This document shows, in pieces, positions 1 to 64,000 of a stretch of DNA of 64,000 nt. The notes beneath the pieces are model-generated. The model made no database searches. It saw only the letters and a program-made list of their open reading frames with translations, and was not told where the DNA came from. The DNA is from Myxococcota bacterium (GTDB lineage Bacteria > Myxococcota_A > UBA9160 > UBA4427). The stretch is from assembly GCA_965250285.1 (NCBI GenBank), contig OZ252299.1, positions 5,440,001-5,504,000 of the forward strand. The letters are read 5' to 3'. The position numbers and the translations under genes are program-made. Numbering within the stretch: position 1 is the first letter of the stretch; each line of letters opens with the position of its first letter.

Positions 1-295
1 TCGCGCGGGCATGGCGGCGATCGATGCCGAAGCCGGGTTCGACCTCGGCGCCTTCGCCGAGCACGTGAAGGCGAACCTGCCGGGCTATCAGCGGCCGCTC
101 TTCGTGCGGCTGCTCGGGGGCCACGACATGCGCACGACGGGGACGTTCAAGCACCAGAAGGTCGACTATCGAAACGAAGCCTTCGACCCGAGCCGCGTGG
201 CCGATCCGCTCTATTACTTCGATGGCGACGCGTATCAGCCGCTCGACCAGGCGGTCTACGACGCGATCGGGCGGGGCGACGTTCAGGTCGGCTGA
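1..295 (+). CDS. C-terminal end of a long-chain acyl-CoA synthetase (FATP-like), 5' truncated by the window
   Basis: LPGYQRPLFVRL...TTGTFKHQKVDYRNEAFDP...DPLYY resembles the FATP/VLACS C-terminus. Confidence 0.8.
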   Translation, partial: RAGMAAIDAEAGFDLGAFAEHVKANLPGYQRPLFVRLLGGHDMRTTGTFKHQKVDYRNEAFDPSRVADPLYYFDGDAYQPLDQAVYDAIGRGDVQVG

Positions 296-299
296 GGCG

Positions 300-848
300 T
301 CAGCTGTCGATCACCGGCCGGCCGCTCGACCAGTCGATGCGGCGCACGGGGTCGGTGCGGCCATCCCACGCCTTGCATGCGCGTTCGATGTCGTCGAAGA
401 GCGACGTCATCAGCTCGATGCGCGCCATGAGCTGCACCATGGGGCCCGGTGGCGCAGTGGTTTCGAGATAGGCGTGGGCGTCGCCGTAGCGCTGGCGCAG
501 CCTGAAGCCCGGGGCGCGCGCACGCAGCTCTTCGAGCTTGGCGGGGATGTCATCGACCCAGACGGCGAGGTGCTGCAGGCCGCCCTCGGGTCGCCCGGCC
601 AGGTACTCGCGATAGATCGTCGGCGTGTCGTCGTGCTGTTCGATCAGCTCGATCTGCTGATCGCCCGAGTACGCGAACGCGGCCGAGAGATCGGCCTGAA
701 TGGGCGCGCCATCGAGCTCGCCCGGCGGACGAATGTGCCGTTCGACGAAGAAGGGCCCGACGCCGAGCGCGACGAAGTGCTCGAGCGCCGGCTCGAGCGC
801 CGGCACCACCCAGCCTTGCTGGATGAACGGACCGAAGAGCGCGCTCAT
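300..848 (-). CDS. VOC/glyoxalase family protein
   Basis: MSALFGPFIQQGWVV...QIELIEQ...GGLQHLAVWVDD motifs. Confidence 0.8.
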   Translation of the reverse strand: MSALFGPFIQQGWVVPALEPALEHFVALGVGPFFVERHIRPPGELDGAPIQADLSAAFAYSGDQQIELIEQHDDTPTIYREYLAGRPEGGLQHLAVWVDDIPAKLEELRARAPGFRLRQRYGDAHAYLETTAPPGPMVQLMARIELMTSLFDDIERACKAWDGRTDPVRRIDWSSGRPVIDS

Positions 849-870
849 CGGGGCGCCGGCGCCGAAGCGA

Positions 871-1872
871 TCAAGCGAGCCACGACAGGCAGCCGGCTCG
901 CTCGAGGATCGGGTCGAGGGCGCTCTTGTCGGTGACCGCGGCGTAGCGCTCGCGCAGCTTGCCGAGCGAGCGGGCGTGATACTTCTGCGGCTTCTGGGTC
1001 CAAGCGCCACTCGGGAGCTCGACGGTGAACTCTTCGTCGCCGGCTTCGAGGCACTTGGCGTTGGCGTCGCTCCAGGGCAGGAAGAGGGCGCCGACCTGCT
1101 CGGCGAGGAAGGGCCCGAGGGTGGGAGCGAGCGCCGCCCACGCCTCGAAGTCGCCCTCGGCCTTGGGCTCGAGCATGCGCTGCACCCAGCCGGTCACGTT
1201 CGGGTGCGCTTCGATCATCGGCCGAGGCGTCGGGTCGGTCCACGCGTTGTAGACCTGGCCCCAGAGGCCGAAGTCGCCGAAGGCCGGTCGGCCGCCAAAG
1301 AGATAGGGTCGACCGTCGAGGTGGGCCTCGAGCTGGTCGAGCCCGCGCTGCCACGAGTGCTCGATCGCCTCTTTCGTCTGACCGGACGAGCCGACGAACC
1401 AGGTGCGCTTCGTCATGCGCCCGAGGATCATGCCGATCACGCCCTCGCGCTCTTCGTCGCTCGCGCCCTCGGGCGCCATGTTCACCGACAGCCGTTCGGC
1501 CGCCGAGCGCGCATCGGGCTCGTACGACCAGCGGTAGTGGAACATCCACTTGTTGCCCCACTCGTCGCCGAACTCTTCGACGAGCGCCGACACGAAGGCC
1601 ACGGCCGGGTCGCTCGGATGAATCGTCGGGTCGGGGTGGCTCGACTCGAAGCGTTCGAGGATCGGCGTCGAGTCCTGAAACGCGGTGTCGTCGGGCATCA
1701 GCACCAGGGGGATGAGCGGCAGCTTCGCGTGCTGCTGGTAGAGCGCCATGTTCGACGCGTTGCGCTCGGTCCACTCGTGGTCGATGCCCTTGTAGCGAAG
1801 AACCGACCGAACCTTCACCGAGTAGGGCGAGAGCTCGGCGCCGAAGACGAGGGGGCGGGGGCGATCGGACAT
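871..1872 (-). CDS. glutathione S-transferase family protein
   Basis: SPYSVKVRSVLRYKGI...IPLV...QDSTPILE; YLFGGRPAFGDFGL. Confidence 0.85.
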   Translation of the reverse strand: MSDRPRPLVFGAELSPYSVKVRSVLRYKGIDHEWTERNASNMALYQQHAKLPLIPLVLMPDDTAFQDSTPILERFESSHPDPTIHPSDPAVAFVSALVEEFGDEWGNKWMFHYRWSYEPDARSAAERLSVNMAPEGASDEEREGVIGMILGRMTKRTWFVGSSGQTKEAIEHSWQRGLDQLEAHLDGRPYLFGGRPAFGDFGLWGQVYNAWTDPTPRPMIEAHPNVTGWVQRMLEPKAEGDFEAWAALAPTLGPFLAEQVGALFLPWSDANAKCLEAGDEEFTVELPSGAWTQKPQKYHARSLGKLRERYAAVTDKSALDPILERAGCLSWLA

Positions 1873-2303
1873 GGGTCGGGCTCCTGGGGGTGTTCGGGGG
1901 CCTGTTGAAGCACCGAATGCTAGCGCGGGCCGAGAGCGGCGATGCGGGCCCGTGGCCGCGTCCACGCGTGGGCCGGCCGTTCCTTCGACCGATCTCGGCC
2001 GTGGCGGGGTCGGAGGCAGGCCGGATTGCGGTGGGGCTGCGGATCGATCTCGGCGATCCGAGGGCGCAGGCCGTTGCCATCGCGGCGCAGCGCGAACTGG
2101 GGCGATCACAGCCCGCCCGCCTGCGCGACTTCGCGGGGATCAGCGCTTATCCTTCGCGCGCTCCCATCCGATGAATTGATCATGCTTGGACGATTTCGGT
2201 GCGTTGGCAACTGGGGTGTCGACCTCCGCAGCCTGAAGGGGCGCGCGGTGATGGCGTCGCATCGACCGGCTGTCGCGCTCGTTGACGAAGCGAGGCCGAT
2301 GTC

Positions 2304-3353
2304 GTGAAGCTGCGCGACCTCGCGCTCATCGGTTGGATCGTCGTCTTCCTGTCGCTGGTCGAGGTCGCGCTCGAGACACGGGCCCATCTGAACGGTTGGA
2401 ACACTCTGATCTACGGGCCGGTGGTGCGCGCATCGGTCGACTCGGATCGTGAGAGCGATCCGAGCTCGCCCACCTTCGGCCCGACCGCCGCCTTCCCGTT
2501 CCGGAGCGAGATCGTGGCAGGTGCCGCGCCCGACGGCGTCGACCGCATCTGGATTGCGTCGGCTTCGCACGGTGAGGATGTCCATCTGCCGGCGGACGTC
2601 ATCTTTCCTCATCTCGTCGGCGTCGAGCGCACCTCGTCGGGCCGGCCGACGCAGGTCCTCAACGCGAGCCGGGCCGGCCACGACATCGCATCGAACGGTG
2701 AGATGCTCGTGCGCGAGGCGCCCACCTGGAAACCCGACGTTGTGCTTCTCTATCAGGCATCGATCGACATCGGCCGACTCGCGAAAGAGGTCGACCCGCT
2801 CGGCGGGGTCGGCCCGACCGCCGCTGCCCGGTCGGGTGCCAGCCAGCCAGCGTGGCTGCAGCAGGCCTTCGAGTCGACCACCACGTATGAGTTGTTGGCC
2901 GGCACCGTCCGCGCCTGGCTCGGTACCCAGCGGGTCCTGACCGAACGCCTGAGCGACGAGGCCCTCGCTCGCTACGAAGCGGTCGTGCGTGAGTTCGTCG
3001 CGACGACGCGCGCGGCCGGCGCCCGACCCGTGCTTGCCACGTTTGCAACGAGTCACACGAAGGAAGATCTGGGAGCTATCCCGGAGCACATCGTTCTCGG
3101 CGTGTTTCAATTCAACGACCAGCTGTCGATGGCTGCTTGGCTCGATGCGATCGAGCGCTGCAACGCGGTCATTCGCGCCGTGGCGGCCGAAGAGGAGATC
3201 ACGGTCGTTCCAGTCGCTGAGGAGCTGACCGGGCGCGATCAGCACTTCCGCGACCTGGTCCACTTCTCTCCGAGCGGGCACGCGATCGTCGCCAAGACGA
3301 TCGCGGCCGCCCTCGCCGAGCCCGCTGATACGGCTGGAGGGCTGGCCGAGTGA
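2304..3353 (+). CDS. SGNH/GDSL hydrolase-like protein with N-terminal membrane anchor
   Basis: VLNASRAG, PDVVLLY and C-terminal DLVHFSPSGH (DxxH); overlaps the MBOAT start. Confidence 0.75.
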   Translation: MKLRDLALIGWIVVFLSLVEVALETRAHLNGWNTLIYGPVVRASVDSDRESDPSSPTFGPTAAFPFRSEIVAGAAPDGVDRIWIASASHGEDVHLPADVIFPHLVGVERTSSGRPTQVLNASRAGHDIASNGEMLVREAPTWKPDVVLLYQASIDIGRLAKEVDPLGGVGPTAAARSGASQPAWLQQAFESTTTYELLAGTVRAWLGTQRVLTERLSDEALARYEAVVREFVATTRAAGARPVLATFATSHTKEDLGAIPEHIVLGVFQFNDQLSMAAWLDAIERCNAVIRAVAAEEEITVVPVAEELTGRDQHFRDLVHFSPSGHAIVAKTIAAALAEPADTAGGLAE

Positions 3354-4750
3354 ACTTCAACTCGCTCGAGTTCGCGCTCTTCTTTGCGACTCTTCTGCTG
3401 ATCTACACCTGGGTGTTCGCGCGCCCGCTGGCGCGCAACGTGACGCTGCTGGTCGCCAGCTACTTCTTCTACATGTCGTGGGACTGGCGCTACGCCGGCC
3501 TGATCGCCCTTTCGACGCTCGTCGACTACGTGATCGGCTTGCGGCTCTCGAGAGAAGACCAGCCAGGGATACGACGCGCGCTCGTGATTGCGAGCCTCTC
3601 GTTCAACCTCGGCATTCTGGGCCTCTTCAAGTACTACAACTTCTTCATCGACGTCGGTGAAGGCGCGCTCTCGCTGTTCGGCTTCGACGTCTCAGGATTG
3701 AAGGTCGACCTGCTCCTGCCCGTCGGCATCTCGTTCTACACGTTCCAGACGCTCAGCTACACGCTCGATCTGTACCGCAGGAACATCGAGGTCGAGCGCA
3801 GCCTGTTGCGCTTCGCCGTCTACGTGTCGTTCTTTCCGCAGCTGGTCGCCGGGCCGATCGTGCGCGCCTCTGACTTTCTGCCGCAGCTCAACCGGACGCC
3901 GAACGTTTCTCGGAACCGATTCGATGATGGGTTCACGCTCATCTTCCAGGGGCTGTTCAAGAAGGTCGTGATCGCCGATCTCCTGGGCGGACTCGGCGTC
4001 GACGCCGTCTTTGCGAATCCGTCAGAGTTCTCCAGCCTCGACCTCCTGCTCGCGCTCTACGGGTACACCTACCAGATCTACAACGACTTCTCCGGCTACA
4101 GCGATATCGCGATCGGCGCCGCTCGGGTGATGGGCTTCGACCTGCCCGAGAACTTCAACCGGCCATACCACTCGCAGAACGTCCGGGAGTTCTGGACGCG
4201 CTGGCACATCTCGCTCTCAACGTGGCTTCGCGACTATCTCTATATCTCGCTTGGCGGCAACCGCCGCGGCTCGAGACGTACGAACGTGAACCTGATGGTC
4301 ACCATGCTCCTCGGCGGACTCTGGCACGGAGCCGCACTGAACTTCGTGCTCTGGGGCGCCTACCACGGCCTGCTGCTCGTGCTGGCGGGACGCGGCGCCG
4401 AACGTACGCCCCATGTCGGCGGCGGGCGCAAGCTGCTGAATCAAGTCGCGACCTTCCATCTGATCGTCTTCGGTTGGCTCCTCTTCCGCGTGCAGGATGC
4501 CCCGCAGTTCGTCGACTATGTGAGCGGCCTCCTCGCCTTCAGCGGGGGCAGTCGGCTGCAGCCGGCCTATCTGGCGGTGCTGGCGCTGGCGATCTTCGCG
4601 CACGTGGTTCCGCGCGGTCTTCTCGCAGACGCGCGGCAGCGGCTCGTCGCCCAGCCGCGATTCGTCCAGGGGGGTCTGTACGCCGGGCTCCTCATGATCT
4701 ACGTCGGCGTGACGCTCGGCGCACCTGCCTTCATCTACTTCCAGTTCTGA
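3350..4750 (+). CDS. MBOAT family O-acyltransferase (AlgI/DltB-like)
   Basis: LPVGISFYTFQ, FFPQLVAGPI, DFSGYSDIAIG, FWTRWHISLSTWLRDYLYI, GLWHGA. Confidence 0.95.
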   Translation: MNFNSLEFALFFATLLLIYTWVFARPLARNVTLLVASYFFYMSWDWRYAGLIALSTLVDYVIGLRLSREDQPGIRRALVIASLSFNLGILGLFKYYNFFIDVGEGALSLFGFDVSGLKVDLLLPVGISFYTFQTLSYTLDLYRRNIEVERSLLRFAVYVSFFPQLVAGPIVRASDFLPQLNRTPNVSRNRFDDGFTLIFQGLFKKVVIADLLGGLGVDAVFANPSEFSSLDLLLALYGYTYQIYNDFSGYSDIAIGAARVMGFDLPENFNRPYHSQNVREFWTRWHISLSTWLRDYLYISLGGNRRGSRRTNVNLMVTMLLGGLWHGAALNFVLWGAYHGLLLVLAGRGAERTPHVGGGRKLLNQVATFHLIVFGWLLFRVQDAPQFVDYVSGLLAFSGGSRLQPAYLAVLALAIFAHVVPRGLLADARQRLVAQPRFVQGGLYAGLLMIYVGVTLGAPAFIYFQF

Positions 4751-4990
4751 GGGAGCCGCGTTCGCGGCTGCGTCGGTGAGGGGGGAGTCCCGTTCACGGT
4801 GCTCGTGGCCGCTGAACCCGAACCCGGCGTCGGCGCCGAGACTACGTGCCTGCGGTCCACCTGCGATCTCGACGAATCAAGTGGGCTGTCCGGCCCACAC
4901 GGGCACGCCCCGCGCCCGCATGATCTGATCTACGCTCGGAGGGCCCTTCGAAGTCGATGCCCCGGCTCGAGACGCGGAGGCAGCGCGGTC

Positions 4991-5509
4991 GTGGACGGCC
5001 TCTCCATTCGTGCTCTGCTCGTCACGGCTGCGCTTGGCGGCATCTTGACCGGCGCCGTGTTCTTCACGCTCGACTATGCGCACGGCCTCTCGTATCTCTC
5101 GAGCGACTCTTCGGCCTGCGCGAACTGCCACATCATGGAGCCGCAGTACGTGTCGTGGCAGCGCGGGTCGCACCGGGCCGTCGCTGGCTGCGTCGACTGC
5201 CATCTGCCCCAGCACGGGCTCGCCAAGTGGGTGTCGAAGGCCGACAACGGCTGGCGCCACACGGTGGCGTTCACCCTGCAGAACTTTTCCGAACCGATCG
5301 TCATGCGGCCGGTCAACCGTGAGACGCTGCAGCAGAACTGCATCGAGTGCCATGGGGGCCTCACGCACGACGTCACGGCGATCGCACCCGACGCGGTCGA
5401 GTGCGTGCACTGTCACAGCGACGTGGGCCACGGCGAGCGCCTCGGTCTCGGTGGACCGCCGACGGCCGCAGAGCTCTCGCTGCCCCTTCCGCCAGGAGTC
5501 GATGGATGA
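4991..5509 (+). CDS. nrfH: cytochrome c nitrite reductase small subunit (tetraheme)
   Basis: TM anchor plus four CxxCH motifs (CANCH, CVDCH, CIECH, CVHCH); adjacent to nrfA. Confidence 0.9.
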
Positions 5510-6933
5510 GCGAACGATCCCCTTTGAGCGCCCGCGTGCTGATCGCCGCGGCGGTCGTGTTCGGCATCGGAACGGTCGCGGTGTTCGCCCTGCTCGCGAA
5601 CATCGCCGACCGCAAAGAAGAGGCGAGGTCGCCCTTCGTGCGCGTGGTCGAGGTCACCGAAGACGACACCGACCCCGAGAAGTGGGCGGCGAACTGGCCG
5701 CAGCAGTACGACAGCTACAAGAAGACGGCGATCGCAACGCGCACCCGCTTCGGCGGTCACGGCGGCTCAGAGGCGCTGCCCGAGCAGAAGATCGAGCGCG
5801 ACCCGTGGCTGCAGAAGATGTTTCGCGGCTACGCGTTCTCGATCGACTACCGCGATCGCCGCGGCCACGCCTACATGCTCTCGGATCAAGAGAACACCGA
5901 GCGACTCACCAAGCCCCAGAGCGGCTCGTGCCTGCACTGTCACGCGTCGGTGATGCCGCTCTACCGCGAGCTCGGCGATGGCGACGCCATGGCCGGCTTC
6001 GAGAAGACCTACGAGTACTCGTACCAGGATCTACACGCGATGCTCGAGGAGACGGGCAGCGCGCATCCCGTGTCGTGCGTCGACTGCCACGATCCCGATA
6101 CGATGCGCCTGCGGGTGACTCGGCCCGGCTTCATCCAGGGCATTCAGGCGCTGGCCGAGAGCGACGCCGACGTGCCGCACCTGCCCTCGATTCGCGAATG
6201 GCGCGCCACCGATCGCAGCGAGCCCTATGACCCGAACGTCGACGCTTCGCGCACCGAGATGCGCTCGTACGTGTGCGGGCAATGCCACGTCGAGTACTAC
6301 TGCTCGAGCGGCATGAAGCTCACCTTTCCGTGGGGCAATGGCCTGACCGCCGAACAGACCGAGGCGTTCTGGGACGAGACGACGCTCGACGACGGCAGTC
6401 GCTTCGTCGACTACTTCCATGCGGAGAGCGGCGCGCCGATCCTCAAGGCGCAGCACCCCGAGTTCGAGCTCTGGAGCCAGGGCATTCACGCGCGCAGCGG
6501 CGTGAGCTGCGCCGATTGCCACATGCCCTACATGCGTGAGGGCGCGACGAAGGTGTCGGATCACTGGGTGCGCAGCCCGCTGCTGAACGTGAACCGCGCG
6601 TGCCAGACCTGTCACCACTTCTCGGAGGACGAGCTGCTCGAGCGCGTTGCCGTCATTCAGGATCGCAACCACGAGCTGCTGCAGCGCGGCGGGGTCGCGA
6701 TCGTCGATCTGATCGATGCGATCGTCGCGGCCCAGGCGGCGGGCGCGACCGATGAGGCGCTCGCGCCGGCGCGCGAGCTGCAGCGCAAGGCGCAGTGGCG
6801 GCTCGACTTCATCGCGGCCGAGAACTCGATGGGCTTCCATGCGCCGCAGGAGGCCGCGCGCGTGCTCGGTGAGGCGCTCGACTACGCGCGTCAGGGGCAG
6901 GTCGCCGCTCTGCAGGCGGTGCCGAGCACCTAG
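5506..6933 (+). CDS. nrfA: ammonia-forming cytochrome c nitrite reductase (pentaheme)
   Basis: Five heme motifs, [21 protein letters not shown], diagnostic [18 protein letters not shown]. Confidence 0.93.
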
Positions 6934-6966
6934 CTCAGCACGCGACCGGGCGGCCGGCAGCGGCCG

Positions 6967-8013
6967 TCAGGCGAGTCGCTGCGCCAGATCGACGTGGTCT
7001 GCGTAGGGCGGGCCCCCGCGCTGCGCCGCCGCTGTCGCCGGGGATCCGAGCCAGCGCCGCTTGAACGCGGCCATCCGATCGAGCGACGCGCTCAATCGCT
7101 CGGCCGGCATGGCTTCAAGGGCCGCCAGCACGGCATCGCGCAGGTCGTCGCGACTGCAGACGAGCATGGCGTCGACGCCGGCACCGAGGGCGAAGTCGAC
7201 GATCTCGCCCGGCGTGTAGTGATCGGCCACGGCCTTCATCTCGAGATCGTCGGTGAAGACGAGCCCTTGCCAGCCGAGCTCGTCGCGCAGCACGCCCACC
7301 GCCTTCGCCGAGAGCGTCGCCGGGCGTTCGGCGTCGAGCGACTCGACCACGACGTGCGCCGTCATCATGCTGGCGACGCCGGCGTCGCGCGCCGCGAGAA
7401 ACGGTGGCCATTCGACCGTGCGCAAGCGCTCGAGCGGCGTCGACACCCGAGGCAGAGCGAGGTGGCTGTCGACGAAGGTGTCGCCGTGCCCGGGAAAGTG
7501 CTTGGCGCAGGCGGCGACCCCCGTCGACTGCAGGCCCTCGATGAAGGCGACCGCATGGCGCGCGACCGCGTCGGCGTCGCGCGCGAAGCTGCGGTCGCCG
7601 ATCACCGGGTTGTCGGGGTTCGAGTCGACGTCGCAGCACGGCGCGAAGTCGAGATCGAACCCGACATCGCGCAGCTCGAGCCCCATCGCGACGCCGACCT
7701 CGCGGGTCGCCGCGGCGTCGTCGCTCGCTGCGATGGTGCGCGCCGGCGGAAACTCGGTCCAGGGCGCGCGCAGACGCTGCACTCGGCCGCCCTCCTGATC
7801 GATGGCGACGCAGAGCGGCGTGCCCTCGGGTGCGAGCGCGTGCAGTGTGTCGATCAGCGCGCGCGTCTCGTCGGGCGTGCCGACGTTGCGCGCGAAGAGC
7901 GTCACGCCCCCCACGCGACCCGCGCGGATCAGGTCGGCGAGGTCACCCGGTACGTCGAGGCCGGGCAGCCCTGCGAAGAGGAGCTGGCCCGGTTGTCGTT
8001 CGGTCGTCGTCAT
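6967..8013 (-). CDS. nagZ: beta-N-acetylhexosaminidase (GH3)
   Basis: IDQEGGRVQR, KHFPGHGDTFVDSH, TDDLEM. Confidence 0.9.
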   Translation of the reverse strand: MTTTERQPGQLLFAGLPGLDVPGDLADLIRAGRVGGVTLFARNVGTPDETRALIDTLHALAPEGTPLCVAIDQEGGRVQRLRAPWTEFPPARTIAASDDAAATREVGVAMGLELRDVGFDLDFAPCCDVDSNPDNPVIGDRSFARDADAVARHAVAFIEGLQSTGVAACAKHFPGHGDTFVDSHLALPRVSTPLERLRTVEWPPFLAARDAGVASMMTAHVVVESLDAERPATLSAKAVGVLRDELGWQGLVFTDDLEMKAVADHYTPGEIVDFALGAGVDAMLVCSRDDLRDAVLAALEAMPAERLSASLDRMAAFKRRWLGSPATAAAQRGGPPYADHVDLAQRLA

Positions 8014-8253
8014 CCCAATCCATCATCGCGGTGTAGAAAATGGTCGAAAGGTGTCGAAAGGGGTCGACCCGGAGGGCCGGCTCTCACGCCCGACTCCGGT
8101 CGCCGAGCCCCACCAGCATATGTCAGGTTGGACGCGTCGCATCGATGCTGCAGCCGATTCGGCGCTCGGGCGCGCGCGCCCGTGATAGGGTGATCGGGTG
8201 TCGGCTGCGCGCGCTCGCCCGCGCGCGGGGCCGATCTCTGGGAGGCGGCGATC

Positions 8254-8850
8254 ATGCGGCGATGTGCACCCTTGCGTTTCTTTCTCTCTCTCGCGTGCGT
8301 GTGGGCGGTGTCGGTGTTCGTCGCCGCGCCCGGGCTCGCGGCGCCGGTCGAGCTGCTGATCGAGGGCGATCTCTTCGCCGCCGGCGATCCCGCTCCGCTC
8401 CCAGTCTCGGTGAGCCTCGTCGTCGAATCGACCCAACCCGACGAGAACCCGGCCTCGAACGTCTACCTGGCGACCGACCACGGGGCGTTCACGCTCGATA
8501 CCGTGCTGGCCCCGAGCGCACCGCCGATCAACCTGATCGGCACGCCGAGCCAGATCACGGCCGACGCGGTGGCGGGGGCCTGGGGGTTCGACATCACGAT
8601 CGACCTCGGTCTCGCGACCGTCGACGCCGACCTCGAGTTTCTCGGCCTGGGGCTCACGCCCGATCAGATCCTGCCCGACTTCACGTCGATTCAGAGCGGC
8701 GTGCTCACCGCCGATACCGGGGCCCTGGGCCTCGGTGTGCTCTCGGGGGACGTCTCGCTCACGATCGTGCCCGAGCCCTCGACCGCGCTGCTCGTCGGCC
8801 TCGGCCTCACGGCCTTCGGTCTGCGTCGCAGGAGGAGCCGGGCGCGCTAG
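8254..8850 (+). CDS. PEP-CTERM sorting domain protein
   Basis: Signal peptide and C-terminal VPEPSTALLVGLGLTAFGLRRRR. Confidence 0.9.
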   Translation: MRRCAPLRFFLSLACVWAVSVFVAAPGLAAPVELLIEGDLFAAGDPAPLPVSVSLVVESTQPDENPASNVYLATDHGAFTLDTVLAPSAPPINLIGTPSQITADAVAGAWGFDITIDLGLATVDADLEFLGLGLTPDQILPDFTSIQSGVLTADTGALGLGVLSGDVSLTIVPEPSTALLVGLGLTAFGLRRRRSRAR

Positions 8851-10175
8851 CGCCCCTTCGTGAGCCGGCCGACGTCGATGAAGCGGCGGATCTTGCCCTT
8901 GCTGAGATCGGGCACCGAGTGCGCATCCCAGAACTCGATGCGGTTGCCCGTGCCGGTCTGCACGTTCACGATGATGTCCGACACGACGACCAGCGCGTTG
9001 GGCTCGGGGATCTCGCTCGAGCCGGGGAACCAGACGCCGGTCAGCGATTCATCCTGAGACCAGCGCTTCGCGTGCCAGATGATCTTCCACAGCTCGTCCT
9101 TGCGGTCGTACGCGAACGAGAAGTGGGGCACGAAGGTCTGCTGATCGATGTAGATGTCTTTGTACGAGTACGGGTGATCGTCGTTCTTCGGCGTCATGCG
9201 CACCTTCCATACGCGGCGCATCTCCCAGCGGTCGTCGGCGAACGACAGACCGAAGGGGCCGAAGCTCTGATCTTCTTCGTAGGGGTAGCCCGCGACGCGG
9301 GTGTTGCCCGGGGCGATCAGATCCATCTCGCCGAGGCACTCCCACTCGTACTGCGGGACGATGCCGTTGAAGCTGCGCAGGTCGTCCATCGTGAAGTCGG
9401 TGCCCGAGATCGAGTCGGTGCGCTGCGCCGTCGAGATGCGCCGCACCCGCCGCAGCGTCGGCACGTAGACCCACGTGTCGTCGTTGCGCGCCTCACTGCG
9501 CGGCTTGTCGGCCGTCTTGTAGCGGTAGGTCAGCAGCATGATGCCGCGGGCATCGAAGGGCGCGACGACCTCGACGCCCGAGGCCTCCTTGCGCTTTTCG
9601 TTGCGAAAGATGTCGCCGCCGTTGGCCTCGAGGTAGCTCGGCTCGATGCGGTGAGCGAGCTGGATGCCGCCGCCCGTGCCCTCGTAGTAGAGCGGCAGCT
9701 CTTCGCCGCGATCCCAGTACGAGTAGTAGAAGCTGGCCCGCCCGTTGCCGCCGCCCGATTGAAAGCTCCACAGGATCTTGACCCCCGCCTGCGGGTCGGT
9801 GGCGCAGTCGATCGTCTCGGGCGGAAACGCGCGCCCGGCGACGAAGCCCTCGAGGCTGTTGTCGGGGCCGATGCGCGCCTGGGCGTGATAGGCGTCGGTG
9901 GCCGCCTGCATCTGCTTCGACGGCGGGTAGTCGCGCTGCATCGGACCGATCTCGAGCTGCATGCCCTCGTAGAAGAAGAAGTCGCGGTTCACCCAGAACT
10001 CTTCGGGCAGGTAGGGCCGCAGCACGTCGACCTCATCGATGTCGATGATGTCGCCCTCTTTGAACGTCGGCCCCGACGCCGATGCGTCTTCTTCGGCCGC
10101 GCGGGCAGCGGGCGCGCCGGCGGCGGCAGCGAGCAGCATGAGGATCGACACGAATCGGGCAGCGCGATACGACAC
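8847..10175 (-). CDS. DUF1329 / outer-membrane lipoprotein-sorting-like protein
   Basis: Signal peptide; DDTWVYVPTLRRVRR, HPYSYKDIYID, YDRKDELWK. Confidence 0.8.
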   Translation of the reverse strand: MSYRAARFVSILMLLAAAAGAPAARAAEEDASASGPTFKEGDIIDIDEVDVLRPYLPEEFWVNRDFFFYEGMQLEIGPMQRDYPPSKQMQAATDAYHAQARIGPDNSLEGFVAGRAFPPETIDCATDPQAGVKILWSFQSGGGNGRASFYYSYWDRGEELPLYYEGTGGGIQLAHRIEPSYLEANGGDIFRNEKRKEASGVEVVAPFDARGIMLLTYRYKTADKPRSEARNDDTWVYVPTLRRVRRISTAQRTDSISGTDFTMDDLRSFNGIVPQYEWECLGEMDLIAPGNTRVAGYPYEEDQSFGPFGLSFADDRWEMRRVWKVRMTPKNDDHPYSYKDIYIDQQTFVPHFSFAYDRKDELWKIIWHAKRWSQDESLTGVWFPGSSEIPEPNALVVVSDIIVNVQTGTGNRIEFWDAHSVPDLSKGKIRRFIDVGRLTKGR

Positions 10176-10260
10176 ACTCTTCTCCCGGGTGGGGACCGAG
10201 TCGGGGGGTTGGCCCGAGCGCGTTTCGGGCCGGAGGACGAACCGCCCCGCCCTGAAAAGA

Positions 10261-10280
10261 ATTAGAATACATATTCTAAT
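10261..10280. promoter_or_regulatory. AT-rich palindrome, candidate operator upstream of the DUF1329 gene
   Basis: ATTAGAATA-CA-TATTCTAAT is a perfect 9-bp inverted repeat in GC-rich DNA, about 85 bp upstream of the start. Confidence 0.6.
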
Positions 10281-10305
10281 CCCAGGGCGTCGGCCTGCGC
10301 AAACG

Positions 10306-10339
10306 AAAAACGCCCCGGTGCCGAAGCACCGGGGCGTTT
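10306..10339 (-). terminator. rho-independent terminator of the thiolase operon
   Basis: aaacgccccggtgc-cgaa-gcaccggggcgttt hairpin; UUCG loop and U-tract on the minus strand, just after the thiolase stop. Confidence 0.85.
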
Positions 10340-10372
10340 CGTATTGCGTCGACGCGCGGCGTCGGGGTTCGG

Positions 10373-11608
10373 CTAGACGCCGACCACGAAGCTCACGCTG
10401 GTCGTGCCACTGCCGCCGATGTTGAGCGTCTGGCAGTTGCGCGCGCCTTCGACCTGATAGTCGCCGGCGGTGCCCGTCACCTGCTTGTGGCAGTCGAGCA
10501 GCTGGCGCACGCCGGTGGCGCCCACCGGGTGACCGGCGCCGATCAGGCCGCCGCTCGGGTTGATCGGGTACTTGCCGTCGATCTCGAGCCAGCCGGCCTC
10601 GACGGCCTTCCAGCTCTCGCCCGGCTTGGTGAGGCCGAAGTGATCGATCGCCATGTACTCGCTCGTGGTGAAGCAGTCGTGGGTCTCGATGGCGTCGACG
10701 TCATCGGGGCCCGCCATGCCGGCGCGCTCCCACGCGCTGGTGATGGTCGACCGAACGTGGGGCAGCACGTACTCGCTCTTCGCGCTCTCGGCGACCTTGT
10801 CGTCGAAGCGCAGGCGCGCCGTGTTGTGGCCCCAGCCCTTGATGCGGGGGATGTCTTCGAGCTTCATGCCCGTGCCCTTCGCCCACTTCTCGGCGTAGTC
10901 GCGCGAGGCGAGGAACACGCAGACGGCGCCGTCGGTCACCTGCGAGCAGTCGCTGATGCGCACGCGTCCGCCCACCGCCGGGTTGTCGTCGGTCTGCAGC
11001 AGCGCCTGCTCCTTGTTCATGTACCAGGTGCGCGTCTGGGCGTTCGGGTTCAGCTTGGCGTTGTCGTAGTTCAGCCGGCTGATCTCGGCGAGGTGCTCGT
11101 ACTTGAGCCCGTAGCGCTTGTCGTACTCGTCGCCGAGCCGACCGAAGAGCTTGGGGAACGGGAACTCGATGCCGTCGGCCTCTTCTTCGTACCACGCCGC
11201 GGTGCCGAGGTAGGCGCCGCCTTCCGATGCCGACACCGTCTTCATCTGCTCGATGCCGACGACGGCCTGCAGGTCGTAGCGACCGGCCTCGATCTCGGCG
11301 CCGGCCGAGAGCAGCGCGATCGAGCCCGAGGCGCAGGCGGCCTCGTGACGGCCCGTGGGCAGCCCGCTGAAGGCCGGGTCGACCTCGGTGAAGAACGCAC
11401 CGAGGTGGCCCTGCATGCAGTAGAGCTCGGCGGCGAAGTTGCCGACGTGTGCGCTCTCGACCTCTTCAGGGGCGATCTGCGTGGCCTCGAGGGCGCCGTG
11501 CACGCTCTCGCGCATCAGCGACGAGAAGTGCTTGCTCTCTTTGGTCCAGTTGCGGGCGAAGTCGGTCTGGTAGCCACCGAGCACGTAGACTTCGGATCCA
11601 GCAGCCAT
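10373..11608 (-). CDS. thiolase (acetyl-CoA acyltransferase, SCP2-type)
   Basis: EAACASGS, ETHDCF, INPSGGLIGAGHPVGATG. Confidence 0.9.
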   Translation of the reverse strand: MAAGSEVYVLGGYQTDFARNWTKESKHFSSLMRESVHGALEATQIAPEEVESAHVGNFAAELYCMQGHLGAFFTEVDPAFSGLPTGRHEAACASGSIALLSAGAEIEAGRYDLQAVVGIEQMKTVSASEGGAYLGTAAWYEEEADGIEFPFPKLFGRLGDEYDKRYGLKYEHLAEISRLNYDNAKLNPNAQTRTWYMNKEQALLQTDDNPAVGGRVRISDCSQVTDGAVCVFLASRDYAEKWAKGTGMKLEDIPRIKGWGHNTARLRFDDKVAESAKSEYVLPHVRSTITSAWERAGMAGPDDVDAIETHDCFTTSEYMAIDHFGLTKPGESWKAVEAGWLEIDGKYPINPSGGLIGAGHPVGATGVRQLLDCHKQVTGTAGDYQVEGARNCQTLNIGGSGTTSVSFVVGV

Positions 11609-11646
11609 GTGAGTTTCCTCCGGTTCTCAGTTGATGAGAGGTGCGA

Positions 11647-12990
11647 TCAGCCCGCGACGAAGAATCGTCCGGTGTTGATGGTGGGGTGGTTGAAGAAGCG
11701 CTTGGGCTCGCCCGTCTGGGCCGCCTTCGTGAGCGCCTCGGGCACGGCCAGGCCGGCGCCTTCGATCATCTGCACGACCCCGTCGGCTCCGATCGTGTCG
11801 ACCAGCACCGACGGCGGCGCCCAGTTGAAGCCCATGCCCATGATGCGGTCGATGCCGTCGATGTCGTCGGTCACCTCGCCCACGCGGTGGAACGCGTAGG
11901 CGATGTAGCCGCCGATCACCTTGCGGGCGAGCGCCGCCTCGTCTCCCTCGGCGTGGAGGAAGATCTGCATGGCCTCTTCGTAGCGACCCTGGTGGTGCAG
12001 GTCGGCCACACGATCGATGTAGCCCAGGTCGGGCATCTCGATGTCGGCTTCGGGCGTGTAGTCGCCCGTCTTCGGGTCGAGCACCAGGCGGGTCTTCCCA
12101 TCTTTCTTGAAGAAGCCGCCCTTGGTCTTGTTGCCGAGCACGCCCTTGGCGATGAGGTCGGCCATGTAGCCCGGCAGCTTGTTCGTCTCGTGGGCCTCGT
12201 CGTTCGTGTTCTCGTACACGTTGTCGACGATGGCGCGGTGGATGTCCCACCCGACGAGGTCGATCGTCGCGAGCGGCGTCAGCGCGCGCCCCGTGTACGG
12301 GCCCACGATGCGGTCGACCAGCGCGGGGCTGATCTGCTCGGCGAGCTGCGCGCACTCGTTCAGCAGCTTGAACCCGACGCGGTTGCCCGCGAACGCCGGC
12401 GTGTCGTGCGTGCGAATCATCTCGCGGCCGAGCTTCACGCGCGAGAACACGTCGATGAAGTCGACGAGCGCCGGATCGGTGTCGTTGCCGGCGATCAGCT
12501 CGGTGCCGACGATGACGTTCGGCGGGTTGAAGAAGTGCAGGCCCATGAACGACTTGCGGAAGCTGTCGCCGCGGCCCTCACAGAGCGAGTTGATCGACAG
12601 ACCCGAGGTCACGGTCGCCACGATCGAGTCGTCGCGGCGCGCCTTCTCGACGCGGTCGAACATGTCCTTCTTGATCGCGAAGTCTTCGGTGAGCGCCTCG
12701 AAGACGATGTCGGCCTCGCTGACGGCCTTCTCGAGGTCGTCTTCGTAGTTGCCGACCTTCGCGCGCGAGGCCACGGTGGGCGAGCGCACCTGACCGATGG
12801 CGCCGTCGAGGCCCTCCTGGGCCTTCTCGGTGGTGCGAGCGAGGAACGTCACCTCGGGCACGGCCGTCGTGAACAGCGCGGCGCTGCCGAAGCCCATCGT
12901 GCCGTTCGCGCCGAGCACGACGACCTTCTTGATCTCGCGACTGGCGAGGATCTTGCGCGCCTCGGCGCCAGTGGGGGATGCATTGCTCAT
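11647..12990 (-). CDS. 3-hydroxyacyl-CoA dehydrogenase family protein
   Basis: VVVLGANGTMG Rossmann motif, GLHFFNPP, DTPAFAGNR. Confidence 0.88.
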   Translation of the reverse strand: MSNASPTGAEARKILASREIKKVVVLGANGTMGFGSAALFTTAVPEVTFLARTTEKAQEGLDGAIGQVRSPTVASRAKVGNYEDDLEKAVSEADIVFEALTEDFAIKKDMFDRVEKARRDDSIVATVTSGLSINSLCEGRGDSFRKSFMGLHFFNPPNVIVGTELIAGNDTDPALVDFIDVFSRVKLGREMIRTHDTPAFAGNRVGFKLLNECAQLAEQISPALVDRIVGPYTGRALTPLATIDLVGWDIHRAIVDNVYENTNDEAHETNKLPGYMADLIAKGVLGNKTKGGFFKKDGKTRLVLDPKTGDYTPEADIEMPDLGYIDRVADLHHQGRYEEAMQIFLHAEGDEAALARKVIGGYIAYAFHRVGEVTDDIDGIDRIMGMGFNWAPPSVLVDTIGADGVVQMIEGAGLAVPEALTKAAQTGEPKRFFNHPTINTGRFFVAG

Positions 12991-13616
12991 GGGGCTCTCG
13001 TCTCTCTCTGACTGGGTCGATCCCGGCTCGATCGCCGTCGTGATCGAGGGGGCTCGACGGAAGGGGGCTCCACACAGGAGTGCCTGGGTGAGTGTGCGAA
13101 TCCGTGCCGCAGGTGTCTGGATTGTCGGGACAAGAGCAGACGTCGTAGATGCTGCCCCGAGCTTTCAGTCTCACTGTACGGATCCACGAGGGGCCGCTGC
13201 GCCGCGAGCATGGCCCCGGCGATCCGGATCCAGACCTGGACACGGTGCGTCACGGGGGGCGAGCTCGAAGCTGGACGGCAGCGGCTGGCGCCGGGATCCG
13301 ACACACCAGCCGCGCACCCCGGCACGCGAGGCCTTCGCGGGCGGGGGCCCGTCATTGTGAGGCATGTGGGGCCGAGGTCAAGGCGCGAAAGCCATTGTCT
13401 CGCCTTGCGATTTTGGCGGAGCGGTCGGGCCCGCCGCGGCGCGGATGAGCCCCGCTGGGCCGGTCGGCGCGGGTGGCGGAGCAGTCGGGAAGAGCTCGGC
13501 GAGGCGCGCTGCCCCCTGGGGCTCGTGTGGAGACGAGCCGCTCGAGCATGCGGCTGTGCCGGCTCGGATACACTTGGGTGGCGCCCGAACGCTCGTTTCA
13601 ACGAAGGAGCGCCACG

Positions 13617-14552
13617 ATGACCCGACGAGCCCCCTCGCCCCACCCAGGCAAGCCCTTCCTTCTCTTTCCTGTTTCTCTTCCTTCTTTCTCTCTGCTGTTT
13701 CTTTCTTCTCTTTCCGCTCGCCCGCCTCGGCCGCGATCGGCGCCGCGCGCCGCGCCTCGCTCGACCCGAGCCGGTCGCCGGGCGGCCGGGCCCGGGCGAT
13801 GCGCCGCGCTCGCCTCGGCCGCGCTCGTGCTGGGGGCCCCCGCGGCCGCCGCGGGTGGCATCGACCGCGCCCAGGCGAATGCGATCGTCGCGTCGCCCGA
13901 TCGCAGCGTCGAAGATCGGCGCCGCGACATCCACCGACGCCCCGACGAGTTTCTCGTGTTCGCCCAGATCGGGCCCGGCATGTCGGCGGCCGACATCGGC
14001 GCGGGCGACGGCTACACGACCGAGCTGCTCGCGCGGGCCGTGGGCCCCGACGGCACCGTGTACGGCCACAACTCGCCCTTCGTCGTCGAGCGCTTCGTGA
14101 GCGAGAGCTGGCCGGCGCGGCTCGCGAAGCCCGTGAACGCGAACGTCGTGCGCGTCGATGCCCGGGTCGAAGACCCGCTGCCCCGCAGCACGAAGGGCCT
14201 CGACGTCGTCACGATGATCTTCACCTACCACGACACCTATCTCACGCGGCTCGGCGACTTCGATCACAAGCTCTATCTTCGACGCTTCTACAAGATGATG
14301 AAGCCCGGCGGTCGGATCATCGTGATCGACCACCGCGCGAAAGAGGGCGAACGGGGCCCCGAGGTCGCCGACGAGCTGCACCGCATCGACGAGGGCCTGG
14401 TCGTCAAAGATTTCGAGGCCGCCGGCTTCGAGCTCGATGCGACGGCCGACTTCATGGCGCACGCGGAGGATCCGCGTGAGCAGCCCTTCTTCGAGATGGA
14501 TCAGCCCACCGACGCCTTCGTGCACCGGTGGGTTCGCCCCGTGTCGAAGTAG
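13617..14552 (+). CDS. exported class I SAM-dependent methyltransferase
   Basis: AAGGAG SD before ATG; DRRRDIHRRP, ADIGAGDGYTT, KPGGRIIVIDH. Confidence 0.8.
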   Translation: MTRRAPSPHPGKPFLLFPVSLPSFSLLFLSSLSARPPRPRSAPRAAPRSTRAGRRAAGPGRCAALASAALVLGAPAAAAGGIDRAQANAIVASPDRSVEDRRRDIHRRPDEFLVFAQIGPGMSAADIGAGDGYTTELLARAVGPDGTVYGHNSPFVVERFVSESWPARLAKPVNANVVRVDARVEDPLPRSTKGLDVVTMIFTYHDTYLTRLGDFDHKLYLRRFYKMMKPGGRIIVIDHRAKEGERGPEVADELHRIDEGLVVKDFEAAGFELDATADFMAHAEDPREQPFFEMDQPTDAFVHRWVRPVSK

Positions 14553-14603
14553 CATCGCGGGGCGAAGCAAGGCCGCGCCGCGGGATCGGGAGCGTTCGAA
14601 GAC

Positions 14604-15122
14604 GTGGATCTGGCAACGCTCGCGAATCTCGCCGAGGTGCTCGGCGCGACGACGATCATCGGCGGTGCGGTGTTCGCGCTGCTGCAGGTGCGCGAGTTTC
14701 GCGAGCAGCGGCGTCAGTCGGTCGCGGTCGAGCTCGCGCGCACGTTTCAGAGCCCCGAGCTGGTGCGGGCGCTCAACATGGTGCGCTCGTTGCCCGACGG
14801 CATCTCGGCGGCCGACCTGCGGGCGCGCGGCGCCGAGTACGAGGATGCGGCGCTGAGCGTCGCGCTGACGCACGAGACCATCGCGGTGCTGATCCACGAG
14901 CGGCTCGCTTCGTTCGACATGGTGCGTGAGCTCTTTGGGGGGATGGTCTGCGTGACCCACCGCAAGCTCGCGCAGTGGCTCGAGGACGTGCGCGTCGAGC
15001 AGAGCCAGCCTTCGTGGGGCGAATGGTCGCAGTGGCTCGCCGAGCAGATGGAGCGCGAGTCGTCGAGCAAAGAGGCGAACCCGGCGCACGTTCGCGAAGC
15101 GCACTGGCGGCCGCACCGATAG
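14604..15122 (+). CDS. single-TM hypothetical protein (DUF4760/DUF6082-like)
   Basis: MDLATLANLAEVLG...FALLQVR N-terminal TM, similar to a family in the array tail. Confidence 0.65.
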   Translation: MDLATLANLAEVLGATTIIGGAVFALLQVREFREQRRQSVAVELARTFQSPELVRALNMVRSLPDGISAADLRARGAEYEDAALSVALTHETIAVLIHERLASFDMVRELFGGMVCVTHRKLAQWLEDVRVEQSQPSWGEWSQWLAEQMERESSSKEANPAHVREAHWRPHR

Positions 15123-15186
15123 CGCGCGCTAAGCGGCCTCGGGCCCCGTCGCGTCGTGCCGAGCGCGGTGCGAGTAGAGGATCGAC

Positions 15187-17136
15187 ATGGCCATCACGCA
15201 ACACGGACCCGAGCGATTGATCGACCAGGGCGTCGGCCCCGACAACGTGGCGTCGGCACACCGGCTGATCCGGGTGCTGCTCGCCGAATCGCCTGCGCGC
15301 AACTGGTGCGATCTCGTCACGCTGTATCGCCACGGCCCCGAAGAGGGCGGGGCGGGCGGGGCCTACGAGGTGTGGTCGCGCCGCGGGATGGTGCGCTTTC
15401 GGCGCATCATCGACGGGGCGGGCGAGCTCGGCTTCGAGGTGCTCGAGGTCGTCGGCGAGAACCCGATCGAAGATCAGCGCGAAGACGCGCTGCGCACGCT
15501 CGAAGAAGAGAAGGCGGCCGCGCGCGCGTCGGGCTTCGACGCCGACGATGCGCGGCGTCGCTTCATCGAGACCGAGCACCAGAGCTATCCCTTCGGCTAC
15601 GAGCGCATCACCCAGCTCTTCGACTCGCCGAACGCGCCCGATCTCGCGCTGTCGTCGAAGGATTGGTGCCTCGGGCTGCAGCCCGGCCAGCACGGCGCGC
15701 TGCACGTGCGCCAGGCGCGCGCCCCGCTCTGGCTGGTGGGCCGCGGCGTGAAGCACGGCCGGCACGACCTCGCGGCCCGCGAGGTCGACATCGCGCCGAC
15801 CGTGCTCGCGGCGCTCGGCTTTCCGAAGATCGACGGTCGCGACGCGACCGGGCGCACCTCGAGCGAACGCGGCGCGGCGCCCGACGTGCTGCTCGCGCGG
15901 CAGGACGGGCGCGTGATCGACGAGGTGCTCGATGCGAGCGGCCCCGCGCCGAAGTACGCCTACGTGCTGCTGCTCGACGGCCTGCACCCGACCGCGCTCG
16001 AAGAGCTGCTCGCAACGCAGCCGGGGCGCTACCCGAACCTGCTCGGGCTGCGCGCACGGGCGGCCGTCTTCGAGTCGGGCCAGATCGTGAACTTTCCGTC
16101 GATCACGTGGCCGAGTCACACGGCGCTCGGCACCGGCAGCTGGTGCGGTCACCACGACGTCGTCAACCCGAGCTACTACCTGCGCGAGAAGCGCGAAGCC
16201 GTGTCGCCCCAGGGTCAGCAGGTGCACACCGAGGGCTTCTCGAACCGCGGCGTCGAGAGCCTCTACGAGGCGTTCGCGCGGGTGCGGGGCGAGGGCTGCG
16301 TGACCGCGGCGATTCACGCGCCCTTTGGACGCAGCGCGAGCCATGCCGTGCTCGAGGGCCGCAACCTCGGCGACAAGGCGCGCCTCAAGGCGCTCACCGC
16401 GCAGCTTCGCGCCGACGAGAGCCCACGCTGGACCGACGACGCGAACGAAGACGCAGCGAAGGAGTCGCGGCTCGACTCGCGCGGGATGGCGCAGGTGATC
16501 GACCTGTTCGAACGCGACGACGTGGCGTCGCCCGACTTCGTCTATCACGAGCTGATCATCACCGACGGCGTCGGCCACGAGTATGGTCCGCACGGCGACG
16601 CCCTCGCCGATGCGCTCGCCGAGGGTGACGTGCGCATCGGCCGGCTGCTCGATCTGCTCGAAGCCAAGGGCCGGCTCGACGACACGCTCTTCGTGCTGAC
16701 GGCCGACCACGGCATGGCGCCGCAAGACCCGTCGCTCGAGGCCAACAGCGCGCAGCAGGCCAAGGCCCACGGGTTCGCGTGCTTCGTCGACGAGTCGATG
16801 GTCTGGCTGCACGACCTGCACGTCGAGATCGAACGCGCCCCCGACGGCCGCACCGGCCGGGTGCTCGTGTTCGAGAGCGACCGCGACCCGGCCGGCGAGC
16901 GGCCGGCGCTCGAAGGCGCGCGGGTGCGGGTGACACACGAGCGCGACGGCGAGCTCGTCGATGCGCTGGCCCAGGGTACGACCGTCGCCGGCGGCGCCTA
17001 TGGCTTTGCCACCCCGGCGACGGTCGCGAGCGATGAGATCTTCGTCGAGATCGAGTGCGAGGGGTTCAACGCGCGGCGGCTGCGGCTCGACGGTGCCGAG
17101 GACGTGCTCGACCTGCGCGCGGTGCTCTTTGGTTGA
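15187..17136 (+). CDS. alkaline phosphatase / nucleotide pyrophosphatase family protein
   Basis: LLLDG, FPSITWPSH, DGVGHEYGP, TADHGM, GQHG, DIAPT. Confidence 0.8.
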   Translation: MAITQHGPERLIDQGVGPDNVASAHRLIRVLLAESPARNWCDLVTLYRHGPEEGGAGGAYEVWSRRGMVRFRRIIDGAGELGFEVLEVVGENPIEDQREDALRTLEEEKAAARASGFDADDARRRFIETEHQSYPFGYERITQLFDSPNAPDLALSSKDWCLGLQPGQHGALHVRQARAPLWLVGRGVKHGRHDLAAREVDIAPTVLAALGFPKIDGRDATGRTSSERGAAPDVLLARQDGRVIDEVLDASGPAPKYAYVLLLDGLHPTALEELLATQPGRYPNLLGLRARAAVFESGQIVNFPSITWPSHTALGTGSWCGHHDVVNPSYYLREKREAVSPQGQQVHTEGFSNRGVESLYEAFARVRGEGCVTAAIHAPFGRSASHAVLEGRNLGDKARLKALTAQLRADESPRWTDDANEDAAKESRLDSRGMAQVIDLFERDDVASPDFVYHELIITDGVGHEYGPHGDALADALAEGDVRIGRLLDLLEAKGRLDDTLFVLTADHGMAPQDPSLEANSAQQAKAHGFACFVDESMVWLHDLHVEIERAPDGRTGRVLVFESDRDPAGERPALEGARVRVTHERDGELVDALAQGTTVAGGAYGFATPATVASDEIFVEIECEGFNARRLRLDGAEDVLDLRAVLFG

Positions 17137-17328
17137 GGCCCGCCGCGCGCGGATCGACCCGCCGGCCGCCCGCTAGCTTGCCCACATGAATCTGGACATG
17201 CGGGTCGTGGGCACCCGGGCGGGGCCGCCTCGATCGCCCCGTGTGCCGGCCGCGTCTTCTCTCTACACTGCCCCCTCCGCCGGTGCGCGCCCGCAGGTGT
17301 GCCCCACTCGAGGAGCCCCGACCCCCCG

Positions 17329-18885
17329 ATGATCTCCCGCCGCTGCGCGCTCCCCCTGGCCGTGCTCGCCTGCACCTGGCTCGTGGCCTGTCGCGAGAAC
17401 ACCTACGTCGCACCGCCGCCCCCCGCGGTCACCGTGCAGCTGCCGGTGGTGCAGGACGTGATCGACTATCTCGAGTACACCGGGCGCACCCGCGCCGTCG
17501 AGTCGGTGCAGATCGAGGCGCGCGTGCAGGGCTATCTGCAGAGCATGCACTACACGCCGGGCACCGACGTGAAGAAGGGCGACCTGCTCTTCGTCATCGA
17601 CCCCGAACCGTTCGAGGTCGACGTCGCTGCGAAGCAGGCCGAGCTCTCGAGCCGGCGCGCTGAGGCGGCGCTCGCCAAGACGAGCTTCGAGCGCTCGCGC
17701 CAGCTCTATAGACAGAAGGCGACGAGCGAGATCGAGTATCTGCGCTTCAAGGCCGAGCGCGACAAGGCCGACGCCGCCGTCGCCGCCGCCGAGTCGGCGC
17801 TGTCGGACGCACAGCTGAACCTCGACTACGCCTATGTGAAGTCGCCCATCGACGGTCGCGCGGGGCGGCATCGCGTCGACCTCGGCAACCTCGTCGGGGC
17901 CGGCGAGACGACGCTGCTGACCGACGTCGTCGACTACTCGCCGCTCTTCGTCTACTTCCAGATCAGCGAGATCGACGTGCTGCGCGTGCAGCGCCGGATT
18001 CAGGCCGAGAACGCGCGGCGCGAGGCCGAAGGCGGCCAGATGCGCACGAACGGCGCGGCGGGAGCGGGCAGCACCGACGCGACCGCAGCCGAGCTGGCTC
18101 GTTCGGACGCGCCGATGACCGATGGCATGGAGCCCGAGGGCAAGGCGCCGCCCTCGCGGCCCGTCGACGCCGAGCCGCCCGACGACGAGTCACTCGAACC
18201 CTCGGAGCACGGCTACGAGGCAAGCGGCGGCACGCGCTACGGCCGCTCGCCGAGCCCGGGCGTGCCGCCGGTCGAGGTCGGCCTCGCCGACGAAGAGGGC
18301 TACCCGCACAAGGGGTTTCTCGACTTCGCCGACTCGCAGATCGACTCGGCGACGGGCACCCTCGAGCTGCGGGGCGTGCTCGAGAACGAGGGCGAGTTCG
18401 AAGACATCATCATGCCCGGCTCGTTCACGCGGGTGCGCATCCCGGTGGGTCGATTCGAAGACGCCATGCTCGTGCCCGACCGGGCGCTCGGCACCGATCA
18501 GGGCGGGCGCTTCGTGTTCGTCGTCGGCGACGGCGATCTCGTCGAGCAGCGCTACGTCGAGGTGGGCGGCACGTACGAAGACATGCGGCGCATCGTCTCG
18601 GGCCTGGCGCCGACCGAGCGGGTGGTCGTGAACGGCATTCAGCGCGCGCGCCCGGGCGCCGCGGTCGCGCCCGAGCTCGTCGAGGGCCGGCGCCTGCCCG
18701 AGCCGCCGCCGACCGTCTTGCCCGAGGACGCGCGCGAGCCCGAGCCCATGCCACCGGCCGAGGTCGAGCCGGGGCCGCCGCCGAGCGACGCCGACACTCC
18801 GACGCCGGCGGGCGAAACGAGCCCGAGCGACGCCGCGCCGTCGGCGTCCGACGCCGCGCCCGCAACGACCGCGAGCGGAGCGTAG
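17329..18885 (+). CDS. RND efflux periplasmic adaptor (MFP) lipoprotein
   Basis: Lipobox LVAC; ARVQGYL, VKKGDLLFVIDP, SPIDGRAG, VVVNGIQRARPG. Confidence 0.9.
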   Translation: MISRRCALPLAVLACTWLVACRENTYVAPPPPAVTVQLPVVQDVIDYLEYTGRTRAVESVQIEARVQGYLQSMHYTPGTDVKKGDLLFVIDPEPFEVDVAAKQAELSSRRAEAALAKTSFERSRQLYRQKATSEIEYLRFKAERDKADAAVAAAESALSDAQLNLDYAYVKSPIDGRAGRHRVDLGNLVGAGETTLLTDVVDYSPLFVYFQISEIDVLRVQRRIQAENARREAEGGQMRTNGAAGAGSTDATAAELARSDAPMTDGMEPEGKAPPSRPVDAEPPDDESLEPSEHGYEASGGTRYGRSPSPGVPPVEVGLADEEGYPHKGFLDFADSQIDSATGTLELRGVLENEGEFEDIIMPGSFTRVRIPVGRFEDAMLVPDRALGTDQGGRFVFVVGDGDLVEQRYVEVGGTYEDMRRIVSGLAPTERVVVNGIQRARPGAAVAPELVEGRRLPEPPPTVLPEDAREPEPMPPAEVEPGPPPSDADTPTPAGETSPSDAAPSASDAAPATTASGA

Positions 18886-18891
18886 CCGGGC

Positions 18892-21800
18892 GTGTTCTCT
18901 CGGTTCTTCATCGAGCGACCGATCTTCGCGACGGTGCTGGCCATCGTCATCGTGCTCGCGGGTCTGATCGCGCTGCCGACGCTGCCGATCGCGCAGTACC
19001 CCGAGATCACGCCGCCGACGGTGGCCGTGTCGACGGTGTACCCGGGCGCCAACGCCCAGGTCGTCGCCGAGACGGTGGCCGCGCCGATCGAGCAGGAGGT
19101 GAACGGCGTCGAGAACATGATCTACATGTCCTCGACGAGCGCGAACGATGGCTCGTACAACCTGACCGTCACGTTCGAGGTCGGCACCGATCTCGACATG
19201 GCGCAGGTGCTCGTGCAGAACCGCGTCGCCATCGCGCAGCCGAAGCTGCCCGAAGAGGTGAAGCGCCAGGGCGTCAGCACGAACAAGAAGTCGACGAGCA
19301 TCGTGCTGCTCATCTCGCTCACGGCGCCGCCCGACAGTGCCTACGACTCGCTCTACCTGTCGAACTTCGCGACGCTTCGGCTCGTCGATACGCTGAAGCG
19401 CATCAAGGGCGTCGGGGACGTGTCGATCTTCGGCGGCGCCGATTACAGCATGCGCATCTGGATCGACCCGAACCGGCTGCGCGCCCGCGATCTGACGACC
19501 GACGACGTCGTCAACGCGATCCGCGAGCAGAACGTGCAGGTCGCTGCGGGGCAGCTCGGTCAGCCGCCGGCGCCGACGGGCACGCCGTTTCAGTACACGA
19601 TCAACAGCCTCGGGCGGCTCGAGAGCGTCGAGCAGTTCGAAGACATCATCATCAAGACCGGCGACGAAGGGCAGATTCTAAGGCTCAAGGACGTCGCCCG
19701 GGTCGAGCTCGGCGGCGAGACGTATACGCAGTACGCGACGCTGAACGGGCAGCCGACGGCCGCCGTCGCCATCTATCAGCTGCCCGGTGCGAACGCCCTC
19801 GATCTCGCGAAGCGCATCCGCGAGACGATGGGCGAGCTCGAGACGTCGTTCCCCGCCGGCATCGAGTGGCGGATCCCCTTCGATACCACCCGTGCCGTCG
19901 AGGCCTCGATCGCCGAGGTCTACGAGACGCTCTTCATCGCCATTCTGCTCGTGTTCATCACGATCTACGTCTTCTTGCAGGATTGGCGGGCGACGCTCAT
20001 TCCGGCCATCACGATCCCCGTGTCGCTCGTCGGCACGTTCGCGCTGATGGCCGCGCTCGGCTTCTCGATCAACATGCTGACCCTCTTCGGGTTGGTGCTG
20101 GCGATCGGCATCGTCGTCGACGACGCGATCGTGGTGGTCGAGAACGTGACGCGCCTGATGGACGAGCAGGGTCTGTCTTCGAAGCAGGCTGCCATTCAGG
20201 CGATGGAAGAGGTCGGCGGCCCCGTCGTCGCCACCACCCTGGTGCTGCTCGCCGTGTTCGTGCCCGCCGCGTTCAGCGGTGGGATCACCGGCGCGCTCAA
20301 TCAGCAGTTCGCGCTCACGATCGCCGCCGCCACCGTCATCAGCTCGATCAACGCGCTGACCCTCAGCCCCGCGATGTCGGCGATCTTGCTGCGGCCGATG
20401 AAGCTCACTGACAAGGGCGCATTCGGCGTGTTCAACCGGCAATTCGATCGCGCGACGACGAGCTACGTGACGGTCGTCGGCCTGGCCGTGCGGCGCACCG
20501 GCATCGCGATGGTGCTCTTCGCGCTGATCACGCTCGCGTCGGCCTGGGGCTTCACGCGGTTGCCGACCGGCTTCTTGCCCACCGAAGACCAGGGCTACTT
20601 CTTTGCGCAGGCCCAGCTGCCCGACGCCGCCTCGCTCGAGCGCACCGGCGAAGTCGCGAAGATGATGGACGAGATCTATCAGTCGACGCCCGGCGTGCGC
20701 GACGCCGTGACCATCGTCGGCTACTCGATCATCGACGGCGCGAACCTCTCGAACGTCGCGATGTCGTTCATCGTGATGGACCCGTGGGACGAACGCACCG
20801 AGCCCCAGCTCAGCCAGGAGGCGATCGTCGGCCGCGTGCAGATGGGCCTTCTGGGCATTCAAGAGGCGATCGGCTTCACGTTCGTGCCGCCGGCCATCAA
20901 CGGCCTCGGCGTATCGGGCGGCTTTCAGATGCAGCTGCAGGATCGCATGGGCGTTGGCTTCGACACGCTGCAGGCCATGGCCGACGAGCTCGTCGTCGAC
21001 GGCGACGCCCAGGCCGGGCTGCAGCGCCTGAACACGACTTTTCGCTCGCGCGTGCCCCAGATGTTCGCCGACGTCGACCGCACGAAGGTGAAAGCGCTCG
21101 GTGTGCCGCTGAGCGACGTGTTCGGCACGCTGCAGGCGGCGCTCGGCTCGGCTTACGTGAACGACTTCAACCGTTTTGGGCGCACCTACAAGGTGACGTT
21201 GCAGAGCGACGCTCCGCATCGCCAGACCGCGGCCGACGTGGCGCGGCTGCAGGTGCGCAAGCCCGACGGCACGATGGTGCCGATCGGCACCGTGATCGAG
21301 ATGGACGAGACGTTCGGCCCGCAGATCATCACGCGATACAACCTCTACCCGTCGGCGACCATCAACGGCGCCGCCGCGCCCGGCTTCAGCTCGGGCCAGG
21401 CCCTCAACCTCATGGAGGACATGGCCGACCGCAAGCTGCCCAACACCATGGGCTACGAGTGGACGGGCATGTCGTATCAAGAGAAGCAGATCGGCGGCGA
21501 AGCCGTCGCGCTGTTCGCCCTGGCCGCGCTGCTCGTCTTTCTCGTGCTCGCCGCCCAATACGAGAGCTGGACAGCGCCCGCCGCCGTCGTGTTCGCCGTA
21601 CCGCTCGGCCTGCTCGGCGCCGTGGTGGCGGTGGCGCTGCGCGGGCTCGAGAACGACGTCTACATGCAGATCGGCCTGGTGCTGCTCGTGGCGCTCGCGA
21701 GCAAGAACGCGATCTTGATCGTCGAGTTCGCCCGCGAGCTGCGCGCGGGCGGCAAGCCCGTGCTCGAGGCGGCCGTCGAGGCGTGTCGACTGCGGTTCAG

Positions 21801-22044
21801 GCCGATCCTGATGACGGCCTTCTCGTTCGTGCTCGGCGTGCTGCCGCTCGTCGTCGCAAGCGGCGCCGGCGGCGCGTCGCGGCGCTCGCTCGGCACGGTG
21901 GTGCTCGGCGGCCAGCTCGCGGCGACGATCATCGCCGTGGTGCTCGTGCCTGTCTTCTTCGTGGTGTTCCAGCGGCTCAGCGACCGGTTCGCGAGCGACG
22001 ACCCCGCGCCGCCGACGTCGACCGACCCCGGTCCGACCGCCTAG
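18892..22044 (+). CDS. RND efflux permease (AcrB/HAE1 family)
   Basis: FFIERPIFA, IGIVVDDAIVVVEN, SKNAILIVEFA, RFRPILMT; 1050 aa. Confidence 0.95.
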   Translation: MFSRFFIERPIFATVLAIVIVLAGLIALPTLPIAQYPEITPPTVAVSTVYPGANAQVVAETVAAPIEQEVNGVENMIYMSSTSANDGSYNLTVTFEVGTDLDMAQVLVQNRVAIAQPKLPEEVKRQGVSTNKKSTSIVLLISLTAPPDSAYDSLYLSNFATLRLVDTLKRIKGVGDVSIFGGADYSMRIWIDPNRLRARDLTTDDVVNAIREQNVQVAAGQLGQPPAPTGTPFQYTINSLGRLESVEQFEDIIIKTGDEGQILRLKDVARVELGGETYTQYATLNGQPTAAVAIYQLPGANALDLAKRIRETMGELETSFPAGIEWRIPFDTTRAVEASIAEVYETLFIAILLVFITIYVFLQDWRATLIPAITIPVSLVGTFALMAALGFSINMLTLFGLVLAIGIVVDDAIVVVENVTRLMDEQGLSSKQAAIQAMEEVGGPVVATTLVLLAVFVPAAFSGGITGALNQQFALTIAAATVISSINALTLSPAMSAILLRPMKLTDKGAFGVFNRQFDRATTSYVTVVGLAVRRTGIAMVLFALITLASAWGFTRLPTGFLPTEDQGYFFAQAQLPDAASLERTGEVAKMMDEIYQSTPGVRDAVTIVGYSIIDGANLSNVAMSFIVMDPWDERTEPQLSQEAIVGRVQMGLLGIQEAIGFTFVPPAINGLGVSGGFQMQLQDRMGVGFDTLQAMADELVVDGDAQAGLQRLNTTFRSRVPQMFADVDRTKVKALGVPLSDVFGTLQAALGSAYVNDFNRFGRTYKVTLQSDAPHRQTAADVARLQVRKPDGTMVPIGTVIEMDETFGPQIITRYNLYPSATINGAAAPGFSSGQALNLMEDMADRKLPNTMGYEWTGMSYQEKQIGGEAVALFALAALLVFLVLAAQYESWTAPAAVVFAVPLGLLGAVVAVALRGLENDVYMQIGLVLLVALASKNAILIVEFARELRAGGKPVLEAAVEACRLRFRPILMTAFSFVLGVLPLVVASGAGGASRRSLGTVVLGGQLAATIIAVVLVPVFFVVFQRLSDRFASDDPAPPTSTDPGPTA

Positions 22045-22469
22045 TCGGCCTTCGGCGCCACCCGCCGAATGACGCGCAGCCGCGCCTCGGCGCTCGCGAT
22101 GTGCGTGCCGCCCGCGTCGAAGAGCTCGCCCGTCGACCGCACGTCGCGTCCTTCGAACGACACGATCTGGCCCCGACCGATCAGCTTGCCCGCCTTCGCG
22201 GGCGCGTGATAGTGGACCGAGAGCTCGGCGTGCACCGCCGCCTGGTCGGCGGCGATGGCCTCGTTCGCCACGATGCCCGTCACCGAGTCGAGCATGCTCG
22301 AGATCATGCCACCGGCGAGGGTGCCGATGCGGTTCAAGAACTCGGGCTTGGCCGTGTACTCGATCTCGACCGTGCGGCGCTCGCGGTTCGAGTCGAGGAT
22401 GCGCGTGCCCATCAGCTGGCCGTAGGGCGAGTGGGGCGACTTCGAGTAGGCAGTCGGTTCTGATGACAT
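22041..22469 (-). CDS. PaaI family thioesterase
   Basis: FLNRIGTLAGGMISSMLD hotdog motif. Confidence 0.8.
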   Translation of the reverse strand: MSSEPTAYSKSPHSPYGQLMGTRILDSNRERRTVEIEYTAKPEFLNRIGTLAGGMISSMLDSVTGIVANEAIAADQAAVHAELSVHYHAPAKAGKLIGRGQIVSFEGRDVRSTGELFDAGGTHIASAEARLRVIRRVAPKAD

Positions 22470-22776
22470 GGCGACCGTCGATGATGCGCGCGATGCCGCG
22501 CCCGCACAACGTCGCCCTCCCCGGGGCTCGCAGGTCACCCGCCCCGAGCGGGCAGGGCGCACGCCCCGCGGTCGCCCGCCGCCATGACCGCACACCGTCG
22601 CGCGGCGCGAGACGCCGACCGCCCACGCGAGGCCGGCACGCGTCATCGACGGACGGTGCCCACGGTCGCCTGGCCAACCTAGCCTCGCGACGGCGCGGCT
22701 TCTCGGAGCCCACCGATCCCGCCCCGCCATCGTCGCCTCACCGCCTTCATCCCCCGGCTCGAGGAGCCCTGCCATC

Positions 22777-23781
22777 GTGGCTGACCCCGAAGAGGGCCGC
22801 CGAACCCCCCGCGCCGCCCCGCCCGGCGCCCGCCTGCTCGATCGCCTGCGCGCTGCCTGTCGGCTTCGACACATGAGCCTGCGCACCGAGCAGGCGTACG
22901 TCGGCTGGGTGAAGCGCTATCTGCACTTTCACGATCTGACGCACCCCGACGAGATGGGTGCGGCCGAGGTCGTCGCTTTTCTGAGCGACCTGGCCGTGCG
23001 CCGCGAGGTCGCCGCCTCGACTCAGAACCAGGCCCGCGCCGCGCTCGTGTTTCTGTATGAGGAGGTGCTGGGCCGCGACCTCGAAGGCCTCGACGCCGCC
23101 GTGCGCGCTCGCACTCCCGTGCGCCTGCCCGTGGTGCTCGACCGCGACGAAGTGCGCGCCCTGCTCGCCGCCCTCGAAGGCGAGCACGCGCTCATCGCCC
23201 GGCTCTTGTATGGGTCGGGCCTGCGCATCTTCGAGTGCCTGCGCCTGCGCGTGAAGGACATCGACGCCGCCCGAAGGCAGATCGTCGTGCGCTCAGGCAA
23301 GGGCGACCGCGATCGCGCGACGCTCTTCGCCCGCTCGCTCGAAGAGCCCATCGCCGCCCAGCTCGTACAAGCCCGCGCCCTCTACGAGGACGACCGAAGA
23401 CGCGGCCTCCCCGGCGTCTCACTGCCCACGGCCCTCGCCCGCAAGTACCCGAACGAGAACCTCTCGTGGGGCTGGCAATGGCTCTTCCCCTCCCGCCGCG
23501 TCTCGACCGACCCCCGCACCCGCCGCCCCCACCGTCACCACCGCCACGTGAGCGGCCCCCAACGCGCCATCCGCCTCGCCGCCCGCAAAGCCGGCATCGA
23601 GAAACGCGTCACCGCCCACACCCTGCGCCACTCGTTCGCCACCCACCTGCTCGAATCAGGCTCGGACATCCGCACTGTGCAGGCCCTGCTCGGCCACCGC
23701 GACCTCAAGACCACGATGATCTACACCCACGTCCTCGACCGAGGCCCGATGGGCGTCCGCAGCCCCGCCGACGACCTGTGA
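22777..23781 (+). CDS. intI: integron integrase
   Basis: [30 protein letters not shown], IntI-specific insert [44 protein letters not shown]. Confidence 0.97.
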
Positions 23782-23954
23782 CCCACCCCCAGCGATCGCC
23801 CCGCCACCTACTCGCAGCCCCCCAGCCACATCATTCCCTTACGCAGCACCATGCGTCGTTTACGACCTATCGCGACATCGGCGCAATGAAGCCAAGTCGG
23901 CGGATTCGTGGGGGATTGAGCGAGGAGCCCCGCTCAGTCGCTAGATTATGAAGC

Positions 23955-23996
23955 GAAGCCCAGCGGCGGGCGCTGGGTGGTCAATATTAGTTAGGC
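23955..23996 (+). other. attI site (crossover G/TTAGGC at 23990)
   Basis: GTTAGGCCGCGTA (23990-24002) is the exact reverse complement of the first cassette's end (24418-24430); no attC upstream; AT-rich tcaatatta and a cccagcg/cgctggg hairpin precede it. Confidence 0.75.
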
Positions 23997-24034
23997 CGCG
24001 TAACCCGGCGCTTGAGCGTGGTTGTCCAACGGGC

Positions 24035-24460
24035 ATGCTTCGGGCCTTCGGTCGATCTCTTCTTTGGCTGTTTGCCGCTATCGGTGTCGGCGCGGTTTCC
24101 CTGTCGGCGTACTCCGTCTCTGGCAGAGTTGTCTGCAGGCTCGAAGACCGCGTCTCTGCCCAACTCTTGCAACTGATGTCCGCCCTCGAGTTCTATCGGC
24201 TCGATAATGGTCGGTTTCCAACAACGGAGCAGGGCCTCGAAGCTTTGCTGTCGAGACCGGCGGCTGGTCCCCAGCCCGAATCGTACCCCGAAGGTGGGTA
24301 TCTCGGTGAACGTGCCTTGATATGTGACCCATGGGGCGAGCCAGTTCGTTACTCACACGAGAGCGACTCACTTGTGCTTGTTTCGATCGGTGGTCCGGAA
24401 TGCATATGCGAACACGCTACGCGGCCTAACAAGCCGTTGCAGCGGACTTGCTCCCGCTGA
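24035..24460 (+). CDS. cassette 1: GspG-like (T2SS pseudopilin C-terminal domain) protein
   Basis: ALEFYRLDNGRFPTTEQGLEAL...YPEGGYL...DPWG; reads into attC. Confidence 0.75.
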   Translation: MLRAFGRSLLWLFAAIGVGAVSLSAYSVSGRVVCRLEDRVSAQLLQLMSALEFYRLDNGRFPTTEQGLEALLSRPAAGPQPESYPEGGYLGERALICDPWGEPVRYSHESDSLVLVSIGGPECICEHATRPNKPLQRTCSR

Positions 24461-24475
24461 GGCGATATCGGGTCG

Positions 24476-24484
24476 TGGTAGAAT
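24476..24484 (+). promoter_or_regulatory. extended -10 motif TGnTAnnnT inside attC (first example; present in all 49 intact attC)
   Basis: TG, TA and the final T are invariant while the n positions vary across attC copies. Confidence 0.7.
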
Positions 24485-24602
24485 GTCGGCTACCCGAGGC
24501 GTTCAGCCGCTGCGAGCAAGGTCGCCGCAAGCCGCTGAACGCCGACCGTTAGGCAGCGTTCCAGTCAGAGTCATGGTCTTCGGTGCAGCCTGAGATGACG
24601 CA

Positions 24603-24818
24603 GTGACGAAGCGGAATCTGATCGCGATCGCTTCCGTCCTGTTCCCCGCTATGGCAGTTGCTGGCTGCGTCGATCTCGTACTTCCCATCGAGATCGTCGA
24701 TTTCGGTGCAGGAATCGCAGGTGACCGTCCTCTTGCGAAGTGGGTCCCTTACTTCGCCATCGCACTTGGCGGTACGTTCGGAAGCTGGGCGCTATGGAGC
24801 CGCCTGCCTCCCGACTAG
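24603..24818 (+). CDS. cassette 2: small membrane protein
   Basis: Only ORF between attC sites; hydrophobic. Confidence 0.5.
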   Translation: MTKRNLIAIASVLFPAMAVAGCVDLVLPIEIVDFGAGIAGDRPLAKWVPYFAIALGGTFGSWALWSRLPPD

Positions 24819-24990
24819 CTGACAGCTATTCGTGTCGCGAGGCTCCACGCTGCCTAACAAGCCGTTGCAGCGGACTTGCTACCGCTGAGGCGATATCGGG
24901 TCGTGGTAGAATGGCCGGCGTCCGAGGCGTTCAGTCGCTGCGAGCAAGGCCGCCGCAAGCCGCTGAACGCCGACCGTTAGGCGGCGTGCC

Positions 24991-25275
24991 GTGATCACGA
25001 GGTACTCGGTCGCAGCTCTGGCAGCCGTCGCTGTCACGGGCTCCGCGTTCTGGTTCGGCTCGTCGTTGCTCGACCGCGAAGCAGCGGCGCATTGCCCCAA
25101 GAACGACCTATACGAACTCTCGAAGCGCAGCCGATCGGAATGCCGAGTCGCCCATTCGCGCGACTGTAGTTCCTCCTGCGAGCTGGTCATGACCGATGTC
25201 TATGCGGCCGACTGCAGCAGCTCCATGTTCGTTGAGGTGTGCGTTCCGTCGAGCGAGCTTTCTGCGTTCCGATGA
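24991..25275 (+). CDS. cassette 3: small Cys-rich exported protein
   Basis: Fills the cassette; duplicated at 27909. Confidence 0.6.
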   Translation: MITRYSVAALAAVAVTGSAFWFGSSLLDREAAAHCPKNDLYELSKRSRSECRVAHSRDCSSSCELVMTDVYAADCSSSMFVEVCVPSSELSAFR

Positions 25276-25459
25276 GTTGCTCAAGCGAAATGGCGTGCCA
25301 GACGCCGCCTAACAAGCCGTTGCAGCGGACTTGCTGACGCTGAGGCGTTGTCGGGTCGTGATAGAATCACGGACATCCGAGGCATTCAGTCGCTGCGAGC
25401 AAGGCCGCCGCAAGCCGCTGAACGCCGACCGTTAGACCGCCAGAGCACAGGAGGCGCGC

Positions 25460-26077
25460 GTGGCAAAGCTCAAGGACAAGGTGCTTGAGATCGCCGGAAT
25501 TGCGAAAGAGTGCCCGGAGAATCTCCAGGCGATTTGCTTCGAGTTGCTGCTTCGGCACCACCTCGACTCGCTCGCGCCGCGATCGCCGAAGCCAACGCCA
25601 CAGGCGACACCTGAGCCCGAGACTCCTAAGGAAGAGAAGAAGCAGACGGTCGAAGAGGCGGCTTCTTCTCAAGACGATCTCTCGGAGACAGATCTCCACG
25701 TCAAGGTCCGTCGGTTCATGGAGAAGTACGCACTATCGATAGAAGACTTGAGCAACCTCTTCTACAAGGAAGATGGAGAAGTGCTCCCGTTGTACGAGGA
25801 TTTGAAGACAACGAGGCTCGCTGAGGGGCAGGTTCGAATCGCACTTCTGCAGGCGCTGCATTCGGCGATCTCGCACGGCGAATTCTCTTGCCAGGTCGAA
25901 GCTGTCCGAGCGGAGTGCAAAGACCGAAAGTGCTACGACCAGAACAACTTCGGCAGCAACTTCACCAAGAACGCAGTTCTTTTCGACTTCGACAAGTACG
26001 GCAAGTCGGTGAAGACGATCAAGCTGTCTGAGGATGGTCGAAAAGAACTTGCGGCAGTCGCCAAAGAGCTTCAGTGA
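25460..26077 (+). CDS. cassette 4 gene A: hypothetical, possible C-terminal winged helix
   Basis: AGGAGG SD; lower GC; ends KTIKLSEDGRKEL. Confidence 0.8.
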   Translation: MAKLKDKVLEIAGIAKECPENLQAICFELLLRHHLDSLAPRSPKPTPQATPEPETPKEEKKQTVEEAASSQDDLSETDLHVKVRRFMEKYALSIEDLSNLFYKEDGEVLPLYEDLKTTRLAEGQVRIALLQALHSAISHGEFSCQVEAVRAECKDRKCYDQNNFGSNFTKNAVLFDFDKYGKSVKTIKLSEDGRKELAAVAKELQ

Positions 26078-26083
26078 GCACGC

Positions 26084-26905
26084 GTGGACGCGACTCTCAA
26101 GACATTCCACGATGATCTGAAGGCGCTCAAGCGGGATCTCAAAGCTGAAGAGAATCCACGGGTTGCCAAGAAGGGCCTACGCGAACGCGCTGAGGAACTC
26201 GGGTCACGGTGGTTCAGCGAGCTGGCGCCTGGCCTTTCAAAACTGGGGTTCTCGGCTGAACTCGTCGAGAAGTACTCCGCTGCCTGCGCGCGACTAATCA
26301 AACTCAGCGCCCCAAACAACCTGAAGAAGAGCTACCTCGAGTCCATCGATGTACTCGTCAAGCCTATGCGCGACGAGCTGATTCTTCCGATCAAGTCCGG
26401 CGTCGTATCCAGCCAAGCGGTCTCTCCCTTCAATGAGTTCGTCGCCAACCTTGAAGCCGCTGAAGAGAGCGCCTATTTCCAAGAGTCGATCGATTGTGCC
26501 AAGAGCGGCTACCTACGCGCGGCGGCAGTCCTAGGCTGGTGCGCTGCGGTCGATCGAATTCATCGCAAGATTGAGGCAGATGGGTTCTCAGTCTTCAATG
26601 TGGCATCTGCCCAAATGGCAAGTCAAAAGAAGGGCCGCTACAAGCGATTCAACCAGACGCAGAACGTCACCTCAATCAGCGAGCTCCGTGAGGTCTTCGA
26701 TACCACGATCCTTTGGGTCATCGAAGGCATGGGGTTGATTGATTCGAACCAGCACACTCGACTCCGAAGCTGCTTCGAGATGCGCTGCCACTCTGCCCAC
26801 CCAGGCGACGCGCCGATCACTGAGTACAACCTGCTCTCGTTCTTCTCCGATCTGCAACAGATCGTCCTAGAGAATCCGTCCTTCGAAATCCCGACCGATA
26901 GCTAG
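26084..26905 (+). CDS. cassette 4 gene B: HEPN-like protein
   Basis: YFQESIDC..GYLRAAAVLGW helix and R-x4-H motif RCHSAH. Confidence 0.7.
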   Translation: MDATLKTFHDDLKALKRDLKAEENPRVAKKGLRERAEELGSRWFSELAPGLSKLGFSAELVEKYSAACARLIKLSAPNNLKKSYLESIDVLVKPMRDELILPIKSGVVSSQAVSPFNEFVANLEAAEESAYFQESIDCAKSGYLRAAAVLGWCAAVDRIHRKIEADGFSVFNVASAQMASQKKGRYKRFNQTQNVTSISELREVFDTTILWVIEGMGLIDSNQHTRLRSCFEMRCHSAHPGDAPITEYNLLSFFSDLQQIVLENPSFEIPTDS

Positions 26906-27038
26906 GCGTCTGGCGGTCTAACAAGCCGTTGCAGCGGACGTGGCAACGCTGTGCCGATATCGCTCGTGGTAGAATCACGGAGTCCCAGGCTTCGGCCGGC
27001 GCGGTGCAAGGTTGTGCCACGCCGCTGAACGCCGATCC

Positions 27039-27320
27039 GTTAGGCCGCGTGGCACAAGGCCCTCTAGTTGCTGGGTGCCGATTCCTGCCCACCGCCTTCT
27101 CGAACCCGGCAGCTCGTTGCGAGCTCGCTAGCTAGTTGACCTGCTCGCTTCGCCCTTAGGTCACTCCCGACAGATCGCATGCGACGCATCGCCAAAGTGG
27201 CCACAACCGGCTCTCTGGGGCGAGCTTCGCCTTCGGTCTGCTCGATCCAACTCGACTGCCGAATCCCATCTTGGCAGGGGGTAGGGCGGTAGAGGGTCTG
27301 CTCTTCGCACGCGGTCTAAC
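27039..27320 (+). ncRNA. ORF-less structured cassette, copy 1 of 9
   Basis: Conserved 281-283 bp body, no conserved ORF, nested helices. Confidence 0.55.
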
Positions 27321-27442
27321 AAGCCGTTGCAGCGGACTTGCTACCGCTGAGGCGCTTTCGGTTCTTGGTAGAATCTCGGGCGTCCGAGGCGTTCAGCCGC
27401 TGCGAGCAAGGCCGCCGCAAGCCGCTGAACGCCGACCGTTAG

Positions 27443-27806
27443 ATGGCGGAGACGCGAGATAGGACGTTACAAGTTCAAGCTTGGCCAGAAGCCACGACGA
27501 AAGCGCCGGTTAGATTCCGGGCGTACGCGCATTCGTCGAGGTGGCGATCCGACGGCAGCAGGAAGAGAGCGGGGCGATCCGATTTCTCCCGAAGAGCGTT
27601 GGGTTCCGAGCTTCGACGACGTAATTGCAGCATTGGTCGTCATTTCGCTGATCACATTCTTCATTGCCGCGTTCTGTTCTCTTGGCCACTGTTCATGTGC
27701 GGGGCTGAGTGCTTACTCGAACTCTCGAGTGAGTCTCGTCACTCCGTTGCCCCTGCAGATTCGCCCGCCATCTAACAAGGCGTTGCAGCGGACTTGCTTA
27801 GGCTGA
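27443..27806 (+). CDS. cassette 6 (three identical copies): hypothetical, reading frame ambiguous
   Basis: An ATG frame (27443-27775) and an ATA-initiated TM-containing frame (27459-27806) are both open. Confidence 0.4.
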
Positions 27807-27908
27807 GGCGATATCGGGTCGTGGTAGACTGCCGGGTGTCCGAGGCATTCAGCCGCTGCGAGCTAGGTCGCCGCAAGCCGCTGAACGCCGACCGTTAGGC
27901 GGCGTGCC

Positions 27909-28193
27909 GTGATCACGAGGTACTCGGTCGCAGCTCTGGCAGCCGTCGCTGTCACGGGCTCCGCGTTCTGGTTCGGCTCGTCGTTGCTCGACCGCGAAGC
28001 AGCGGCGCATTGCCCCAAGAACGACCTATACGAACTCTCGAAGCGCAGCCGATCGGAATGCCGAGTCGCCCATTCGCGCGACTGTAGTTCCTCCTGCGAG
28101 CTGGTCATGACCGACGTCTATGCGGCCGACTGCAGCAGCTCCATGTTCGTTGAGGTGTGCGTTCCGTCGAGCGAGCTTTCTGCGTTCCGATGA
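27909..28193 (+). CDS. cassette 7: duplicate of cassette 3
   Basis: Identical protein; one synonymous difference seen. Confidence 0.6.
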   Translation: MITRYSVAALAAVAVTGSAFWFGSSLLDREAAAHCPKNDLYELSKRSRSECRVAHSRDCSSSCELVMTDVYAADCSSSMFVEVCVPSSELSAFR

Positions 28194-28368
28194 GTTGCTC
28201 AAGCGAAATGGCGTGCCAGACGCCGCCTAACAAGCCGTTGCAGCGGACTTGCTGACGCTGAGGCGTTGTCGGGTCGTGATAGAATCACGGACATCCGAGG
28301 CATTCAGTCGCTGCGAGCAAGGCCGCCGCAAGCCGCTGAACGCCGACCGTTAGGCAGCGGAAGCGGCA

Positions 28369-28710
28369 ATGACGCGTCGAACTCCGCTCCTCATCTTCGG
28401 AACCTTGGCATTCGGCATGCTGGTAGCGTGCTCGCCCGACGTATGGAGCGCACAAGAGCTCTCCGACTGGCACGCGCGAAACGCGGAGGGTTCGCCGCAC
28501 TACAGTCCGCTCTACTACACCGGTACCGACGACGACTACCACCACTTTAAGTGTCGCGCGATGGACACGTGGGTTGTAGTTCGCGTACCGCGGGACCAGA
28601 TCACGATTCCCGAGGTCCCGGCGTCACAAGATCCCGGTGCCGTGCCACGGCTGTACGCTGTCGACCCAGCGAATGACTATCGAATCCTCGAAGCTTCGGC
28701 AGGCCAGTAG
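28369..28710 (+). CDS. cassette 8: putative lipoprotein
   Basis: Lipobox LVAC. Confidence 0.7.
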   Translation: MTRRTPLLIFGTLAFGMLVACSPDVWSAQELSDWHARNAEGSPHYSPLYYTGTDDDYHHFKCRAMDTWVVVRVPRDQITIPEVPASQDPGAVPRLYAVDPANDYRILEASAGQ

Positions 28711-28862
28711 AGCGCACGCCGCTGCCTAACAAGCCGTTGCAGCGGACTTGCTGACGCTGAGGCGATATCGGGCCGTGGTAGAGTCACGGGCGTCCAAGGC
28801 ACTCAGTTGCTGCGAGCAAGGCCGCCGCAAGCCGCTGAACGCCGACCGTTAGGTGGCGAGAC

Positions 28863-29219
28863 TTGGAAGTTGACGACGTAACGACGCTCAATCGGCCCAC
28901 TGGCCCGGAAGAGCTCGCCCTCGTCGAGCAGTCCGGCTTTCGTCGTTGGCCGCCTCGACTGCCTGAGCAGCCGATCTTCTATCCAGTCACGAATGAAGCC
29001 TACGCCGTCGAAATCGCCAAGAACTGGAACGCCCGCGACGGCAAAGCCGGGTACGTAACCCGATTCAGCGTTCGGTCTAGTTTCATGAGCCAGTACGAGA
29101 TCCAAACTGTGGGCGCCAAGCATCACACAGAGTGGTGGGTGCCTGCCGACGAACTCGACGAGCTGAATGACAACATCGTCGGCACGATCGAAGTCATCCA
29201 GGCGTTCGATCCGAGCTGA
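28863..29219 (+). CDS. cassette 9: small protein of the family often labelled ADP-ribosylation/crystallin J1
   Basis: RPTGPEEL...WPPRLPEQPIFYPVTNEAYA...GYVTRF...EWWVPADEL. Confidence 0.8.
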   Translation: MEVDDVTTLNRPTGPEELALVEQSGFRRWPPRLPEQPIFYPVTNEAYAVEIAKNWNARDGKAGYVTRFSVRSSFMSQYEIQTVGAKHHTEWWVPADELDELNDNIVGTIEVIQAFDPS

Positions 29220-29353
29220 CGCGCTCGCCACCTAACAAGCCGTTGCAGCGGACTTGCTCCCGCTGAGGCGATATCGGGCCGTGGTAAACTGGCCGGCGTC
29301 CGAGGCATTCAGCCGCTGCGAGCCAGGTCGCCGCAAGCCGCTGAACGCCGACC

Positions 29354-29634
29354 GTTAGGCCGCGTGGCACAAGGCTCTCTAGTTGTTGGGTGCCGATTCC
29401 TGCCCACCGCCTTCCCGAATCGGGCAGCTCGTTGCGAGCTCTGGCGTTGGCTGATCTGCTTGCTTCGCCCTTAGGTCACTCCCAATAGATCGCATGTGAC
29501 GCATCGCCAAAGTGACCACAGCCGGCTCTCTCATGCGCGCTTCGCCTTCGGCCTGCTCATCCCACCCGAGAGCAGAATCGAGGCTTGGCAGGGGGTAGGA
29601 CGGCAGAGGGTCCGTCCTTCGCACGCGGTCTAAC
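29354..29634 (+). ncRNA. ORF-less structured cassette, copy 2
   Basis: Homologous to 27039-27320. Confidence 0.55.
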
Positions 29635-29796
29635 AAGCCGTTGCAGCGGACATCGTCCAGCTGAGGCGATATCGGCTCTGTTAGCTTCTTGGCAACGAAC
29701 CAAGTGCGTTCTGCGGAGCCGGTCAGCAGCTGGCCGATGCCGCTGAACGCCGACCGTTAGGCGGCGTTTCGTGCCAAGCACGGAGTTTCAGCGACC

Positions 29797-30084
29797 GTGA
29801 CCAGCTACTTGCGGCGTGGCCCAGGTGCCAAGAAAGCTGAGGCTCTCGGCCGTGCCGAGACCGCACTCCGTGATGCTATCTCTCGGGGCGATGCTTCTAA
29901 GGCTATCGCCAAGCTCGCTGATCGCGTCCGAGACGCGAAGCTTGGCTACCTCAAAGCGAGACTCTTCGAGGCCCGCGGCGACTTCAGTCGAGACGCCCCT
30001 TCCCAGCAGGTCTCCAATCTCGAGTCCGAGCAGGCCGCTTGGTCGACGCTCTCCGTCGACGACGTCATCGACCGCTATCGCTAA
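29797..30084 (+). CDS. cassette 11: hypothetical helical protein
   Basis: GGAG SD; fills the cassette. Confidence 0.65.
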   Translation: MTSYLRRGPGAKKAEALGRAETALRDAISRGDASKAIAKLADRVRDAKLGYLKARLFEARGDFSRDAPSQQVSNLESEQAAWSTLSVDDVIDRYR

Positions 30085-30242
30085 GGCTCGGGACTCCAAC
30101 GCCGCCTAACAAGCCGTTGCAGCGGACTTGCTACCGCTTGAGCCGATTTGGGTCGTGGTACCATGCCGGCAATCGATGGCGTCTCAGCAGGTTGTGCCAA
30201 ATCGGCGCAAGCCGCTGAACGCCGACCGTTAGGCGGCGTTAC

Positions 30243-30653
30243 ATGGACGATGTCGCGTACGTCCGACGGGTCATGTGGCTGCCTTCGTTCGTCCCGTTTG
30301 TGCTTGCCGCAATGGATGATCTTTCGAACTACTCCGTTGGTTCATACATCCAAAGTAGTCTCATGCTGGGAGCTGCGACCTATCCTGCCTTCGTTCTGAT
30401 CTCGCGGTACGCGTTTCGCGCCGACGGGCGGCGTGCCCATTGGGCGCTGTTGTTCGCTTCTCCCATCGCCTTTCCAGTCTTCTACGCGTCTGTGAATGGA
30501 ACGATCTGGTACTCTGAAGATGGCTGGGGCATAGGCCTGTATGTGTTTATGCTCTTCTATTCTCTCGTGCTCTGTATTCCACTCGGCTATGCATTCGCGC
30601 TCGTAGCATGGGCTGCCAGAAGACTCTGGCTCCGTCGCGACAACGCCGCCTAA
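30243..30653 (+). CDS. cassette 12: membrane protein, paralog of 46649
   Basis: MDDVAYVRRVMWLP; stop is the TAA of attC. Confidence 0.75.
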   Translation: MDDVAYVRRVMWLPSFVPFVLAAMDDLSNYSVGSYIQSSLMLGAATYPAFVLISRYAFRADGRRAHWALLFASPIAFPVFYASVNGTIWYSEDGWGIGLYVFMLFYSLVLCIPLGYAFALVAWAARRLWLRRDNAA

Positions 30654-30770
30654 CAAGCCGTTGCAGCGGACTTGCTAACGCTTGAGGCCAACCGGCTCGT
30701 GGTAGAATCTCGAAGTCCGAGGCGTTGTCAGTCGCTGTGCCAGATCGGCGCAAGCCGCTGAACGCCGACC

Positions 30771-31052
30771 GTTAGGCCGCGTGGCACAAGGCCCTCTAGT
30801 TGTTGGGTGCCGATTCCTGCCCACCGCCTTCTCGAATCGGGCAGCTCGTTGCGTGCTCGCCAGCTATCTGACCTGCTCGCTTCGCCCTTAGGTCACTCCC
30901 GACAGATCGCATTCGACGCATCGCCAAAGCGGCCACAACCGGCTCTCTGGGTCGAGCTTCGCCTTCGGTCTGCTGGATCCCACTCGACTGCCGAACTCCA
31001 GCTTGGCAGGGGGTAGGGCGGTAGAGGGTCTGCTCTTCGCACGCGGTCTAAC
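30771..31052 (+). ncRNA. ORF-less structured cassette, copy 3
   Basis: Homologous to 27039-27320. Confidence 0.55.
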
Positions 31053-31196
31053 AAGCCGTTGCAGCGGACTTGCTACCGCTGAGGCGATATCGGGTCGTGG
31101 TAGACTGATCAGCGTCCGAGGCGTTTAGTCGCTGCGAGCAAGGCCGCCGCAAGCCGCTGAACGCCGACCGTTAAGCGGCGAGCGCGGAGCAGACGC

Positions 31197-31586
31197 GTGT
31201 CGGCCACACGCAAACCGTATGCGGCAGAGTTCGATGGAGCGTTAGAGCTCTGGCACTCCGGCGACCCGGAGGCTGCTATCACGCAGCTGCAAGACCTGGC
31301 GGTCCGGTATCCGAACGAAGCCGCAATCCACGGCATGCTGGGCGGGTATCTCTACGACCACGGTGGCCTGCTCGAGGCCGAGCCACATGCTCGGGCAGCC
31401 GTGCGGCTGTCCCCACGGTCTCAGCTAGCCGCTCGGACCCTGTTTCACGTTCTTCACGATCTCGGTCGGCTCACGGATGCGATCGAAGAGCTCAAGCGCT
31501 TCAGGTCAGCCACCGAAAGTGACGAGCTTCGTCGCGAATGGTCGCGTCTCGTCCGAGCCGTCGAGGCCGAACTTGGCGAGCGGTGA
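31197..31586 (+). CDS. cassette 14: TPR protein
   Basis: AITQL...YPNEAAIHGMLG...ARAAVRLSP...LHDLGRLTDA. Confidence 0.75.
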   Translation: MSATRKPYAAEFDGALELWHSGDPEAAITQLQDLAVRYPNEAAIHGMLGGYLYDHGGLLEAEPHARAAVRLSPRSQLAARTLFHVLHDLGRLTDAIEELKRFRSATESDELRREWSRLVRAVEAELGER

Positions 31587-31721
31587 TTCGTCTCGCCGCC
31601 TAACAAGCCGTTGCAGCGGACTTGCTAACGCTGAGGTGATTTCGGGTCGTGGTAGACTGGTCGAAGTCTGAGGCGTTCAGCCGCTGCGAGCAAGGCCGCC
31701 GCAAGCCGCTGAACGCCGACC

Positions 31722-32002
31722 GTTAGGCCGCGTGGCACAAGGCCCTCTAGTTGTTGGGTGCCGATTCCTGCCCACCGCCTTCTCGAATCGAGCAGCTCGT
31801 TGCGAGCTCGGCAGCTAGCTGATTTGTTCGCTTCGCCCTTAGGTCACTCCCGACAGATCGCATGCGACGCATCGCCAAAGTGGCCACGGCCGGCTCTCTG
31901 GGGCGAGCTTCGCCTTCGGCCTGCTCATCCTACTTGAGTGCAGAACTCCAGCTTGGTAGAGGGTAGGGCGCCAGGGGGTCTGCTCTTCGCACGCGGTCTA
32001 AC
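31722..32002 (+). ncRNA. ORF-less structured cassette, copy 4
   Basis: Homologous to 27039-27320. Confidence 0.55.
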
Positions 32003-32146
32003 AAGCCGTTGCAGCGGACTTGCTACGGCTGAGGCGTTCTCGGTTCTTGGTAGAATCTCGGGCGTCCGAGGCGTTCAGCCGCTGCGAGCAAGGCCGCCGC
32101 AAGCCGCTGAACGCCGACCGTTAGGCAGCCGGAACGCCAAGCCAAG

Positions 32147-32647
32147 ATGAAACCCCTCGCCCGCCTTGGCTTCATCCTCCTCGGTGTGTACGGGACCCTG
32201 GCGTCGCTGCGAGGTGTCTCCTACTTCATCCGCACGGCGGCGGTCACCCCTCCGGCCGACTCAGGTCAGACGCTCTCTGCTCTCATCATCACCGCGAGCT
32301 TGTTCGATCTCGCGCCGCCGATTCTTCTCATCTGGTTCAGCAAGCGCCTCGCAGACTTCGCGTTTCCTTTCGATCAAGAGGCAAGCCTCGATGTTGGCGC
32401 CTCATCTTTGGTTTCCGCTGGCGTCTCTGTTCTCGGGGTCTACGTCGCGGCGATCGGTGTCTCGGGCTTGGTTGGTGCTGCGGTCGCTGCGGGTACTTCA
32501 GTGCGCTTCCTCGAGAACCCTGCCTTTCGCGAGGGGCTGTTCTCTGGCCTCGGCGAGTCCGTAGCGTTGGTGCTCATCGGCCTGGGCTTGTTCGTCTACG
32601 GTCCTCGGCTGGTCTCGGGCCGAGAGGGCAGAGCGCCGGCTGCCTAA
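32147..32647 (+). CDS. cassette 16: 4-TM membrane protein
   Basis: Hydrophobic; stop in attC. Confidence 0.75.
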   Translation: MKPLARLGFILLGVYGTLASLRGVSYFIRTAAVTPPADSGQTLSALIITASLFDLAPPILLIWFSKRLADFAFPFDQEASLDVGASSLVSAGVSVLGVYVAAIGVSGLVGAAVAAGTSVRFLENPAFREGLFSGLGESVALVLIGLGLFVYGPRLVSGREGRAPAA

Positions 32648-32782
32648 CAAGCCGTTGCAGCGGACTTGCTTACGCTGAGGCGATTTTGGTTCTTGCTAGA
32701 ATCTCGGGCGTCCGAGGCGTTCAGTCACTGCGAGCAAGGCCGCCGCAAGCCGCTGAACGCCGACCGTTAGCCAGCACACGAC

Positions 32783-33331
32783 ATGCGTTGCCAGATCTTC
32801 GTCTCTGTCCTGCTCCTGCTCGCAGCTTCAGGCTCGCGCGCTGAGGAGAACCAACCTGCTTCGAAGGACGAGTTCGGTTCGGTCGTAGTCGTCAGCGAAC
32901 GAATCGAAGCCGCGATCGCGGCGGGTGAGCTTCACCGGCAGACGAAGAACTTCGGTTGGGCCAATCCTGGCTGCAAGCTCCAGGGCTATCCGATTCTCGA
33001 GAGATCGCTCGTCCTCGACACCGAGGGGCAGATTCGGCTCTATGATCGCTCGCAGATCGTCTCGCATGGTGCGATTGAGCGTATCCGAAGCTTCTTTGAC
33101 GAGCGCGGTCGCCTGCGGATCGTCGAGCGGAAGCTCGGCAACACGATCGACCTGGTTAGAGTAAGCGAGTCCGGCAAGATTTTGCTCTCCCGGGTATCCC
33201 ATGACCGCGGCGAAACCTGGCATCAGTACTCCGCTGACTTCGACGACTGGTACATGAATCCGCGCACACCGAGCGAAGTCGAGGCTGAGTTCGCTGAATC
33301 AGAGCCGACGTGTGAGCAAGGTGCAGGCTAA
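32783..33331 (+). CDS. cassette 17: exported hypothetical protein
   Basis: Signal peptide; stop in attC. Confidence 0.75.
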   Translation: MRCQIFVSVLLLLAASGSRAEENQPASKDEFGSVVVVSERIEAAIAAGELHRQTKNFGWANPGCKLQGYPILERSLVLDTEGQIRLYDRSQIVSHGAIERIRSFFDERGRLRIVERKLGNTIDLVRVSESGKILLSRVSHDRGETWHQYSADFDDWYMNPRTPSEVEAEFAESEPTCEQGAG

Positions 33332-33464
33332 CAAGCCGTTGCAGCGGACTTGCTAACGCTGAGGCGATCTCGGGTCGTGGTAGAATCTCGGGTGTCCGAG
33401 GTGTTCAGTTGCTGCGAGCAAGGCCGCCGCAAGCCGCTGAACGCCGACCGTTAGGTGGCGAAGC

Positions 33465-33890
33465 GTGAAGCTGCTGCTCGCCATACTTGTTCCGGTCGTG
33501 CTCGGTTCTTCATTGGCGCTTAGCTGCGTTCCGGACCCGGTGCCTGTGTTGGTGTTCAACAACTCAGGCTCGCAGCTCTTACTCTTCGTCTACGACCGTG
33601 GCTACCGGCTTAGCCCGGGTGACTCTCAGCAGATTGATTTGTACGGCGATTTCAGCACCATATCTGTCTACCTTCCCCGCGGTCGATTCGAATACCTGGT
33701 CTTCTTCGATGAGCTCACGGTCGACTTTCAGAGGCTGATCGGCGGCGAGTACCGCATCCAGATCGAACCAGACCTCCGTGCATTCATCCTGGAGAAGCGC
33801 ACTCGTCCCCCTGTTGACACTGAGAAGATGGTTCAGCCTCCTGGGTTTCCTCTGGTTCCTAAGCTCGCAGAGGCTTGGTCTGCCACCTAA
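33465..33890 (+). CDS. cassette 18: putative lipoprotein
   Basis: ALSC lipobox-like; stop in attC. Confidence 0.7.
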   Translation: MKLLLAILVPVVLGSSLALSCVPDPVPVLVFNNSGSQLLLFVYDRGYRLSPGDSQQIDLYGDFSTISVYLPRGRFEYLVFFDELTVDFQRLIGGEYRIQIEPDLRAFILEKRTRPPVDTEKMVQPPGFPLVPKLAEAWSAT

Positions 33891-34008
33891 CAAGCCGTTG
33901 CAGCGGACTTGCTGACGCTGAGGCGATATCGGGTCGTGGTACCATGTCGGTTGTCAATGGCGTCTCGGCAGGCCGTGCCAGGTCGGCGCAAGCCGCTGAA
34001 CGCCGACC

Positions 34009-34290
34009 GTTAGGCCGCGTGGCACAAGGCTCTCTAGTTGTTGGGTGCCGATTCCTGCCCACCGCCTTCTCGGATCGAGCAGCTCGATGCGAGCTCGCTA
34101 GCTAGTTGACCCGCTCGCTTCGCCCTTAGGTCGTTCCCGACAGATCGCATGCGACACATCGCCAGTGTGGCCACAACCGGCTCTCTGGGGCGAGCTACGC
34201 CTTCGGCCTTGCTCATCCCACTCGACTGCCGAACTCCAGCTTGGCAGGGGGTAGGGCGGCAGAGGGTCTGCTCTTCGCACGCGGTCTAAC
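34009..34290 (+). ncRNA. ORF-less structured cassette, copy 5
   Basis: Homologous to 27039-27320. Confidence 0.55.
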
Positions 34291-34420
34291 AAGCCGTTGC
34301 AGCGGACTTGCTACCGCTGAGGCGCTTTCGGTTCTTGGTAGAATCTCGGTCGTCCCAGGCGCTCAGTCGCTGCGAGCAAGGCCGCCGCAAGCCGCTGAAC
34401 GCCGACCGTTAGGCAGCGGG

Positions 34421-35032
34421 ATGAGTGTCCACCCCGACCAAGTCAAGCCGAATCGCAAGAGTGCACTCACCGGTGGGGCTGCGCTTTTCGTCTTCCTCGG
34501 CTTTATCGTGTTCCTCGCGGTCTTCGCCGGCGATACGTCGCTTCTCTGGAAGCTCGGCGCCGTCGGGTTGCTATCAGCTGGGATCCTGGCTTCATTCCTA
34601 TGGTCGGTGCTGGGGCGAGGTGATTCTCCGACTCCACGGGGCCGTGAGCTTCGGATCGAACGGGGCCGCGTAGCTCAGGTCGAAGGCACCAAGGTCGTCG
34701 CCAGTATCGATGCAACGAAGCCGTTCGCGTACTCGATTCTTGATCGGCACATCGCGACAGACTCTCAGTTCCGCCTGTACCAAGGCCGCGTGGAACTGAC
34801 CTTCTTCAACTCCGACCCTGGCGGCGATGCAGTTGTTCGCGACGTCATCCAGATTAGCTGGCCGCCTCCGAGTCGCGGTGCCAGCAGAAGCGTGGGTCCC
34901 TCATGGGTCGATGGGCTGTCTGCTCAGGCCGATGCTCCGCCCGGCCCGAAGCAAGCACGTTGGCTTGAAGCCCTTACTCTACTCGTGGTCGCCGGTGCAT
35001 TCGCGATCGCATTCGTGGTTCTCTGGCGCTAG
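34421..35032 (+). CDS. cassette 20: membrane protein
   Basis: ATG just after attC; 3 TM segments. Confidence 0.7.
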   Translation: MSVHPDQVKPNRKSALTGGAALFVFLGFIVFLAVFAGDTSLLWKLGAVGLLSAGILASFLWSVLGRGDSPTPRGRELRIERGRVAQVEGTKVVASIDATKPFAYSILDRHIATDSQFRLYQGRVELTFFNSDPGGDAVVRDVIQISWPPPSRGASRSVGPSWVDGLSAQADAPPGPKQARWLEALTLLVVAGAFAIAFVVLWR

Positions 35033-35186
35033 GGGGGAACGCGCCGCAGCCTAACAAGCCGTTGCAGCGGACTTGCTGACGCTGAGGCGGTATCGAGTCA
35101 TGGTAGAATGCCGGGCGTCCGAGGCGTTCGGTCGCTGCGAGCAAGGTCGCCGCAAGCCGCTGAACGCCGACCGTTAGGCGGCGCTC

Positions 35187-35603
35187 GTGAGGCTGCTCGT
35201 ACTAGCGACGCTGACAGCATTCCTCGCCTTTCCCCTCGGCGCGTGGGCGCGTTGTCCGCGCGTGTCGGGCCCCCTCGCAGAGTCCGACCTTCGGTCGGTC
35301 GATCTCATCGTCTTCGGTCGCGTCGTGCACGTCGAGCAGGTGCCGAGTGCGCCTCATGAGCGGTTCGCCGACATCCTGGTGCAAGCGCGCTGGCAGGGCG
35401 AGTCACTCGAACGGGTCAGAGTTTGGCCTCCCGACAGCGTTCACGGCCCACGCTTCGTCGCGGGCAGCGAGTTTCTCGTCTTCGCAAACCGGGTCGGCGA
35501 CCGCTACGAAGCCAGCATGTGCCTTCCTTCATGTACCGGGTCCAACTGCCTATACCAGCTAAAACTCCTAGGCGACCCAGTCGAGCGATTCGATACCGGC
35601 TAG
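35187..35603 (+). CDS. cassette 21: exported TIMP/NTR-like protein
   Basis: Signal peptide then C; DLIVFGRV, F..GSEFLVFA, SMC. Confidence 0.6.
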   Translation: MRLLVLATLTAFLAFPLGAWARCPRVSGPLAESDLRSVDLIVFGRVVHVEQVPSAPHERFADILVQARWQGESLERVRVWPPDSVHGPRFVAGSEFLVFANRVGDRYEASMCLPSCTGSNCLYQLKLLGDPVERFDTG

Positions 35604-35737
35604 TCAGGCGCCGCCTAACAAGCCGTTGCAGCGGACTTGCTTACGTTTGAGCCGATTTGGGTCGTGGTACTATGCCGAATGTCGATGGCGTCTCGGCAGG
35701 CAGTGCCAAATTGGCGCACGCCGCTGAACGCCGATCC

Positions 35738-36018
35738 GTTAGGCCGCGTGGCACAAGGCCCTCTAGTTCTTGGGTGCCAATTCCTGCCCACCGCCTTGTC
35801 GAGTCGAGCAGCCCGTTGCGAGCTCGGGCGCTAGCTGACCTGCTTGCTTCGCCCTTAGGTCATTCCCGACAGATCGCATGCGACGCATCGCCAAAGTGGC
35901 CACAACCGGCTCTCTGGGGCGATCTTCGCCTTCGGCTTGCTGGTCCAACTCGACTGCCGAACTCCAGCTTGGCAGGGGGTAGGGCGGTAGCGGGCCGGCT
36001 CTTCGCACGCGGTCTAAC
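35738..36018 (+). ncRNA. ORF-less structured cassette, copy 6
   Basis: Homologous to 27039-27320. Confidence 0.55.
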
Positions 36019-36135
36019 AAGCCGTTGCAGCGGACTTGCTACCGCTGGGGTGCTTTCGGTTCTTGGTAGAATCTCGGGTGTCCGAGGCGTTCAGTCGCTG
36101 CGAGCAAGGTCGCCGCAAGCCGCTGAACGCCGACC

Positions 36136-36416
36136 GTTAGGCCGCGTGGCACAAGGCCCTCTAGTTGTTGGGTGCCGGTTCCTGCCCACCGCCTTCTCGA
36201 GTCGGGCAGCTCGTTGCGAGCTCGGGCGCGAGCTGACCTATCTGCTTCGCCCTTAGGTCACTCCCAATAGATCGCATGTGACGCATCGCCAAAGTGGCCA
36301 CAACCGGCTCTCTGCGGCGAGCTTCGCCTTCGGCCTTCTCGTCCTACTCGAGTGCAGAACGCCAGCTTGGCAGGGGGAAGGGCGCCAGAGGGTCCGCTCT
36401 TCGCACGCGGTCTAAC
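36136..36416 (+). ncRNA. ORF-less structured cassette, copy 7 (adjacent to copy 6)
   Basis: Homologous but diverged from copy 6. Confidence 0.55.
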
Positions 36417-36545
36417 AAGCCGTTGCAGCGGACTTGCTACCGCTGAGGCGGTCCCGGTTGTTGTTAGGATCTCGGGCGTCCGAGGCGTTCAGTCACTGCG
36501 AGCAAGGCCGCCGCAAGCCGCTGAACGCCGACCGTTAGGCAGCGA

Positions 36546-36806
36546 GTGCCGAGCTGGCTCCGAAAAATGTACTGGACCGGTATCCAGATACTCGTAGCCG
36601 GGCTCGCGTCTTCCGCCGGCGCGGTCTACTTCTTGTTGCGACCCGTCGGCGAGTATCACGAGCCTTCCGGCTACGGCGAACGACTGGTCGTCGGGCTAGC
36701 CCTGTTCGGCGTTGTCGCGACCATCGGAGGCGCTCGCATTGTCCACCAGGCCAGGCGTTCCGCACCGAATGCCGAGAGTCATCCGAACGAGAATCCACCT
36801 TCGTAG
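36546..36806 (+). CDS. cassette 24: small 2-TM protein
   Basis: Fills the cassette. Confidence 0.6.
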   Translation: MPSWLRKMYWTGIQILVAGLASSAGAVYFLLRPVGEYHEPSGYGERLVVGLALFGVVATIGGARIVHQARRSAPNAESHPNENPPS

Positions 36807-36985
36807 GGCTAACGAGCGACGCCATCAGGCCCCGCTCGCTGCCTAACAAGCCGTTGCAGCGGACTTGCTAACGCTTAGGCGATATCGGGTCGTGGTAGAA
36901 TCTCGGGCGTCCAAGGCGTTCAGTCACTGCGAGCAAGGTCGCCGCAAGCCGCTGAACGCCGACCGTTAGATGGCGCGAGCGGGTC

Positions 36986-37399
36986 TTGATGCGTTCTCGG
37001 TTGAGCCTTCTTCTGCTGCTCTCGATCGTGCTCCTTCTGTCGATCGCCTGCGACCCCATATACCGTCTACGCGTCACCGGGCCGGTGCCAACGGCGCCGG
37101 TGCCAGACTGCGTGCTCGAATCGCTCGACGCCGACGACCGCGTCACCGAGCCGTCGATAGTGACTCCTGGCGCAATAGCGGCGACGCTAGTCGTACCACC
37201 GAGCATGTCAGTTCCGGAGTCGCATCCCGAACTATCGGTGCACTTCTCCCATACTGAAACGTGGGGTGGTGATCTCGAGATTCAGATGCTGTGGGTGGGC
37301 CCCAAGGCCTCGCGAGAGTACGAGCAGTACGCAACGAATGTCATTCGCGAGCTCCACTTTGTTCTCACCAAGAGGTGCGTTCCGCCCTCCGCCACATAG
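36986..37399 (+). CDS. cassette 25: putative lipoprotein
   Basis: SIAC lipobox-like. Confidence 0.7.
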   Translation: MMRSRLSLLLLLSIVLLLSIACDPIYRLRVTGPVPTAPVPDCVLESLDADDRVTEPSIVTPGAIAATLVVPPSMSVPESHPELSVHFSHTETWGGDLEIQMLWVGPKASREYEQYATNVIRELHFVLTKRCVPPSAT

Positions 37400-37537
37400 C
37401 AGTTGGGCGCGCGCCATCTAACAAGCCGTTGCAGCGGACGTGGCAACGCCTATGCCGTATCGGTCGTGGTAGGCTTACGGTTTTCGAGGCTTCGGCGTTC
37501 GCGGTGCAAGGTTGCGCCACGCCGCTGAACGCCGACC

Positions 37538-37876
37538 GTTAGATGGCGGAGACGCGAGATAGGACGTTACAAGTTCAAGCTTGGCCAGAAGCCACGACGA
37601 AAGCGCCGGTTAGATTCCGGGCGTACGCGCATTCGTCGAGGTGGCGATCCGACGGCAGCAGGAAGAGAGCGGGGCGATCCGATTTCTCCCGAAGAGCGTT
37701 GGGTTCCGAGCTTCGACGACGTAATTGCAGCATTGGTCGTCATTTCGCTGATCACATTCTTCATTGCCGCGTTCTGTTCTCTTGGCCACTGTTCATGTGC
37801 GGGGCTGAGTGCTTACTCGAACTCTCGAGTGAGTCTCGTCACTCCGTTGCCCCTGCAGATTCGCCCGCCATCTAAC
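37538..37876 (+). mobile_element. cassette 26: second copy of cassette 6
   Basis: Sequence matches 27438-27776. Confidence 0.9.
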
Positions 37877-38040
37877 AAGGCGTTGCAGCGGACTTGCTTA
37901 GGCTGAGGCGATATCGGGTCGTGGTAGACTGCCGGGTGTCCGAGGCATTCAGCCGCTGCGAGCTAGGTCGCCGCAAGCCGCTGAACGCCGACCGTTAGGC
38001 GGCGACGCATTCGCCCGATCGTCGACGTGGGCGGGCTGCA

Positions 38041-38214
38041 TTGATCGATCTACTCGTCGGTCTCCTAGATCTCAGCCATCTCTGGCGCCTCTTTCTGCCA
38101 CCGGTTCTTCTGGGCGCAGCATGCTTCTTCGCCTGGGGCGGGTCGGCAGCGCAGTACGGTGCTGTAGCCGGTCTTCCTATCGGCCTGGTTTGGGCGCTTC
38201 GACATCGGAGCTAG
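38041..38214 (+). CDS. cassette 27: 57-aa membrane peptide (below ORF-track cutoff)
   Basis: TTG start; LIDLLVGLLDLSHLWRLFLPPVLLGAACFFAWGG...LPIGLVWALRHRS. Confidence 0.5.
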   Translation: MIDLLVGLLDLSHLWRLFLPPVLLGAACFFAWGGSAAQYGAVAGLPIGLVWALRHRS

Positions 38215-38446
38215 CGCTCATTTCGATCTTCCAAAGGCCGTCTGTTGTCGCGTACTCGCCGGTCGCCGCCTAACAAGCCGTTGCAGCGGACTTGCTAACG
38301 CTTGAGCCGATTCGGGTCGTGGTACCATGGCAGCTGTCGATGGCGTCTCGGCAGGCTGTGCCAGATCGGCGCAAGCCGCTGAACGCCGACCGTTAGGCGG
38401 CGGAACTGTGTGCTGAAGCGTGCCGCGGGAATGACGGAGCCCTTCG

Positions 38447-38740
38447 ATGAAGCGAACAGCCTACTCGCCCGAACTGCAGTCGGAACTCGCACATGGTAAG
38501 TATACGAAGTGGGCAGCTGATCTGACTGAAGCCGAGCTTTACAACCTGCTATGGCTCGTAGGCGAGTTCGGCGTTCGCACGCCAGAAGACAGCGAGGGGC
38601 CGGTGATCGGCGCGAGTCACCGACGCGCCGGCGCTCGCTGGGGCATAGTTCAGTATGTCCGCTGCCGGCGAGCGGTGTCGTTCCAGCGCGCCATACGTCG
38701 TTACAATCCAGACGGCTCGTTGAGAAAGCCGAGTGCCTAG
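38447..38740 (+). CDS. cassette 28: hypothetical protein
   Basis: GGAG SD; duplicated at 45226. Confidence 0.65.
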   Translation: MKRTAYSPELQSELAHGKYTKWAADLTEAELYNLLWLVGEFGVRTPEDSEGPVIGASHRRAGARWGIVQYVRCRRAVSFQRAIRRYNPDGSLRKPSA

Positions 38741-38889
38741 CTCGTCCGCCGCCTAACAAGCCGTTGCAGCGGACTTGCTAACGCTGAGGCGATATCGGGT
38801 CGTGGTAGACTGGCCGGTGTCCGAGGCGTTCAGCCGCAGCGCGCAAGGCCGCCGCAAGCCGCTGAACGCCGACCGTTAGGCGGCACTCG

Positions 38890-39255
38890 ATGCTTGGCCT
38901 GGCTCGCGCACGGGGCTTGGGTGCTCGCTTGGAGAACGTGGCTCTCTTTGCAGGGCTCACTACTGTGTCCCTGCTCTTCGTGGCCTTGCGCAAGACTTAT
39001 CTCTATCCCGACGATGTCACCATTCCATACCTAAGCGGTCCCAGGCTCTGGTTCTCCGCGAGTCTAATTGCAGGTACCGTCGGCGCCTCTTTGGTGCTTC
39101 GTGTTCGGCGCTCGCAGCGTCTCCGTTTGCGCGGCGTCGCTGCTCTTTCGCTGTCTGCGAGTCCGCTCGTTCTCGTGCTCGCGCTGCTTGTTGTGGTCGC
39201 CGTGGCCTATGTGGCCGGGGTCCAGGTTTTCATCTGGGCGCAAGGTGCCGCCTAA
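38890..39255 (+). CDS. cassette 29: membrane protein
   Basis: 3 TM segments; stop in attC. Confidence 0.7.
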   Translation: MLGLARARGLGARLENVALFAGLTTVSLLFVALRKTYLYPDDVTIPYLSGPRLWFSASLIAGTVGASLVLRVRRSQRLRLRGVAALSLSASPLVLVLALLVVVAVAYVAGVQVFIWAQGAA

Positions 39256-39388
39256 CAAGCCGTTGCAGCGGACTTGCTCCCGCTGAGGCGATATCGGGTC
39301 GTGGTAGACTGGCCGGCGTCCGAGGCGTTCAGCCACTGCGAGCAAGGCCGCCGCAAGCCGCTGAACGCCGACCGTTAGGCGGCCGCTC

Positions 39389-39772
39389 GTGCACGTTCGT
39401 GTGATCTTCATCGGTCTGCTGCTGCTCGGCTCAGCTGCTGGCGACGTCGCTCTTGCAGAACCGGCTTGCCAGATGCCGCCTGATTCTGCCTCGGTCCGAT
39501 CTCGGGTCCTGGGGGCGACGCGTCTGCTTCCAACTTACGTCGATGGAAAGATGGTCGGGCTCACCGTCGACCAGATCGATCCCGACAGTCTCCTGGCACC
39601 TTCCGATCTGCGCGTTGGTGACATGATCGTTGCAGTCAACGGACTCGATATCACCAACCCAAAGTCCGGTAAAGAACTCCTCTGTCGCCTGGGTCGATCA
39701 GAACCGGTCACTATTCATGTTGAGCGAGATTCCGGCGAGCGCGTCCCCATCACCATCGCCGCGGCCGCCTAA
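39389..39772 (+). CDS. cassette 30: exported PDZ-domain protein (GspC PDZ-like)
   Basis: DGKMVGL...PDSL...LRVGDMIVAVNG...VERD. Confidence 0.75.
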   Translation: MHVRVIFIGLLLLGSAAGDVALAEPACQMPPDSASVRSRVLGATRLLPTYVDGKMVGLTVDQIDPDSLLAPSDLRVGDMIVAVNGLDITNPKSGKELLCRLGRSEPVTIHVERDSGERVPITIAAAA

Positions 39773-39905
39773 CAAGCCGTTGCAGCGGACTTGCTAACGC
39801 TGGTTCGATATCGGGTCATGGTAGACTGCCGGGTGTCCGAGGCGTTCAGTCGCTGCGAGCAAGGCCGCCGCAAGCCGCTGAACGCCGACCGTTAGGCGGC
39901 CGCGG

Positions 39906-40352
39906 GTGGGTAGCGAAGCCGATCAGATCGAGAAGATCCTTTCTCGCCGCAAGAATGCGCGCGCGAGGCTTTCGCTGTCCTACATGTCCGACACAAAGTG
40001 GGCTCGCGCGCTCACAGCGCTCGCCGAGAAGCACCCGGGCCTCCATTGCACATGGAAGCTGGTAGGCAACCCGGAGCCGTGTCCAGGCCATCTGCCGATC
40101 GAGCCCCCGTTGCGCCAGCAAAGCCACCTCGACGACGGCTGGCTGCTGGCGCCGTTCTTCTTACTCCCGAACTACAGCGATGTCGAATGGCTGGAGGTGC
40201 CAGCTCGAGCCCGTTGGCAGCCGCATCCGAAGCTAGAGCCCGTCACTTCTACTCAAGACATTCAGTCGATCGCCCAAACCCTCGAGGCCGTTGGCTCTCT
40301 CGAACTCGAGGCAACTGAGACGCACCTGCGGCTATACGGCTATCGCCCCTAG
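39906..40352 (+). CDS. cassette 31: hypothetical (DUF6678-like)
   Basis: SYMSDTKW...YSDVEWLE...LRLYGY. Confidence 0.65.
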   Translation: MGSEADQIEKILSRRKNARARLSLSYMSDTKWARALTALAEKHPGLHCTWKLVGNPEPCPGHLPIEPPLRQQSHLDDGWLLAPFFLLPNYSDVEWLEVPARARWQPHPKLEPVTSTQDIQSIAQTLEAVGSLELEATETHLRLYGYRP

Positions 40353-40528
40353 ACGCGCGCCGCCTAACAAGCCGTTGCAGCGGACTTGCTCACGCTGAGG
40401 CGTTGTCGGGTCGTGGTAGAGTCACGGGCATCCGAGGCGTTTAGTCGCTGCGAGCAAGGCCGCCGCAAGCCGCTGAACGCCGACCGTTAGGCGGCGCGGG
40501 TATCGCTGCAATCGCTAGCGTCACGGGG

Positions 40529-40894
40529 ATGCCGATCGGTAGGTCGCTCACTTATCCGGGCCGCGCAGTAGCCGCTTTCTTGGCCGTCTGGGGCATCGGG
40601 CTGGCCGTAGCATCAGCAGTCTCTCTCGTGCTTGGGCAGTTTCCTGCCTCGCTTGGCCTTGGCGGCGCGATCTCTGCTCTCGTAGTGACTTCCCTTGTGT
40701 CTGCCTACGCAATTCGGTCCGGCCTCGCTCGGCTAGCTCTCGCGTCGTACGCTGCTTGGTCGGTCCTGCTCTTCGGGCTGTTTTTCCATGCCGTCTATGA
40801 CCCTGGTCGTCCACAAGACGTGTTTGGCTATGCGTTTGCGGCTCTCTTTCTCGGCCTTCTGGGTCTCTATCTCGCGCGACAGCTGCGGCACTAG
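40529..40894 (+). CDS. cassette 32: 4-TM membrane protein
   Basis: Hydrophobic ORF filling the cassette. Confidence 0.7.
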   Translation: MPIGRSLTYPGRAVAAFLAVWGIGLAVASAVSLVLGQFPASLGLGGAISALVVTSLVSAYAIRSGLARLALASYAAWSVLLFGLFFHAVYDPGRPQDVFGYAFAALFLGLLGLYLARQLRH

Positions 40895-41035
40895 CAGGTT
40901 GTCGCGTCGCCGCCTAACAAGCCGTTGCAGCGGACTTGCTAACGCTGAGGCGATATCAGGTCGTGGTAGAATGGCGGGCGTCTGAGGCGCTCAGTCGCTG
41001 CGAGCAAGGCCGCCGCAAGCCGCTGAACGCCGACC

Positions 41036-41374
41036 GTTAGATGGCGGAGACGCGAGATAGGACGTTACAAGTTCAAGCTTGGCCAGAAGCCACGACGAAA
41101 GCGCCGGTTAGATTCCGGGCGTACGCGCATTCGTCGAGGTGGCGATCCGACGGCAGCAGGAAGAGAGCGGGGCGATCCGATTTCTCCCGAAGAGCGTTGG
41201 GTTCCGAGCTTCGACGACGTAATTGCAGCATTGGTCGTCATTTCGCTGATCACATTCTTCATTGCCGCGTTCTGTTCTCTTGGCCACTGTTCATGTGCGG
41301 GGCTGAGTGCTTACTCGAACTCTCGAGTGAGTCTCGTCACTCCGTTGCCCCTGCAGATTCGCCCGCCATCTAAC
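41036..41374 (+). mobile_element. cassette 33: third copy of cassette 6
   Basis: Sequence matches 27438-27776. Confidence 0.9.
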
Positions 41375-41516
41375 AAGGCGTTGCAGCGGACTTGCTTAGG
41401 CTGAGGCGATATCGGGTCGTGGTAGACTGCCGGGTGTCCGAGGCATTCAGCCGCTGCGAGCTAGGTCGCCGCAAGCCGCTGAACGCCGACCGTTAAGTGG
41501 CACGATCGGCGGCCAG

Positions 41517-41987
41517 GTGGTGACTCTCGAACTCCGGTGGTCCAAGACGAAGCTCTATCTGTATCTGGCCGGCTCTTGCGCTTTCGTAGCTGGCAGCATT
41601 CTGGCCGATCTCCAGTGGTGGGAACGCGCGCTCGCTGCTGTCATTGGTGTCGTCGGCTCGGTGGCTCTTGCGCTGCGCCTTCAGCGGCAGACCCAACCGG
41701 TCTTGGTCATCTCGCCGGAAGGAGTTCAAGACTCCCGACTGACGCCGTCCCTCATGCCGTGGTCAACGATCGAGGCGGTGCAGTTCGAACCCAAGTACTT
41801 CCGCGGTGGTGCGATCCTCGTTGACCTGCACGCCGGTCTTCCAACTCCGACGGTCAACGCCAGCCTCTTCACGACACGAGGTCACTCGCCGACAGCTCAA
41901 GAAGGGCGTGTCAGGCTGCCGCTGTACGATCTGTCCTTCGACTCAGGCGCGGTGCGTCAGGCTCTCGAAGCCACGCGTGCCACCTAA
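41517..41987 (+). CDS. cassette 34: 2-TM protein with PH-like domain
   Basis: PVLVISPEGVQD...MPWSTIEAV. Confidence 0.7.
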   Translation: MVTLELRWSKTKLYLYLAGSCAFVAGSILADLQWWERALAAVIGVVGSVALALRLQRQTQPVLVISPEGVQDSRLTPSLMPWSTIEAVQFEPKYFRGGAILVDLHAGLPTPTVNASLFTTRGHSPTAQEGRVRLPLYDLSFDSGAVRQALEATRAT

Positions 41988-42121
41988 CAAGCCGTTGCAG
42001 CGGACTTGCTAACGCTGAGGCGATATCGGGTCGTGGTAGACTGGCCGGTGTCCGAGGCGTTCAGCCGCAGCGAGCAAGGCCGCCGCAAGCCGCTGAACGC
42101 CGACCGTTAGGTGGCGGGGGA

Positions 42122-42583
42122 ATGGAGCCGGCGACAGACGACGACCTGCGCCCAGTACTCCCCGGAGAGCGCTGGACGCCACCTACTAACTTGGCAGCAA
42201 GACTCTTCTTCACCCTCCTTCGCCGCATACATGACCAACAAGACTGGGTCTGGCGGGGCGACGAGCCACACGTCAGTCTGGTGTTTCTGACTGCCATCCC
42301 CCAGGTTCTAAACGTGGCGACCCTCTTGGAATTCTTCATCCCACGTGAGAACGCCATCAGGCTAGTCGGCCCCGAACTCTCAAGCGCTATCGGCGTCTGC
42401 GCTGTTTCGCTGCCTGTTCTTCTTGAGGTCTGGTGGCTTCGCGAGCCTGGGCGACTCCACGTGGTGATCTGGGAAGCAGATACCTATCGATACTTGTCGG
42501 GCCCTATTGGTACTGCCCTGGTGGTCGCATACGTAGTGGGTTCGTTTCTTCTCTTCGGTCTAGTCGCCACGCCCGCCACCTAA
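42122..42583 (+). CDS. cassette 35: membrane protein
   Basis: Stop in attC. Confidence 0.7.
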   Translation: MEPATDDDLRPVLPGERWTPPTNLAARLFFTLLRRIHDQQDWVWRGDEPHVSLVFLTAIPQVLNVATLLEFFIPRENAIRLVGPELSSAIGVCAVSLPVLLEVWWLREPGRLHVVIWEADTYRYLSGPIGTALVVAYVVGSFLLFGLVATPAT

Positions 42584-42723
42584 CAAGCCGTTGCAGCGGA
42601 CGTGGCAACGCTTATGCCATGCCGGTCGTGGTAGGCTTGCGGAGTCCCAGGCGTCCCGAGCCGCGGTGCAAGGTTGCGCCACGCCGCTGAACGCCGACCG
42701 TTAGGCAGCATGGTCGTGTCTCC

Positions 42724-43077
42724 GTGGACGTGATCTCCGTCGAAGAATGGCAGCTCACCTCATTCTTCGAGGTGCTGCCGAGCTACCCCGATCCCGACTC
42801 ACCGTGGCCGTACACGGAAGTGGTCTATGAGGTCACCCGTGGTGACCTCTCGATGACATGCGCCATCTGCCCCGCGTACCGAGATGTCCGTCTCATTGTC
42901 CGTCACGGTGAAGCCGTCTCATACGAGTTGAACGCCACCCAGGTCCAGGATCTTTCCTACACGAAGGACGCTTCGGGCGAATCGTTGCGAATTGCGACCA
43001 GCGATTCTGAGTACATCGACCTGCGCCTCAACCCAGGTATCTCGATCAAGCACACAGTCGACCACCAGTTCGACTAG
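42724..43077 (+). CDS. cassette 36: hypothetical protein
   Basis: Fills the cassette. Confidence 0.7.
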   Translation: MDVISVEEWQLTSFFEVLPSYPDPDSPWPYTEVVYEVTRGDLSMTCAICPAYRDVRLIVRHGEAVSYELNATQVQDLSYTKDASGESLRIATSDSEYIDLRLNPGISIKHTVDHQFD

Positions 43078-43228
43078 TGCGCATGCTGCCTAACAAGCCG
43101 TTGCAGCGGACTTGCTAACGCTTGGGCGATATCGGGTCGTGGTAGACTGCCGGTTGTCCTAGGCATTCAGTCGCTGCGAGCCAGGTCGCCGCAAGCCGCT
43201 GAACGCCGACCGTTAGGCAGCATCTCCC

Positions 43229-43690
43229 GTGCCGGAAGTTCGCGTCGTTATCCCGGACGAAACCTACGGAATCGTCAAGTTTCGCCAAGACGATCTCCCT
43301 GGTGTTGCCGTCATCAACAAGTCGTTGGTTGGATTCGCGTCGCGGGAGGTCTTTCGGTGGCATCTCTCGATCATGGTCCACTTCGAAGAGATCATCGACA
43401 ACGGTATGCCTGCTCAGGCTGACGTTGGTCTCGTAGATCGATTCGGCGATCAGCTAGATCAGGAACTCAAAGTCGACTCTGAGCGTCCGAATGCCCTCTT
43501 CCTGGGGCGTGTGACCTGGAACGAGACTCGTGAGCTCATCTATCGGGTATACGACCCGGAAGTCACGAACGACCTTCTCCAGCGAATCGTGAGCGATCGA
43601 ACGCATCCTCGAGAGTTCGACTATCGCATTGACGATGATCCTGACTGGGGCCTTGCAGAGTGGCATCTGAATGCGTGCGCTCCCGCTTAA
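43229..43690 (+). CDS. cassette 37: DUF695-like protein
   Basis: NGMP...LFLGRVTWNETRELIYRVYDP...DDPDW. Confidence 0.75.
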   Translation: MPEVRVVIPDETYGIVKFRQDDLPGVAVINKSLVGFASREVFRWHLSIMVHFEEIIDNGMPAQADVGLVDRFGDQLDQELKVDSERPNALFLGRVTWNETRELIYRVYDPEVTNDLLQRIVSDRTHPREFDYRIDDDPDWGLAEWHLNACAPA

Positions 43691-43826
43691 TGCCCCGATG
43701 CTGCCTAACAAGCCGTTGCAGCGGACTTGCTTACGCTGAGGCGATCTAGGGCCGTGGTAGACTGACCGGCGTCCGAGGCGTTCAGCCACTGCGAGCAAGG
43801 CCGCCGCAAGCCGCTGAACGCCGACC

Positions 43827-44107
43827 GTTAGGCCGCGTGGCACAAGGCTCTCTAGTTGTTGGGTGCTGAATCCTGCCCACCGCCTTCTCGAGTCGGGCAG
43901 CTCGTTGCGAGCTCTCCAGCTAGCTGACCCGTTCGCTTCGCCCTTAGGTCATCCCCGACAGATCGAGCGCGACGCATCGCCAAAGTGGCCACAACCGGCT
44001 CTCTGGGTCGAACTTCGCCTTCGGCCTGCTCATCCCACTCCACTGCCGAACTCCAGCTTGGCAGGGGGTAGGGCGCCAGAGGGTCTGCTCTTCGCACGCG
44101 GTCTAAC
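43827..44107 (+). ncRNA. ORF-less structured cassette, copy 8
   Basis: Homologous to 27039-27320. Confidence 0.55.
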
Positions 44108-44251
44108 AAGCCGTTGCAGCGGACATCGTCCAGCTGAGGCGATATCGGCTCTGGTAGTTTCTTGGCAACGAACCAAGTGCGTTCAGCGAGACCGGTCAGC
44201 AGCTGGCCGATGCCGCTGAACGCCGACCGTTAGACAGCCGGAGCGGCGCCT

Positions 44252-44632
44252 GTGACGCTCGATCAAGCGCTGATCGCGAGCCTCGGAATCGGAATGCTTG
44301 CGTGCATTGCCCTCGTTCTCAGGGGCTATATCGAGGTTCGCATTCGATTCAGTGGCTTTCTCAGGTCCGAGCGCCCGGAACTATGGTCGCAGCTCGCCCC
44401 TTCTCACAACGACTCCGAAGAGTTCGTCACCCTGGGCATTTTGAGCTTCGATCCCACGCCAGCAATTTCGCGTTTTCGACGCGGGGGCTTTCGCGAGCTC
44501 GCCGACACCGAGCTTTCTGCGCGCTGTGCGCATGCGAACCGCGCGGAGCGCATCGGACTTCTCTCGTGGTTCGCCCTGCTCGCGTGGACGTTGGTCGTGT
44601 TCGGAGTCATCATCGCCTTGCGTGCCGCGTGA
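44252..44632 (+). CDS. cassette 39: 2-TM protein
   Basis: GGAG SD; fills the cassette. Confidence 0.7.
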   Translation: MTLDQALIASLGIGMLACIALVLRGYIEVRIRFSGFLRSERPELWSQLAPSHNDSEEFVTLGILSFDPTPAISRFRRGGFRELADTELSARCAHANRAERIGLLSWFALLAWTLVVFGVIIALRAA

Positions 44633-44801
44633 ACCGGCTGTCTAACAAGGCGTTGCAGCGGACACCGAACAGCTGGATCGAATCGACCGTGTTAGCCTCT
44701 TGGCATCAACCCAGGTGCTTCATCGGCCCGGTCAGCGCCGTCCGGTGCCGCTGAACGCCGATCCGTTAGGCGGCGTTCGAGTTGACTCGAGACGTACTCG
44801 A

Positions 44802-45053
44802 ATGACAAGGTCGCCGTGGTTGACAGGCTTGGCCCTTGGCATCGTGATCGGGGCCATCGCGGCCGGCTTCGCTGTGTTCGCGGCTCTCGATCACAACCCG
44901 CAGGGCGAGTTCCAGCGCGGTGGCTCGGTCCAGGTCGGTCCTCTTCTCTTGATAGGTGGTAGCTGGTTCGGACTCGTGGGCGCCGTTGTGTGGCTTGTGT
45001 TGGGCTCGGCTCTGGCGATTCTCCGACGAAGGCGCGAACACCACGCCGCCTAA
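44802..45053 (+). CDS. cassette 40: small 2-TM protein
   Basis: ALDHNPQGEF between TM helices; stop in attC. Confidence 0.65.
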   Translation: MTRSPWLTGLALGIVIGAIAAGFAVFAALDHNPQGEFQRGGSVQVGPLLLIGGSWFGLVGAVVWLVLGSALAILRRRREHHAA

Positions 45054-45225
45054 CAAGCCGTTGCAGCGGACGTGGCAACGCCTTCGCTCTATCGCTGGTG
45101 GTAGAATTTCCACATCCCAGGCTTCGGCCGTCGTGGTGCAAGGTTGTGCCACGCCGCTGAACGCCGAACCGTTAGGCGGCGGAACTGTGTGCTGAAGCGT
45201 GCCGCGGGAATGACGGAGCCCTTCG

Positions 45226-45519
45226 ATGAAGCGAACAGCCTACTCGCCCGAACTGCAGTCGGAACTCGCACATGGTAAGTATACGAAGTGGGCAGCTGAT
45301 CTGACTGAAGCCGAGCTTTACAACCTGCTATGGCTCGTAGGCGAGTTCGGCGTTCGCACGCCAGAAGACAGCGAGGGGCCGGTGATCGGCGCGAGTCACC
45401 GACGCGCCGGCGCTCGCTGGGGCATAGTTCAGTATGTCCGCTGCCGGCGAGCGGTGTCGTTCCAGCGCGCCATACGTCGTTACAATCCAGACGGCTCGTT
45501 GAGAAAGCCGAGTGCCTAG
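45226..45519 (+). CDS. cassette 41: duplicate of cassette 28
   Basis: Identical protein. Confidence 0.65.
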   Translation: MKRTAYSPELQSELAHGKYTKWAADLTEAELYNLLWLVGEFGVRTPEDSEGPVIGASHRRAGARWGIVQYVRCRRAVSFQRAIRRYNPDGSLRKPSA

Positions 45520-45676
45520 CTCGTCCGCCGCCTAACAAGCCGTTGCAGCGGACTTGCTAACGCTGAGGCGATATCGGGTCGTGGTAGACTGGCCGGTGTC
45601 CGAGGCGTTCAGCCGCAGCGCGCAAGGCCGCCGCAAGCCGCTGAACGCCGACCGTTAGGCCGCAACTCGAGCTTGA

Positions 45677-46111
45677 ATGATGCGATGGTCGGTAGATACG
45701 GCGGACGCGCACCGTCTTCTTTGGGCGGTCCTTGATCACTTTGAAGGCAATGCGCTTGTCTCGTTCGAGGGCAGGCTTTCCGACCTCGGGCTCTCGCCCA
45801 TTTCTGGTGCCCGATCAGACGAGTCTTCGGTACTTCGCAGGCACACACAGCTCCCAGTTCAAGACTTCGTAGTTCTACCCGTGAACCGTGAGACGATTCG
45901 CGACGTGAAGCGCTGTCTCTCAGACGTCGAGCTCATCGACGAGTCCGGGCCGGTCATTCACGTCCAGGTCCAATCGGGCGACTCCCTAGTTCTCGGGGCG
46001 TACGACAATTTCGATCCCGAGTGCGTCGTGGTCTGGCCCCCTACGCCAGAGGCGTTGCTTCAAGGGCTCCTCGAGGCCGGCGCCCTCCGCTCGTACAACG
46101 TTGCGGCCTAA
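45677..46111 (+). CDS. cassette 42: hypothetical protein
   Basis: VSFEGRL...HVQVQ...LGAYDNFDPEC. Confidence 0.75.
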   Translation: MMRWSVDTADAHRLLWAVLDHFEGNALVSFEGRLSDLGLSPISGARSDESSVLRRHTQLPVQDFVVLPVNRETIRDVKRCLSDVELIDESGPVIHVQVQSGDSLVLGAYDNFDPECVVVWPPTPEALLQGLLEAGALRSYNVAA

Positions 46112-46229
46112 CAAGCCGTTGCAGCGGACTTGCTACCGCTGAGGCGATATCGGTCCGTGGTAGCATGGCGGGCATCCGAGGCGTTCCGTGACTGCGAGCA
46201 AGGCCGCCGCAAGCCGCTGAACGCCGACC

Positions 46230-46512
46230 GTTAGGCCGCGTGGCACAAGGCCCTCTAGTTGTTGGGTGCCGATTCCTGCCCACCGCCTTCTCGAGTCGGG
46301 CAGCTCGTTGCGAGCTCTCCAGCTAGCTGACCCGTTCGCTTCGCCCTTAGGTCATCCGCGACAGATCGAGCGCGACGCATCGCCAAAGTGCCCACAACCG
46401 GCTCTCTGGGGCGACCTTCGCCTTCGGCCTGCTCTCATCCCACTCGACTGCCGAACTCCAGCTTGGCAGGGGGTAGGGCGCCAGAGGGTCTGTTCTTCGC
46501 ACGCGGTCTAAC
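46230..46512 (+). ncRNA. ORF-less structured cassette, copy 9
   Basis: Homologous to 27039-27320. Confidence 0.55.
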
Positions 46513-46648
46513 AAGCCGTTGCAGCGGACATCGTCCAGCTGAGGCGACATCGGCTTTGGTAGCTTGTTGGCATCGAACTCTGTGCGTTCAGCGAGAGCGG
46601 TCAGCAGCTGGCCGATGCCGCTGAACGCCGACCGTTAGGCGGCGTTGC

Positions 46649-47080
46649 GTGGATGCTGTCGCGTACGTTCGTCGCGTGATCTGGCTGCCCACGGTTGTCC
46701 CGTTCGTACTAGTTGCCGTAATCGCTGTCGTCGGCTCAAGCGATGGGACAGTTCGATACTCCATTCGTGAGTATCTCGACCATTGCCGCTTCTACGGTGC
46801 GTTTCTGTATCCGGTATACGTTGCAATCGCCCTGTACAACTTTCGCGAGTCCGGCGTCAAGGCCCACTGGGCGCTTCTGTTTGCGACGCCGATCGCATTT
46901 CCGATCTTCTACGCCTCGGTCAACGCAACTCTGTGGTACTACGAAACTGATTGGGGCACGGGCCTTTATTCGTTCTTCCTTTACCTCGGGGGTGCGCTTG
47001 GCGTTCCCATTGGGCTCGCTTTCGCATTGATCGCGTGGGGTCTTTGGCGAGTTCGGTTGCTGCGGCGGAACGCCGCCTAA
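46649..47080 (+). CDS. cassette 44: membrane protein, paralog of 30243
   Basis: MDAVAYVRRVIWLP...AHWALLFATPIAFPIFYASVN. Confidence 0.75.
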   Translation: MDAVAYVRRVIWLPTVVPFVLVAVIAVVGSSDGTVRYSIREYLDHCRFYGAFLYPVYVAIALYNFRESGVKAHWALLFATPIAFPIFYASVNATLWYYETDWGTGLYSFFLYLGGALGVPIGLAFALIAWGLWRVRLLRRNAA

Positions 47081-47214
47081 CAAGCCGTTGCAGCGGACTT
47101 GCTAACGCCGAGGCGATCTTGGTTCTTGCTAGAATCTCGGGCGTCCGAGGCGTTCAGTCGTTGCGAGCAAGGTCGCCGCAAGCCGCTGAACGCCGATCCG
47201 TTAGGCGGCGAAGC

Positions 47215-47589
47215 GTGACTCGGAGCCAATCCGCAGATGAAGCAACGCTGCGGCGGGTTCGCGACAACATCATCGAGTATCTCGAGATCACCTCGTCGAT
47301 CGAACGGCAGAGGGCCGAGCACCATGTCCCGGGTGAGACGCTCAACTCGTGGGACGACTCCTTCAACGAATCCTGGTTCAAGGCCTACCTTCCTCCGGTG
47401 TTCTCGAACGAGGAGCGCGACGCGATGCTGTCGTTTCACGCGTCGCTGGAGCGGATCTGCTCCCTTCTGCCCGAGCCTCTCCCGACCTTTGACGAGCTGG
47501 CTGCAAATCGTGAATGGCAGCAACTCTGCGAGGCTGCCGCCGCCGCGGCCGCAGTCTTCCGCCACCGGGGGCGCTCCTCGTCTGCTTAG
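47215..47589 (+). CDS. cassette 45: hypothetical helical protein
   Basis: GTG just after attC. Confidence 0.65.
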   Translation: MTRSQSADEATLRRVRDNIIEYLEITSSIERQRAEHHVPGETLNSWDDSFNESWFKAYLPPVFSNEERDAMLSFHASLERICSLLPEPLPTFDELAANREWQQLCEAAAAAAAVFRHRGRSSSA

Positions 47590-47746
47590 CCGGTTCGCCG
47601 CCTAACAAGCCGTTGCAGCGGACTTGCTAACTCTGAGGCGATATCGGGTCGTGGTAGACTGGCCGGCGTCCGAGGCGTTCAGTCGCTGCGAGCAAGGCCG
47701 CCGCAAGCCGCTGAACGCCGACCGTTAGGCGGCCTGGCCGACCCAC

Positions 47747-48259
47747 ATGCCGGACCCGACAGACACGCTGATGATCCTCGTAGAGGCCGCTGCCGCCGTA
47801 GCGGGTTTCTCGGGCGTAGTGGTCGTCTTCGGTCGCCGTTCGGCTGGCGCCTGGTCCGATCTCGAGCGCACTCGCTTGTTCAATCTTCTCTTCACGAGCT
47901 TCACAGTTCTCTTCTCATCGCTCGGAGCGCTCGTCCTACTTCATGCAGAGCTGAGCGATTCTACGACCTGGCGAATCGGGAGCATTAGCTGGTCCGTTTT
48001 GTCGACTTGGCAGATCGCATCGGTCGCACGAGCCTACTCCTCCCTTTCGCGCAGTGATCCCAATCGCCCACACGTAGCCATTCCGGTAGTTCTTCTCGGG
48101 TTGACGGCTGGTCTTGTGGTTCTCAATCTGTACAACGCCTTTGTAGGCACGCCTGAATTCTGGCGTTTTCTTGCAGCGCTAGTCTGGCTTCTGGCGCTCG
48201 CCTGGTACTCGTTCGCACAACTTCTTCTGGTAGCCAGCCGAGGCGAGCAGGCCGCCTAA
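47747..48259 (+). CDS. cassette 46: membrane protein, AGFSG family
   Basis: EAAAAVAGFSGVVVVFGRR. Confidence 0.75.
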   Translation: MPDPTDTLMILVEAAAAVAGFSGVVVVFGRRSAGAWSDLERTRLFNLLFTSFTVLFSSLGALVLLHAELSDSTTWRIGSISWSVLSTWQIASVARAYSSLSRSDPNRPHVAIPVVLLGLTAGLVVLNLYNAFVGTPEFWRFLAALVWLLALAWYSFAQLLLVASRGEQAA

Positions 48260-48390
48260 CAAGCCGTTGCAGCGGACGTGGCAACGCTGTGCCGATATCG
48301 CGCGTGGTAGAATGTCAGCATCACAGGCTTCGGCCGGCGCGGTGCAAGGTTGTGCCACGCCGCTGAACGTCGACCGTTAGGCGGCGCGAG

Positions 48391-48879
48391 TTGCGAGCCT
48401 CTTCGATCCATACCGCCGTGGTTCTCTCAGCCCTCATAGGCTGCGCAACAACCGATCTCGCTGCGATCCCCTCGGAAGAGTGTCACTACTTACTGCCGGC
48501 ATTCTTTGGCGAACAGGACGAGTTTCGCGCGATCCGTCAGGGCGACGACTTTCATGCCGTTCAGGTACCACCCGTCGGGCCGGACGGTGAGTCGCCCGAC
48601 CGCCGCCGCTTCGCCGAGCTAGTGACAGACGTCGATTCTCACTGGTACCGCATCGACGACACCGCTTACGCTTGGTTCGGCGAAGGGCCAGCTCTGCGCT
48701 TTCCCTATTCTGGCTATCTAGCTCGGGTGCGGGAGATCTGTTCCGATTGCGAGGTCGGCGACTCGATCATGCATCCGGCCCCCGGCCTGGAGGCGGAGTG
48801 CATCGCAGTCGACGCTGAGCCGATATCGCTGCCGGACGGGCTTCGATTCCAAGATATCGACCCTGCACACTTCAAGTAG
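48391..48879 (+). CDS. cassette 47: putative lipoprotein
   Basis: LIGC lipobox. Confidence 0.65.
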   Translation: MRASSIHTAVVLSALIGCATTDLAAIPSEECHYLLPAFFGEQDEFRAIRQGDDFHAVQVPPVGPDGESPDRRRFAELVTDVDSHWYRIDDTAYAWFGEGPALRFPYSGYLARVREICSDCEVGDSIMHPAPGLEAECIAVDAEPISLPDGLRFQDIDPAHFK

Positions 48880-49045
48880 TCCGCACACGCTCACTTCGCG
48901 CGCCGCCTAACAAGCCGTTGCAGCGGACTTGCTAACGCTTGAGCCGTATCGGGGCGTGGTAGAATTGCGAAGTCCGAGGCGTTCAGTCGCTGCGAGCAAG
49001 GCCGCCGCAAGCCGCTGAACGCCGACCGTTAGGCCGCGAGAAGCT

Positions 49046-49297
49046 GTGCAGATGCACATCGTCGCATTCGCTGCGTTCGCTGCGGCTTCGGCGGTCTTCC
49101 TCGTCAAGATCGTTCCGCGGCTACTTGTCGATGATCCTCATCAGCCGTGGGCGCTGAGCCTCATGGTTGTGCCCGCCTATCGCCGATACTTCGCGATCTG
49201 TCGAGAGAATCGCGAGTCGCCAATGTGGGCACTCGTTAGCCTTACCCTCTTCGCTGTGTCTGCGGCGGCCGCCGTGGTTGCGGTTCGCTTCGCTTAG
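49046..49297 (+). CDS. cassette 48: small membrane protein
   Basis: Fills the cassette. Confidence 0.6.
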   Translation: MQMHIVAFAAFAAASAVFLVKIVPRLLVDDPHQPWALSLMVVPAYRRYFAICRENRESPMWALVSLTLFAVSAAAAVVAVRFA

Positions 49298-49444
49298 CCG
49301 CTCGCGGCCTAACAAGCCGTTGCAGCGGACTTGCTACCGCTGAGGCGATATCGGGCCGTGGTAGAGTGACGGGTGTCTGGGGCGTTCAGCTGTTGCGAGC
49401 AAGGCCGCCGCAAGCCGCTGAACGCCGAACGTTAGGCGGCGGGA

Positions 49445-49948
49445 TTGCAGGGCCAGCTTTCACTTGAGGCAATTGCGGAGATCTCAATCGCCCTCGCCGG
49501 GTTCTCCGGTCTGATTGCCATGGTCAGAAGTGGCCCCGTCCACGACTGGCACCCGCGGGTTCGACTCGCGTTCTGGATTAGCCTCAACTGGAGTATTGCA
49601 GCGGTGGCCCTGAGCCTGCTCCCGTCGTTGCTAATCACTTTCGGCCCATCAAGCTGGGTACTTCTAAACGGCGTAGCGAGCATCGTTCTTGTTGCTGGAC
49701 TGGCGTTGATGCTCTGCGCGCATCTTCATCTGAATCGCCAAGGATCACCAACGCAGAACCCGTGGCATTGGGTGGCGAACATCTCCGTCATTGCCGTCGG
49801 TGCGGTCGGAACCCTGTCGGCTCTGCTTGGCGCTGGCGACGGCGCGAGCTTCGAGTCGTTCAGATTCGGGGTCATCTCTTGCCTACTGGCTGCGTTGCCG
49901 GGCTTCTTGGCGAGCTTCCGAGTTCGAAGTCCCTCGCCCGCCGCCTAA
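49445..49948 (+). CDS. cassette 49: membrane protein, AGFSG family
   Basis: EISIALAGFSGLIA. Confidence 0.75.
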   Translation: MQGQLSLEAIAEISIALAGFSGLIAMVRSGPVHDWHPRVRLAFWISLNWSIAAVALSLLPSLLITFGPSSWVLLNGVASIVLVAGLALMLCAHLHLNRQGSPTQNPWHWVANISVIAVGAVGTLSALLGAGDGASFESFRFGVISCLLAALPGFLASFRVRSPSPAA

Positions 49949-50090
49949 CAAGCCGTTGCAGCGGACGTGGCAACGCTGTGCCGATATCGACCGTGGTAGA
50001 CTGGCGGAGTCCCAGGCGTTCTGAGCCGCGGTGCAAGGTCGTGCCACGCCGCTGAACGCCGAACCGTTGGACGTCGTGAAGAGGAGCTCC

Positions 50091-50636
50091 GTGACGATCT
50101 CAGAGTTGGGCGCACTTGGGGAGTTCCTCGGCTCCATCCTCACGCTTGCAACCCTTGCGTATCTGGCGATTCAGATCCGGCAGAATACCGCTCAGCAGAA
50201 GCGCGAAGTGCTTATCTCGATCCAGCACGGCCAGAACGCCGTTGTCGCTCAGCTGCTGGATCCGAGCGTCATGGGCGCGTTCGTGCGCGGAGCTGCTGGC
50301 AAAGATCCATCGATCGAAGACCGTGCAACAGCGCAGAACTGGGTGCTTCAGTACCTGAATCACTTCCAGATCATCCACGATCTCCATCGGAACCGAGCGC
50401 TGGACGAAGAGCAGTACCAGCTGTGGGCTGGCTTCGCGGTAGCCATGATCGCGCCTGCCCGTGTTCGCAAGTGGTGGGAAGAGGAAGACGGTCGGTTTGC
50501 GTTCCATTCTGAGGTCCGCGAGATGATCGACGAGCGACTCCGCGATATCGAGAACCCGCCTCGCCCGATCACGGAGATGTGGAGCACGTTCGATCCCAAT
50601 CCGTGGGAGGCAGACTCGGGCGTGCGCGGCGCGTGA
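50091..50636 (+). CDS. single-TM protein, YLAxQIRQ family (DUF6082-like)
   Basis: GAGGAG SD; MTISELGALGEFLG...YLAIQIRQNT. Confidence 0.8.
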   Translation: MTISELGALGEFLGSILTLATLAYLAIQIRQNTAQQKREVLISIQHGQNAVVAQLLDPSVMGAFVRGAAGKDPSIEDRATAQNWVLQYLNHFQIIHDLHRNRALDEEQYQLWAGFAVAMIAPARVRKWWEEEDGRFAFHSEVREMIDERLRDIENPPRPITEMWSTFDPNPWEADSGVRGA

Positions 50637-50818
50637 TCTATCGACTCGGCGCCACACCGCCCAACAAGGCGTAGCAGCCGACCGTCGACGGCCTGGTTCG
50701 ATTGATCTTCTTTGCCATCTGGCGGCATACTTGTGTGGCCGGATCGGATCCGGTCAGCGCTGTCGCTGGCCGCTGAACGCCAACCACTGCGCAGCGCGAA
50801 TAGGGCATTCGGTCGAAC

Positions 50819-51343
50819 GTGACGTTGTCAGACCTAGCAGCGATCGGCGAGGCCGTCGGCGGGGCGGCGGTCCTCATCACGCTTGGCTACCTCGCGTATC
50901 AGTTTCGGCAGACGGCCGCGATCGAGCGAACGGCCGGCCAGAGAGACCTTCTCAGTCGATGCAGATCGTGGGTTGAGCTTACGATCACCCACGACGGGCT
51001 CTTCGAGACGCTCTGCAAGGTCCTCGCTGACTGGGAATCGGCCACCCCGGCAGAGAGAGAACGCGTCAATGCGTGGGCGCTATCCGCCGCGCTGCAAGCC
51101 GAGCAGGCGCTCTACATGCGAAGGGAAGGTCTCATCAACGAGGCCTCCTATCGCGGCTTCGTCAACGTCGCGGTTTCCATCGCTGCGACTCCGGGCGGGC
51201 GGCACTGGTGGAAGAACGCACGAATCGCGCTGGGCGACGATATCTCTGACTTGATCGACCTCGAGCTCGAATCGCGGCCGACGGATGCGCTCGACTGGAC
51301 GCAGATCTTCTCTCATTGGTCCGAGGAGTCGTCTTTCTCGTGA
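50819..51343 (+). CDS. single-TM protein, YLAxQIRQ family
   Basis: MTLSDLAAIGEAVGG...YLAYQFRQ...PGGRHWW. Confidence 0.8.
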   Translation: MTLSDLAAIGEAVGGAAVLITLGYLAYQFRQTAAIERTAGQRDLLSRCRSWVELTITHDGLFETLCKVLADWESATPAERERVNAWALSAALQAEQALYMRREGLINEASYRGFVNVAVSIAATPGGRHWWKNARIALGDDISDLIDLELESRPTDALDWTQIFSHWSEESSFS

Positions 51344-51501
51344 GCCACCCCATTACCATGCACCGCATGCCGCGCGGTCGGAGCAGATGTGGCAACGCCT
51401 GTGGCCTTCGGCTGGTGGTACACTTTCTGAGTCCAAGGCTTTGGCCGTCGTCGTGCAAGGTCGCGCCACGCCGCTGAACGCCGATTCGTCAGGCCGCGCG
51501 A

Positions 51502-52296
51502 ATGGCTGCCCGATCGATCCCAGCCGAGCGACGATTCACCTTCGACGAGATCCCTGATCTGTACGATCGGGTTCGGCCCGGCTATCCCGAATCACTCTGC
51601 GACGATCTCGTCGCGATCTCCGGGCTTCCAGCCGGCGGTCGAGTTCTCGAGATCGGCTGTGGGACCGGTCAGTTGACGGTTCCCCTCGCCGAGCGGGGCT
51701 ACTCGATCCTGTGTCTCGAACCCGGTCCTGCGATCGCTGCGTTCGCACGGCAGAAGCTCGAAGCCTTCCCGCGTGTCGAAGTCGTCGAGTCGACGTTCGA
51801 GGCGTGGCCCAGCGAACCCGGCGCCTTCGACCTGGTGGTGTCCGCTCAGGCGTTCCACTGGGTCGAGCCAGAGGTGGGCTTTGCCAAGGCCGCCGAGGCC
51901 CTGACCCGCTCGGGCGTGCTCGCGGTCGTCGGCAATGCACATGGCTCGGAGCGATCGTCGATCGATGATGCCGTCGATGCAGTCTACGCGCGACATGCGC
52001 CGACTCTGTCTGGCCCGCCGGTGACACGCTGGTACGCAGAGGGGGGGCCGGTGGCCGAGCTCTTCTCGTCTTCGGGCCACTTCCAGCCGGTCGAACGTCG
52101 TCACTATCCGTGGTCGGAATCGTACTCGGCCGACGACTACTGCGATCTTCTGCGGACACACTCCGATCATCGGCTTCTCCCTCGAGATCAGCGAGAATCC
52201 TTGCTGCGCGCCCTCTCCGAGGTGATCTCGAGTCACGGAGGCACGATCGACGTCGAGTACACCGCGAATCTCTACGCAGCGGCGCGCGCGGCCTGA
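51502..52296 (+). CDS. class I SAM-dependent methyltransferase
   Basis: YDRVRPGYP, VLEIGCGTGQ, AQAFHWV. Confidence 0.9.
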   Translation: MAARSIPAERRFTFDEIPDLYDRVRPGYPESLCDDLVAISGLPAGGRVLEIGCGTGQLTVPLAERGYSILCLEPGPAIAAFARQKLEAFPRVEVVESTFEAWPSEPGAFDLVVSAQAFHWVEPEVGFAKAAEALTRSGVLAVVGNAHGSERSSIDDAVDAVYARHAPTLSGPPVTRWYAEGGPVAELFSSSGHFQPVERRHYPWSESYSADDYCDLLRTHSDHRLLPRDQRESLLRALSEVISSHGGTIDVEYTANLYAAARAA

Positions 52297-52431
52297 CCAG
52301 CGGTGGCCGCGGGTGTGGCTCCGGGGCTGCGATCACGCGCGTGGTAGAGTCTCGAATTCTCGGGTGTCAGCAGCCCCGGTGCCCGGTGGCGCCACGCCGC
52401 TGAACGCCGACCGTCAGGCAGAAGCTCAAAG

Positions 52432-52896
52432 ATGAACTGGGATGCAGTCGGCGCAATCGCAGAGCTCGCAGGGGCCATCGCGGTCTTCGCCTCGTTGGCC
52501 TACCTCGCCGTCCAGATTCGCCAGAACACGAAGTCCTCGCGCGAAGCGACGTATCAGGCGATCGTCGGCGATCTCCAGCAGTTTCGGTTGGCGATTGCGC
52601 AGGATCCCGACATATCGCGCCTCTACCGACAGGGTCTGAAGGATCTGGATGCGCTCTCAGAGGAAGACCAATGGCGTTTCGGCGCGTTGATGCAGACGCT
52701 CTACTCGGTCTTCGAGTCGCAGTATCGCGCTCGCAACCACGAGATCTTCAGTCAGGTGCTCGCCGACATGGCGTGGATCGCCGGCCGGCCCGGCGCGCGG
52801 CAGTGGTGGGGGAAGGCGAAGCGAGTGTTCGACCCCGAGTTCGTTCGCTTCGTCGATGCATCGATTGATGATGCACCGCAGCCAGACTCTGCTTGA
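52432..52896 (+). CDS. single-TM protein, YLAxQIRQ family
   Basis: MNWDAVGAIAELAG...YLAVQIRQNT...PGARQWW. Confidence 0.8.
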   Translation: MNWDAVGAIAELAGAIAVFASLAYLAVQIRQNTKSSREATYQAIVGDLQQFRLAIAQDPDISRLYRQGLKDLDALSEEDQWRFGALMQTLYSVFESQYRARNHEIFSQVLADMAWIAGRPGARQWWGKAKRVFDPEFVRFVDASIDDAPQPDSA

Positions 52897-53131
52897 TCTG
52901 CGCTGTCGTCGGAGCGCGCGTGGTAGAATCACGGCTTCGAAGGCGTGAGCACGCATTGCGGCGAGCCGCCGCAAGCCGCCGAGCGCCCACCGCTCGAAGG
53001 CGACAGCGGAGGTCGAGACGATCGTCGACTATCCCTACCGATTTCGCTTCAGATGGGCTCGTGGCCCGGGGTCGACCGGTCCAGTCGAGCTCGGCGACCT
53101 GAGAGGCCTGATCGTCAGTGCGGGCATCGCC

Positions 53132-53455
53132 TTGGTGCTCGCTCTCATGGTGCTCACAGAGAGCAAGTTCAAGGGTGCGTTCTCGTACTGGGTCGTTTCG
53201 AGCATCGCTCTCGTCGCGCTCCTCGCGTTCTCGACGGTTGCCTTTGAGTACGTCCCCCGCACTTCCCTGGCGCTGGTGGTGCTTCTCTCGCTTGCGACTT
53301 CGCTCGTTGGGCTCGCTTACGCCTTCTCGATGTTCGGGCTTCGAGGGGCTGAGCCTCGATCGGTACCGATTCTCATCTCGATCTACGGTCTTATCGTGTG
53401 TGCATGTGGCCTACGGGTGGTTCGAGCGTGTACGCGCCTCGAGTCTCGCAATTGA
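53132..53455 (+). CDS. membrane protein
   Basis: Hydrophobic ORF; start uncertain. Confidence 0.45.
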   Translation: MVLALMVLTESKFKGAFSYWVVSSIALVALLAFSTVAFEYVPRTSLALVVLLSLATSLVGLAYAFSMFGLRGAEPRSVPILISIYGLIVCACGLRVVRACTRLESRN

Positions 53456-53654
53456 GACGAGTCGACGTGTGCCCTCGCGAAGGCCATGGCAGTGAGCTTG
53501 CACCTGCGAAGGGGGGCCGGATCATTGAAGCTTGGCCGGCGTTCATGCCATTCGGTCGCCGCGCGCTGACCTGTTGCGCAGCAGCGAGACCCGAAGCCCT
53601 GAGCGTCGAAAACCGCTGCACGCGCAGCGCAGCCACAGGGAGAGGTCGCAGGTT

Positions 53655-54005
53655 GTGGACGATTCACTGACCGATGCGCTCGATGGCACCCGCATGGTGT
53701 ACACCTACCCCGAGATGGGCACTGTTCGCGTCGCCTTCGCGGGCGGACGCGTGAGCTTCGAGTGGCTCGCGGGTCCGCTCGAGGGAGAATCGGGTCGTGA
53801 CTTTGCCTACCGTGCACGCAAGGTCGGCGACGATCAGTTCTTCGTGAACTGGCACGAACCCGATGCGCGCGGGTTCGTGACTCTGCACATCGACTTCGAG
53901 ACCGAGCGCGTTCGGAGCTCGGTGCTGGCGGCCTATGCAACCGACGATGAACAGGTCTTCTTTCATGGGGCGGCCATCGACCGCGTGGAGTCTTCTAGCC
54001 GTTAA
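53655..54005 (+). CDS. MoaF/phenolic-acid-decarboxylase-like beta-barrel protein
   Basis: YTY...FEWLAGP...KVGDDQFFVNWHE...VTLHIDF. Confidence 0.7.
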   Translation: MDDSLTDALDGTRMVYTYPEMGTVRVAFAGGRVSFEWLAGPLEGESGRDFAYRARKVGDDQFFVNWHEPDARGFVTLHIDFETERVRSSVLAAYATDDEQVFFHGAAIDRVESSSR

Positions 54006-54164
54006 CGAGCCGCCCATGAAGCCGCCGCAGCAGAGTCGCAACCGCTGAGGCGAGGCCAGGCCGTGGTAGCATGCCTGTTTTCCAAGGCGCTCAGCCGCTG
54101 CGAGCCAGTCTGCCGCACGATGCTGAGCGCCGACTGCTAGGCAGCAGCCGCGGAGTCTCAACGG

Positions 54165-54557
54165 GTGAAGACGGTTGCCCGATTCAGAGATCCGTGGGAG
54201 GCGCACCTTGCGCGAGGCCTGCTAGAAGCCGAGTCAATCGAGGCATTCGTCTTCGATGAGACTGTGATCGGCATCGACTGGCGGTACTCGAACGCGCTCG
54301 GCGGTGCTCGAGTCGCGGTTGCTCGAGCCGATGAAGAGGCTGCTCTCGAGCTGCTTCGGGCCCCGCTCGCAGCGCCAGCCGAGCAAGAGCCGTGTCCAGC
54401 GTGCTCTTCTCTCGACGTGACGCTCAGCCGATACTCCCTCTGGTCGCTGGTGCCCTCTCTCTTGTTCGGCGTGCCGTTCTTCTTTCCGCGCAAGCACTGG
54501 CAGTGCGCCAGCTGTGGGCACAGGTGGGGTCGAGGCCACAAGCAAGTCGACGCCTGA
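54165..54557 (+). CDS. DUF2007-domain protein with Zn-ribbon
   Basis: MKTVARF..PWEAHLARGLLEAESI...SNALGG; CPAC and CASC. Confidence 0.8.
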   Translation: MKTVARFRDPWEAHLARGLLEAESIEAFVFDETVIGIDWRYSNALGGARVAVARADEEAALELLRAPLAAPAEQEPCPACSSLDVTLSRYSLWSLVPSLLFGVPFFFPRKHWQCASCGHRWGRGHKQVDA

Positions 54558-54709
54558 CCGGCTCTCGCAGCGAACGTGACACCGCTTCTGTCGGATCGGT
54601 CGTGGTAGGCTGGCTGTTGTCAGGGTGTCGAGGGTGTTCGGGGTGTTCAGCACCGCGGTGCGAGGTCGCGCCACGCTGCTGAAGGCCGAGCGCGAAGGGG
54701 CGGGCGGCA

Positions 54710-55159
54710 TTGCAGTTCACATCCCCGAAACGTCGCCAGCTGCTCAAGCGTGCCGTGACGACCGTCGACGGCCTTCTTGGTCTCGCCGTGGGGGTGCTGC
54801 TCGTCTACTCACTCAGTGAATGGGCGCCAAACTCGGGTGTCATTGTCTCGAGCTTGGCCATGGCCGTTCTCATCCCGGTCGTCACGACCGTCTGGCTTGC
54901 TGCCTTTAGCCCTCACTCGACTGAAAGGATCGAGGTCGGTGAGCATGCGATCAGCTTCAACTCGTACGGTGACGTGATCAGTATCCCGTGGTCTGCTCTC
55001 TCATCGGTGGGCTCGTCGAAGGGTCTCTCTCGGAGCGTGAAGTTCAGCTCGCTCGAGACGTCAGGCTTCTCGGTTTCACAGTGGTCGTTCTCTTCAGAAA
55101 TCTGGGCCGCATTGCTTCGCGAGATCTCTCTGCGAGCCCCGCACGTCACGGCCACCTGA
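54710..55159 (+). CDS. 2-TM protein with PH-like domain
   Basis: ISIPWSALSSV. Confidence 0.65.
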   Translation: MQFTSPKRRQLLKRAVTTVDGLLGLAVGVLLVYSLSEWAPNSGVIVSSLAMAVLIPVVTTVWLAAFSPHSTERIEVGEHAISFNSYGDVISIPWSALSSVGSSKGLSRSVKFSSLETSGFSVSQWSFSSEIWAALLREISLRAPHVTAT

Positions 55160-55286
55160 CGAACCATCGCAGCAGATGCGTTGTCGATCTGGGTGAGTCG
55201 GGTCATGGTCAAGCTGAGAAGTCAGAGGCGTTGTCAGTGGCTGTGCCAGGTCGGCGCAAGCCACTGAACGCCGACCGCTGGGTGGC

Positions 55287-55784
55287 GTGATGGGCGCTCG
55301 AATCGCTCGCGTACTTGCTTGGGTCATAGTCTCAGCTCTCGCACTGCTCACGAGTTGTGCTCTTGTCCCCGTCGCGCTCTTCTCGATCTTCGGTCAGTCC
55401 GAAGTCGTCAGAGTCCCCTCGCCCAATGGTCGCGTCGACGCGGTTCTCGTCGAAACCAACGGCGGTGCGACCACCTCGTTCGGATATCGAGTGATCCTGA
55501 CACGTCACGATTGGCATTGGCGCACGGGGCGCGAGACCGCGAGCTTGTACGGAGCGGTCCGCTCTGAGAACGCATATGGGGCCAATCTCGAATGGCAAGA
55601 CGAGAATTCCCTGTCGGTGCTCTACCTGAGGGCACGGCGGGCGACTGAGCGGGAGCACCCGACGACCATTGCAGGACGAACCGTCACGACGACGCTCCGT
55701 GCAGGTGTCTCGGACCCGACGGCTCCCTCGGGTGGCATGCTCTACAACCTCGAGGGGCGTCCGCATGACGAGCGGAGCGAATGA
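55287..55784 (+). CDS. membrane-anchored hypothetical protein
   Basis: SPNGRVDAVLVETNGGATTSF. Confidence 0.75.
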   Translation: MMGARIARVLAWVIVSALALLTSCALVPVALFSIFGQSEVVRVPSPNGRVDAVLVETNGGATTSFGYRVILTRHDWHWRTGRETASLYGAVRSENAYGANLEWQDENSLSVLYLRARRATEREHPTTIAGRTVTTTLRAGVSDPTAPSGGMLYNLEGRPHDERSE

Positions 55785-55910
55785 GGGCAGCCGCCTTGCT
55801 TCCGCCGAGGCGATGTCGGCTCGTGTTAGTCTCCCGAGTGTTCGAGGCGTAGGGCCGCCGTGGGCGAGGGCGCCGCGAGTGGGTGATCGCCCACCGCCAG
55901 GTCGCCAGAG

Positions 55911-56333
55911 TTGAACTGGGACCAGATCGAAGCGATTCGAAGGTACGCCGAGAACGCGACGCCTGAAGAGCGGCGCGAGCTCGCCGCTGCGCTGCTCGAA
56001 ATCGACGACGGCGGAAAGCGGGTTGGCTACACCCCGCTATCGCCCGGCACGGTTTGGCTGAGCCGCGCCGCGAGCGTTCCGGCTCTCGCCGCGAATGCGT
56101 ACCTGCTCTCCGGCGTCGCAGTGCATCCACTTCGGATCATCGTGGCCCACGCGTTGCCGCTCTTGTTGGTCTGGTATCCGAACCAGTTCTCGAGCGCCGT
56201 CGGGCACCTCACTCTCTCGAGCTACATCGACCGACCCTCGTCGCCCCGCATCGTGCTGGGCTTGTCGTGGGTCTGGCTGTGTTGGCCCCTGTTGATGTTC
56301 CTCGCACGACTCGTTCGCACCTTCTCGACTTGA
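55911..56333 (+). CDS. membrane protein
   Basis: Fills the interval between decayed attC sites. Confidence 0.6.
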   Translation: MNWDQIEAIRRYAENATPEERRELAAALLEIDDGGKRVGYTPLSPGTVWLSRAASVPALAANAYLLSGVAVHPLRIIVAHALPLLLVWYPNQFSSAVGHLTLSSYIDRPSSPRIVLGLSWVWLCWPLLMFLARLVRTFST

Positions 56334-56490
56334 TGCGCCGTTGCAGCCGAGTTGCGCTCGCTGAGGCGAGATCGCGTCGTGGTAGACTGCCGCCTTCTCG
56401 ATGCGCTCAGACGCTGCGAACCAGGTCGCTTCACGCCGCCGAGCGCCAACCGCTCAACGGGCAGTGGCTTCGAGAACCGCTATGAGAGGC

Positions 56491-57159
56491 ATGATGGATC
56501 CGACACCCACGAGACACGCGCCGAGCCTCATTCTGTGGGGCGGCATCGGCTGGATCGTCTTCTACGTCGCAAGCTTCGCCGCGCTGGGGCAGGATCCTCC
56601 GACGGTGGAATCGACCGGTGCCGAGATCGTCGCCTGGTTCACCAACAACGGAACGGCCGCTCAGATCTACGCATGGACGGCTGCGTTCGCGGCCCTCGGG
56701 CTGACCGTGTTCGGCGCCATGCTGACGGGGCTGCTTCCCAGCCCGCACCGCTACATCCTGTTCGGCGGCGTGCTCATGTGGGTCGTCACGGGGATGGTGC
56801 AGGCTTGGTTCTGGGCCGGGTTGGCATTTCGTCCGGAGAATCTCGATCCGGCCGTGGCTGAGCTTCTGTTCGTCATTCCGCAGTACTGGGGGCCCGTGAT
56901 CAACGGCTCGACCATGACGATGGCGTTGCCCTTCATCCTGCTCGGGTTCGGGGCGAATGCGACGATTCCTCGCTGGTTCGCCTGGCTCAGCGTCGCACTC
57001 TTCGTCGAGCAGGCGATCGAGACGATCACTGTGTTCGGGCGAAGCGGCTTTCTGGCACCGGGGGGTGCGATGAACCTCTATCTGGGCGGCTCGATCGGAC
57101 TGGCCTGGGTCGTTGGAGCCCTGGTTTGGGGCCATCGAGCGTGGCAGGCGCGAAGCTGA
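56491..57159 (+). CDS. multi-TM membrane protein
   Basis: About 6 TM segments. Confidence 0.75.
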   Translation: MMDPTPTRHAPSLILWGGIGWIVFYVASFAALGQDPPTVESTGAEIVAWFTNNGTAAQIYAWTAAFAALGLTVFGAMLTGLLPSPHRYILFGGVLMWVVTGMVQAWFWAGLAFRPENLDPAVAELLFVIPQYWGPVINGSTMTMALPFILLGFGANATIPRWFAWLSVALFVEQAIETITVFGRSGFLAPGGAMNLYLGGSIGLAWVVGALVWGHRAWQARS

Positions 57160-57673
57160 GCTCGGTTTCGCATGTGACTCGATCGCGTGCTGAAGCAGAG
57201 TGACCCGCCCGAGCAGCCGTCTCATCGAATCAGCGATCGGTCGTTTCGATTCGATCTGGCTGCGAGTGGCCCCAGACTCTCTCGGGCTGGGGCAGGACAG
57301 GTCGTCGCGTTTTGCTTCGCCCTGACCGCCGGTCGTTGAGCGGTATGGACGAAGCCGAGACAGAAAGAGTCGAGGGAAACCCGTGGGCGTGGCTCGGTGC
57401 CGGGGCCTTCGCGCGTGGATCGGGCCTCTTCTGTCTCTACGTCGAATCAGTCGCCGAGATCATCTCCGCACAGCCGCTGACGTAGCCGTGACGAGCCACT
57501 CGACGACATGCGGAAGCGGGCGAGCACACCACGGCTTCGATTGACCTCGGGTGCCGACTGGGGCGATACTTGATTTTCAGGATCGGGGCCGGTCAGCGCT
57601 GTGGCGGGCCGCCGAACGCCGATTCGTCGAGCCCCGCCCGTCTTCGCGGGCAGTGGATGAAGAAGTCGAGACC

Positions 57674-58099
57674 GTGCAGTTCGATTCACTCGTCTACCCC
57701 ATGTTCGCCATGGTCATCCTCACGGCCCTGACCCTCTTTCGCCTCTTCGCGGGGCGCATGTCGGCCGTTCGTTCAGGGGCAGCCGACGCCCGGTACTTCA
57801 AGACGTATCAGGAGGGCGGCGAGCCTGTTGCGACGGCCCAGCTCTCTCGAAACTTTTCGAACCTCTTCGAGGCGCCGACGCTCTTCTACGTCGCCTGCCT
57901 GGCCGCCATGATTGCGGCGCCGTCTTCGACCGCAGTACTGGTGCTCGCATGGCTCTACGTCGTGTCGCGGGTGGCCCACACCTGGGTCCACACGACGAGC
58001 AACACGCTCAATCACCGGATCGCCGCATACTTCGCGAGCTGGGCGGTGCTCTTGGCGCTCTGGCTGGCGGTCGTGTGGGCGGTCGCAAGTCAACCCTAG
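57674..58099 (+). CDS. MAPEG family protein
   Basis: RNFSNLFEAPTLFY...LAWLYVVSRVAH. Confidence 0.85.
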   Translation: MQFDSLVYPMFAMVILTALTLFRLFAGRMSAVRSGAADARYFKTYQEGGEPVATAQLSRNFSNLFEAPTLFYVACLAAMIAAPSSTAVLVLAWLYVVSRVAHTWVHTTSNTLNHRIAAYFASWAVLLALWLAVVWAVASQP

Positions 58100-58271
58100 T
58101 CGGGTACGGCCCTCTTGGCGGCGGGGAACCCGGCCGGTGGGCTCGCCGATTGCGCTTCGACATCGAGCGCATCGGTCGGGGGTCGGGTTTCGAGAACCGA
58201 GGCGTCGCCGGCTGCCGTGCCACGTCGGCTCGAGCCGCTGGGCGCCGGTGCATCATGCGGCAGGGCCCTCC

Positions 58272-58751
58272 ATGAACTGGGAAGCTGTGGGTGCGATCGC
58301 CGAGCTGCTCGGCGCGCTCGGTGTCATCGCGACACTCGTCTATCTCGCGCGACAGATCAGCGTGAACACGTCCACGGTGCGTGCGTCGGCCGCAGCGTCT
58401 CTGTCCGAAGCGAACACGGGCCTGTCGGCGCTGTTGGCTCAAGATGCCGAAGTCAACCGCCTCTTCTGGAGCTGTCTCACGGATCGAGACAGCCTCTCGG
58501 AACCAGAGAAGCTTCGATCGGATGCCATCATCGCGACCTTCCTCGGCGTGATCGAGCAGTCTCACGACTTCTACGCCGAAGGCGCGATCACGGACGAGAA
58601 GCGCGAAGCGCGCGAGCTGCAGCTCGCCTGGCTGGTGACGCAGCCCGGGTTCTCGGCCTTCTGGGACGCGTACGGTCCGACGTACGCTCGGTCGTTTGCA
58701 GCGCTCGTCGAGCGAGCGCAACAGAGCGGGCCACGGGCGTCCGCCTCGTGA
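58272..58751 (+). CDS. single-TM protein, YLAxQIRQ family
   Basis: MNWEAVGAIAELLG...YLARQI...PGFSAFW. Confidence 0.8.
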   Translation: MNWEAVGAIAELLGALGVIATLVYLARQISVNTSTVRASAAASLSEANTGLSALLAQDAEVNRLFWSCLTDRDSLSEPEKLRSDAIIATFLGVIEQSHDFYAEGAITDEKREARELQLAWLVTQPGFSAFWDAYGPTYARSFAALVERAQQSGPRASAS

Positions 58752-58881
58752 GACCGGCCGCAGCGTCGATGGCCGCCCCGGCGACGGGTCGATGGTGGTA
58801 CGCTCGCCGACCGAGCGGCTTCGGCCGTCGTGGTGCAAAGTTGTGCCCCGACGCCGAGCGCTGATCTGCGAGGGAGCGAGC

Positions 58882-59376
58882 GTGCACCCCGGCGATGTTC
58901 TCTCTCTGACGATCGAAGTCAGCATCGCCATCGCCGGGTTCTCGGGCATCGTCGTCGTGCTCGGGCGAAGGCAGGCCGGCGAGTGGACATCCGTCGACCG
59001 GCTGCGACTGAGGGGGCTGCTCAACGCGAGCTTTGCGCCGATCGGAATCTCGGGCTTCGCGCTCGTGCTTCTCGCGTCTGATCTGCCGGCGGAGACCGTC
59101 TGGAGAGTCGCGAGCGCGCTCTACGCAGCGCTCTTCGTTCTGTTCTTCTCTCACGGCATGCGGCAGGCATCCAATCTTCCACAGGGCGAGGTCAATCGGT
59201 TGCATCTGGTCGTCGTCGGTTGCTCGGGTGTGGCCGTCAGCCTGCTGCTCGTCGTCAACGCGGTCTCGCTCGCCGTGTTCTGGCCCATGGCGGTCGCCCT
59301 GGGGTTTCAGCTCGTGCTGGCGCTGGTCAACTTCGTCGGTCTGCTGAACCGGGCCGTCTCTGCGAACCCCGACTGA
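58882..59376 (+). CDS. membrane protein, AGFSG family
   Basis: EVSIAIAGFSGIVVVLGRR. Confidence 0.75.
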   Translation: MHPGDVLSLTIEVSIAIAGFSGIVVVLGRRQAGEWTSVDRLRLRGLLNASFAPIGISGFALVLLASDLPAETVWRVASALYAALFVLFFSHGMRQASNLPQGEVNRLHLVVVGCSGVAVSLLLVVNAVSLAVFWPMAVALGFQLVLALVNFVGLLNRAVSANPD

Positions 59377-59681
59377 CGCGCCGATGCGGCGGGCGTCGCA
59401 TCGCTCTTCGGGCGGTTGGGGGGGCAAGTCGCGGCTCTCGAGGCTTCGTTCGACGCGGTGCAGGGCCGTGCCCCACCACCGTTCTCGCCCATCGACTCGA
59501 GCGCGGCGAGCTCGATCCTTGGCTCGATCTCGTGCCTGCGTGTCGAGCCTCTGCACTGCTGGTGCTTCTGACTGCGTCCGATCACGTCGTGGTAGCGTCT
59601 CGACTCTCGAGGCGTCGACCGTCGCTGCGCCAGGTGAGCGAGCGACGCGGTCGCCGACCGTCAGACGGTGCGATTCGGCCC

Positions 59682-60107
59682 ATGCGAACGGAGCTGACCG
59701 CTCGACCGAGCACGGTGTGGGTGTACTCGGCGATGTGCCTCACGGTTGCCGTCGTGATGCCCATCATCGATCCGTTTCTTCTGCTCGCGACCGTGGTCTT
59801 CGTGCCGCTGGGTCTCTCGGGTCTTCTCTTCTGGCGAGTCTCGATGGATGAGTCGGGCTTCACGGCCGAACGCCGCGGCCGCGTGATCTCGTTCCCGTTC
59901 GAGAAAGTCGCGTACGTATCCGAAGGGGCCATTGGTCTGCCCCACCTCGTGCTCGTTCTGGAGCTGGGCGTAGGCGTCGATCAGATCCGATTTCTGCCCG
60001 AACCGAGCCATGGCCGAATCTGGTGGGGCCACCATCGTCTGCAACAGCAGCTGAGTGACATCATCGAAGCGAGTCGGGATCGGGCTGAGGGTTCGGCCGA
60101 CGCCTAG
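59682..60107 (+). CDS. 2-TM protein with PH-like domain
   Basis: ISFPFEKV. Confidence 0.6.
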   Translation: MRTELTARPSTVWVYSAMCLTVAVVMPIIDPFLLLATVVFVPLGLSGLLFWRVSMDESGFTAERRGRVISFPFEKVAYVSEGAIGLPHLVLVLELGVGVDQIRFLPEPSHGRIWWGHHRLQQQLSDIIEASRDRAEGSADA

Positions 60108-60240
60108 CGGGTGTTTGCACTGGGCTCGCCAGCGCTCAAACGACATGGGTCGTGGTAGACTTTTCCGCGTCCAAGGCGTGCACGGTCGCTGTGCCAGACG
60201 GGCGCGAGCTGCTGAACGCCGACTCGCCAGGCAGCCGAAC

Positions 60241-60741
60241 GTGACGATTCAAGATCTCGGGAGCATCGGCGAGTTCGTGGCGGCGATCGCCACCCTCGTG
60301 ACGCTCGGCTACCTCGCGATTCAGATTCGTCAGCTCTCGAAGGCGACCCGGGCCGAAGCGGCGCGCGGGACCCGGGACAATGACCCGGTTGTTCTCGCGC
60401 TTGCGCAGGACCCGGCTCTCAACGAACTCTTCGTCACGGGGTTGAGCCGTCATGAAGACCTGACGCCCCTCGATCAGGCGAGATTCGCATGGGTTCTGGG
60501 TTTGATCGTCGGCGCGGCGTCGCGCAACTATCACGATGTGACGCTCGGGATCCTCGACGAACGCCACTTCATGGAGAACGCGCGCGGTCAGCTGATGTTC
60601 CTCGAAACCAGCGGGGGCGCCGAGTTCTGGCGCCGGTTCTCACACACGCTTCCGCCGGCGTTTCGTGCCTTCGTCGAACGCGAGCTCGATATCAAGAGGA
60701 CGGCACCAGGCCCAGGCGCCGAGCTCGAGTCGACCGCCTAG
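60241..60741 (+). CDS. single-TM protein, YLAxQIRQ family
   Basis: MTIQDLGSIGEFVAA...YLAIQIRQ...GGAEFW. Confidence 0.8.
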   Translation: MTIQDLGSIGEFVAAIATLVTLGYLAIQIRQLSKATRAEAARGTRDNDPVVLALAQDPALNELFVTGLSRHEDLTPLDQARFAWVLGLIVGAASRNYHDVTLGILDERHFMENARGQLMFLETSGGAEFWRRFSHTLPPAFRAFVERELDIKRTAPGPGAELESTA

Positions 60742-60868
60742 CGAAGGGTTGCCGCGGGTCGGGTCACGCGATGGCGGCTGCTCTCGGTAGAATGTCGGTG
60801 TTCCAATCTTCGACGGTCCGGCGCAGGACCTTGTGCTGCCGCCGAACGCCGACTGCGAGGCACCATCC

Positions 60869-61351
60869 GTGACGGCAGAGACGTTTCTCTCGTCTGCGAC
60901 CGAGGTCGCCATCGGCATCGCCGGGTTCGCCGGCATCATTGCGGCGATTCGCCATCGCGACCTGAGCGCGTGGGCGGCCGAGGATCGACTGCTCCTGCGG
61001 ATGCTGCTGGTCGCATCCGGTGTGTCGGTCCTCTTCTCATGGCTGCCCATCATCCTGTTCGAGGCCGGGGTGGGTCGAGAGATCGTCTGGCGTGGTTCGA
61101 GCCTCGTTCTCCTCGTCTGGCACACGTCGACCGTCGTCTATCGCATCCGTCAGCTCAGGCGACTCGGGCTCGGCAGGATCGCGCCCAATATCTCGGCCGT
61201 CTGGAACGCCGGCATCATCTTGTTCCAGATCGCCAATCTCTATCTGGCCGAATCGTGGCCCTACCTCCTGGGCATCGCGGGCATCTTGATCAACGCGTTC
61301 ATGTTCTTCCTGGTGCTCCTGCTCGGCCGGCCTTCGGATACGCCCGACTAA
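60869..61351 (+). CDS. membrane protein, AGFSG family
   Basis: EVAIGIAGFAGIIAA. Confidence 0.75.
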   Translation: MTAETFLSSATEVAIGIAGFAGIIAAIRHRDLSAWAAEDRLLLRMLLVASGVSVLFSWLPIILFEAGVGREIVWRGSSLVLLVWHTSTVVYRIRQLRRLGLGRIAPNISAVWNAGIILFQIANLYLAESWPYLLGIAGILINAFMFFLVLLLGRPSDTPD

Positions 61352-61445
61352 CGTCGCGCCGACGACGTTGGGCTCTCGAACATCGGGTGCCCGACTCGCA
61401 TCGAGTGCCTGGAACCCACGCGTCATACGCAGGAGCCCTGAAAGC

Positions 61446-61913
61446 ATGCGACCGGTTGGCCCGAGCGACGTCTCTGCCGTGCTTTCGGTTGCCCAGGAGA
61501 GCGGGCTGTTCGCAGCCGACGAGCTCGGCGATGTCCAAGCCATGCTCGAATCGTTTCTGGCTGGCGAATCGGGGCCTGATCACCACTGGGTCACCCACGA
61601 CGGCGATCAGGTATCGGGCGTTGCGTACTTCGCGCCCGAACCGTTCACCGAGGGCGTCTGGAATCTCTACATGCTCGCGGTTGCCCCTGACCATCAGGGC
61701 TCGGGCCTGGGTGCGTCGCTCGTCGAGTATGCAGAGTCGGTGGCGACCGAGTCAGGCGCTCGGCTCATGCTCATCGAGACATCGGGAACGCCGGGATTCG
61801 AACGGACGCGTGCGTTCTACGTGCGGTGTGGCTACGTACAAGAAGCCAGAATCCGCGACTACTACGGTGCCGGCGACGACAAGGTCGTCTTCTGGAAGTC
61901 GTTCGCGGGTTGA
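61446..61913 (+). CDS. GNAT family N-acetyltransferase
   Basis: LAVAPDHQGSGLG...IETSG...RAFYVRCGY...RIRDYY. Confidence 0.9.
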   Translation: MRPVGPSDVSAVLSVAQESGLFAADELGDVQAMLESFLAGESGPDHHWVTHDGDQVSGVAYFAPEPFTEGVWNLYMLAVAPDHQGSGLGASLVEYAESVATESGARLMLIETSGTPGFERTRAFYVRCGYVQEARIRDYYGAGDDKVVFWKSFAG

Positions 61914-62086
61914 CGTGCGGTCGAGGCGCGTGGCGGATCGGTTCGGGATCGGAGCGCGAGCACCAGGGCTCGGCCTGTTCCCCTCGTGATACGATCCCGA
62001 TCGTCTTGGGCGATGCCAGCCACTGTGCCAGATCGGTGCATGGGGCTGGACGCCGCATCTGCTGAGCGGCCGAGCGCACATGAGTC

Positions 62087-62449
62087 ATGGCTGATCTATT
62101 CCTAGACCTCTTCCAGAACAGAGCGATTCGAAAGAACACGCTCGCGGCCGGTCGAGCAAGCCGAAAAGCAGGCGCCGCGCAGCGGAGTGTTCGCGACCTC
62201 GAGGCGGAGGTCGATCGTCTGAACCTCGTGGCCTTTGCGATGTGGGAGCTTCTGCAAGATCACACGGGCGCCACGGACGAGCAGCTGATCGAGAAGGTTC
62301 GTTCAGTCGACCTTCACGACGGTCACCGCAACAATCGAGCGAAGCCGCCCCCCATCGACTGTCCAGAATGCGGTCGAACGATCAACGCGCGACACGTCAA
62401 GTGTCTCTACTGCGACGCGGAGATCTCGACCAGCCCCTTCGGCAAGTAG
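62087..62449 (+). CDS. hypothetical protein with C-terminal Zn ribbon
   Basis: AMWELL...CPECGR...CLYC. Confidence 0.75.
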   Translation: MADLFLDLFQNRAIRKNTLAAGRASRKAGAAQRSVRDLEAEVDRLNLVAFAMWELLQDHTGATDEQLIEKVRSVDLHDGHRNNRAKPPPIDCPECGRTINARHVKCLYCDAEISTSPFGK

Positions 62450-62619
62450 GCGCGGTTGATCACTTGCTCTGACTTTTTGGCCCCGACAGGCGGCGTGGCC
62501 GCCGAGGGATTCGCGCGTTCGGCAGAGCGGCGCGTGGTAGGCTCACTTCGACCGAGGCGTACATCGCCACTGTGCCAGATCGGTGCAAGGGGCTGGACGT
62601 CGATCGTTGGGTGACGGCG

Positions 62620-63027
62620 ATGCGATCTGGATCGTGGCGCTTGGCTTGCGTGATCGTGCTTGCTCTGACCTTCGGCTCATGTCGGACGCCTTCGATGGCA
62701 ACGCCCCGAGCGTGCCCTTCGTTCTCTGAGCTGCCGCCTCAGGTCGATACGGCGTGTGCCCCCTCGGACGTCATGAGTCGATACTCGACCAAGATCTTCA
62801 AGCGCTGGATCGAGGGGCTGCATCTGGGGTCGAGGGGGCCGCTTTCGTTCCCGTGGTTGACACTCGTCTACGGTGAGGGTCCGACGGTCGAGCTCGCCTG
62901 CTACCGCCTAGTTGATGACTCGATCCCCGAGAAGAGAGTGGCTATCGCCGCGAAATCCGTCGCGCGGGTTCGGGTTCCGCGCGAGCTCGCATGCTTTGCG
63001 GGTGGGCGTCTCGACCTCGCTCAGTAA
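62620..63027 (+). CDS. putative lipoprotein
   Basis: FGSC lipobox-like. Confidence 0.5.
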   Translation: MRSGSWRLACVIVLALTFGSCRTPSMATPRACPSFSELPPQVDTACAPSDVMSRYSTKIFKRWIEGLHLGSRGPLSFPWLTLVYGEGPTVELACYRLVDDSIPEKRVAIAAKSVARVRVPRELACFAGGRLDLAQ

Positions 63028-63175
63028 TGGGACGTCCTGACGGACCGGCGCTTCATCCTGGCTCGTTCTTCGCGGTTGCGCGCGCGTGGTAGACTGCCGC
63101 CGAAGTGAGCGAGACGAGCCGCCGCGTCGGGTGTTCGCGACGCGGCTCCTGCTGAAGGCGAGGCGACGAGAGACA

Positions 63176-63661
63176 GTGCTGGAGCGAGTCGGAGAGCATT
63201 TCGATCGGGTCTTGTTCGCGCTCGACCTGCCGCGGTTCGAGCCCTGCGCAGCCACGACGCGCCTCCCTACGGATCACTTCCTCTGTCTGCTCGCCGCCGA
63301 CTTCACCTCTGCATCGGACGGTGAGATTTCGATGCTTGCGAACTCGCTCATCGAGCGCGGTGCATCGTATTTCGTGTGCTGGGGGCCGGGTTGCTCGCGT
63401 GTGCACGCTTTGATCGACGACCTGACGCTCCTTGTCGAGGCACCCACGTCGGATGGCTCCGTCATCATGACGACATCGCACGGGGGTGAGACCCTGTCGG
63501 AGGCGCTCTTCTTCTTGCTCTGCACGGCCTGGCCCGATACGGGCTACCAGGATTCGAGCGGTTGCATCGTGGCCGTCTCTGTGGGCGGTGGGTCGATTGC
63601 GGCCGAGATTCGCGAGGCCCTCGCCGAACCCGAGGCCTTCGTCGCGAAGATGTCGGCGTGA
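63176..63661 (+). CDS. hypothetical protein
   Basis: GASYFVCWGPGC..VHALID...IMTTSH..ETLSEALFF; start uncertain. Confidence 0.65.
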   Translation: MLERVGEHFDRVLFALDLPRFEPCAATTRLPTDHFLCLLAADFTSASDGEISMLANSLIERGASYFVCWGPGCSRVHALIDDLTLLVEAPTSDGSVIMTTSHGGETLSEALFFLLCTAWPDTGYQDSSGCIVAVSVGGGSIAAEIREALAEPEAFVAKMSA

Positions 63662-63728
63662 CCTTCGGTCGCCGAGCCCGTTGGCGCCTTGGCTGAAACC
63701 CACTTCTTCGAGCTTCATCCCTGAACTC

Positions 63729-64000
63729 ATGCCGTCGAACGTCAACCTGTTCTCAGCACTCGAGAGCATCACTGCCCGGCCCGAGCCCTTCGCGGTGTAC
63801 ACCGCCGCCGAGCTGTGGACGAACCCGCACACGTCGGCGCGAATGCTCGCGTTTCATCTCGACGAGAACGCCGACGTGTCGTCGCGCCGAGCCGACTTCA
63901 TCGATCGCTCGGTCGAGTGGATCAGCGACCGCTTCGAGGTCGGCCGCGGTACGAAGGTCGTCGACTTCGGCTGCGGCCCCGGGCTGTACGCCGAGCGGCT
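63729..64000 (+). CDS. class I SAM-dependent methyltransferase, 3' truncated by the window
   Basis: LWTNPHTSARMLAFHL...VVDFGCGPGLYAER. Confidence 0.85.
   Translation, partial: MPSNVNLFSALESITARPEPFAVYTAAELWTNPHTSARMLAFHLDENADVSSRRADFIDRSVEWISDRFEVGRGTKVVDFGCGPGLYAER

Follow-up and report, generated by a model that had tools for sequence, protein, structure and literature searches.

Matched cassette ends of about 13 nt in a 49-cassette chromosomal integron are probably the outer part of an integrase-binding arm

In integrons, the form of attC that the integrase IntI recombines is its bottom strand, folded, and the R'' and R' boxes of one cassette come together solely in the excised circle. 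Variable inverted repeats have reportedly been seen in an integron of Pseudomonas alcaligenes. Pairing of cassette ends past the 7-nt R boxes, over 9-11 consecutive nt in most cassettes, is described in a passage of Bouvier 2009 (PMC2727003), which cites Rowe-Magnus 2003 and Sundstrom 1991, and a passage of PMC8352920 likewise supports the extension as a general integron trait. An extended match between cassette ends is thus already known, widespread and not new. The first-pass annotation named generality among integrons as an outcome that would refute it, and this generality is borne out by the passages of these two papers as well as by our comparison sets.

The window, i.e., the whole 64,000-nt stretch of DNA under analysis, holds an integrase gene followed by an array of cassettes, with the following features:

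22777..23781, + strand: intI integron integrase gene, preceding the cassettes and sharing their strand
23940..23996, + strand: putative attI with predicted boundaries; the crossover G at 23990 opens cassette 1
23990..50066, + strand: array of 49 cassettes (37 distinct) with a single attC family of 129-135 nt
23990..24002, + strand: 5' arm of cassette 1 (R' plus 6 nt), 13 nt, 13/13 complementary to 24418-24430
24418..24430, + strand: 3' arm of cassette 1 (6 nt plus R''), 13 nt
24436..24451, + strand: L arm of the first attC, left half, with two extrahelical bases in addition to 14 paired ones, mirroring the R arm in length and fixed bases
27039..27438, + strand: cassette 5, first of nine copies, about 400 nt, without a consistent ORF
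49431..49443, + strand: 5' arm of cassette 49, 13/13 complementary to 49937-49949
49937..49949, + strand: 3' arm of cassette 49, containing the stop codon of the ORF
50066..62610, + strand: decayed array tail with degenerate attC

The intI product matched the profile TIGR02249 at 439 bits (cut-off 265) and aligned over its full length to IntI4 of PDB 2A3V (E 1.6e-87, residues 17-332, one single-residue gap); on this homology it is predicted to be a canonical IntI of the integron subfamily of tyrosine recombinases. The attI was placed at the first R' triplet 3' of intI, at 23990, before which attC is absent. All 49 attC sites lie in one orientation on the + strand, the cassettes abut directly at the attC crossover, and the sites comprise R'', L'', L' and R', an unpaired central spacer and extrahelical bases; the bottom-strand fold of the one attC site computed had a z of -3.0. 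In its IntI and in its tandem cassettes with attC, the locus agrees with a sedentary chromosomal integron. Exact duplicates are dispersed in the array (cassettes 6/26/33, 28/41 and 3/7), which may indirectly reflect excision and reinsertion by IntI. When three contig sets of one study were compared with positions 22500-42400, the listed differences mapped to the interiors of attC sites and to repeated cassette bodies, and the joints lay in repeats.

Sites were located by anchors cut from the window sequence. In all 49, the perfect run of complementarity between a cassette's own ends was 4 nt (two cassettes), 5 (nine), 7 (two), 10 (two), 11 (one), 12 (ten), 13 (22) or 14 (one). The first-pass annotation had put this run at 10-14 nt, mostly 13, and indeed 36/49 cassettes fall in that range with a mode of 13, the nine cassettes named as examples giving 13 in eight cases and 14 in cassette 4. 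The remaining 13 stop at 4-7 through a single early mismatch, nine of them being copies of one cassette, and 44/49 are paired throughout the first 13 positions or with a single exception. The mean run of 11.6 in the 37 dereplicated cassettes, as compared to a permutation mean of 7.2 (maximum 8.7 in 20,000 permutations), means that a shared consensus, the artefact feared at the outset, does not account for the match. Over the variable positions (6, 7, 8, 11, 12 and 13), the own end matched at 5.39 of 6, the next cassette at 3.19, the previous one at 3.08 and all non-self ends at 2.96. Homogenization with neighbouring cassettes was rejected on the grounds that neighbour pairs are near chance. 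The bases past the 7-nt core had all been taken as cassette-specific; this applies to just four of the six, since positions 9-10 are an invariant G and C in 37/37 cassettes. The 37 cassettes have 32 distinct arm 13-mers. All four bases occur at position 12, which is nevertheless paired in 34/37 (92%), and departures from the consensus at positions 6-12 are compensated in 57 cases and uncompensated in 8. No decay of pairing was detected along the intact array (rho 0.31, P 0.06), distal cassettes being if anything better paired. Extended own-end pairing beyond 7 nt, above the level of non-self pairs, is therefore confirmed in this array.

Coding constraint was rejected as the cause of the arms: among the 32/37 cassettes with a dominant ORF by a longest-ORF heuristic, a run of 13 was found in 9/15 with the stop codon inside R'' and in 10/17 with the stop upstream, so that the match persists, as had been claimed, where the 3' arm consists of the last codons of the ORF. 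A rule by which position 14 must mismatch (2/37 matches vs 8.3 expected, P 0.003, post hoc) was dropped because it did not replicate in relatives (10 vs 7.9).

The R arm is mirrored by the L arm inside attC. Without its two extrahelical bases the L arm has 14 bp, with positions 1-14 paired in 97-100% of 37 attC and position 15 in 16%, in a register picked among three spacer lengths to maximise pairing. Of its first 10 positions, 8 agree with the consensus of the R arm, among them the fixed GC at 9-10. Relatives of the array yielded 42 intervals, of which six were dropped (>900 nt), leaving 36 cassettes from six related genomes. In these, 88 of 476 L-arm cells are compensated non-consensus and 70 are mismatched, with variants that stem from a few attC subfamilies and are non-independent; for the 360 cells of the R arm the counts are 67 and 53, i.e., equal proportions. 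The strands of the L arm never separate and end-copying is unneeded there, yet its pattern of variation is like that of the R arm.

Excess pairing in the relatives extends to position 13 (19 vs 11.9). Other arrays gave 93 intervals (arrays with three or more), from which 26 were dropped (>900 nt or duplicate) to leave 61 cassettes of 18 arrays and six of Treponemataceae; the attC detector used recovered 49/49 window sites and elsewhere misses and miscalls sites. Class 1 locus L116 was excluded, as one site was missed, and L111-L112 held zero usable cassettes. In the 61 cassettes, pairing was in excess up to position 12 (28 vs 18.1 expected) and at chance at 13 (14 vs 15.5), and only 2 of the 20 cassettes reaching 12 match at 13. 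In the Treponemataceae array, pairing stops at exactly 8 in 6/6 cassettes. Class 1 cassettes showed a run of 12 in 3/5 (aac(6')-Il, aadB and aadA2), a run of 8 in dfrA14 and a break at 6 in blaIMP-1. Such a sharp lineage-specific end of pairing, together with the mirroring of R and L arms, was not found described in the literature searched.

We propose that the matched ends probably constitute the outer half of the R arm to which the integrase binds, predicted to be fully paired just in the excised circle. By analogy with other tyrosine recombinases, one IntI monomer would presumably contact about 12-13 bp outward from the cut, for which the circle would need a duplex of that length. Cassettes with pairing ends would re-enter at attI more often, and it is likely that selection for reinsertion keeps the arms. 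At positions 6-8 and 11-13 pairing would be needed with base identity free, allowing drift by compensated change, and positions 9-10 are likely read by sequence. With attC interiors presumably exchangeable between cassettes and arms bound to their own cassette, the arms would look like private barcodes. In 42/48 cases the bottom strand has a more stable fold in the circle form than in the array form (mean -3.9 kcal/mol), as expected from the match itself, and cassette-end pairing is mostly gone in the decayed tail, where registers are approximate; we count both in favour of a binding arm, along with the generality of the extension, the likeness of the L arm in length, fixed bases and variation, and the conserved or jointly changed arms of related cassettes given below. 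Of the two interpretations originally offered, that of a longer stem for attC once the cassette has been excised as a circle is supported, and templated end-copying at genesis, for which no direct support was found, is not needed. Some observations count against a binding arm. Selection on a bottom-strand hairpin might predict enrichment of G.T wobbles, which is absent (bottom/top/hard mismatches 3/2/5 in the window, 2/7/12 in relatives, 5/3/21 in others); the use of all four bases at the paired position 12 requires many compensated transversions; and the Treponemataceae stop at 8 is shorter than the proposed IntI footprint.

Related cassette copies bear on the history of the arms. In the nine-copy family (cassettes 5, 10, 13, 15, 19, 22, 23, 38 and 43), 0/26 arm columns vary as compared to 90/258 body columns, an invariance that extends some bases beyond the arms. 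Position 6 of the arm is mismatched, as C.A on the bottom strand, in 9/9 dispersed, diverged copies of this most amplified cassette, so perfect pairing is not required. Both arms are identical in cassettes 12 and 44 at 59% body identity. Cassette 6 and its colinear homologue in a second cluster (54% body identity) differ at positions 6-8 at both ends, all by compensated transitions, and in a cassette pair of 92% identity position 5 has changed without compensation. A non-canonical triplet occurs in 14/62 intervals, several of them mis-registered, with the same change at both ends in one.

Copying of one end from the other might have occurred only once, at cassette birth, by template switch or hairpin fill-in over a lineage-fixed length that selection merely preserves. 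This would suit the sharp ceilings (13 here, 12 in other arrays, 8 in 6/6 Treponemataceae), the near-uniform base use at position 12 with its 92% pairing, the 57 to 8 ratio of departures, the absent wobble bias and a core triplet change identical at both ends in two cassettes; moreover, passages of PMC5371416 and PMC12901181 call cassette genesis unresolved. We nevertheless consider such an origin unlikely, because the L arm has the same pattern without end-copying and because positions 9-10 are fixed in coding and non-coding arms, which implies that the arm is site-derived and not captured sequence. Homologous cassettes also carry different self-matched arms, with separate births possible at their 42-54% body identity, and no matching donor flank was found in a search of cassette ORF homologues in this genome: two cassette ORFs had homologues outside the array, at 47% and 40% identity, too diverged for flank comparison. 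The cassette 6 and 12 proteins had no match in 67 family genomes with the queries used. That the ends were written by fixed-length templated copying at birth, the ceilings of 8, 12 and 13 nt being the ruler mark of the machinery, appears quite improbable.

Recurrent correction of mismatches in the folded circle, by hairpin mismatch repair or quasi-palindrome template switching that re-matches the ends in each excision cycle, would yield exact compensation, free of wobble bias, in the L as well as the R arm, and it agrees with the near-chance pairing of neighbour pairs, which fold in the array alone. It is doubtful in view of the position-6 mismatch left uncorrected in all nine copies, the uncompensated position-5 change and the single both-end triplet change among the 14 partly mis-registered intervals. 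Finally, the ends could pair in mRNA or linear ssDNA as a stem around the ORF that tunes translation or stability, unrelated to recombination. ORF starts just beyond the arm, at position 16 in 10/32 cassettes, fit such a stem, whereas pairing that starts right on the crossover base, has its counterpart in the L arm and persists in the family without a consistent ORF makes it very improbable.

The sharp lineage-specific end and the R/L mirroring suggest that the working attC consists of two arms of about 13 bp rather than 7-nt boxes, which would bear on synthetic cassette design and on attC models cut at the R boxes, and would constrain models of how cassettes arise. A homogeneous array such as this one provides a clean test case. 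Fixed-length copying at birth, if true, would provide a sequence handle on genesis.

Terminal inverted repeats of a transposon or IS were rejected as a likeness: the arms differ by cassette, the cassettes are joined directly at attC and the adjacent enzyme is an IntI. With sedentary chromosomal integrons (superintegrons) of homogeneous attC, such as the VCR array of Vibrio cholerae, the locus shares intI, a putative attI, dozens of cassettes and a single family of long attC sites, in which R and L boxes are accompanied by a central spacer that stays unpaired, a pair of extrahelical bases separated by 6 bp and a large terminal structure; none of the comparison loci was identified as a Vibrio array. 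Unlike in VCR-type superintegrons, intI is co-oriented with the cassettes and the spacer is 5/7-8 nt, and on the bottom strand a C replaces the usual G as first extrahelical base. Class 1 cassettes share matched ends, of 12 nt in the three named above, but have a ceiling of 12 as compared to 13 here and heterogeneous attC. The cassettes covered by the passage of Bouvier 2009 (PMC2727003), which gives neither a mechanism nor a counting rule, likewise mostly pair beyond the 7-nt R boxes; their published 9-11 nt contrast with the mode of 13, tight distribution and fixed positions 9-10 of this array and with the mode of 12 in other arrays, a gap of 1-2 nt that may partly reflect counting convention.

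The genome around the window is a single contig of 6.25 Mb with 69% GC, and the features relevant here are the following:

22777-23781, + strand: integron integrase gene intI, upstream of the cassettes and on the same strand
23990-50066, + strand: 49 cassettes downstream of intI, each with a terminal attC of 129-135 nt, all of one attC family
27039-27438: first copy of a nine-copy cassette of ~400 nt, the others being cassettes 10, 13, 15, 19, 22, 23, 38 and 43
attC positions 16 and 23: extrahelical bases, in all window sites
50066-62610, on to about genome position 5509700: decayed tail with ~20 degenerate attC sites
G000:C1:109237-114100, elsewhere in the same genome: a second cluster, of attC sites belonging to this family (five intact, one decayed), no intI nearby

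Whereas intI is usually divergent from the cassettes, this integron has the reverse layout: intI (22777-23990 region) is co-oriented with them and ends ~210 nt ahead of attI. An ORF across attI and cassette 1 (23948-24460) matches the type II secretion protein G family. The decayed tail sets in abruptly after cassette 49, with higher GC than before.

Pairing of cassette ends was measured as the perfect run obtained when the first bases of a cassette, counted from the crossover G, were compared with the reverse-complemented cassette end, taken up to and including the R'' triplet. The run was 10-14 nt in 36/49 window cassettes and exactly 13 in 22 of them, as the first-pass annotation had described, and 12 or 13 of 13 positions matched in 44/49. 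After removal of duplicates (37 cassettes), the mean own-end run was 11.6 as compared to 7.2 in 20,000 permutations, whose maximum was 8.7; pairing with the next or previous cassette was near chance. Positions 6, 7, 8, 11, 12 and 13 each matched far above expectation, while positions 15-25 matched at chance level; a seeming shortage of matches at position 14 was not reproduced in relatives. The proposed cassette specificity of the bases past the 7-bp core holds for four of the six extra bases and not for positions 9-10, which are invariant. That the match persists where the 3' arm forms the last ORF codons was borne out, overlap with the stop codon having no effect on run length. The four cassettes of the second cluster showed runs of 13, 12, 13 and 9.

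Since both its strands lie in one attC and end-copying is not needed, the L arm can serve as an internal control. Without its two extrahelical bases it comprises 14 bp, nearly all paired, with a sharp fall at position 15, and it equals the R-arm consensus at 8/10 first positions, the fixed GC at 9-10 included. Its variation in relatives lies mainly at positions 2, 8 and 11-14; of 476 cells, 88 were compensated and 70 mismatched, shares as in the R arm (67 and 53 of 360). The first extrahelical base on the bottom strand is C in all window sites and in 34/34 distinct L arms of relatives, but usually G elsewhere. The right spacer of attC is 7-9 nt.

According to previous reports, the folded attC bottom strand with its integrase-binding boxes L and R is the IntI substrate (PMC11641012; PMC5027507), and the variable part of R' is free to differ from R'' within the array (PMC5371416). 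Most likely, L and R are both full-length binding arms, each for one IntI monomer, R becoming whole only in the excised circle; the contact length of IntI is taken here by analogy. The modelled circle fold was more stable than that of the array form in 42/48 cases. Arms are conserved after cassette birth, and at least one homologous cassette pair carries different, self-matched arms.

Four findings speak against such binding arms: wobbles on the bottom strand are not favoured among the mismatches, a mismatch is tolerated in the most amplified cassette, position 12 is near-uniform in base use yet paired, and the ceiling in a Treponemataceae array is only 8. Because of them, two alternatives remain candidates: one-time templating of the ends at cassette birth, which we regard as improbable, and slow correction of the ends via a hairpin, which appears to be an equally doubtful explanation. 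Frequent correction of mismatched ends is unlikely as well, since the mismatch at position 6 persists in 9/9 copies of the nine-copy cassette and most changes in the core triplets are one-sided.

The copies of this cassette are dispersed, 84-96% identical and without a consistent ORF; it is possibly a non-coding or promoter cassette. The attC interior differs in 3/9 copies, which points to exchange of interiors beneath unchanged arms. In the window array, the ORF starts at cassette position 16 in 10/32, too close behind the arm for a Shine-Dalgarno sequence to fit in between, and stops in R'' in 15/32, the remainder mostly 14-24 nt ahead of the R'' end. Two cassettes, window 51488-52297, encoding a methyltransferase, and L101:3858-4401, from a comparison locus, carry T-to-C at the third core-triplet base at both ends and retain 13/13 and 12/13 pairing, respectively.

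Other integrons were searched with a heuristic attC finder whose only inputs were the triplets, the base beside each and the inner stem, applied to 80 IntI loci, 40 regions beside IntI genes and 6 plasmid regions; the finder is imperfect and long intervals were left out of the comparison set, both of which would weaken the signal rather than generate it. For 61 cassettes from 18 other arrays, the mean run was 8.0 vs. 6.0, with excess pairing up to position 12 and chance at 13, and a run of 12 occurred in 3/5 usable class 1 cassettes. For 36 cassettes from six related genomes it was 9.9 vs. 6.1, with excess up to position 13. In the Treponemataceae array the run was exactly 8 in 6/6 cassettes; beyond this pairing, an apparent small GC-rich hairpin was seen by eye at the 5' start (L065:12337-19897). 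Neither a sharp lineage-specific ceiling nor symmetry of the L and R arms was found stated in the openly accessible literature covered, which comprised neither subscription reviews nor the original articles to which the extension is credited. Bouvier et al. (2009; PMC2727003) report self-pairing over 9-11 consecutive nt, longer than the 7-nt R' and R'' themselves, for most cassettes, and the generality of the extension is likewise in print in PMC8352920. Together with the comparison arrays, this bears out what the first-pass annotation had named as telling against its own reading, namely that extended pairing of cassette ends is general among integrons. The feature in the window is real, an ordinary and already known trait of integron cassettes that extends one base further in this array and is unusually uniform there.

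Follow-up and report, generated by a model that had tools for sequence, protein, structure and literature searches.

Long attC sites of a chromosomal integron probably carry an extended −10 promoter for transcription of the next cassette

How the genes in large cassette arrays are expressed is an open question. On the standard view, distal cassettes are a silent, low-cost memory that is activated by relocation beside the Pc promoter. The integron studied here bears on this question. In the standard model as described in parts of PMC8876359, cassettes are promoterless and driven by Pc, and their expression declines with distance from it.

The window, meaning the whole 64,000-nt stretch of DNA that was analysed, contains a complete chromosomal integron, with intI at 22777-23781 and attI at about 23990 (Table 1). 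The integrase scores 439 bits against TIGR02249 (integrase_gron; cut-off 265) and has the domains PF00589 and PF13495, the latter matched only once in the whole genome. The attI assignment was read directly: reverse-complementing GTTAGGC at 23990 and the bases that follow gives the end of cassette 1 at R''. Between 23781 and 24000, the only match to nGnTAnnnT is a candidate Pc −10 element. It belongs to the class CGnTAnnnT, which occurs upstream of host genes in 135 sense and 13 antisense cases. This candidate Pc would serve cassette 1 only. The locus resembles sedentary chromosomal integrons such as that of V. cholerae (VCR) in combining intI and attI with a long series of single-gene cassettes, and in its related attC sites of about 130 nt with a G/TT crossover and a bottom-strand hairpin with extrahelical bases. 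It differs from the standard sedentary integron in that intI faces the array and every intact attC contains a promoter motif of the host's type.

A motif-independent pattern (TAAC of R'', left arm GTTGCAGCG, right arm GCTGAACG, and GTT) yielded 49 intact attC sites from 24424 to 50072. A structure-based detector found 49 sites on the plus strand and none on the minus strand; it recovered 49/49 known sites, with one false match in 0.93 Mb of resampled sequence. The sites have R''/L''/L'/R' boxes, an extrahelical base and a predicted bottom-strand hairpin, with a median L'/L'' pairing probability of 0.92 (10 of the 47 unique sites fall below 0.2).

An earlier, sequence-only reading had claimed that all intact attC sites carry TGnTAnnnT, and this holds for 49 of 49 sites found without using the motif. 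It is always on the top strand and never on the bottom strand of the attC centres. The array region has 51 plus-strand and 2 minus-strand matches, compared with 8.3 expected per strand in Markov-resampled sequence (maximum 19 in 100 resamples). When the sites are aligned, as that reading had proposed, TG, TA and the last T (five positions) are 100% invariant, and conservation at the free positions is 86% (n at −13), 90% (−10), 76% (−9) and 51% (−8). All twelve hexamers that it listed are present, and the distance from the final T to the crossover is 63-69 nt; the reading had placed the motif about 60-75 nt before the next cassette. Its statement that the base after TG varies is right in that all four bases occur, but the choice is strongly skewed, with G in 42/49 sites. 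The four attC families that it regarded as otherwise dissimilar cannot be treated as independent: each of the two arms is nearly identical across them, and identity between families is still about 68-73%. Because the sites share ancestry, part of the conservation of the motif is due to descent, as G at −13 illustrates (85% over 48 attC sequence clusters, versus 22% in host promoters). No −35 element is conserved at 17 nt in the main attC families, and an Rfam search of the window gave no match.

Table 1. Coordinates of integron features in the window
Feature	Position	Strand	Remarks
intI, integron integrase	22777..23781	+	intact, 334 aa, same transcription direction as array
Candidate Pc −10 element, CGnTAnnnT class	23939..23947	+	between intI and attI
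attI core region	23980..23996	+	G/TT crossover 23990/23991
49 intact attC, 129-135 nt	24424..50072	+	motif-independent pattern and structure-based detector
Putative extended −10 motif, first attC (TGGTAGAAT)	24476..24484	+	
Motif starts, attC 2-17	24904, 25359, 26967, 27366, 27822, 28277, 28776, 29282, 29679, 30156, 30700, 31098, 31650, 32048, 32694, 33378	+	
Motif starts, attC 18-33	33937, 34336, 35101, 35665, 36064, 36462, 36893, 37467, 37922, 38320, 38803, 39302, 39819, 40414, 40964, 41420	+	
Motif starts, attC 34-49	42034, 42629, 43140, 43755, 44152, 44690, 45099, 45582, 46158, 46557, 47127, 47652, 48305, 48957, 49359, 49994	+	
Predicted 5′ leader, first attC	24491..24550	+	about 60 nt, predicted +1 to crossover
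Example of crossover and SD-like AGGCGG	24976..24993	+	6 nt before cassette start codon
Cassette of about 280 nt, nine diverged copies, no consistent ORF	27040..46514	+	starts 27040, 29355, 30772, 31723, 34010, 35739, 36137, 43828, 46231
Tail of decayed attC relics before ORFs	50660..64000	+	extends to about window +69700
Exact motif in tail	51416, 52342, 52921, 54064, 54603, 55824, 56380, 58796, 59590, 60153, 61987, 62535, 63087	+	
Relic of other attC family, TTGATC-18 nt-CATACT (−35/−10 type), without extended −10	50702..50731	+	
Second relic of −35/−10 family, TTGACC-18 nt-GATACT	57541..57570	+	masked HMM

The same motif is found at the host's own genes. Upstream of 1840 codirectional host genes, identified with a crude purpose-made gene caller, TGnTAnnnT occurs 131 times in sense and 4 times in antisense orientation, compared with 55/59 for the control pattern TGnTAnnnV and 199/237 for TGnT[CG]nnnT. 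A stop-free variant of the motif gives 36 sense and 1 antisense. Host start codons follow the motif's last T at 6-10 nt in 66 cases, at 0-5 nt in none and at 11-15 nt in 3, and the motif lies 7-11 nt upstream in 5 of 61 tRNA/tmRNA calls (2 antisense). In region 2.4/3.0 of the host RpoD, RIPVHMIETINK is identical to solved RpoD chains, which is weak evidence given that the segment is near-universal; residues that we take to correspond to H455 and E458 of RpoD presumably read the TG. The RpoD clusters closest to the host's protein bear the labels Thermodesulfobacteriota, Acidobacteriota and Planctomycetota. Going by sequence, TGnTAnnnT is the host's own −10 element, and in the attC motif the fixed and free positions are distributed as in the host promoters.

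The consensus of sigma70 extended −10 promoters is TGnTATAAT. The attC element shares with them the fixed TG, TA and final T, the free inner hexamer and the lack of a −35. It differs in that its hexamer follows the usage of a GC-rich host (TAG/TAC) and in doubling as part of a recombination substrate. We conclude that TGnTAnnnT in the long attC sites is probably a sigma70 extended −10 promoter from which the next cassette is transcribed. The sequence-only reading had proposed such an element, and the proposal gains support from the host motif with its leaderless spacing, the strand bias, retention in relics and a sister family with a −35/−10 pair. As that reading stated, the motif lies 5′ of the G/TT crossover in the attC sites and is thus paired with the gene of the downstream neighbour. 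It therefore travels with the upstream cassette. The stored genes are then likely turned on by the attC of their upstream neighbour and not silent. RNA polymerase would start 6-8 nt past the hexamer, to judge from the leaderless spacing in the host. The transcript would have a leader, about 70 nt long, that opens with a predicted hairpin formed partly by the L' arm, crosses the G/TT point and reaches an SD-like AGG(C/T)GG at the cassette's 5′ end. Folding of the leader is stronger on the top strand (mean z −1.93) than on the bottom (−1.23, p=3.5e-4) or in the upstream arm (−0.20).

The predicted leader also bears on the question of whether such a promoter would lead to expression of the cassette genes. 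It might be genuine but weak or repressed, or chiefly produce a short structured attC RNA, with the downstream cassettes largely silent or conditional. This is unlikely, though it accommodates several facts. In 45/48 sequence clusters, the L' arm is predicted to pair with the segment just after the predicted +1 in a conserved hairpin. In addition, the −35 is absent, 16/37 full-length cassette ORFs are without an SD-like site, and an ORF-less cassette occurs behind such promoters in nine near-copies. However, the hairpin is followed by GACCGTTAGG and not by a U run. SD-like sites (at most −3.5 kcal/mol against the genome's anti-SD) precede the other 21/37 ORFs, the cassette start is at +13 to +15 in 14/37, and start codons are concentrated at a distance from AGG(C/T)GG that is typical of an SD. 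Moreover, in decayed sites the motif persists before ORFs while the hairpin weakens and is not clearly kept (mean z −0.75 versus −0.21).

These decayed sites extend the array. It does not close at 50072: attC relics run on beyond the end of the window. In run X1, possibly the source sample, one contig matches the tail without differences. The sequence was traced to three runs of a single study, none of which is on record as RNA. The tail has 17 plus-strand and no minus-strand motifs, with 2.9 expected. Among 21 relics detected by an HMM with the motif masked, 15 keep all five motif bases, while AAC is left in 1 and GTT in 2. In this register-tolerant test, same-shaped control patterns were retained in 388/2199 cases (18%) and A/T-rich ones in 47/470 (10%); retention of non-motif A/T bases was only 57%. 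Of the six relics without the exact motif, two belong to the −35/−10 family and one has CG for TG. A column-by-column test found the motif no better kept than core positions (76/105 versus 328/483, p=0.42), which we attribute to slips of register around the masked block, so only the register-tolerant test is positive. Distal sites have thus lost their recombination cores and mostly retained TGnTAnnnT, a combination suggesting that cassettes may become fixed genes with an attC-derived promoter.

A scan of related genomes, also proposed by the sequence-only reading, bore it out among relatives but showed no enrichment in other phyla. The motif is on the top strand in 32/41 relatives' attC and never on the bottom, and in metagenomic attC of at least 120 nt it is on the top strand in 44/55 (1.9 expected) and the bottom in none. 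By contrast, it is absent from 32/32 short attC, many of which have the same arms. Among 108 non-intact HMM matches in relatives, 59 keep the motif and 26 are truncated or contain nothing recognisable. The sister family (TTGACC-18-CATACT) is intact in relatives and metagenomes, and the host uses its 18-nt spacing 18 times in sense and 2 times in antisense orientation (off-spacing controls 3/5 and 2/4). The exact arm-plus-motif pattern occurs in 6/301 genomes of a phylum sample, all in one order, and has 0 matches in viral contigs. Near relatives of the integrase in other phyla, the motif is at chance level in 70 attC from 28/80 loci (2/53 at ≥90 nt), and we rejected the idea that it is universal among integrons. 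As far as these surveys reach, the motif is a trait of the long-attC lineage and not of integrons in general.

The restriction to one order would fit neutral inheritance, in which the motif, present by chance in one ancestral attC, was spread by recent copying or homogenisation. The near-identical arms and the additional conservation of G at −13 and −10 point the same way. Nonetheless, we consider this improbable: five A/T-rich positions are fixed while their neighbours drift, non-motif A/T bases fare poorly in the relics, and the fixed and free positions match those of host promoters. We also consider it improbable that the bases are kept for recombination, either as an unpaired A/T-rich patch aiding cruciform extrusion or folding or as a site recognised by IntI or some host factor. 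In predicted bottom-strand folds the motif is for the most part unpaired, and it falls within the variable terminal structure, where sequence can affect folding and recombination according to part of PMC5027507. However, it outlives AAC and GTT in relics, is missing from the short attC, gives way to a −35/−10 pair in the sister family and does not lie centrally in sites of 165 and 115 nt.

Our literature search found only isolated attC-overlapping promoters. In DAT722, such a promoter drives the next cassette, with qPCR support (Michael and Labbate 2010, PMC2945992). According to that paper, its −35 is in the attC and its −10 in cassette 21, and it is unique in the array, whereas here the whole element is inside the attC, for every cassette. 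Blanco et al. 2024 (PMC11014356) describe gene-less cassettes that act as mobile, shufflable promoters in arrays; for a single TSS that they report within an attC (cassette F2), they suggest possible spurious transcription. ORF-less, promoter-bearing Treponema cassettes are summarised in part of PMC8876359. Those are special cassettes; here, the promoter would be conserved as a component of the recombination site. The cmlA, qacE, ereA, qnrVC and toxin-antitoxin cassettes have their own, Pc-independent promoters (PMC8876359, section 2.3), which lie in their own 5′ UTRs and move with the gene, unlike the attC element, which moves with the upstream cassette. Parts of PMC5963079, 10.64898/2026.03.17.712381 and 10.1101/2025.06.18.660453 contain nothing on attC-internal promoters.

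Taking the promoter reading further, we lean towards viewing the attC as a full expression module, comprising promoter, 5′ stem-loop and, at the crossover, a ribosome-binding site. All of the array would be expressed, shuffling would swap promoters, and decay of the core around a kept promoter would be a standing route to permanent host genes, so that some chromosomal integrons would follow a non-textbook logic. Expression would be tuned via the neighbour, not via distance from Pc. Should the attC sites of this lineage be promoters, its arrays would be expressed libraries whose order acts via neighbours, circular intermediates and integrase-less arrays could express genes, and the relic tail would illustrate the domestication of captured genes.

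The cassettes are mostly of unknown function, with Pfam matches for 4/32 array ORFs submitted. The repeated cassette of about 280 nt was not found in 60 relatives, and as a candidate structured ncRNA it showed a double-sided change in 0/83 predicted pairs. There are also duplicated cassettes, with bodies 99.7-100% identical, their own attC 98-100% and the upstream attC 68-91% identical. These duplicates, which have kept their own attC in new neighbourhoods, imply past cassette movement. The idea that shuffling re-pairs genes with different upstream hexamers can be seen directly in them, as identical genes follow different hexamers. Contig joints in matching assemblies fall within the repeated attC ends.

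All 49 intact attC sites of the array, located by means independent of the motif, carry TGnTAnnnT on the top strand, as the sequence-only reading had claimed. The motif had been placed about 60-75 nt before the next cassette, and it ends 63-69 nt before the crossover. The five bases said never to vary are indeed invariant across the attC alignment, where few other columns are. Matches in the array region number 51 on the plus strand and 2 on the minus strand (8.3 expected). However, the description of four otherwise dissimilar attC families overstated their independence, given near-identical arms and families that are about 70% alike.

The host genome is one contig of 6.25 Mb, in which the intI ORF is the sole PF13495 match. 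Since intI is transcribed toward the array, Pc cannot lie inside it facing the opposite way. This differs from class 1 integrons, where Pc has exactly that placement. A second attC cluster has the motif in all 6 sites and looks CALIN-like; PF13495 has no further integrase match in this genome.

Features of the integron and related loci (window positions unless prefixed G000:C1, the host contig)
Feature	Position	Strand	Details
intI, integron integrase	22777-23781	+	TIGR02249, 439 bits (cut-off 265)
Candidate Pc	23939		-10-type element between intI and attI
attI core	23990
Tail of former cassettes	50660-64000, on to G000:C1:5509713		~20 kb, decayed attC before ORFs
Second attC cluster	G000:C1:109237-114100		5 intact attC, 1 relic

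The motif had been likened to a sigma70 extended -10 element, which agrees with promoter usage in the host itself. A crude codon-based caller, blind to the motif, gave 5106 host genes. The motif occurs 131 times in sense and 4 times in antisense orientation in the gaps that precede 1840 of them, all codirectional and outside the integron regions. Control patterns in the same gaps gave 55 sense and 59 antisense matches with the last T altered, and 199 and 237 with the A altered. A motif variant free of stop codons is also skewed (36 sense, 1 antisense), so stop-codon bias is not the cause. An 18-nt -35/-10 spacing is likewise favoured (18 vs 2). The motif lies 7-11 nt upstream of 5 of 61 tRNA/tmRNA calls, with 2 antisense. 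The RpoD region 2.4/3.0 segment, which presumably reads the TG, is kept. Among motifs at most 40 nt from start codons, the last T precedes the start by 6-10 nt in 66 cases, by 0-5 nt in none and by 11-15 nt in 3. This peak is the expected signature of leaderless mRNAs and would place the +1. Genome-wide, leaderless host genes are apparently many, to judge by these 66.

The motif is real, and it is under selection independent of recombination. The tail beyond the intact sites looks like a domesticated array tail, with ORFs for a methyltransferase, MoaF-like, MAPEG, GNAT, DUF2007 and DUF7684 proteins. Its sequence corresponds to one contig of X1, a sequencing run possibly of the source sample, with zero differences. 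A search beyond 50.1 kb with an HMM whose nine motif columns had been randomised gave 20 relics on the plus strand (18 inside the window, 2 beyond); one weak minus-strand match was left out, and the second cluster's relic was included (n=21). A column-wise comparison, visibly affected by register slips, gave no advantage to the motif (76/105 vs 328/483 at core positions, p=0.42). When equal register tolerance was given to motif and controls, all five motif bases were kept in 15 of 21 relics, compared with 388/2199 for same-shaped control patterns elsewhere in the site and 47/470 for those with at least three A/T; the best single control position reached at most 12/21. Other A/T bases are 57% retained. 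The AAC and GTT cores persist in 1 and 2 relics, counts lowered by construction because the tail is defined by where intact sites end; the motif-control comparison is unaffected. Of six relics lacking the exact motif, two belong to a TTGAYC-18-(C/G)ATACT family, one has CG instead of TG, the hexamer of another is broken, and the other two show nothing recognisable. In the tail, 17 matches lie on the plus strand and 0 on the minus strand (2.9 expected); an ORF of 64-264 aa follows each of them. The N-termini of ORFs near 50091, 50819, 52432, 58273 and 60241 (50031-60741) are alike by eye; these may form one paralogous cassette family, for which Pfam gave no match.

Judged from sequence, the attC motif quite probably provides one promoter per cassette. 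Sigma70 would bind it, the +1 would lie downstream and transcription would continue into the next ORF; promoter strength would be graded, and cassettes may become domesticated. The sequencing runs listed as containing the sequence include none of RNA. Shuffling was proposed to re-pair genes with other upstream motifs, and three cassettes in 2-3 near-identical copies retain their own attC behind differing upstream attC, in most pairs with different hexamers. In 45 of 48 clusters a hairpin is predicted in the leader, with the L' region paired to a segment immediately past the +1. It folds better on the top than the bottom strand, has no U tail and is not clearly retained in relics; its bottom-strand form may compete with the recombinogenic fold. 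In 10 of 47 unique sites, L' and L'' pair with a probability below 0.2. SD-like duplexes of -3.5 kcal/mol or lower, mostly AGG(C/T)GG directly after the crossover, occur in 21 of the 37 cassettes that a single ORF fills, compared with 69% of host genes (the caller favours SD) and 23% inside genes.

A promoter as a general attC property is apparently not in print: the full texts searched, which include few subscription journals, gave no description of one conserved inside the attC of a whole array. The closest precedents are the lone promoter that bridges an attC in Vibrio DAT722 (PMC2945992), a TSS inside one attC (PMC11014356) and cassette-borne promoters (PMC8876359). According to PMC5027507, the VTS is unbound by integrase but can influence folding.

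Two cassette types stand apart. One 1.49-kb cassette (25437-26916) has two ORFs, of 205 and 273 aa and without Pfam matches, while other cassettes are short and single-ORF. A ~280-nt cassette without a consistent ORF occurs in nine copies (27040-46514), about 87-91% identical to one of their number. It may represent a non-coding RNA or a spacer; it showed no compensatory pairs and was not found in 60 relatives.

The first attC as query matched 13 of 40 relatives. Related genomes had been suggested as a place to look for the motif, and 32 of 41 attC detected in 20 relatives' regions carry it on the top strand, none on the bottom. Several of the others bear TTGACC-18-CATACT. Among 108 further non-intact HMM matches there, the motif is present in 59, a VGnTAnnnT variant in 11 and the -35/-10 form in 6; 6 belong to another family, 26 show nothing or truncation, and none has the motif on the bottom strand. 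A metagenome scan by left arm alone gave 125 stretches; the 78 listed loci yielded 100 unique attC. By length, 44 of 55 sites of at least 120 nt carry the motif (1.9 expected), as does 1 of 13 between 90 and 119 nt, but none of the 32 that are shorter. It is off-centre in the 165-nt and 115-nt families. Counts across kin are non-independent, and the excess of G at -13 (85% in attC clusters vs 22% in host promoters) is an imprint of descent. Of 301 genomes in a phylum sample, 6 have the exact arm-plus-motif pattern, all of them from the host's order. Around integrase relatives in other phyla (70 attC from 28 of 80 loci), the motif is in 2 of 53 sites of at least 90 nt, which is chance level. 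In long attC near other integrases (L031, L033, L079), a -10-like YAnAnT hexamer appears to recur at the hairpin apex on the bottom strand, facing back into the upstream cassette. Finally, a ~105-nt attC family (L130, L131, L149, L150, L192, L202), in which top-strand TAACAT is kept and no canonical TGn is present, is possibly another promoter-bearing family.

Follow-up and report, generated by a model that had tools for sequence, protein, structure and literature searches.

The window, the 64,000-nucleotide stretch of Myxococcota bacterium DNA analysed here (host GC 69%; assembly a single contig with a repetitive array), holds a chromosomal integron with an intact-looking integrase, IntI, in whose frame we see what we take to be the R, K, HxxR, H and Y motifs. 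A cassette array, co-oriented with IntI, adjoins this gene and an attI-like junction. Forty-nine cassette bodies are delimited between intact attC sites; a 50th, the first, lies at attI (23990-24430), and 16 further degenerate attC-like units continue to 62.6 kb. Nine of the 49 bodies form one gene-less family, with starts and lengths (281-283 bp) exactly as originally predicted. Each body lies between GTTRRRY and RYYYAAC and is followed by its own attC, giving a unit of about 282 bp plus attC, or 398 bp in all, and the flanking cassettes differ for each copy. We found no family copy in the decayed distal array, in a second mini-array or in the rest of the genome.

Features of the integron and of the gene-less cassette family (positions counted from the first letter of the window; a dot marks no assigned strand).
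Feature	Position	Strand	Remarks
IntI	22777..23781	+	TIGR02249 439 bits (cut-off 265); PF00589 and PF13495; uninterrupted frame
attI-like junction	23960..23996	+	first cassette begins at G23990; from sequence
Extended -10 look-alike TGnTAnnnT, upstream attC	26966..26975	+	63 nt before copy 1; predicted
Copy 1 body	27039..27320	+	282 bp
Copy 2 body	29354..29634	+	281 bp; most diverged, 84-88% to others
Copy 3 body	30771..31052	+	282 bp
Copy 4 body	31722..32002	+	281 bp
Copy 5 body	34009..34290	+	282 bp
Copy 6 body	35738..36018	+	281 bp; tandem with copy 7
Copy 7 body	36136..36416	+	281 bp
Copy 8 body	43827..44107	+	281 bp
Copy 9 body	46230..46512	+	283 bp; 97% to copy 8
attC of copy 1	27314..27444	+	subtype common to copies 4, 5, 6, 7; 91-97% alike
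attC of copies 4, 5, 6, 7	31996-32126, 34284-34414, 36012-36142, 36410-36540	+	copy-1 subtype
attC of copy 2	29628..29762	+	135-bp subtype, only behind copies 2, 8, 9
attC of copies 8, 9	44101-44235, 46506-46640	+	135-bp subtype
attC of copy 3	31046..31176	+	common array subtype; copy 3 body 95% like copy 1
Terminal 13-bp stem, 5' arm	27039..27051	+	pairs 27308-27320; generic to array
Outer helix H2, 5' arm	27058..27065	.	pairs 27291-27298; columns 20-27/254-261; predicted
Outer helix H3, 5' arm	27084..27096	.	pairs 27273-27285; columns 46-58/236-248; predicted
Hairpin, columns 99-105/119-125	27137..27163	.	invariant GCTTCGC in loop; predicted
46-codon frame (141 bp), copy 1	27064..27204	-	pN/pS 0.93; Pfam blank

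Pairwise identity among the nine copies ranges from 84 to 97%. At about 10% divergence, copy length is kept within 2 nt, and gaps are confined to alignment columns 203-204. Each of the nine copies has its own sequence, while 7 of the 40 other cassettes belong to near-identical duplicate groups; recent over-duplication of the family is thus not seen. An assembly artefact as the source of this divergence is hardly credible, even for a single-contig genome with a repetitive array: coding duplicates of the same array are, as had been predicted, near-identical (99.7-100%); short-read contigs from X1, X2 and X3, possibly from the source study, agree at 99% or more in 138/184, 193/245 and 143/181 cases; and alleles resembling copies 2 and 5 are found again in run X5, an independent marine metagenome from another study. 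Eight of the nine copies are followed by attC subtypes linked to the family, which have -10 variants of their own, and the array-type attC behind the copy-1-like body of copy 3 is a sign of probable attC exchange. Mosaic patterns are also seen between the copies. Four-gamete incompatibility rises from 0.27 for sites within 10 nt to 0.52 for sites over 80 nt apart, and body and attC distances are uncorrelated (Mantel rho 0.22, p 0.13).

The original prediction stated that the copies share no ORF. One 46-codon minus-strand frame does in fact run open through every copy and has an invariant GTG/ATG, but the judgement that the family is non-coding stands. Changes fall evenly over the codon positions of this frame (18/16/16), pN/pS lies between 0.68 and 0.96 over all six frames of the nine copies, and neither this frame nor the longest plus-strand frame of copy 6 matched Pfam. 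The family is without protein-type selection in any frame. Single copies carry chance ORFs of up to 85 codons at a body GC of 63%. Pseudogene decay usually brings large deletions; the copies have none, and only copy 4 carries a promoter-like TAnnnT hexamer on the minus strand of its body, leaving eight of nine without one. Although some gene-less Vibrio cassettes are described as deriving from broken genes (10.1101/2023.11.21.568050), we consider it very improbable that the body is a decayed gene or that its shared frame yields a small peptide.

Searches for relatives returned little. Rfam 15, with its ribozyme, group II intron domain and Y RNA models, gave no match in the window at the gathering score (best weak matches E 0.9-8, far below the cut-off). 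Blastn found no homolog in 61 relatives and only matches of 20-57 nt in 401 genomes of the phylum; a sequence-only model run over 151 genomes of the order gave a best outside E of 5.8e-4, with no match near an attC motif; and 209 cassettes on 40 stretches of 22 related genomes contained no family homolog. Pattern scans yielded 0 and 0 matches in two metagenome scans, 1 chance match in genome contigs, and 12, 12 and 0 matches, none homologous, in three viral scans. Among plasmids, 13 records share one 22-nt match (E 0.8), and phages gave none. The pattern scans detect exact motifs only, and the genomes of most relatives are fragmented bins; we therefore regard the family as not found rather than absent.

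Among the data searched, outside homologs came only from run X5. One of these copies lies directly behind attI-like sequence, the entry position, and 28 of 30 bases of the attI-like junction in the window equal the sequence directly 5' of it. Columns variable in X5 and in the family overlap at 24 of 28, a figure confounded by shared ancestry, and X5-new alleles at variable columns came to 6 of 10 by hand count against 35% expected, a weak difference. Two genomes of the same order, G020 and G043, hold their own diverged gene-less families (7 and 4 copies, plus-strand interior z -1.03 to +0.72, no folding signal), and no sequence homology was found between these families and that of the present genome.

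An extended -10 look-alike lies 62-64 nt 5' of all nine copies and is found in 49 of 49 attC sites examined. Since every such site carries one, the gene-less cassettes are likely transcribed, and plus-strand transcription from attC, as originally predicted, appears likely from these motifs. One possibility is that the body acts in cis, its untranslated length damping read-through and its own attC promoter restarting transcription, such that the array is split into expression blocks. Untranslated stretches are described as lowering downstream mRNA in integron arrays (PMC11511950), promoters are reported in gene-less Vibrio cassettes (10.1101/2023.11.21.568050), and the family-linked attC subtypes have -10 variants of their own. 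However, with a promoter-like motif already in every attC, an extra promoter cassette would add little. In addition, the body holds no plus-strand sigma-70 -10 hexamer (TAnnnT) in any of the nine copies, and its terminator-like sites show no excess (10 vs 11.5 expected); Blanco et al. warn that such promoters escape in silico detection (10.1101/2023.11.21.568050). We therefore consider a cis role quite improbable.

The cassettes had been predicted to fold into a conserved nested rod. The complementary motifs listed for it are present in the sequence, but energy-based folding does not yield the rod: when imposed on the nine copies it lies 14-31 kcal/mol above the minimum-energy structure, its inner helices have mean pair probabilities of 0.01-0.22, and its tcgccc/gggcga pairing is broken in four of nine copies. 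The proposed compensation at columns 61:219 is real in copies 6 and 7, but five of the nine copies have a C.C mismatch there. The ccgcgtg/cacgcgg stem is array-wide rather than particular to the family, as 12-14 perfect pairs close the ends of 32 of the 40 other cassettes. Covariation was not significant: 353 of 500 shuffles reached the observed score, as did 500 of 500 in a second test, although with nine close sequences these tests have low power. With the terminal stem left out, interior folding resembled that of shuffles in eight of nine copies (z -1.09 to +0.65; copy 1, -3.57), and the nine minimum-energy folds disagree over the interior. Insignificant covariation and shuffle-like folding were among the outcomes originally named as refuting the proposal. 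Whole-cassette z, -1.5 to -4.5, was no better than that of 14 control cassettes of the 40 (-1.8 to -5.1). Compared by eye with consensus motifs, candidates for an HDV-like ribozyme, a Y RNA and a sigma-54 promoter (TGGCAC is there, but the -12 GC is not) were rejected, and a viroid-like or reverse-transcribed origin was likewise rejected (no ribozyme match, no reverse transcriptase, weak interior folding).

What our folding predictions do retain are the outer stems, rather than the full RNA rod. Helix H2 has a mean pair probability of 0.81, with 98.6% of cells paired; H3, 12 bp with two bulged A, has a consensus-ensemble probability of about 0.7, with 98.1% paired. The hairpin at columns 99-105/119-125 shows four compatible alleles and one incompatible allele among the nine copies, and in one X5 contig (depth 6.31) a compensatory change, T-A to C-G, at 104:120. 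These data give modest support to the three predicted elements, on either strand. H2 and H3 hold 7 alleles in 42 sites vs 95 in 215 elsewhere (p 0.004, a post hoc test in which closeness to the ends is a confounder); this scarcity of changes, together with the kept length, indicates some constraint on the family. IntI recombines the bottom strand, whose outer pairing is no weaker than that of the top strand, with 9.4-24.6 pairs vs at most 11.5 in 28 controls (RNA parameters), and because the bottom strand pairs equally well, the outer extension could belong to RNA or to single-stranded DNA. Taking the 68 candidate helices together, 40% of changes preserve pairing. On the bottom strand we also saw two to three GCGAAGC-type motifs per copy, presumably forming mini-hairpins, with one site lost in four of nine copies; this post hoc observation hints at structured single-stranded DNA or at a single-strand origin, and other gene-less families showed no enrichment of the motif.

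These features bear on whether the family is a functional non-coding RNA, that is, an attC-promoter transcript whose end-paired stem (13 bp, H2 and H3) encloses a variable and loosely folded interior containing one hairpin, and which works in trans as a regulator or decoy. Favoring this are the upstream promoter-like motif, the conserved length, the well-paired and little-changed H2 and H3, the 104:120 change in X5, and interior z, which is lower on the plus than on the minus strand in all nine copies. Wobble pairs, too, mostly suit the plus strand (C23T, A256G, C238T, C102T, C103T, A125G vs G241A, T104C), but this count is circular, because the helices were picked by top-strand rules. There is also a precedent in sRNA-Xcc1, an integron-borne non-coding RNA of Xanthomonas (Chen et al. 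2011, as cited in PMC8876359, PMC6557892 and 10.1101/2025.06.18.660453). As described there, however, sRNA-Xcc1 lies upstream of symE and spans 13 species, whereas our family has no partner gene, outside homolog or Rfam match. Further against an RNA function, no pair covaries significantly, interior folds differ between copies, 5 interior shuffles out of 60 match the family's outer pairing, 8-19 such pairs form in 8 of 28 control cassettes, no homolog was found outside the lineage, and the two analogous families lack a folding signal. Nor does a protein partner emerge: PF00078 (reverse transcriptase) and PF05731 (Ro60) were not found in this genome (95% complete), and PADLOC gave nothing better than E 0.008 for 16 proteins of the array. 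We thus regard a functional RNA as possible but doubtful. A bolder form is decidedly unlikely: with attC sites as promoters, the array would transcribe every cassette, and the family would be a repertoire of about 340-400-nt RNAs with an end-paired scaffold (the 13 bp, H2 and the 12-bp helix with its two bulged A) and a core made diverse by recombination between copies, a shufflable library of decoys or regulators that would parallel the protein cassettes at the RNA level and would have arisen separately in several lineages of the order.

Although the family had been called unrecognised, comparable cassettes are known. Boucher et al. (2006) described paralogous non-coding cassettes of Vibrio, many per array and 84-89% identical, and offered 'selfish elements' as one reading and a promoter or RNA function as the other (PMC1382264). 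As in those cassettes, we found no gene, conservation over the full length without a synonymous-site mutation pattern, multiple paralogs in one array and limitation to one lineage; by these features, the family is a new instance of the gene-less class described there (PMC1382264). It differs in its GC-rich host, in a sequence unrelated to any that we found, in a distribution that, within the data searched, is at about species level rather than genus-wide, and in its co-oriented IntI and promoter-like motif in every attC (PMC1382264). The gene-less 'promoter cassettes' of Vibrionaceae (10.1101/2023.11.21.568050 = PMC11014356) and the gene-less cassettes of Treponema (PMC6557892) have bodies of 335-515 bp, described as AT-rich, with measured promoter activity. 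Our family resembles these and the Treponema cassettes in being gene-less within a sedentary array (10.1101/2023.11.21.568050, PMC6557892), and in Treponema, too, IntI lies on the cassette strand (PMC6557892); unlike promoter cassettes as described, its body is shorter and GC-richer and has no sense-strand -10 hexamer, the motif lying in attC. An 'empty' cassette recurs several times in one array in Xanthomonas, a likeness judged from its description, but it also recurs across species, as our family was not seen to do (10.1101/2025.06.18.660453).

The best explanation, which we favor tentatively, is that the family is a gene-less cassette that recombines and persists as a passenger within one lineage. 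The integrase would treat a gene-less unit like any other cassette, excising and re-inserting it, and recombination between copies would likely keep shuffling old variants. Such a cassette, making no protein, may cost little. Its outer end-to-end helices could be kept because they lengthen the R-box stem in the single-stranded form that recombines, while the middle of the body would drift; transcription would probably start from the motif in the upstream attC, giving an RNA that needs no conserved fold. The confinement of the family to the intact-attC part of the array and the X5 copy at the entry position count in favor of this passenger reading. It agrees with one of the options originally offered, a 'selfish cassette', and of the 'mobile structured RNA' proposed alongside it, the mobile, non-coding, multi-copy and likely transcribed character holds, but not the conserved nested rod. 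Against it stand the lack of recent over-duplication and the constraint seen in length and in H2 and H3. Position 6 of the terminal stem is a family-specific G.T on the top strand. On the bottom strand it is A.C, a mismatch that this family alone has in its R box and that counts against tuning for recombination, and when excision and integration were modelled by folding (29 cassettes), the family had no advantage of its own. A 'ratchet', in which the body ends zip and block excision, was rejected as a family trait because bottom-strand end pairing was 0.01-0.98 in seven copies and reached 0.8 or more in 12 of the 22 other cassettes modelled.

As it stands, any function or conserved RNA fold of the family is hypothetical. 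Why large integrons hold multi-copy gene-less cassettes, whether selfish, promoter or RNA, has been asked since at least 2006 (PMC1382264), and the promoter-cassette answer from Vibrio is unlikely here, where a promoter-like motif is already present in each attC examined. With nine natural alleles of a 398-bp unit, the family is of a convenient size for assays of excision, of integration and of transcripts. Finally, mutually unrelated gene-less families occur in three genomes of one order, one family per genome, which points to recurrent integron dynamics or to an unrecognised RNA class.

All nine copies of the gene-less cassette that had been described from the sequence were recovered in place (281-283 bp, 84-97% identical), and the described contrast with duplicated coding cassettes holds, the three coding duplicate groups being 99.7-100% identical. 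The copies lie in a sedentary chromosomal integron whose first cassette adjoins attI, in a genome of a single 6.25-Mb contig (69% GC). Assembly error was ruled out as the source of their divergence, because the majority of short-read contigs from runs X1-X3 (which may be the source study) reach at least 99% identity, and because copy-2-like and copy-5-like alleles turn up again in X5, a marine metagenome run. X5 comes from a separate study. That the divergence is an artefact is hardly credible. In one X5 contig, the cassette stands immediately behind a sequence matching the window's attI at 28 of 30 bases; this attI-adjacent place is the site of latest insertion. No further copies were found elsewhere in the genome, the decayed distal array and the five-attC mini-array (C1:109-111 kb) included.

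Positions of the features discussed (window coordinates, unless a contig, a genomic stretch or columns of the nine-copy alignment are named)
Feature	Position	Remarks
intI	22777-23781	Co-oriented with cassettes; reads toward array
attI junction	23990	
First cassette	23990-24430	Encodes GspG-like pseudopilin domain (PF08334)
Intact attC sites examined for TGnTAnnnT	24424-50072	Motif in 49/49
Cassette bodies between intact attC sites	24548-50665	49 bodies
Two-gene cassette	25431-26922	1492 bp; 205 and 273 aa; lower GC by eye
Nine-copy gene-less family	27039-46512	
Degenerate distal zone	50666-64000 and beyond	At least 16 attC-like units; genes intact-looking, several with alike N-terminal starts (by eye)
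Degenerate attC-like units ending the array	up to 62.6 kb	16 units
Decayed distal array examined for TGnTAnnnT	50666-63100	R boxes (7-bp attC end boxes) lost; motif 13 on +, 0 on -
Further attC-like remnants	up to 6 kb beyond window end	2
Mini-array L022	G000:C1:109239-111540	Five attC sites of same type; distant from main array; no family copy
Helix H2 (predicted)	columns 20-27/254-261	Pair probability 0.81
Helix H3 (predicted)	columns 46-58/236-248	~0.7 in consensus ensemble
Hairpin (predicted)	columns 99-105/119-125	4 compatible alleles, 1 incompatible
Gene-less family of G020	L033:1824-2237, L034:360-3158, L095	412-416 bp; 7 copies (6 complete)
Gene-less family of G043	L099-L102, L042	381-401 bp; 4 consecutive copies
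Reverse-oriented two-gene cassettes	L036, L040, L044, L061, L037	Common to related genomes

The original prediction held that the cassette folds into a nested RNA rod. Whole-cassette folding z on the + strand was -1.5 to -4.5 for the nine copies, and -1.8 to -5.1 in 14 of the 40 other cassettes. We attribute these good scores, in family and controls alike, to the cassette ends, because 32 of the 40 other cassettes also carry 12-14 perfect terminal pairs. This complementarity, longer than the R box and seen in relatives' cassettes too, may be a relic of cassette formation. With the ends removed, interior z was -1.09 to +0.65 in eight of nine copies (copy 1, -3.57) and -2.38 to +0.84 in 12 controls, so that in those eight copies the interior does not fold better than shuffles. 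The rod itself lies 14-31 kcal/mol above the minimum energy, its inner helices have mean pair probabilities of 0.01-0.22, and its covariation was equalled or beaten by 353 of 500 shuffles. The compensation cited for it at columns 61:219 is present in copies 6 and 7, but five of the nine copies have a C.C mismatch there; of 84 pairs in the RNAalifold consensus none is compensatory, and its covariation term was unfavourable. With a costly rod, covariation within shuffles and weak interior folding, the structured-RNA claim remains unestablished. Nine closely related sequences give covariation low power, and a conserved fold is therefore unproven rather than excluded. The family had not been recognised as a known RNA, and Rfam indeed returned no match at gathering score, only noise at E 0.9-8.

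We treat the cassette body as non-coding on its pattern of substitution: derived alleles show no preference for any codon position, and each of the six frames has a pN/pS within 0.68-0.96. The statement that no ORF is shared proved inexact, as a 46-codon minus-strand frame is open in all nine copies. That this frame marks a peptide or pseudogene is quite improbable, given its pN/pS of 0.93 and the absence of a match in a Pfam search.

Outer pairing was predicted more firmly. H2 and H3, the latter in a register different from that proposed, are 98% paired and together hold 7 alleles in 42 sites versus 95 in 215 (p 0.004); this comparison was made post hoc, and end position confounds it. Predicted outer pairs number 9.8-21.2 on the top (+) strand; the bottom strand, which IntI recombines, has 9.4-24.6. 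Of the 40 other cassettes, the 28 that do not exceed 460 nt served as controls here: 20 of them have no more than 2.2 such pairs and 8 have 8-19 (top). The family median was attained by 5 of 60 interior shuffles. In the hairpin, which had been overlooked, the incompatible change carries a compensating partner in one X5 contig (depth 6.31, a single event). Wobbles, among them an R-box G.T pair peculiar to the family, tilt to the top strand; however, the helices were selected by top-strand rules. The chief competing explanation, which we consider unlikely, is a functional RNA built on an end-paired scaffold. Neither a reverse transcriptase nor Ro60 was found in the genome.

One attC subtype is common to five copies, and a 135-bp subtype, behind no other cassette, to three; copy 3 combines an array-common subtype with a body 95% similar to that of copy 1. 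Distances between bodies do not correlate with those between their attC sites (rho 0.22, p 0.13). Four-gamete incompatibility climbs with distance from 0.27 to 0.52. These data therefore indicate an old, recombining family; no two copies are identical, which disfavours a recent duplication burst. The most economical reading, held tentatively and at somewhat less than even confidence, is a lineage-specific passenger cassette. IntI would move a 398-bp minimal unit (the ~282-bp body plus its own attC) without protein product, variants would be mixed through recombination, and the outer helices would prolong the stem at the ends of the single-stranded intermediate. What we document is the cassette's anatomy, its non-coding mode of evolution, its mosaic sequence and its arrival at attI; the selective reason for its persistence we infer. 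Several points speak against the passenger reading: no pair of copies is identical, their length is tightly kept, the family-specific R-box G.T pair (top) becomes a mismatched A.C on the bottom strand, and in a folding model of 29 cassettes the family had no special advantage.

Homologs of the family were found neither in 61 relatives (most of them fragmented), 151 order genomes and 401 phylum genomes, nor among 209 cassettes extracted from 22 related genomes, in pattern scans of metagenomes, genome contigs and viral contigs, or in plasmids or phages. Two genomes of the same order, G020 and G043, have gene-less families of their own, unrelated to this one and to each other, 84-90% (several copies in tandem) and 84-95% alike, respectively. 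Their gaps shift frame, no ORF is in common, and + strand interior z is -1.03 to +0.72. G020 also has a 327-bp family (2 copies, 92%), and G043 one of 343-372 bp with three members. The window's two-gene cassette, without match in Pfam or PADLOC, looks like a candidate defence pair; the reverse-oriented two-gene cassettes of relatives we take, by eye, to resemble toxin-antitoxin pairs.

Gene-less cassettes are familiar from Vibrio arrays, where, according to excerpts of Boucher et al. (PMC1382264), 6-49% of cassettes are non-coding, one family has 45 and 34 copies, and paralogs are 84-88% alike, compared with 84-97% here; the same two readings, selfish element and promoter or RNA function, were already given there. 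Excerpts of PMC8876359, PMC6557892, PMC11511950 and 10.1101/2025.06.18.660453 also served as background.

An extended -10 look-alike, TGnTAnnnT, lies 62-64 nt upstream of every family copy, and the sense strand of the cassette body contains no -10 hexamer. The motif occurs at 0.045 per kb in the genome, and in relatives at 176 of 299 attC-like sites versus 1 of 299 in reverse. We take it for a putative promoter, and its distribution suggests one promoter per cassette throughout the order. If so, the family body would be transcribed like any cassette, and a separate promoter cassette would therefore be of little added use. Excerpts of Blanco et al. (10.1101/2023.11.21.568050) do report gene-less cassettes with promoter activity, and one of PMC2945992 a promoter bridging an attC; a cis-acting role, as insulator or promoter, nonetheless seems improbable to us. 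Blanco et al. also describe IntI on the cassette strand, as here, as atypical, for Treponema. A literature search, with most subscription journals outside its scope, returned no account of this family or of an array-wide attC promoter. The cassette family is real, well-defined and new in sequence, of a kind already known and still unexplained; the attC-wide -10 look-alike may outweigh it in interest.

Follow-up and report, generated by a model that had tools for sequence, protein, structure and literature searches.

A predicted promoter motif retained in decayed attC sites of a Myxococcota sedentary integron

The integron, its intact array and its decayed tail

The window (the whole stretch analysed, 64,000 nucleotides of a Myxococcota genome) contains an integron with the following main features.

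22777..23781, + strand: intact, stop-free gene for the integron integrase IntI, pointing the same way as the cassettes (TIGR02249, 439 bits, cut-off 265, 315/315 positions)
23990..23996, + strand: likely attI core site GTTAGGC, assigned from its position between intI and the first cassette
24423..50072, + strand: proximal array of 49 intact attC sites of ~130 bp, with TGnTAnnnT in each apical loop (alignment columns 54-62)
50819..63661, + strand: the 20 ORFs of the tail (107-264 aa), all open and in one orientation, with one at each junction

The Pfam domains Phage_integrase and Phage_int_SAM_4 were found in IntI. By its integrase and attC array, with invariant arms of the RYYYAAC ... GTTRRRY type in 49 sites, the locus is a complete sedentary integron. 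Positions 23780-23990 were viewed by eye, and Pc was not clearly apparent there; GTTAGGC starts at 23990. The bottom-strand hairpin of one example intact attC gave a fold z of -3.05. Rfam gave 0 matches in 23-64 kb. Identical cassettes recur at several places in the array and also in a cluster of 5 sites at 109-111 kb of the genome, a repetition that suggests recent integrase activity. Joints of the proximal array have sides of ~30 letters at the repeats and cannot show excision.

Profile scores break sharply after 50070: the 49 attC sites as far as there gave 70-139 bits, and none farther on gave more than 66. Remnants past this point were found by attC alignment after masking of the nine motif columns. 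Scores exceeded the maximum of 150 random segments in 20/23 in-window regions tried, and did not at 63090, 61330 and 63640. The 20 remnants comprise 12 with the motif whole, 1 with 4/5 bases, 5 with the motif lost and 2 from another attC family. They are given below with the z of the masked alignment, together with the motif at 63090.

50658..50792, + strand: second-family attC remnant, broken in R', -35 TTGATC (50702) N18 -10 CATACT (50726)
51364..51494, + strand: attC remnant, motif kept, TACACT 51419; z 22.5
52290..52419, + strand: attC remnant, motif kept, TAGAGT 52345; z 16.8
52857..53001, + strand: attC remnant, part of the left arm missing by deletion, motif kept, TAGAAT 52924, 4 nt off the blind column; z 6.7
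53473..53621, + strand: weak attC remnant, motif lost (53528), 3/5 key bases; z 3.9
54011..54142, + strand: attC remnant, motif kept, TAGCAT 54067; z 19.7
54551..54698, + strand: attC remnant, a short stretch duplicated internally, motif kept, TAGGCT 54606, 8 nt off the blind column; z 13.8
55153..55283, + strand: well-preserved attC remnant, motif disrupted where one base has been inserted (TGGTCAAGCT at 55206; 55209), a counter-example; z 20.3
55775..55902, + strand: attC remnant, motif kept, TAGTCT 55827; z 16.4
56327..56458, + strand: attC remnant, motif kept, TAGACT 56383; z 21.0
57206..57341, + strand: doubtful remnant without motif (57265), before a 46-codon ORF; z 3.7, barely over the null maximum
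57509..57632, + strand: second-family attC remnant, -35 TTGACC (57541) N18 -10 GATACT (57565); z 4.4
58119..58261, + strand: attC remnant, motif lost (58178); z 5.4
58742..58874, + strand: attC remnant, motif kept, TACGCT 58799; z 10.5
59370..59500, + strand: attC remnant, motif lost (59424), followed by a second remnant instead of a gene; z 7.0
59537..59666, + strand: attC remnant, motif kept, TAGCGT 59593; z 9.8
60101..60232, + strand: attC remnant, motif kept, TAGACT 60156; z 13.9
60735..60861, + strand: attC remnant, motif 4/5 (CGG-TAGAAT 60788); z 6.9
61927..62067, + strand: attC remnant, motif kept, TACGAT 61990, with no offset from the blind column; z 4.8
62480..62612, + strand: attC remnant, motif kept, TAGGCT 62538; z 11.4
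63087..63165, + strand: motif TAGACT 63090 and a partial L'-like box, 86 nt before the ORF at 63176; z -0.2 masked

The original prediction had listed 13 hexamers as attC remnants with the full motif. All 13 were found in place and letter for letter, and 60788 lacks only the T of TG, as predicted. Twelve align with the motif masked. The thirteenth, 63090, does not, and for it an attC origin is argued from the motif, the spacing and the partial L' box. The list of 13 held positive cases only, and five motif-less junction remnants were omitted from it.

The predicted heavy mutation of R/L boxes and stems past ~50.6 kb is plain. The AAC and GTT triplets are described as the conserved attC core (PMC3607928). 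In the 18 canonical-type remnants detected with the motif masked, AAC (R'') is kept in 0/18, GTT (R') in 2/18 and both in 0/18; the tail sites thus do not have the conserved AAC and GTT of a functional attC. The end-to-end bottom-strand stem is lost in 5/7 folded remnants, and those at 52290 and 60101 still pair at their ends. Decay is uneven (left arm 60% retained, right arm 76%, A/T box bases 53%), with changes mostly A>G and T>C and 14 indel events across 11 remnants. Every remnant maps to a proximal attC subtype. The second-family sites at 50658 and 57509 are of a type absent from the proximal array and carry a -35/-10 pair instead of TGnTAnnnT. The decayed tail continues beyond the window to ~75 kb; past 64 kb most sites do not align with the motif masked, and 67245 and 69665 still do. 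The tail follows directly on the IntI array and therefore differs from a CALIN, which has no integrase nearby.

The named tail ORFs are a methyltransferase (51502), MoaF-like (53655), DUF2007 (54165), MAPEG (57653), GNAT (61446) and DUF7684 (63176); the rest are unnamed. All 20 are open, against 4-11 expected open under neutral substitution. GC3 was 0.69 in 32 proximal ORFs, 0.76 in the 20 tail ORFs (P 6e-6) and 0.82 in 15 ORFs beyond the window, a median that includes two likely wrong frames (66831 and 69846); the genome value is 0.89. The start codon lies 82-104 nt after the hexamer in 12/13 cases, and the motif is absent before 4/20 tail genes. The open ORFs and their amelioration suggest that once-mobile cassettes became fixed genes, likely still switched on. 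This agrees with one half of the earlier proposal, that old cassettes become fixed genes with their own promoters; the other half needs amending, since the predicted promoter is that of the upstream neighbour's attC. Synteny of the tail in related genomes, proposed as a check, was not found: a DNA search of 40 relatives returned attC-like pieces and single genes only, with no tail orthologues or synteny. Fixation would therefore be lineage-specific. The genome from the same genus (G001) comprises 460 contigs at 83% completeness, so tail synteny is reported as not found rather than absent. Tail proteins match the relatives' arrays only as paralogues, at most 45% identical, and proximal proteins gave no match.

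Retention of the loop motif

TGnTAnnnT lies in the unpaired loop of the bottom-strand fold in 49/49 proximal attC sites and points at the next cassette. T54, G55, T57, A58 and T62 are invariant in 52/52 unique intact sites, and the three inner hexamer bases vary. Between 50.6 and 63.2 kb the motif occurs 13 times on the + strand (only at the listed positions) and 0 times on the - strand. A second-order Markov model gave an expectation of 2.1 +/- 1.4 (maximum 7 in 200); across the genome the motif occurs at 0.045 per kb.

Among the masked canonical remnants, all five key bases were found in the exact blind column in 8/18 and within 8 nt of it in 12/18. The whole-motif count of 12 exceeded all 47,320 base-matched control sets of 4 A/T and 1 G/C invariant box positions (mean 0.98, maximum 7). 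Binomial P for retention was 7e-11 base-matched and 3e-4 at the best arm's rate. When any five invariant box positions were drawn, G/C included, 2.8% of sets reached the strict count of 8. Boxes were equally decayed at motif-kept (0.69) and motif-lost (0.66) remnants, and in the tandem pair 59370 and 59537 the motif is kept only in the gene-facing 59537. Selection on the motif without recombination, as originally proposed, is supported by these counts (12/18 dead-box remnants with 5/5 bases, ~1 expected base-matched).

The comparison of substitutions in motif and boxes gave a divided answer: whole-motif retention lies beyond the controls, but pooled blind per-base retention was not above that of the boxes (64/100 vs 577/840 in all 20 remnants, P 0.36; 61/90 in the 18 canonical remnants, P 1.0). 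Motif-lost sites dilute the pooled test, as do indels, through which the masked columns are displaced. Per-base retention was higher in the 11 strong alignments only (46/55, P 0.04; A/T only, P 0.006) and after local shifts were allowed (73/90, P 0.01). Retention is all-or-none and not universal, with the motif lost from five remnants (53528, 55209, 57265, which is doubtful, 58178 and 59424).

The tail could instead be a graveyard under neutral decay, in which the motif seems protected because remnants were recognised by it. The positive-only earlier list with its five counter-examples, the non-significant pooled test and the failure of 63090 and most sites past 64 kb to align without the motif fit this account. 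It was nevertheless largely refuted by the masked search, which did not use the motif and still recovered it 12 times, and is considered very improbable. Given the 53% retention of A/T box bases, a motif with four A/T should have been the first to go, and the ORFs are open and ameliorated despite the indels in the remnants.

The motif as a predicted promoter

The T..A...T arrangement of conserved and variable bases is typical of sigma-70 -10 elements. An extended -10 pattern (TGn + TAnnnT, with T-12, A-11 and T-7 conserved) was found in 52/52 unique intact sites and 13 tail sites. Outside arrays, 398 TGnTAnnnT motifs were counted genome-wide, 89% of them non-coding, and 74% lie 15-200 nt upstream of a same-strand gene as scored with our own gene caller (controls: TGnTAnnn[ACG] 4%, TGnATnnnT 7%). 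The motif also stands upstream of 5/61 ARAGORN calls. In relatives, the second attC family of the tail, a sister family, holds TTGAcc-N18-cATACT at the same place, with intact members in G031, G016, G020 and G022. From this gene-upstream placement, the -10-like conservation and the sister family's -35/-10 pair, the loop box likely serves the cassette after it as a housekeeping extended -10 promoter, in line with the role first suggested for it. The sigma-70 scan of the tail region gave no -35 match alongside the extended -10. The consensus scan, which needs a -35, gave 1 hit in 50-64 kb (the second-family site at 57509) vs 1.4 expected. For sigma-54 (TGGCA-N6-TTGC, 24.0-63.2 kb), 0 strict matches were found on either strand, and loose matches numbered 7 and 8 per strand, without strand bias.

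Selection for something other than a promoter, such as a nucleoid or regulatory protein site or a single-stranded-loop feature, would suit the absent -35 box and the fixed hairpin position. We regard it as very unlikely, because the motif is strand-specific and non-palindromic with a -10-like pattern, precedes ordinary genes as well as the ARAGORN calls, is replaced by a -35/-10 pair in the sister family and outlasts the recombination fold.

Sites in 18 related genomes were called from the arms alone, in regions chosen with a motif-containing model, and counted at a score of at least 24 with an L' box, as a threshold of 16 admitted false sites. The motif was present in 90/134 intact sites, 34 of the 90 being from G031, and in 37/61 broken-box sites, which are often only mildly mutated. 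It lies 51-53 nt from the site start in 84/92 cases and on the opposite strand in 0/309. Decayed array ends with kept motifs were seen in G031, G005, G018 and G016; in G020, G097 and G028 broken and intact sites are mixed without clean polarity. The arm-plus-motif pattern occurs in 10/201 genomes of the phylum, all in the source bacterium's order. At 79 integrase loci, mostly of other phyla, a crude finder gave the motif in 0/35 attC calls in 13 strand-loci.

That the tail sites are still recombining members of divergent attC families, derived from other donors or from a previous integron, is given equally little credence. In relatives, foreign families with intact sites have retained AAC and GTT, and here AAC is gone in 18/18; each remnant maps to a proximal subtype with mostly A>G and T>C changes, and 5/7 folded remnants are without the end-to-end stem. 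The many families in relatives' arrays, the two tail sites whose family does not occur in the proximal array and the abrupt boundary speak for such an origin. An earlier integron phase may lie behind the boundary, and is compatible with survival of the promoters. Operon read-through from few promoters, with several motifs (chiefly the most distal) arisen anew as host promoters, is extremely unlikely. In its favour, host genes often have the motif upstream, most junctions have no clear terminators and sites past 63 kb are mostly without detectable arms, but in-window motifs keep the inherited column and start-codon distance, and 67245 and 69665 still align.

We thus favour, as probable on sequence grounds, the reading that loop promoters and genes mostly outlast dead distal recombination boxes, likely as the genes are still expressed and useful. 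RNA polymerase would start ~7 nt after the hexamer, so that the right attC half becomes a 5' leader. With the hexamer in the preceding attC, each gene would be driven by its upstream neighbour's attC and not by distance from Pc. New cassettes would enter at attI and those between intact sites would keep turning over, in a ratchet. Once the last sites are broken, nothing downstream could pair for excision and cassettes would settle at the distal end. Selection would then retain coding sequence and promoter, boxes and stems would drift toward G+C, gene-less cassettes would be dropped, and farther out the promoter alone would remain. More tentatively, and as possible rather than probable, attC in this order may be both recombination site and promoter, so that arrays are fully expressed, the integron is a gene conveyor and some host genes and promoters are attC-derived. 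If so, cassettes would enter at attI and be tested under a neighbour's promoter, and box death would write useful ones into the chromosome's far end as ordinary promoter-gene units.

Relation to known integrons

In the standard model, distal cassettes are held silent in store until reshuffled to Pc. Cassettes of sedentary integrons are said to 'rarely contain promoters' and to depend on Pc, and one chromosomal integron group is described in which intI and the cassettes face the same way (Cury et al. 2016, PMC4889954). The present locus resembles Vibrio-type sedentary superintegrons in IntI, an attI-like core, 49 near-identical R/L-box attC sites, co-oriented small genes and repeated gene-less cassettes. 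Unlike the sedentary integrons of that account (PMC4889954), it has a promoter-like box in every attC and a long tail of broken sites. In DAT722, a sigma-70-type promoter at one attC drives the downstream cassette and transcription is widespread across the array (Michael and Labbate 2010, PMC2945992). The arrangement is alike, and predicted, here; the DAT722 promoter is reported as unique in its array, with its -10 inside the cassette (PMC2945992). Here, in contrast, the whole element lies in every attC loop and outlasts the site. Promoter-carrying gene-less cassettes were reportedly also found by Tansirichaiya et al. in 2019. Such cassettes are described, with a start site mapped inside the attC of cassette F2, by Blanco et al. 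2024 (PMC11014356). Intra-array promoters are common to that system and, as predictions, to this one; the starts in the published account are scattered in special cassettes, whereas here the element is a conserved part of the recombination site.

Stabilisation through a poor attC is described for veb1 (PMC3518468), and locking of a gene by attC loss for fused cassettes (review PMC8876359); CALINs are presented as a step toward cassette stabilisation (PMC4889954). As in veb1 and fused cassettes, a weak or missing attC fixes the gene in position. Those accounts, with CALINs, concern single cases or integrase loss; here IntI is intact, ~20 successive sites are decayed and the likely promoter comes from the dead site itself. 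Within the literature covered (full-text search, main texts, few subscription papers), no conserved attC-loop promoter or its survival in decayed sites was found. The new element is the decayed tail as a natural experiment that separates promoter role from recombination. It forms a readable time series, from intact site to broken boxes with promoter to promoter alone, and bears on the fate of old cassettes and on the route by which acquired genes come to be stably expressed. In an array of this kind, an incoming cassette would likely be expressed at whatever position. Scanners for attC would end such arrays early, ~25 kb short here.

The decayed end of the cassette array

The host genome is a single contig (C1) of 6.25 Mb. 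The integron in the window and a second attC cluster elsewhere in the genome are as follows.
22777-23781, orientation shared with the attC array: intact IntI integron integrase
24423-50072, same direction as intI: array of 49 near-identical attC sites
Genome C1 109237-114100 (sites at 109-111 kb): second cluster, five intact sites of the same attC family

No IntI match was found near the second cluster. Two genes and, at 113969, a single decayed site come after its five intact ones, and the cluster is a small version of the pattern in the tail, the decayed end of the main array from 50.6 kb onward. The region just upstream of intI (17299-22044) encodes two proteins of 528 and 1050 aa that look by sequence like an RND efflux pair, together with a thioesterase-like ORF on the minus strand. 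The lowest G+C of the array is in a two-gene cassette of 1485 bp at 25460-26905. Cumulative GC skew, which is weak, was minimal near genome 4.85 Mb; if this minimum is taken, the attC bottom strands of window 24000-64000 would lie on the template of the leading strand, an arrangement known from sedentary integrons.

Profile scores fell abruptly past 50070. The 13 tail copies of TGnTAnnnT listed in the original prediction are real, and are exactly those found on the plus strand of 50.6-63.2 kb (expected 2.1; minus strand 0). A 41,895-nt contig from sequencing run X1 showed no difference over 49960-64000 and pieces from X2 and X3 agreed, the three runs being from a single study and possibly including the source sample; nothing indicates an assembly artefact.

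Junction regions between genes were aligned to all intact attC with the nine motif columns masked, removing ascertainment bias. Twenty of 23 in-window regions exceeded the best of 150 random segments, and two of these belonged to a different attC family.
50658-50792: second-family attC remnant, TTGA-N-N, 18 nt, then cATACT
57509-57632: second-family attC remnant, TTGA-N-N, 18 nt, then gATACT

In the remaining 18 remnants AAC was kept in none and GTT in two. The whole motif was kept in 12 (eight in the exact blind column, another beside a gap, and three displaced by 1, 4 and 8 nt), four of its five bases at 60788, and it was lost in five. The predicted motif at 63090 is present but had no attC alignment when masked, and hence falls outside the 18. 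Further motifs run from 64635 to 74751, beyond the window, with fading attC arms. At 52290-52419 both R boxes are changed and the ends can still pair (TGAC and GTCA), several remnants have R'' TAA changed to TGA and used as the upstream gene's stop, and one has a short tandem duplication directly after the motif (54600-54660). The motif itself is duplicated in one remnant of a relative, G005 (stretch L044, 17654-17669).

Retention of the motif relative to the boxes

The motif had been predicted to decay more slowly than the R and L boxes. Pooled blind per-base retention gave no such difference (motif 64/100, boxes 577/840, P 0.36; motif 61/90 in the 18 remnants, P 1.0). The difference did appear in the 11 strong alignments (motif 46/55, P 0.04; A/T only, 35/44 vs 100/176, P 0.006), with local shifts allowed (73/90, P 0.01) and in whole-motif counts, which are the fair test because retention was all-or-none. 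Control sets, 47,320 in number, each combined four A/T positions and one G/C position from the invariant box columns; on average 0.98 remnants kept all five, and at most 7 did, whereas the motif reached 8 (strict) or 12 (with shifts). When the five box positions were chosen regardless of base, 8 was reached by 2.8% of sets and 12 by 0.08%. Binomial P was 7e-11 with base-matched rates and 3e-4 with the best arm's rate. In the boxes A>G (56) and T>C (33) were the leading changes, a drift that an A/T-rich motif goes against. Boxes decayed equally beside kept (0.69 retained) and lost (0.66) motifs. Whole-motif retention over box controls, in remnants that have lost AAC and nearly always GTT, supports the predicted selection apart from recombination.

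The motif as a probable promoter

Across 52 unique intact attC, T54, G55, T57, A58 and T62 were invariant and the three inner hexamer bases variable, as in an extended -10 element. Because these columns lie at the unpaired tip when the bottom strand folds, base pairing is not the explanation for them. Outside arrays the genome holds 398 TGnTAnnnT, both strands together. Non-coding sequence contains 89% of them, and 74% have a same-strand gene starting 15-200 nt downstream, compared with 4% (last T changed) and 7% (TA swapped) for control motifs; genes were taken from our own codon-based caller (5182 calls). Judged from sequence, the promoter reading is well supported.

Polymerase would start just after the hexamer, and the right attC arm would therefore be the leader of the next gene. 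Cassette expression would then be set by the upstream attC variant, not by distance from Pc, and after excision, in the circular cassette, this box would point at the cassette's own gene. The right half of intact attC (e.g. 24490-24550), at the predicted transcript 5' end, forms its own long hairpin (median -28.4 kcal/mol, z -2.85; 44 sequences, one non-attC), weaker in the tail (z -0.75, 14 sequences) and gone beyond it (z 0.08, 7). Since it uses the L' box it competes with the recombination fold; it may be a leader, an attenuator or a recombination brake.

The attC model matched 60/101 genomes of the class. From 40 stretches taken, selected with a model that includes the motif, 35 were scanned with arm-only matrices (the five omitted were a duplicate, two short contigs with an integrase and two stretches lacking an array), and a site was counted only if it scored over the null maximum and had an L' box. 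Eighteen genomes yielded 134 intact sites (90 extended -10, 7 -35/-10, 19 TAnnnT only, 18 none) and 61 broken-box sites (37, 6, 10 and 8), counts in which kin are non-independent, G031 gives 34/90 and many broken sites are mildly changed. The opposite strand gave 0/309, and with a looser threshold shuffled sequences gave about 9. In 84/92 the distance from site start to motif was 51-53 nt, despite widely differing loop sequences between families. Intact sites grade into remnants with kept motifs in G031, G005, G018 and G016 (listed by motif, not blind), with G+C increasing along the G031 and G005 arrays; intact and broken sites are mixed in G020, G097 and G028. A crude finder gave the motif in 0/35 attC calls of an outgroup sample, whose integrase loci were mostly from other phyla.

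The second attC family is common to the order, with a canonical TTGAcc-N18-cATACT promoter in the loop instead of the extended -10. It also occurs in stretches L031, L034, L037, L045, L046 and L048, and relatives hold intact members. A chimeric attC of G020 (L038, ~11730) joins a left half of this family to a right half of the extended -10 family, with both promoter-like boxes present.

In the extracts available, Michael and Labbate mapped one promoter bridging one attC, with a -10 unique there (PMC2945992), and Blanco et al. placed a transcription start inside one attC (PMC11014356). A 2022 review covers fused cassettes and promoters carried by cassettes, and the part seen places none of them in attC loops (PMC8876359). 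Excerpts of Cury et al. describe promoters as rare in cassettes and CALIN as a possible stabilisation step (PMC4889954), and those of another study describe veb1 as stabilised by a weak attC (PMC3518468). Portions of PMC3607928, PMC11551772, PMC8946536 and bioRxiv 2025.06.18.660453 held nothing further on attC-loop promoters, and a full-text literature search found no report of a conserved one or of its persistence in decayed sites.

Tail genes and their probable fixation

There are 20 junction intervals with a single open ORF each, co-oriented and 107-264 aa long; of two further intervals, one has 46 codons only and one no ORF. The neutral expectation is 4.4, 7.3 or 10.9 of 20 at full, half or quarter box rate, indels not counted, for ORFs that were chosen as open yet tile the tail; 14 indels occur across 11 remnants. 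Upstream of the 20 ORFs lie 13 full motifs, one 4-of-5 form, two -35/-10 forms and, in four cases, none. Median GC3 was 0.69 in the 32 unique ORFs of the proximal array, where it showed no trend with position, 0.76 in the 20 tail ORFs (P 6e-6; rho 0.51 along the tail) and 0.82 in 15 ORFs beyond the window, the genome being at 0.89.

Fixation of tail genes is likely, as read from this lineage's sequence record. Once the last sites were broken, distal cassettes would have no downstream excision partner and accumulate, while intact cassettes turn over at attI; gene and promoter would then be retained by selection. The sharp boundary could equally come from a pause in integrase activity. Synteny of the tail in related genomes had been proposed as a check; no syntenic tail was found among the relatives searched, so each lineage would fix its own genes.

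A gene-less cassette of ~274 bp recurs in the proximal array, and no recognisable copy was found in the tail. One protein family (N-terminus like 'MNWDAVGAIAE'; DUF6082-like is a weak lead) accounts for much of the tail.
27039, 29354, 30771, 31722, 34009, 35738, 36136, 43827, 46230: nine diverging copies of the gene-less cassette
50091, 50819, 52432, 58272, 60241: 'MNWDAVGAIAE' family members in the window
64721, 65995, 70521, ~85.2 kb, ~93.1 kb: family members beyond the window

Among the 49 ORFs of proximal cassettes none belongs to this family; the genome has four further copies at other places, and the family is common in relatives' arrays.
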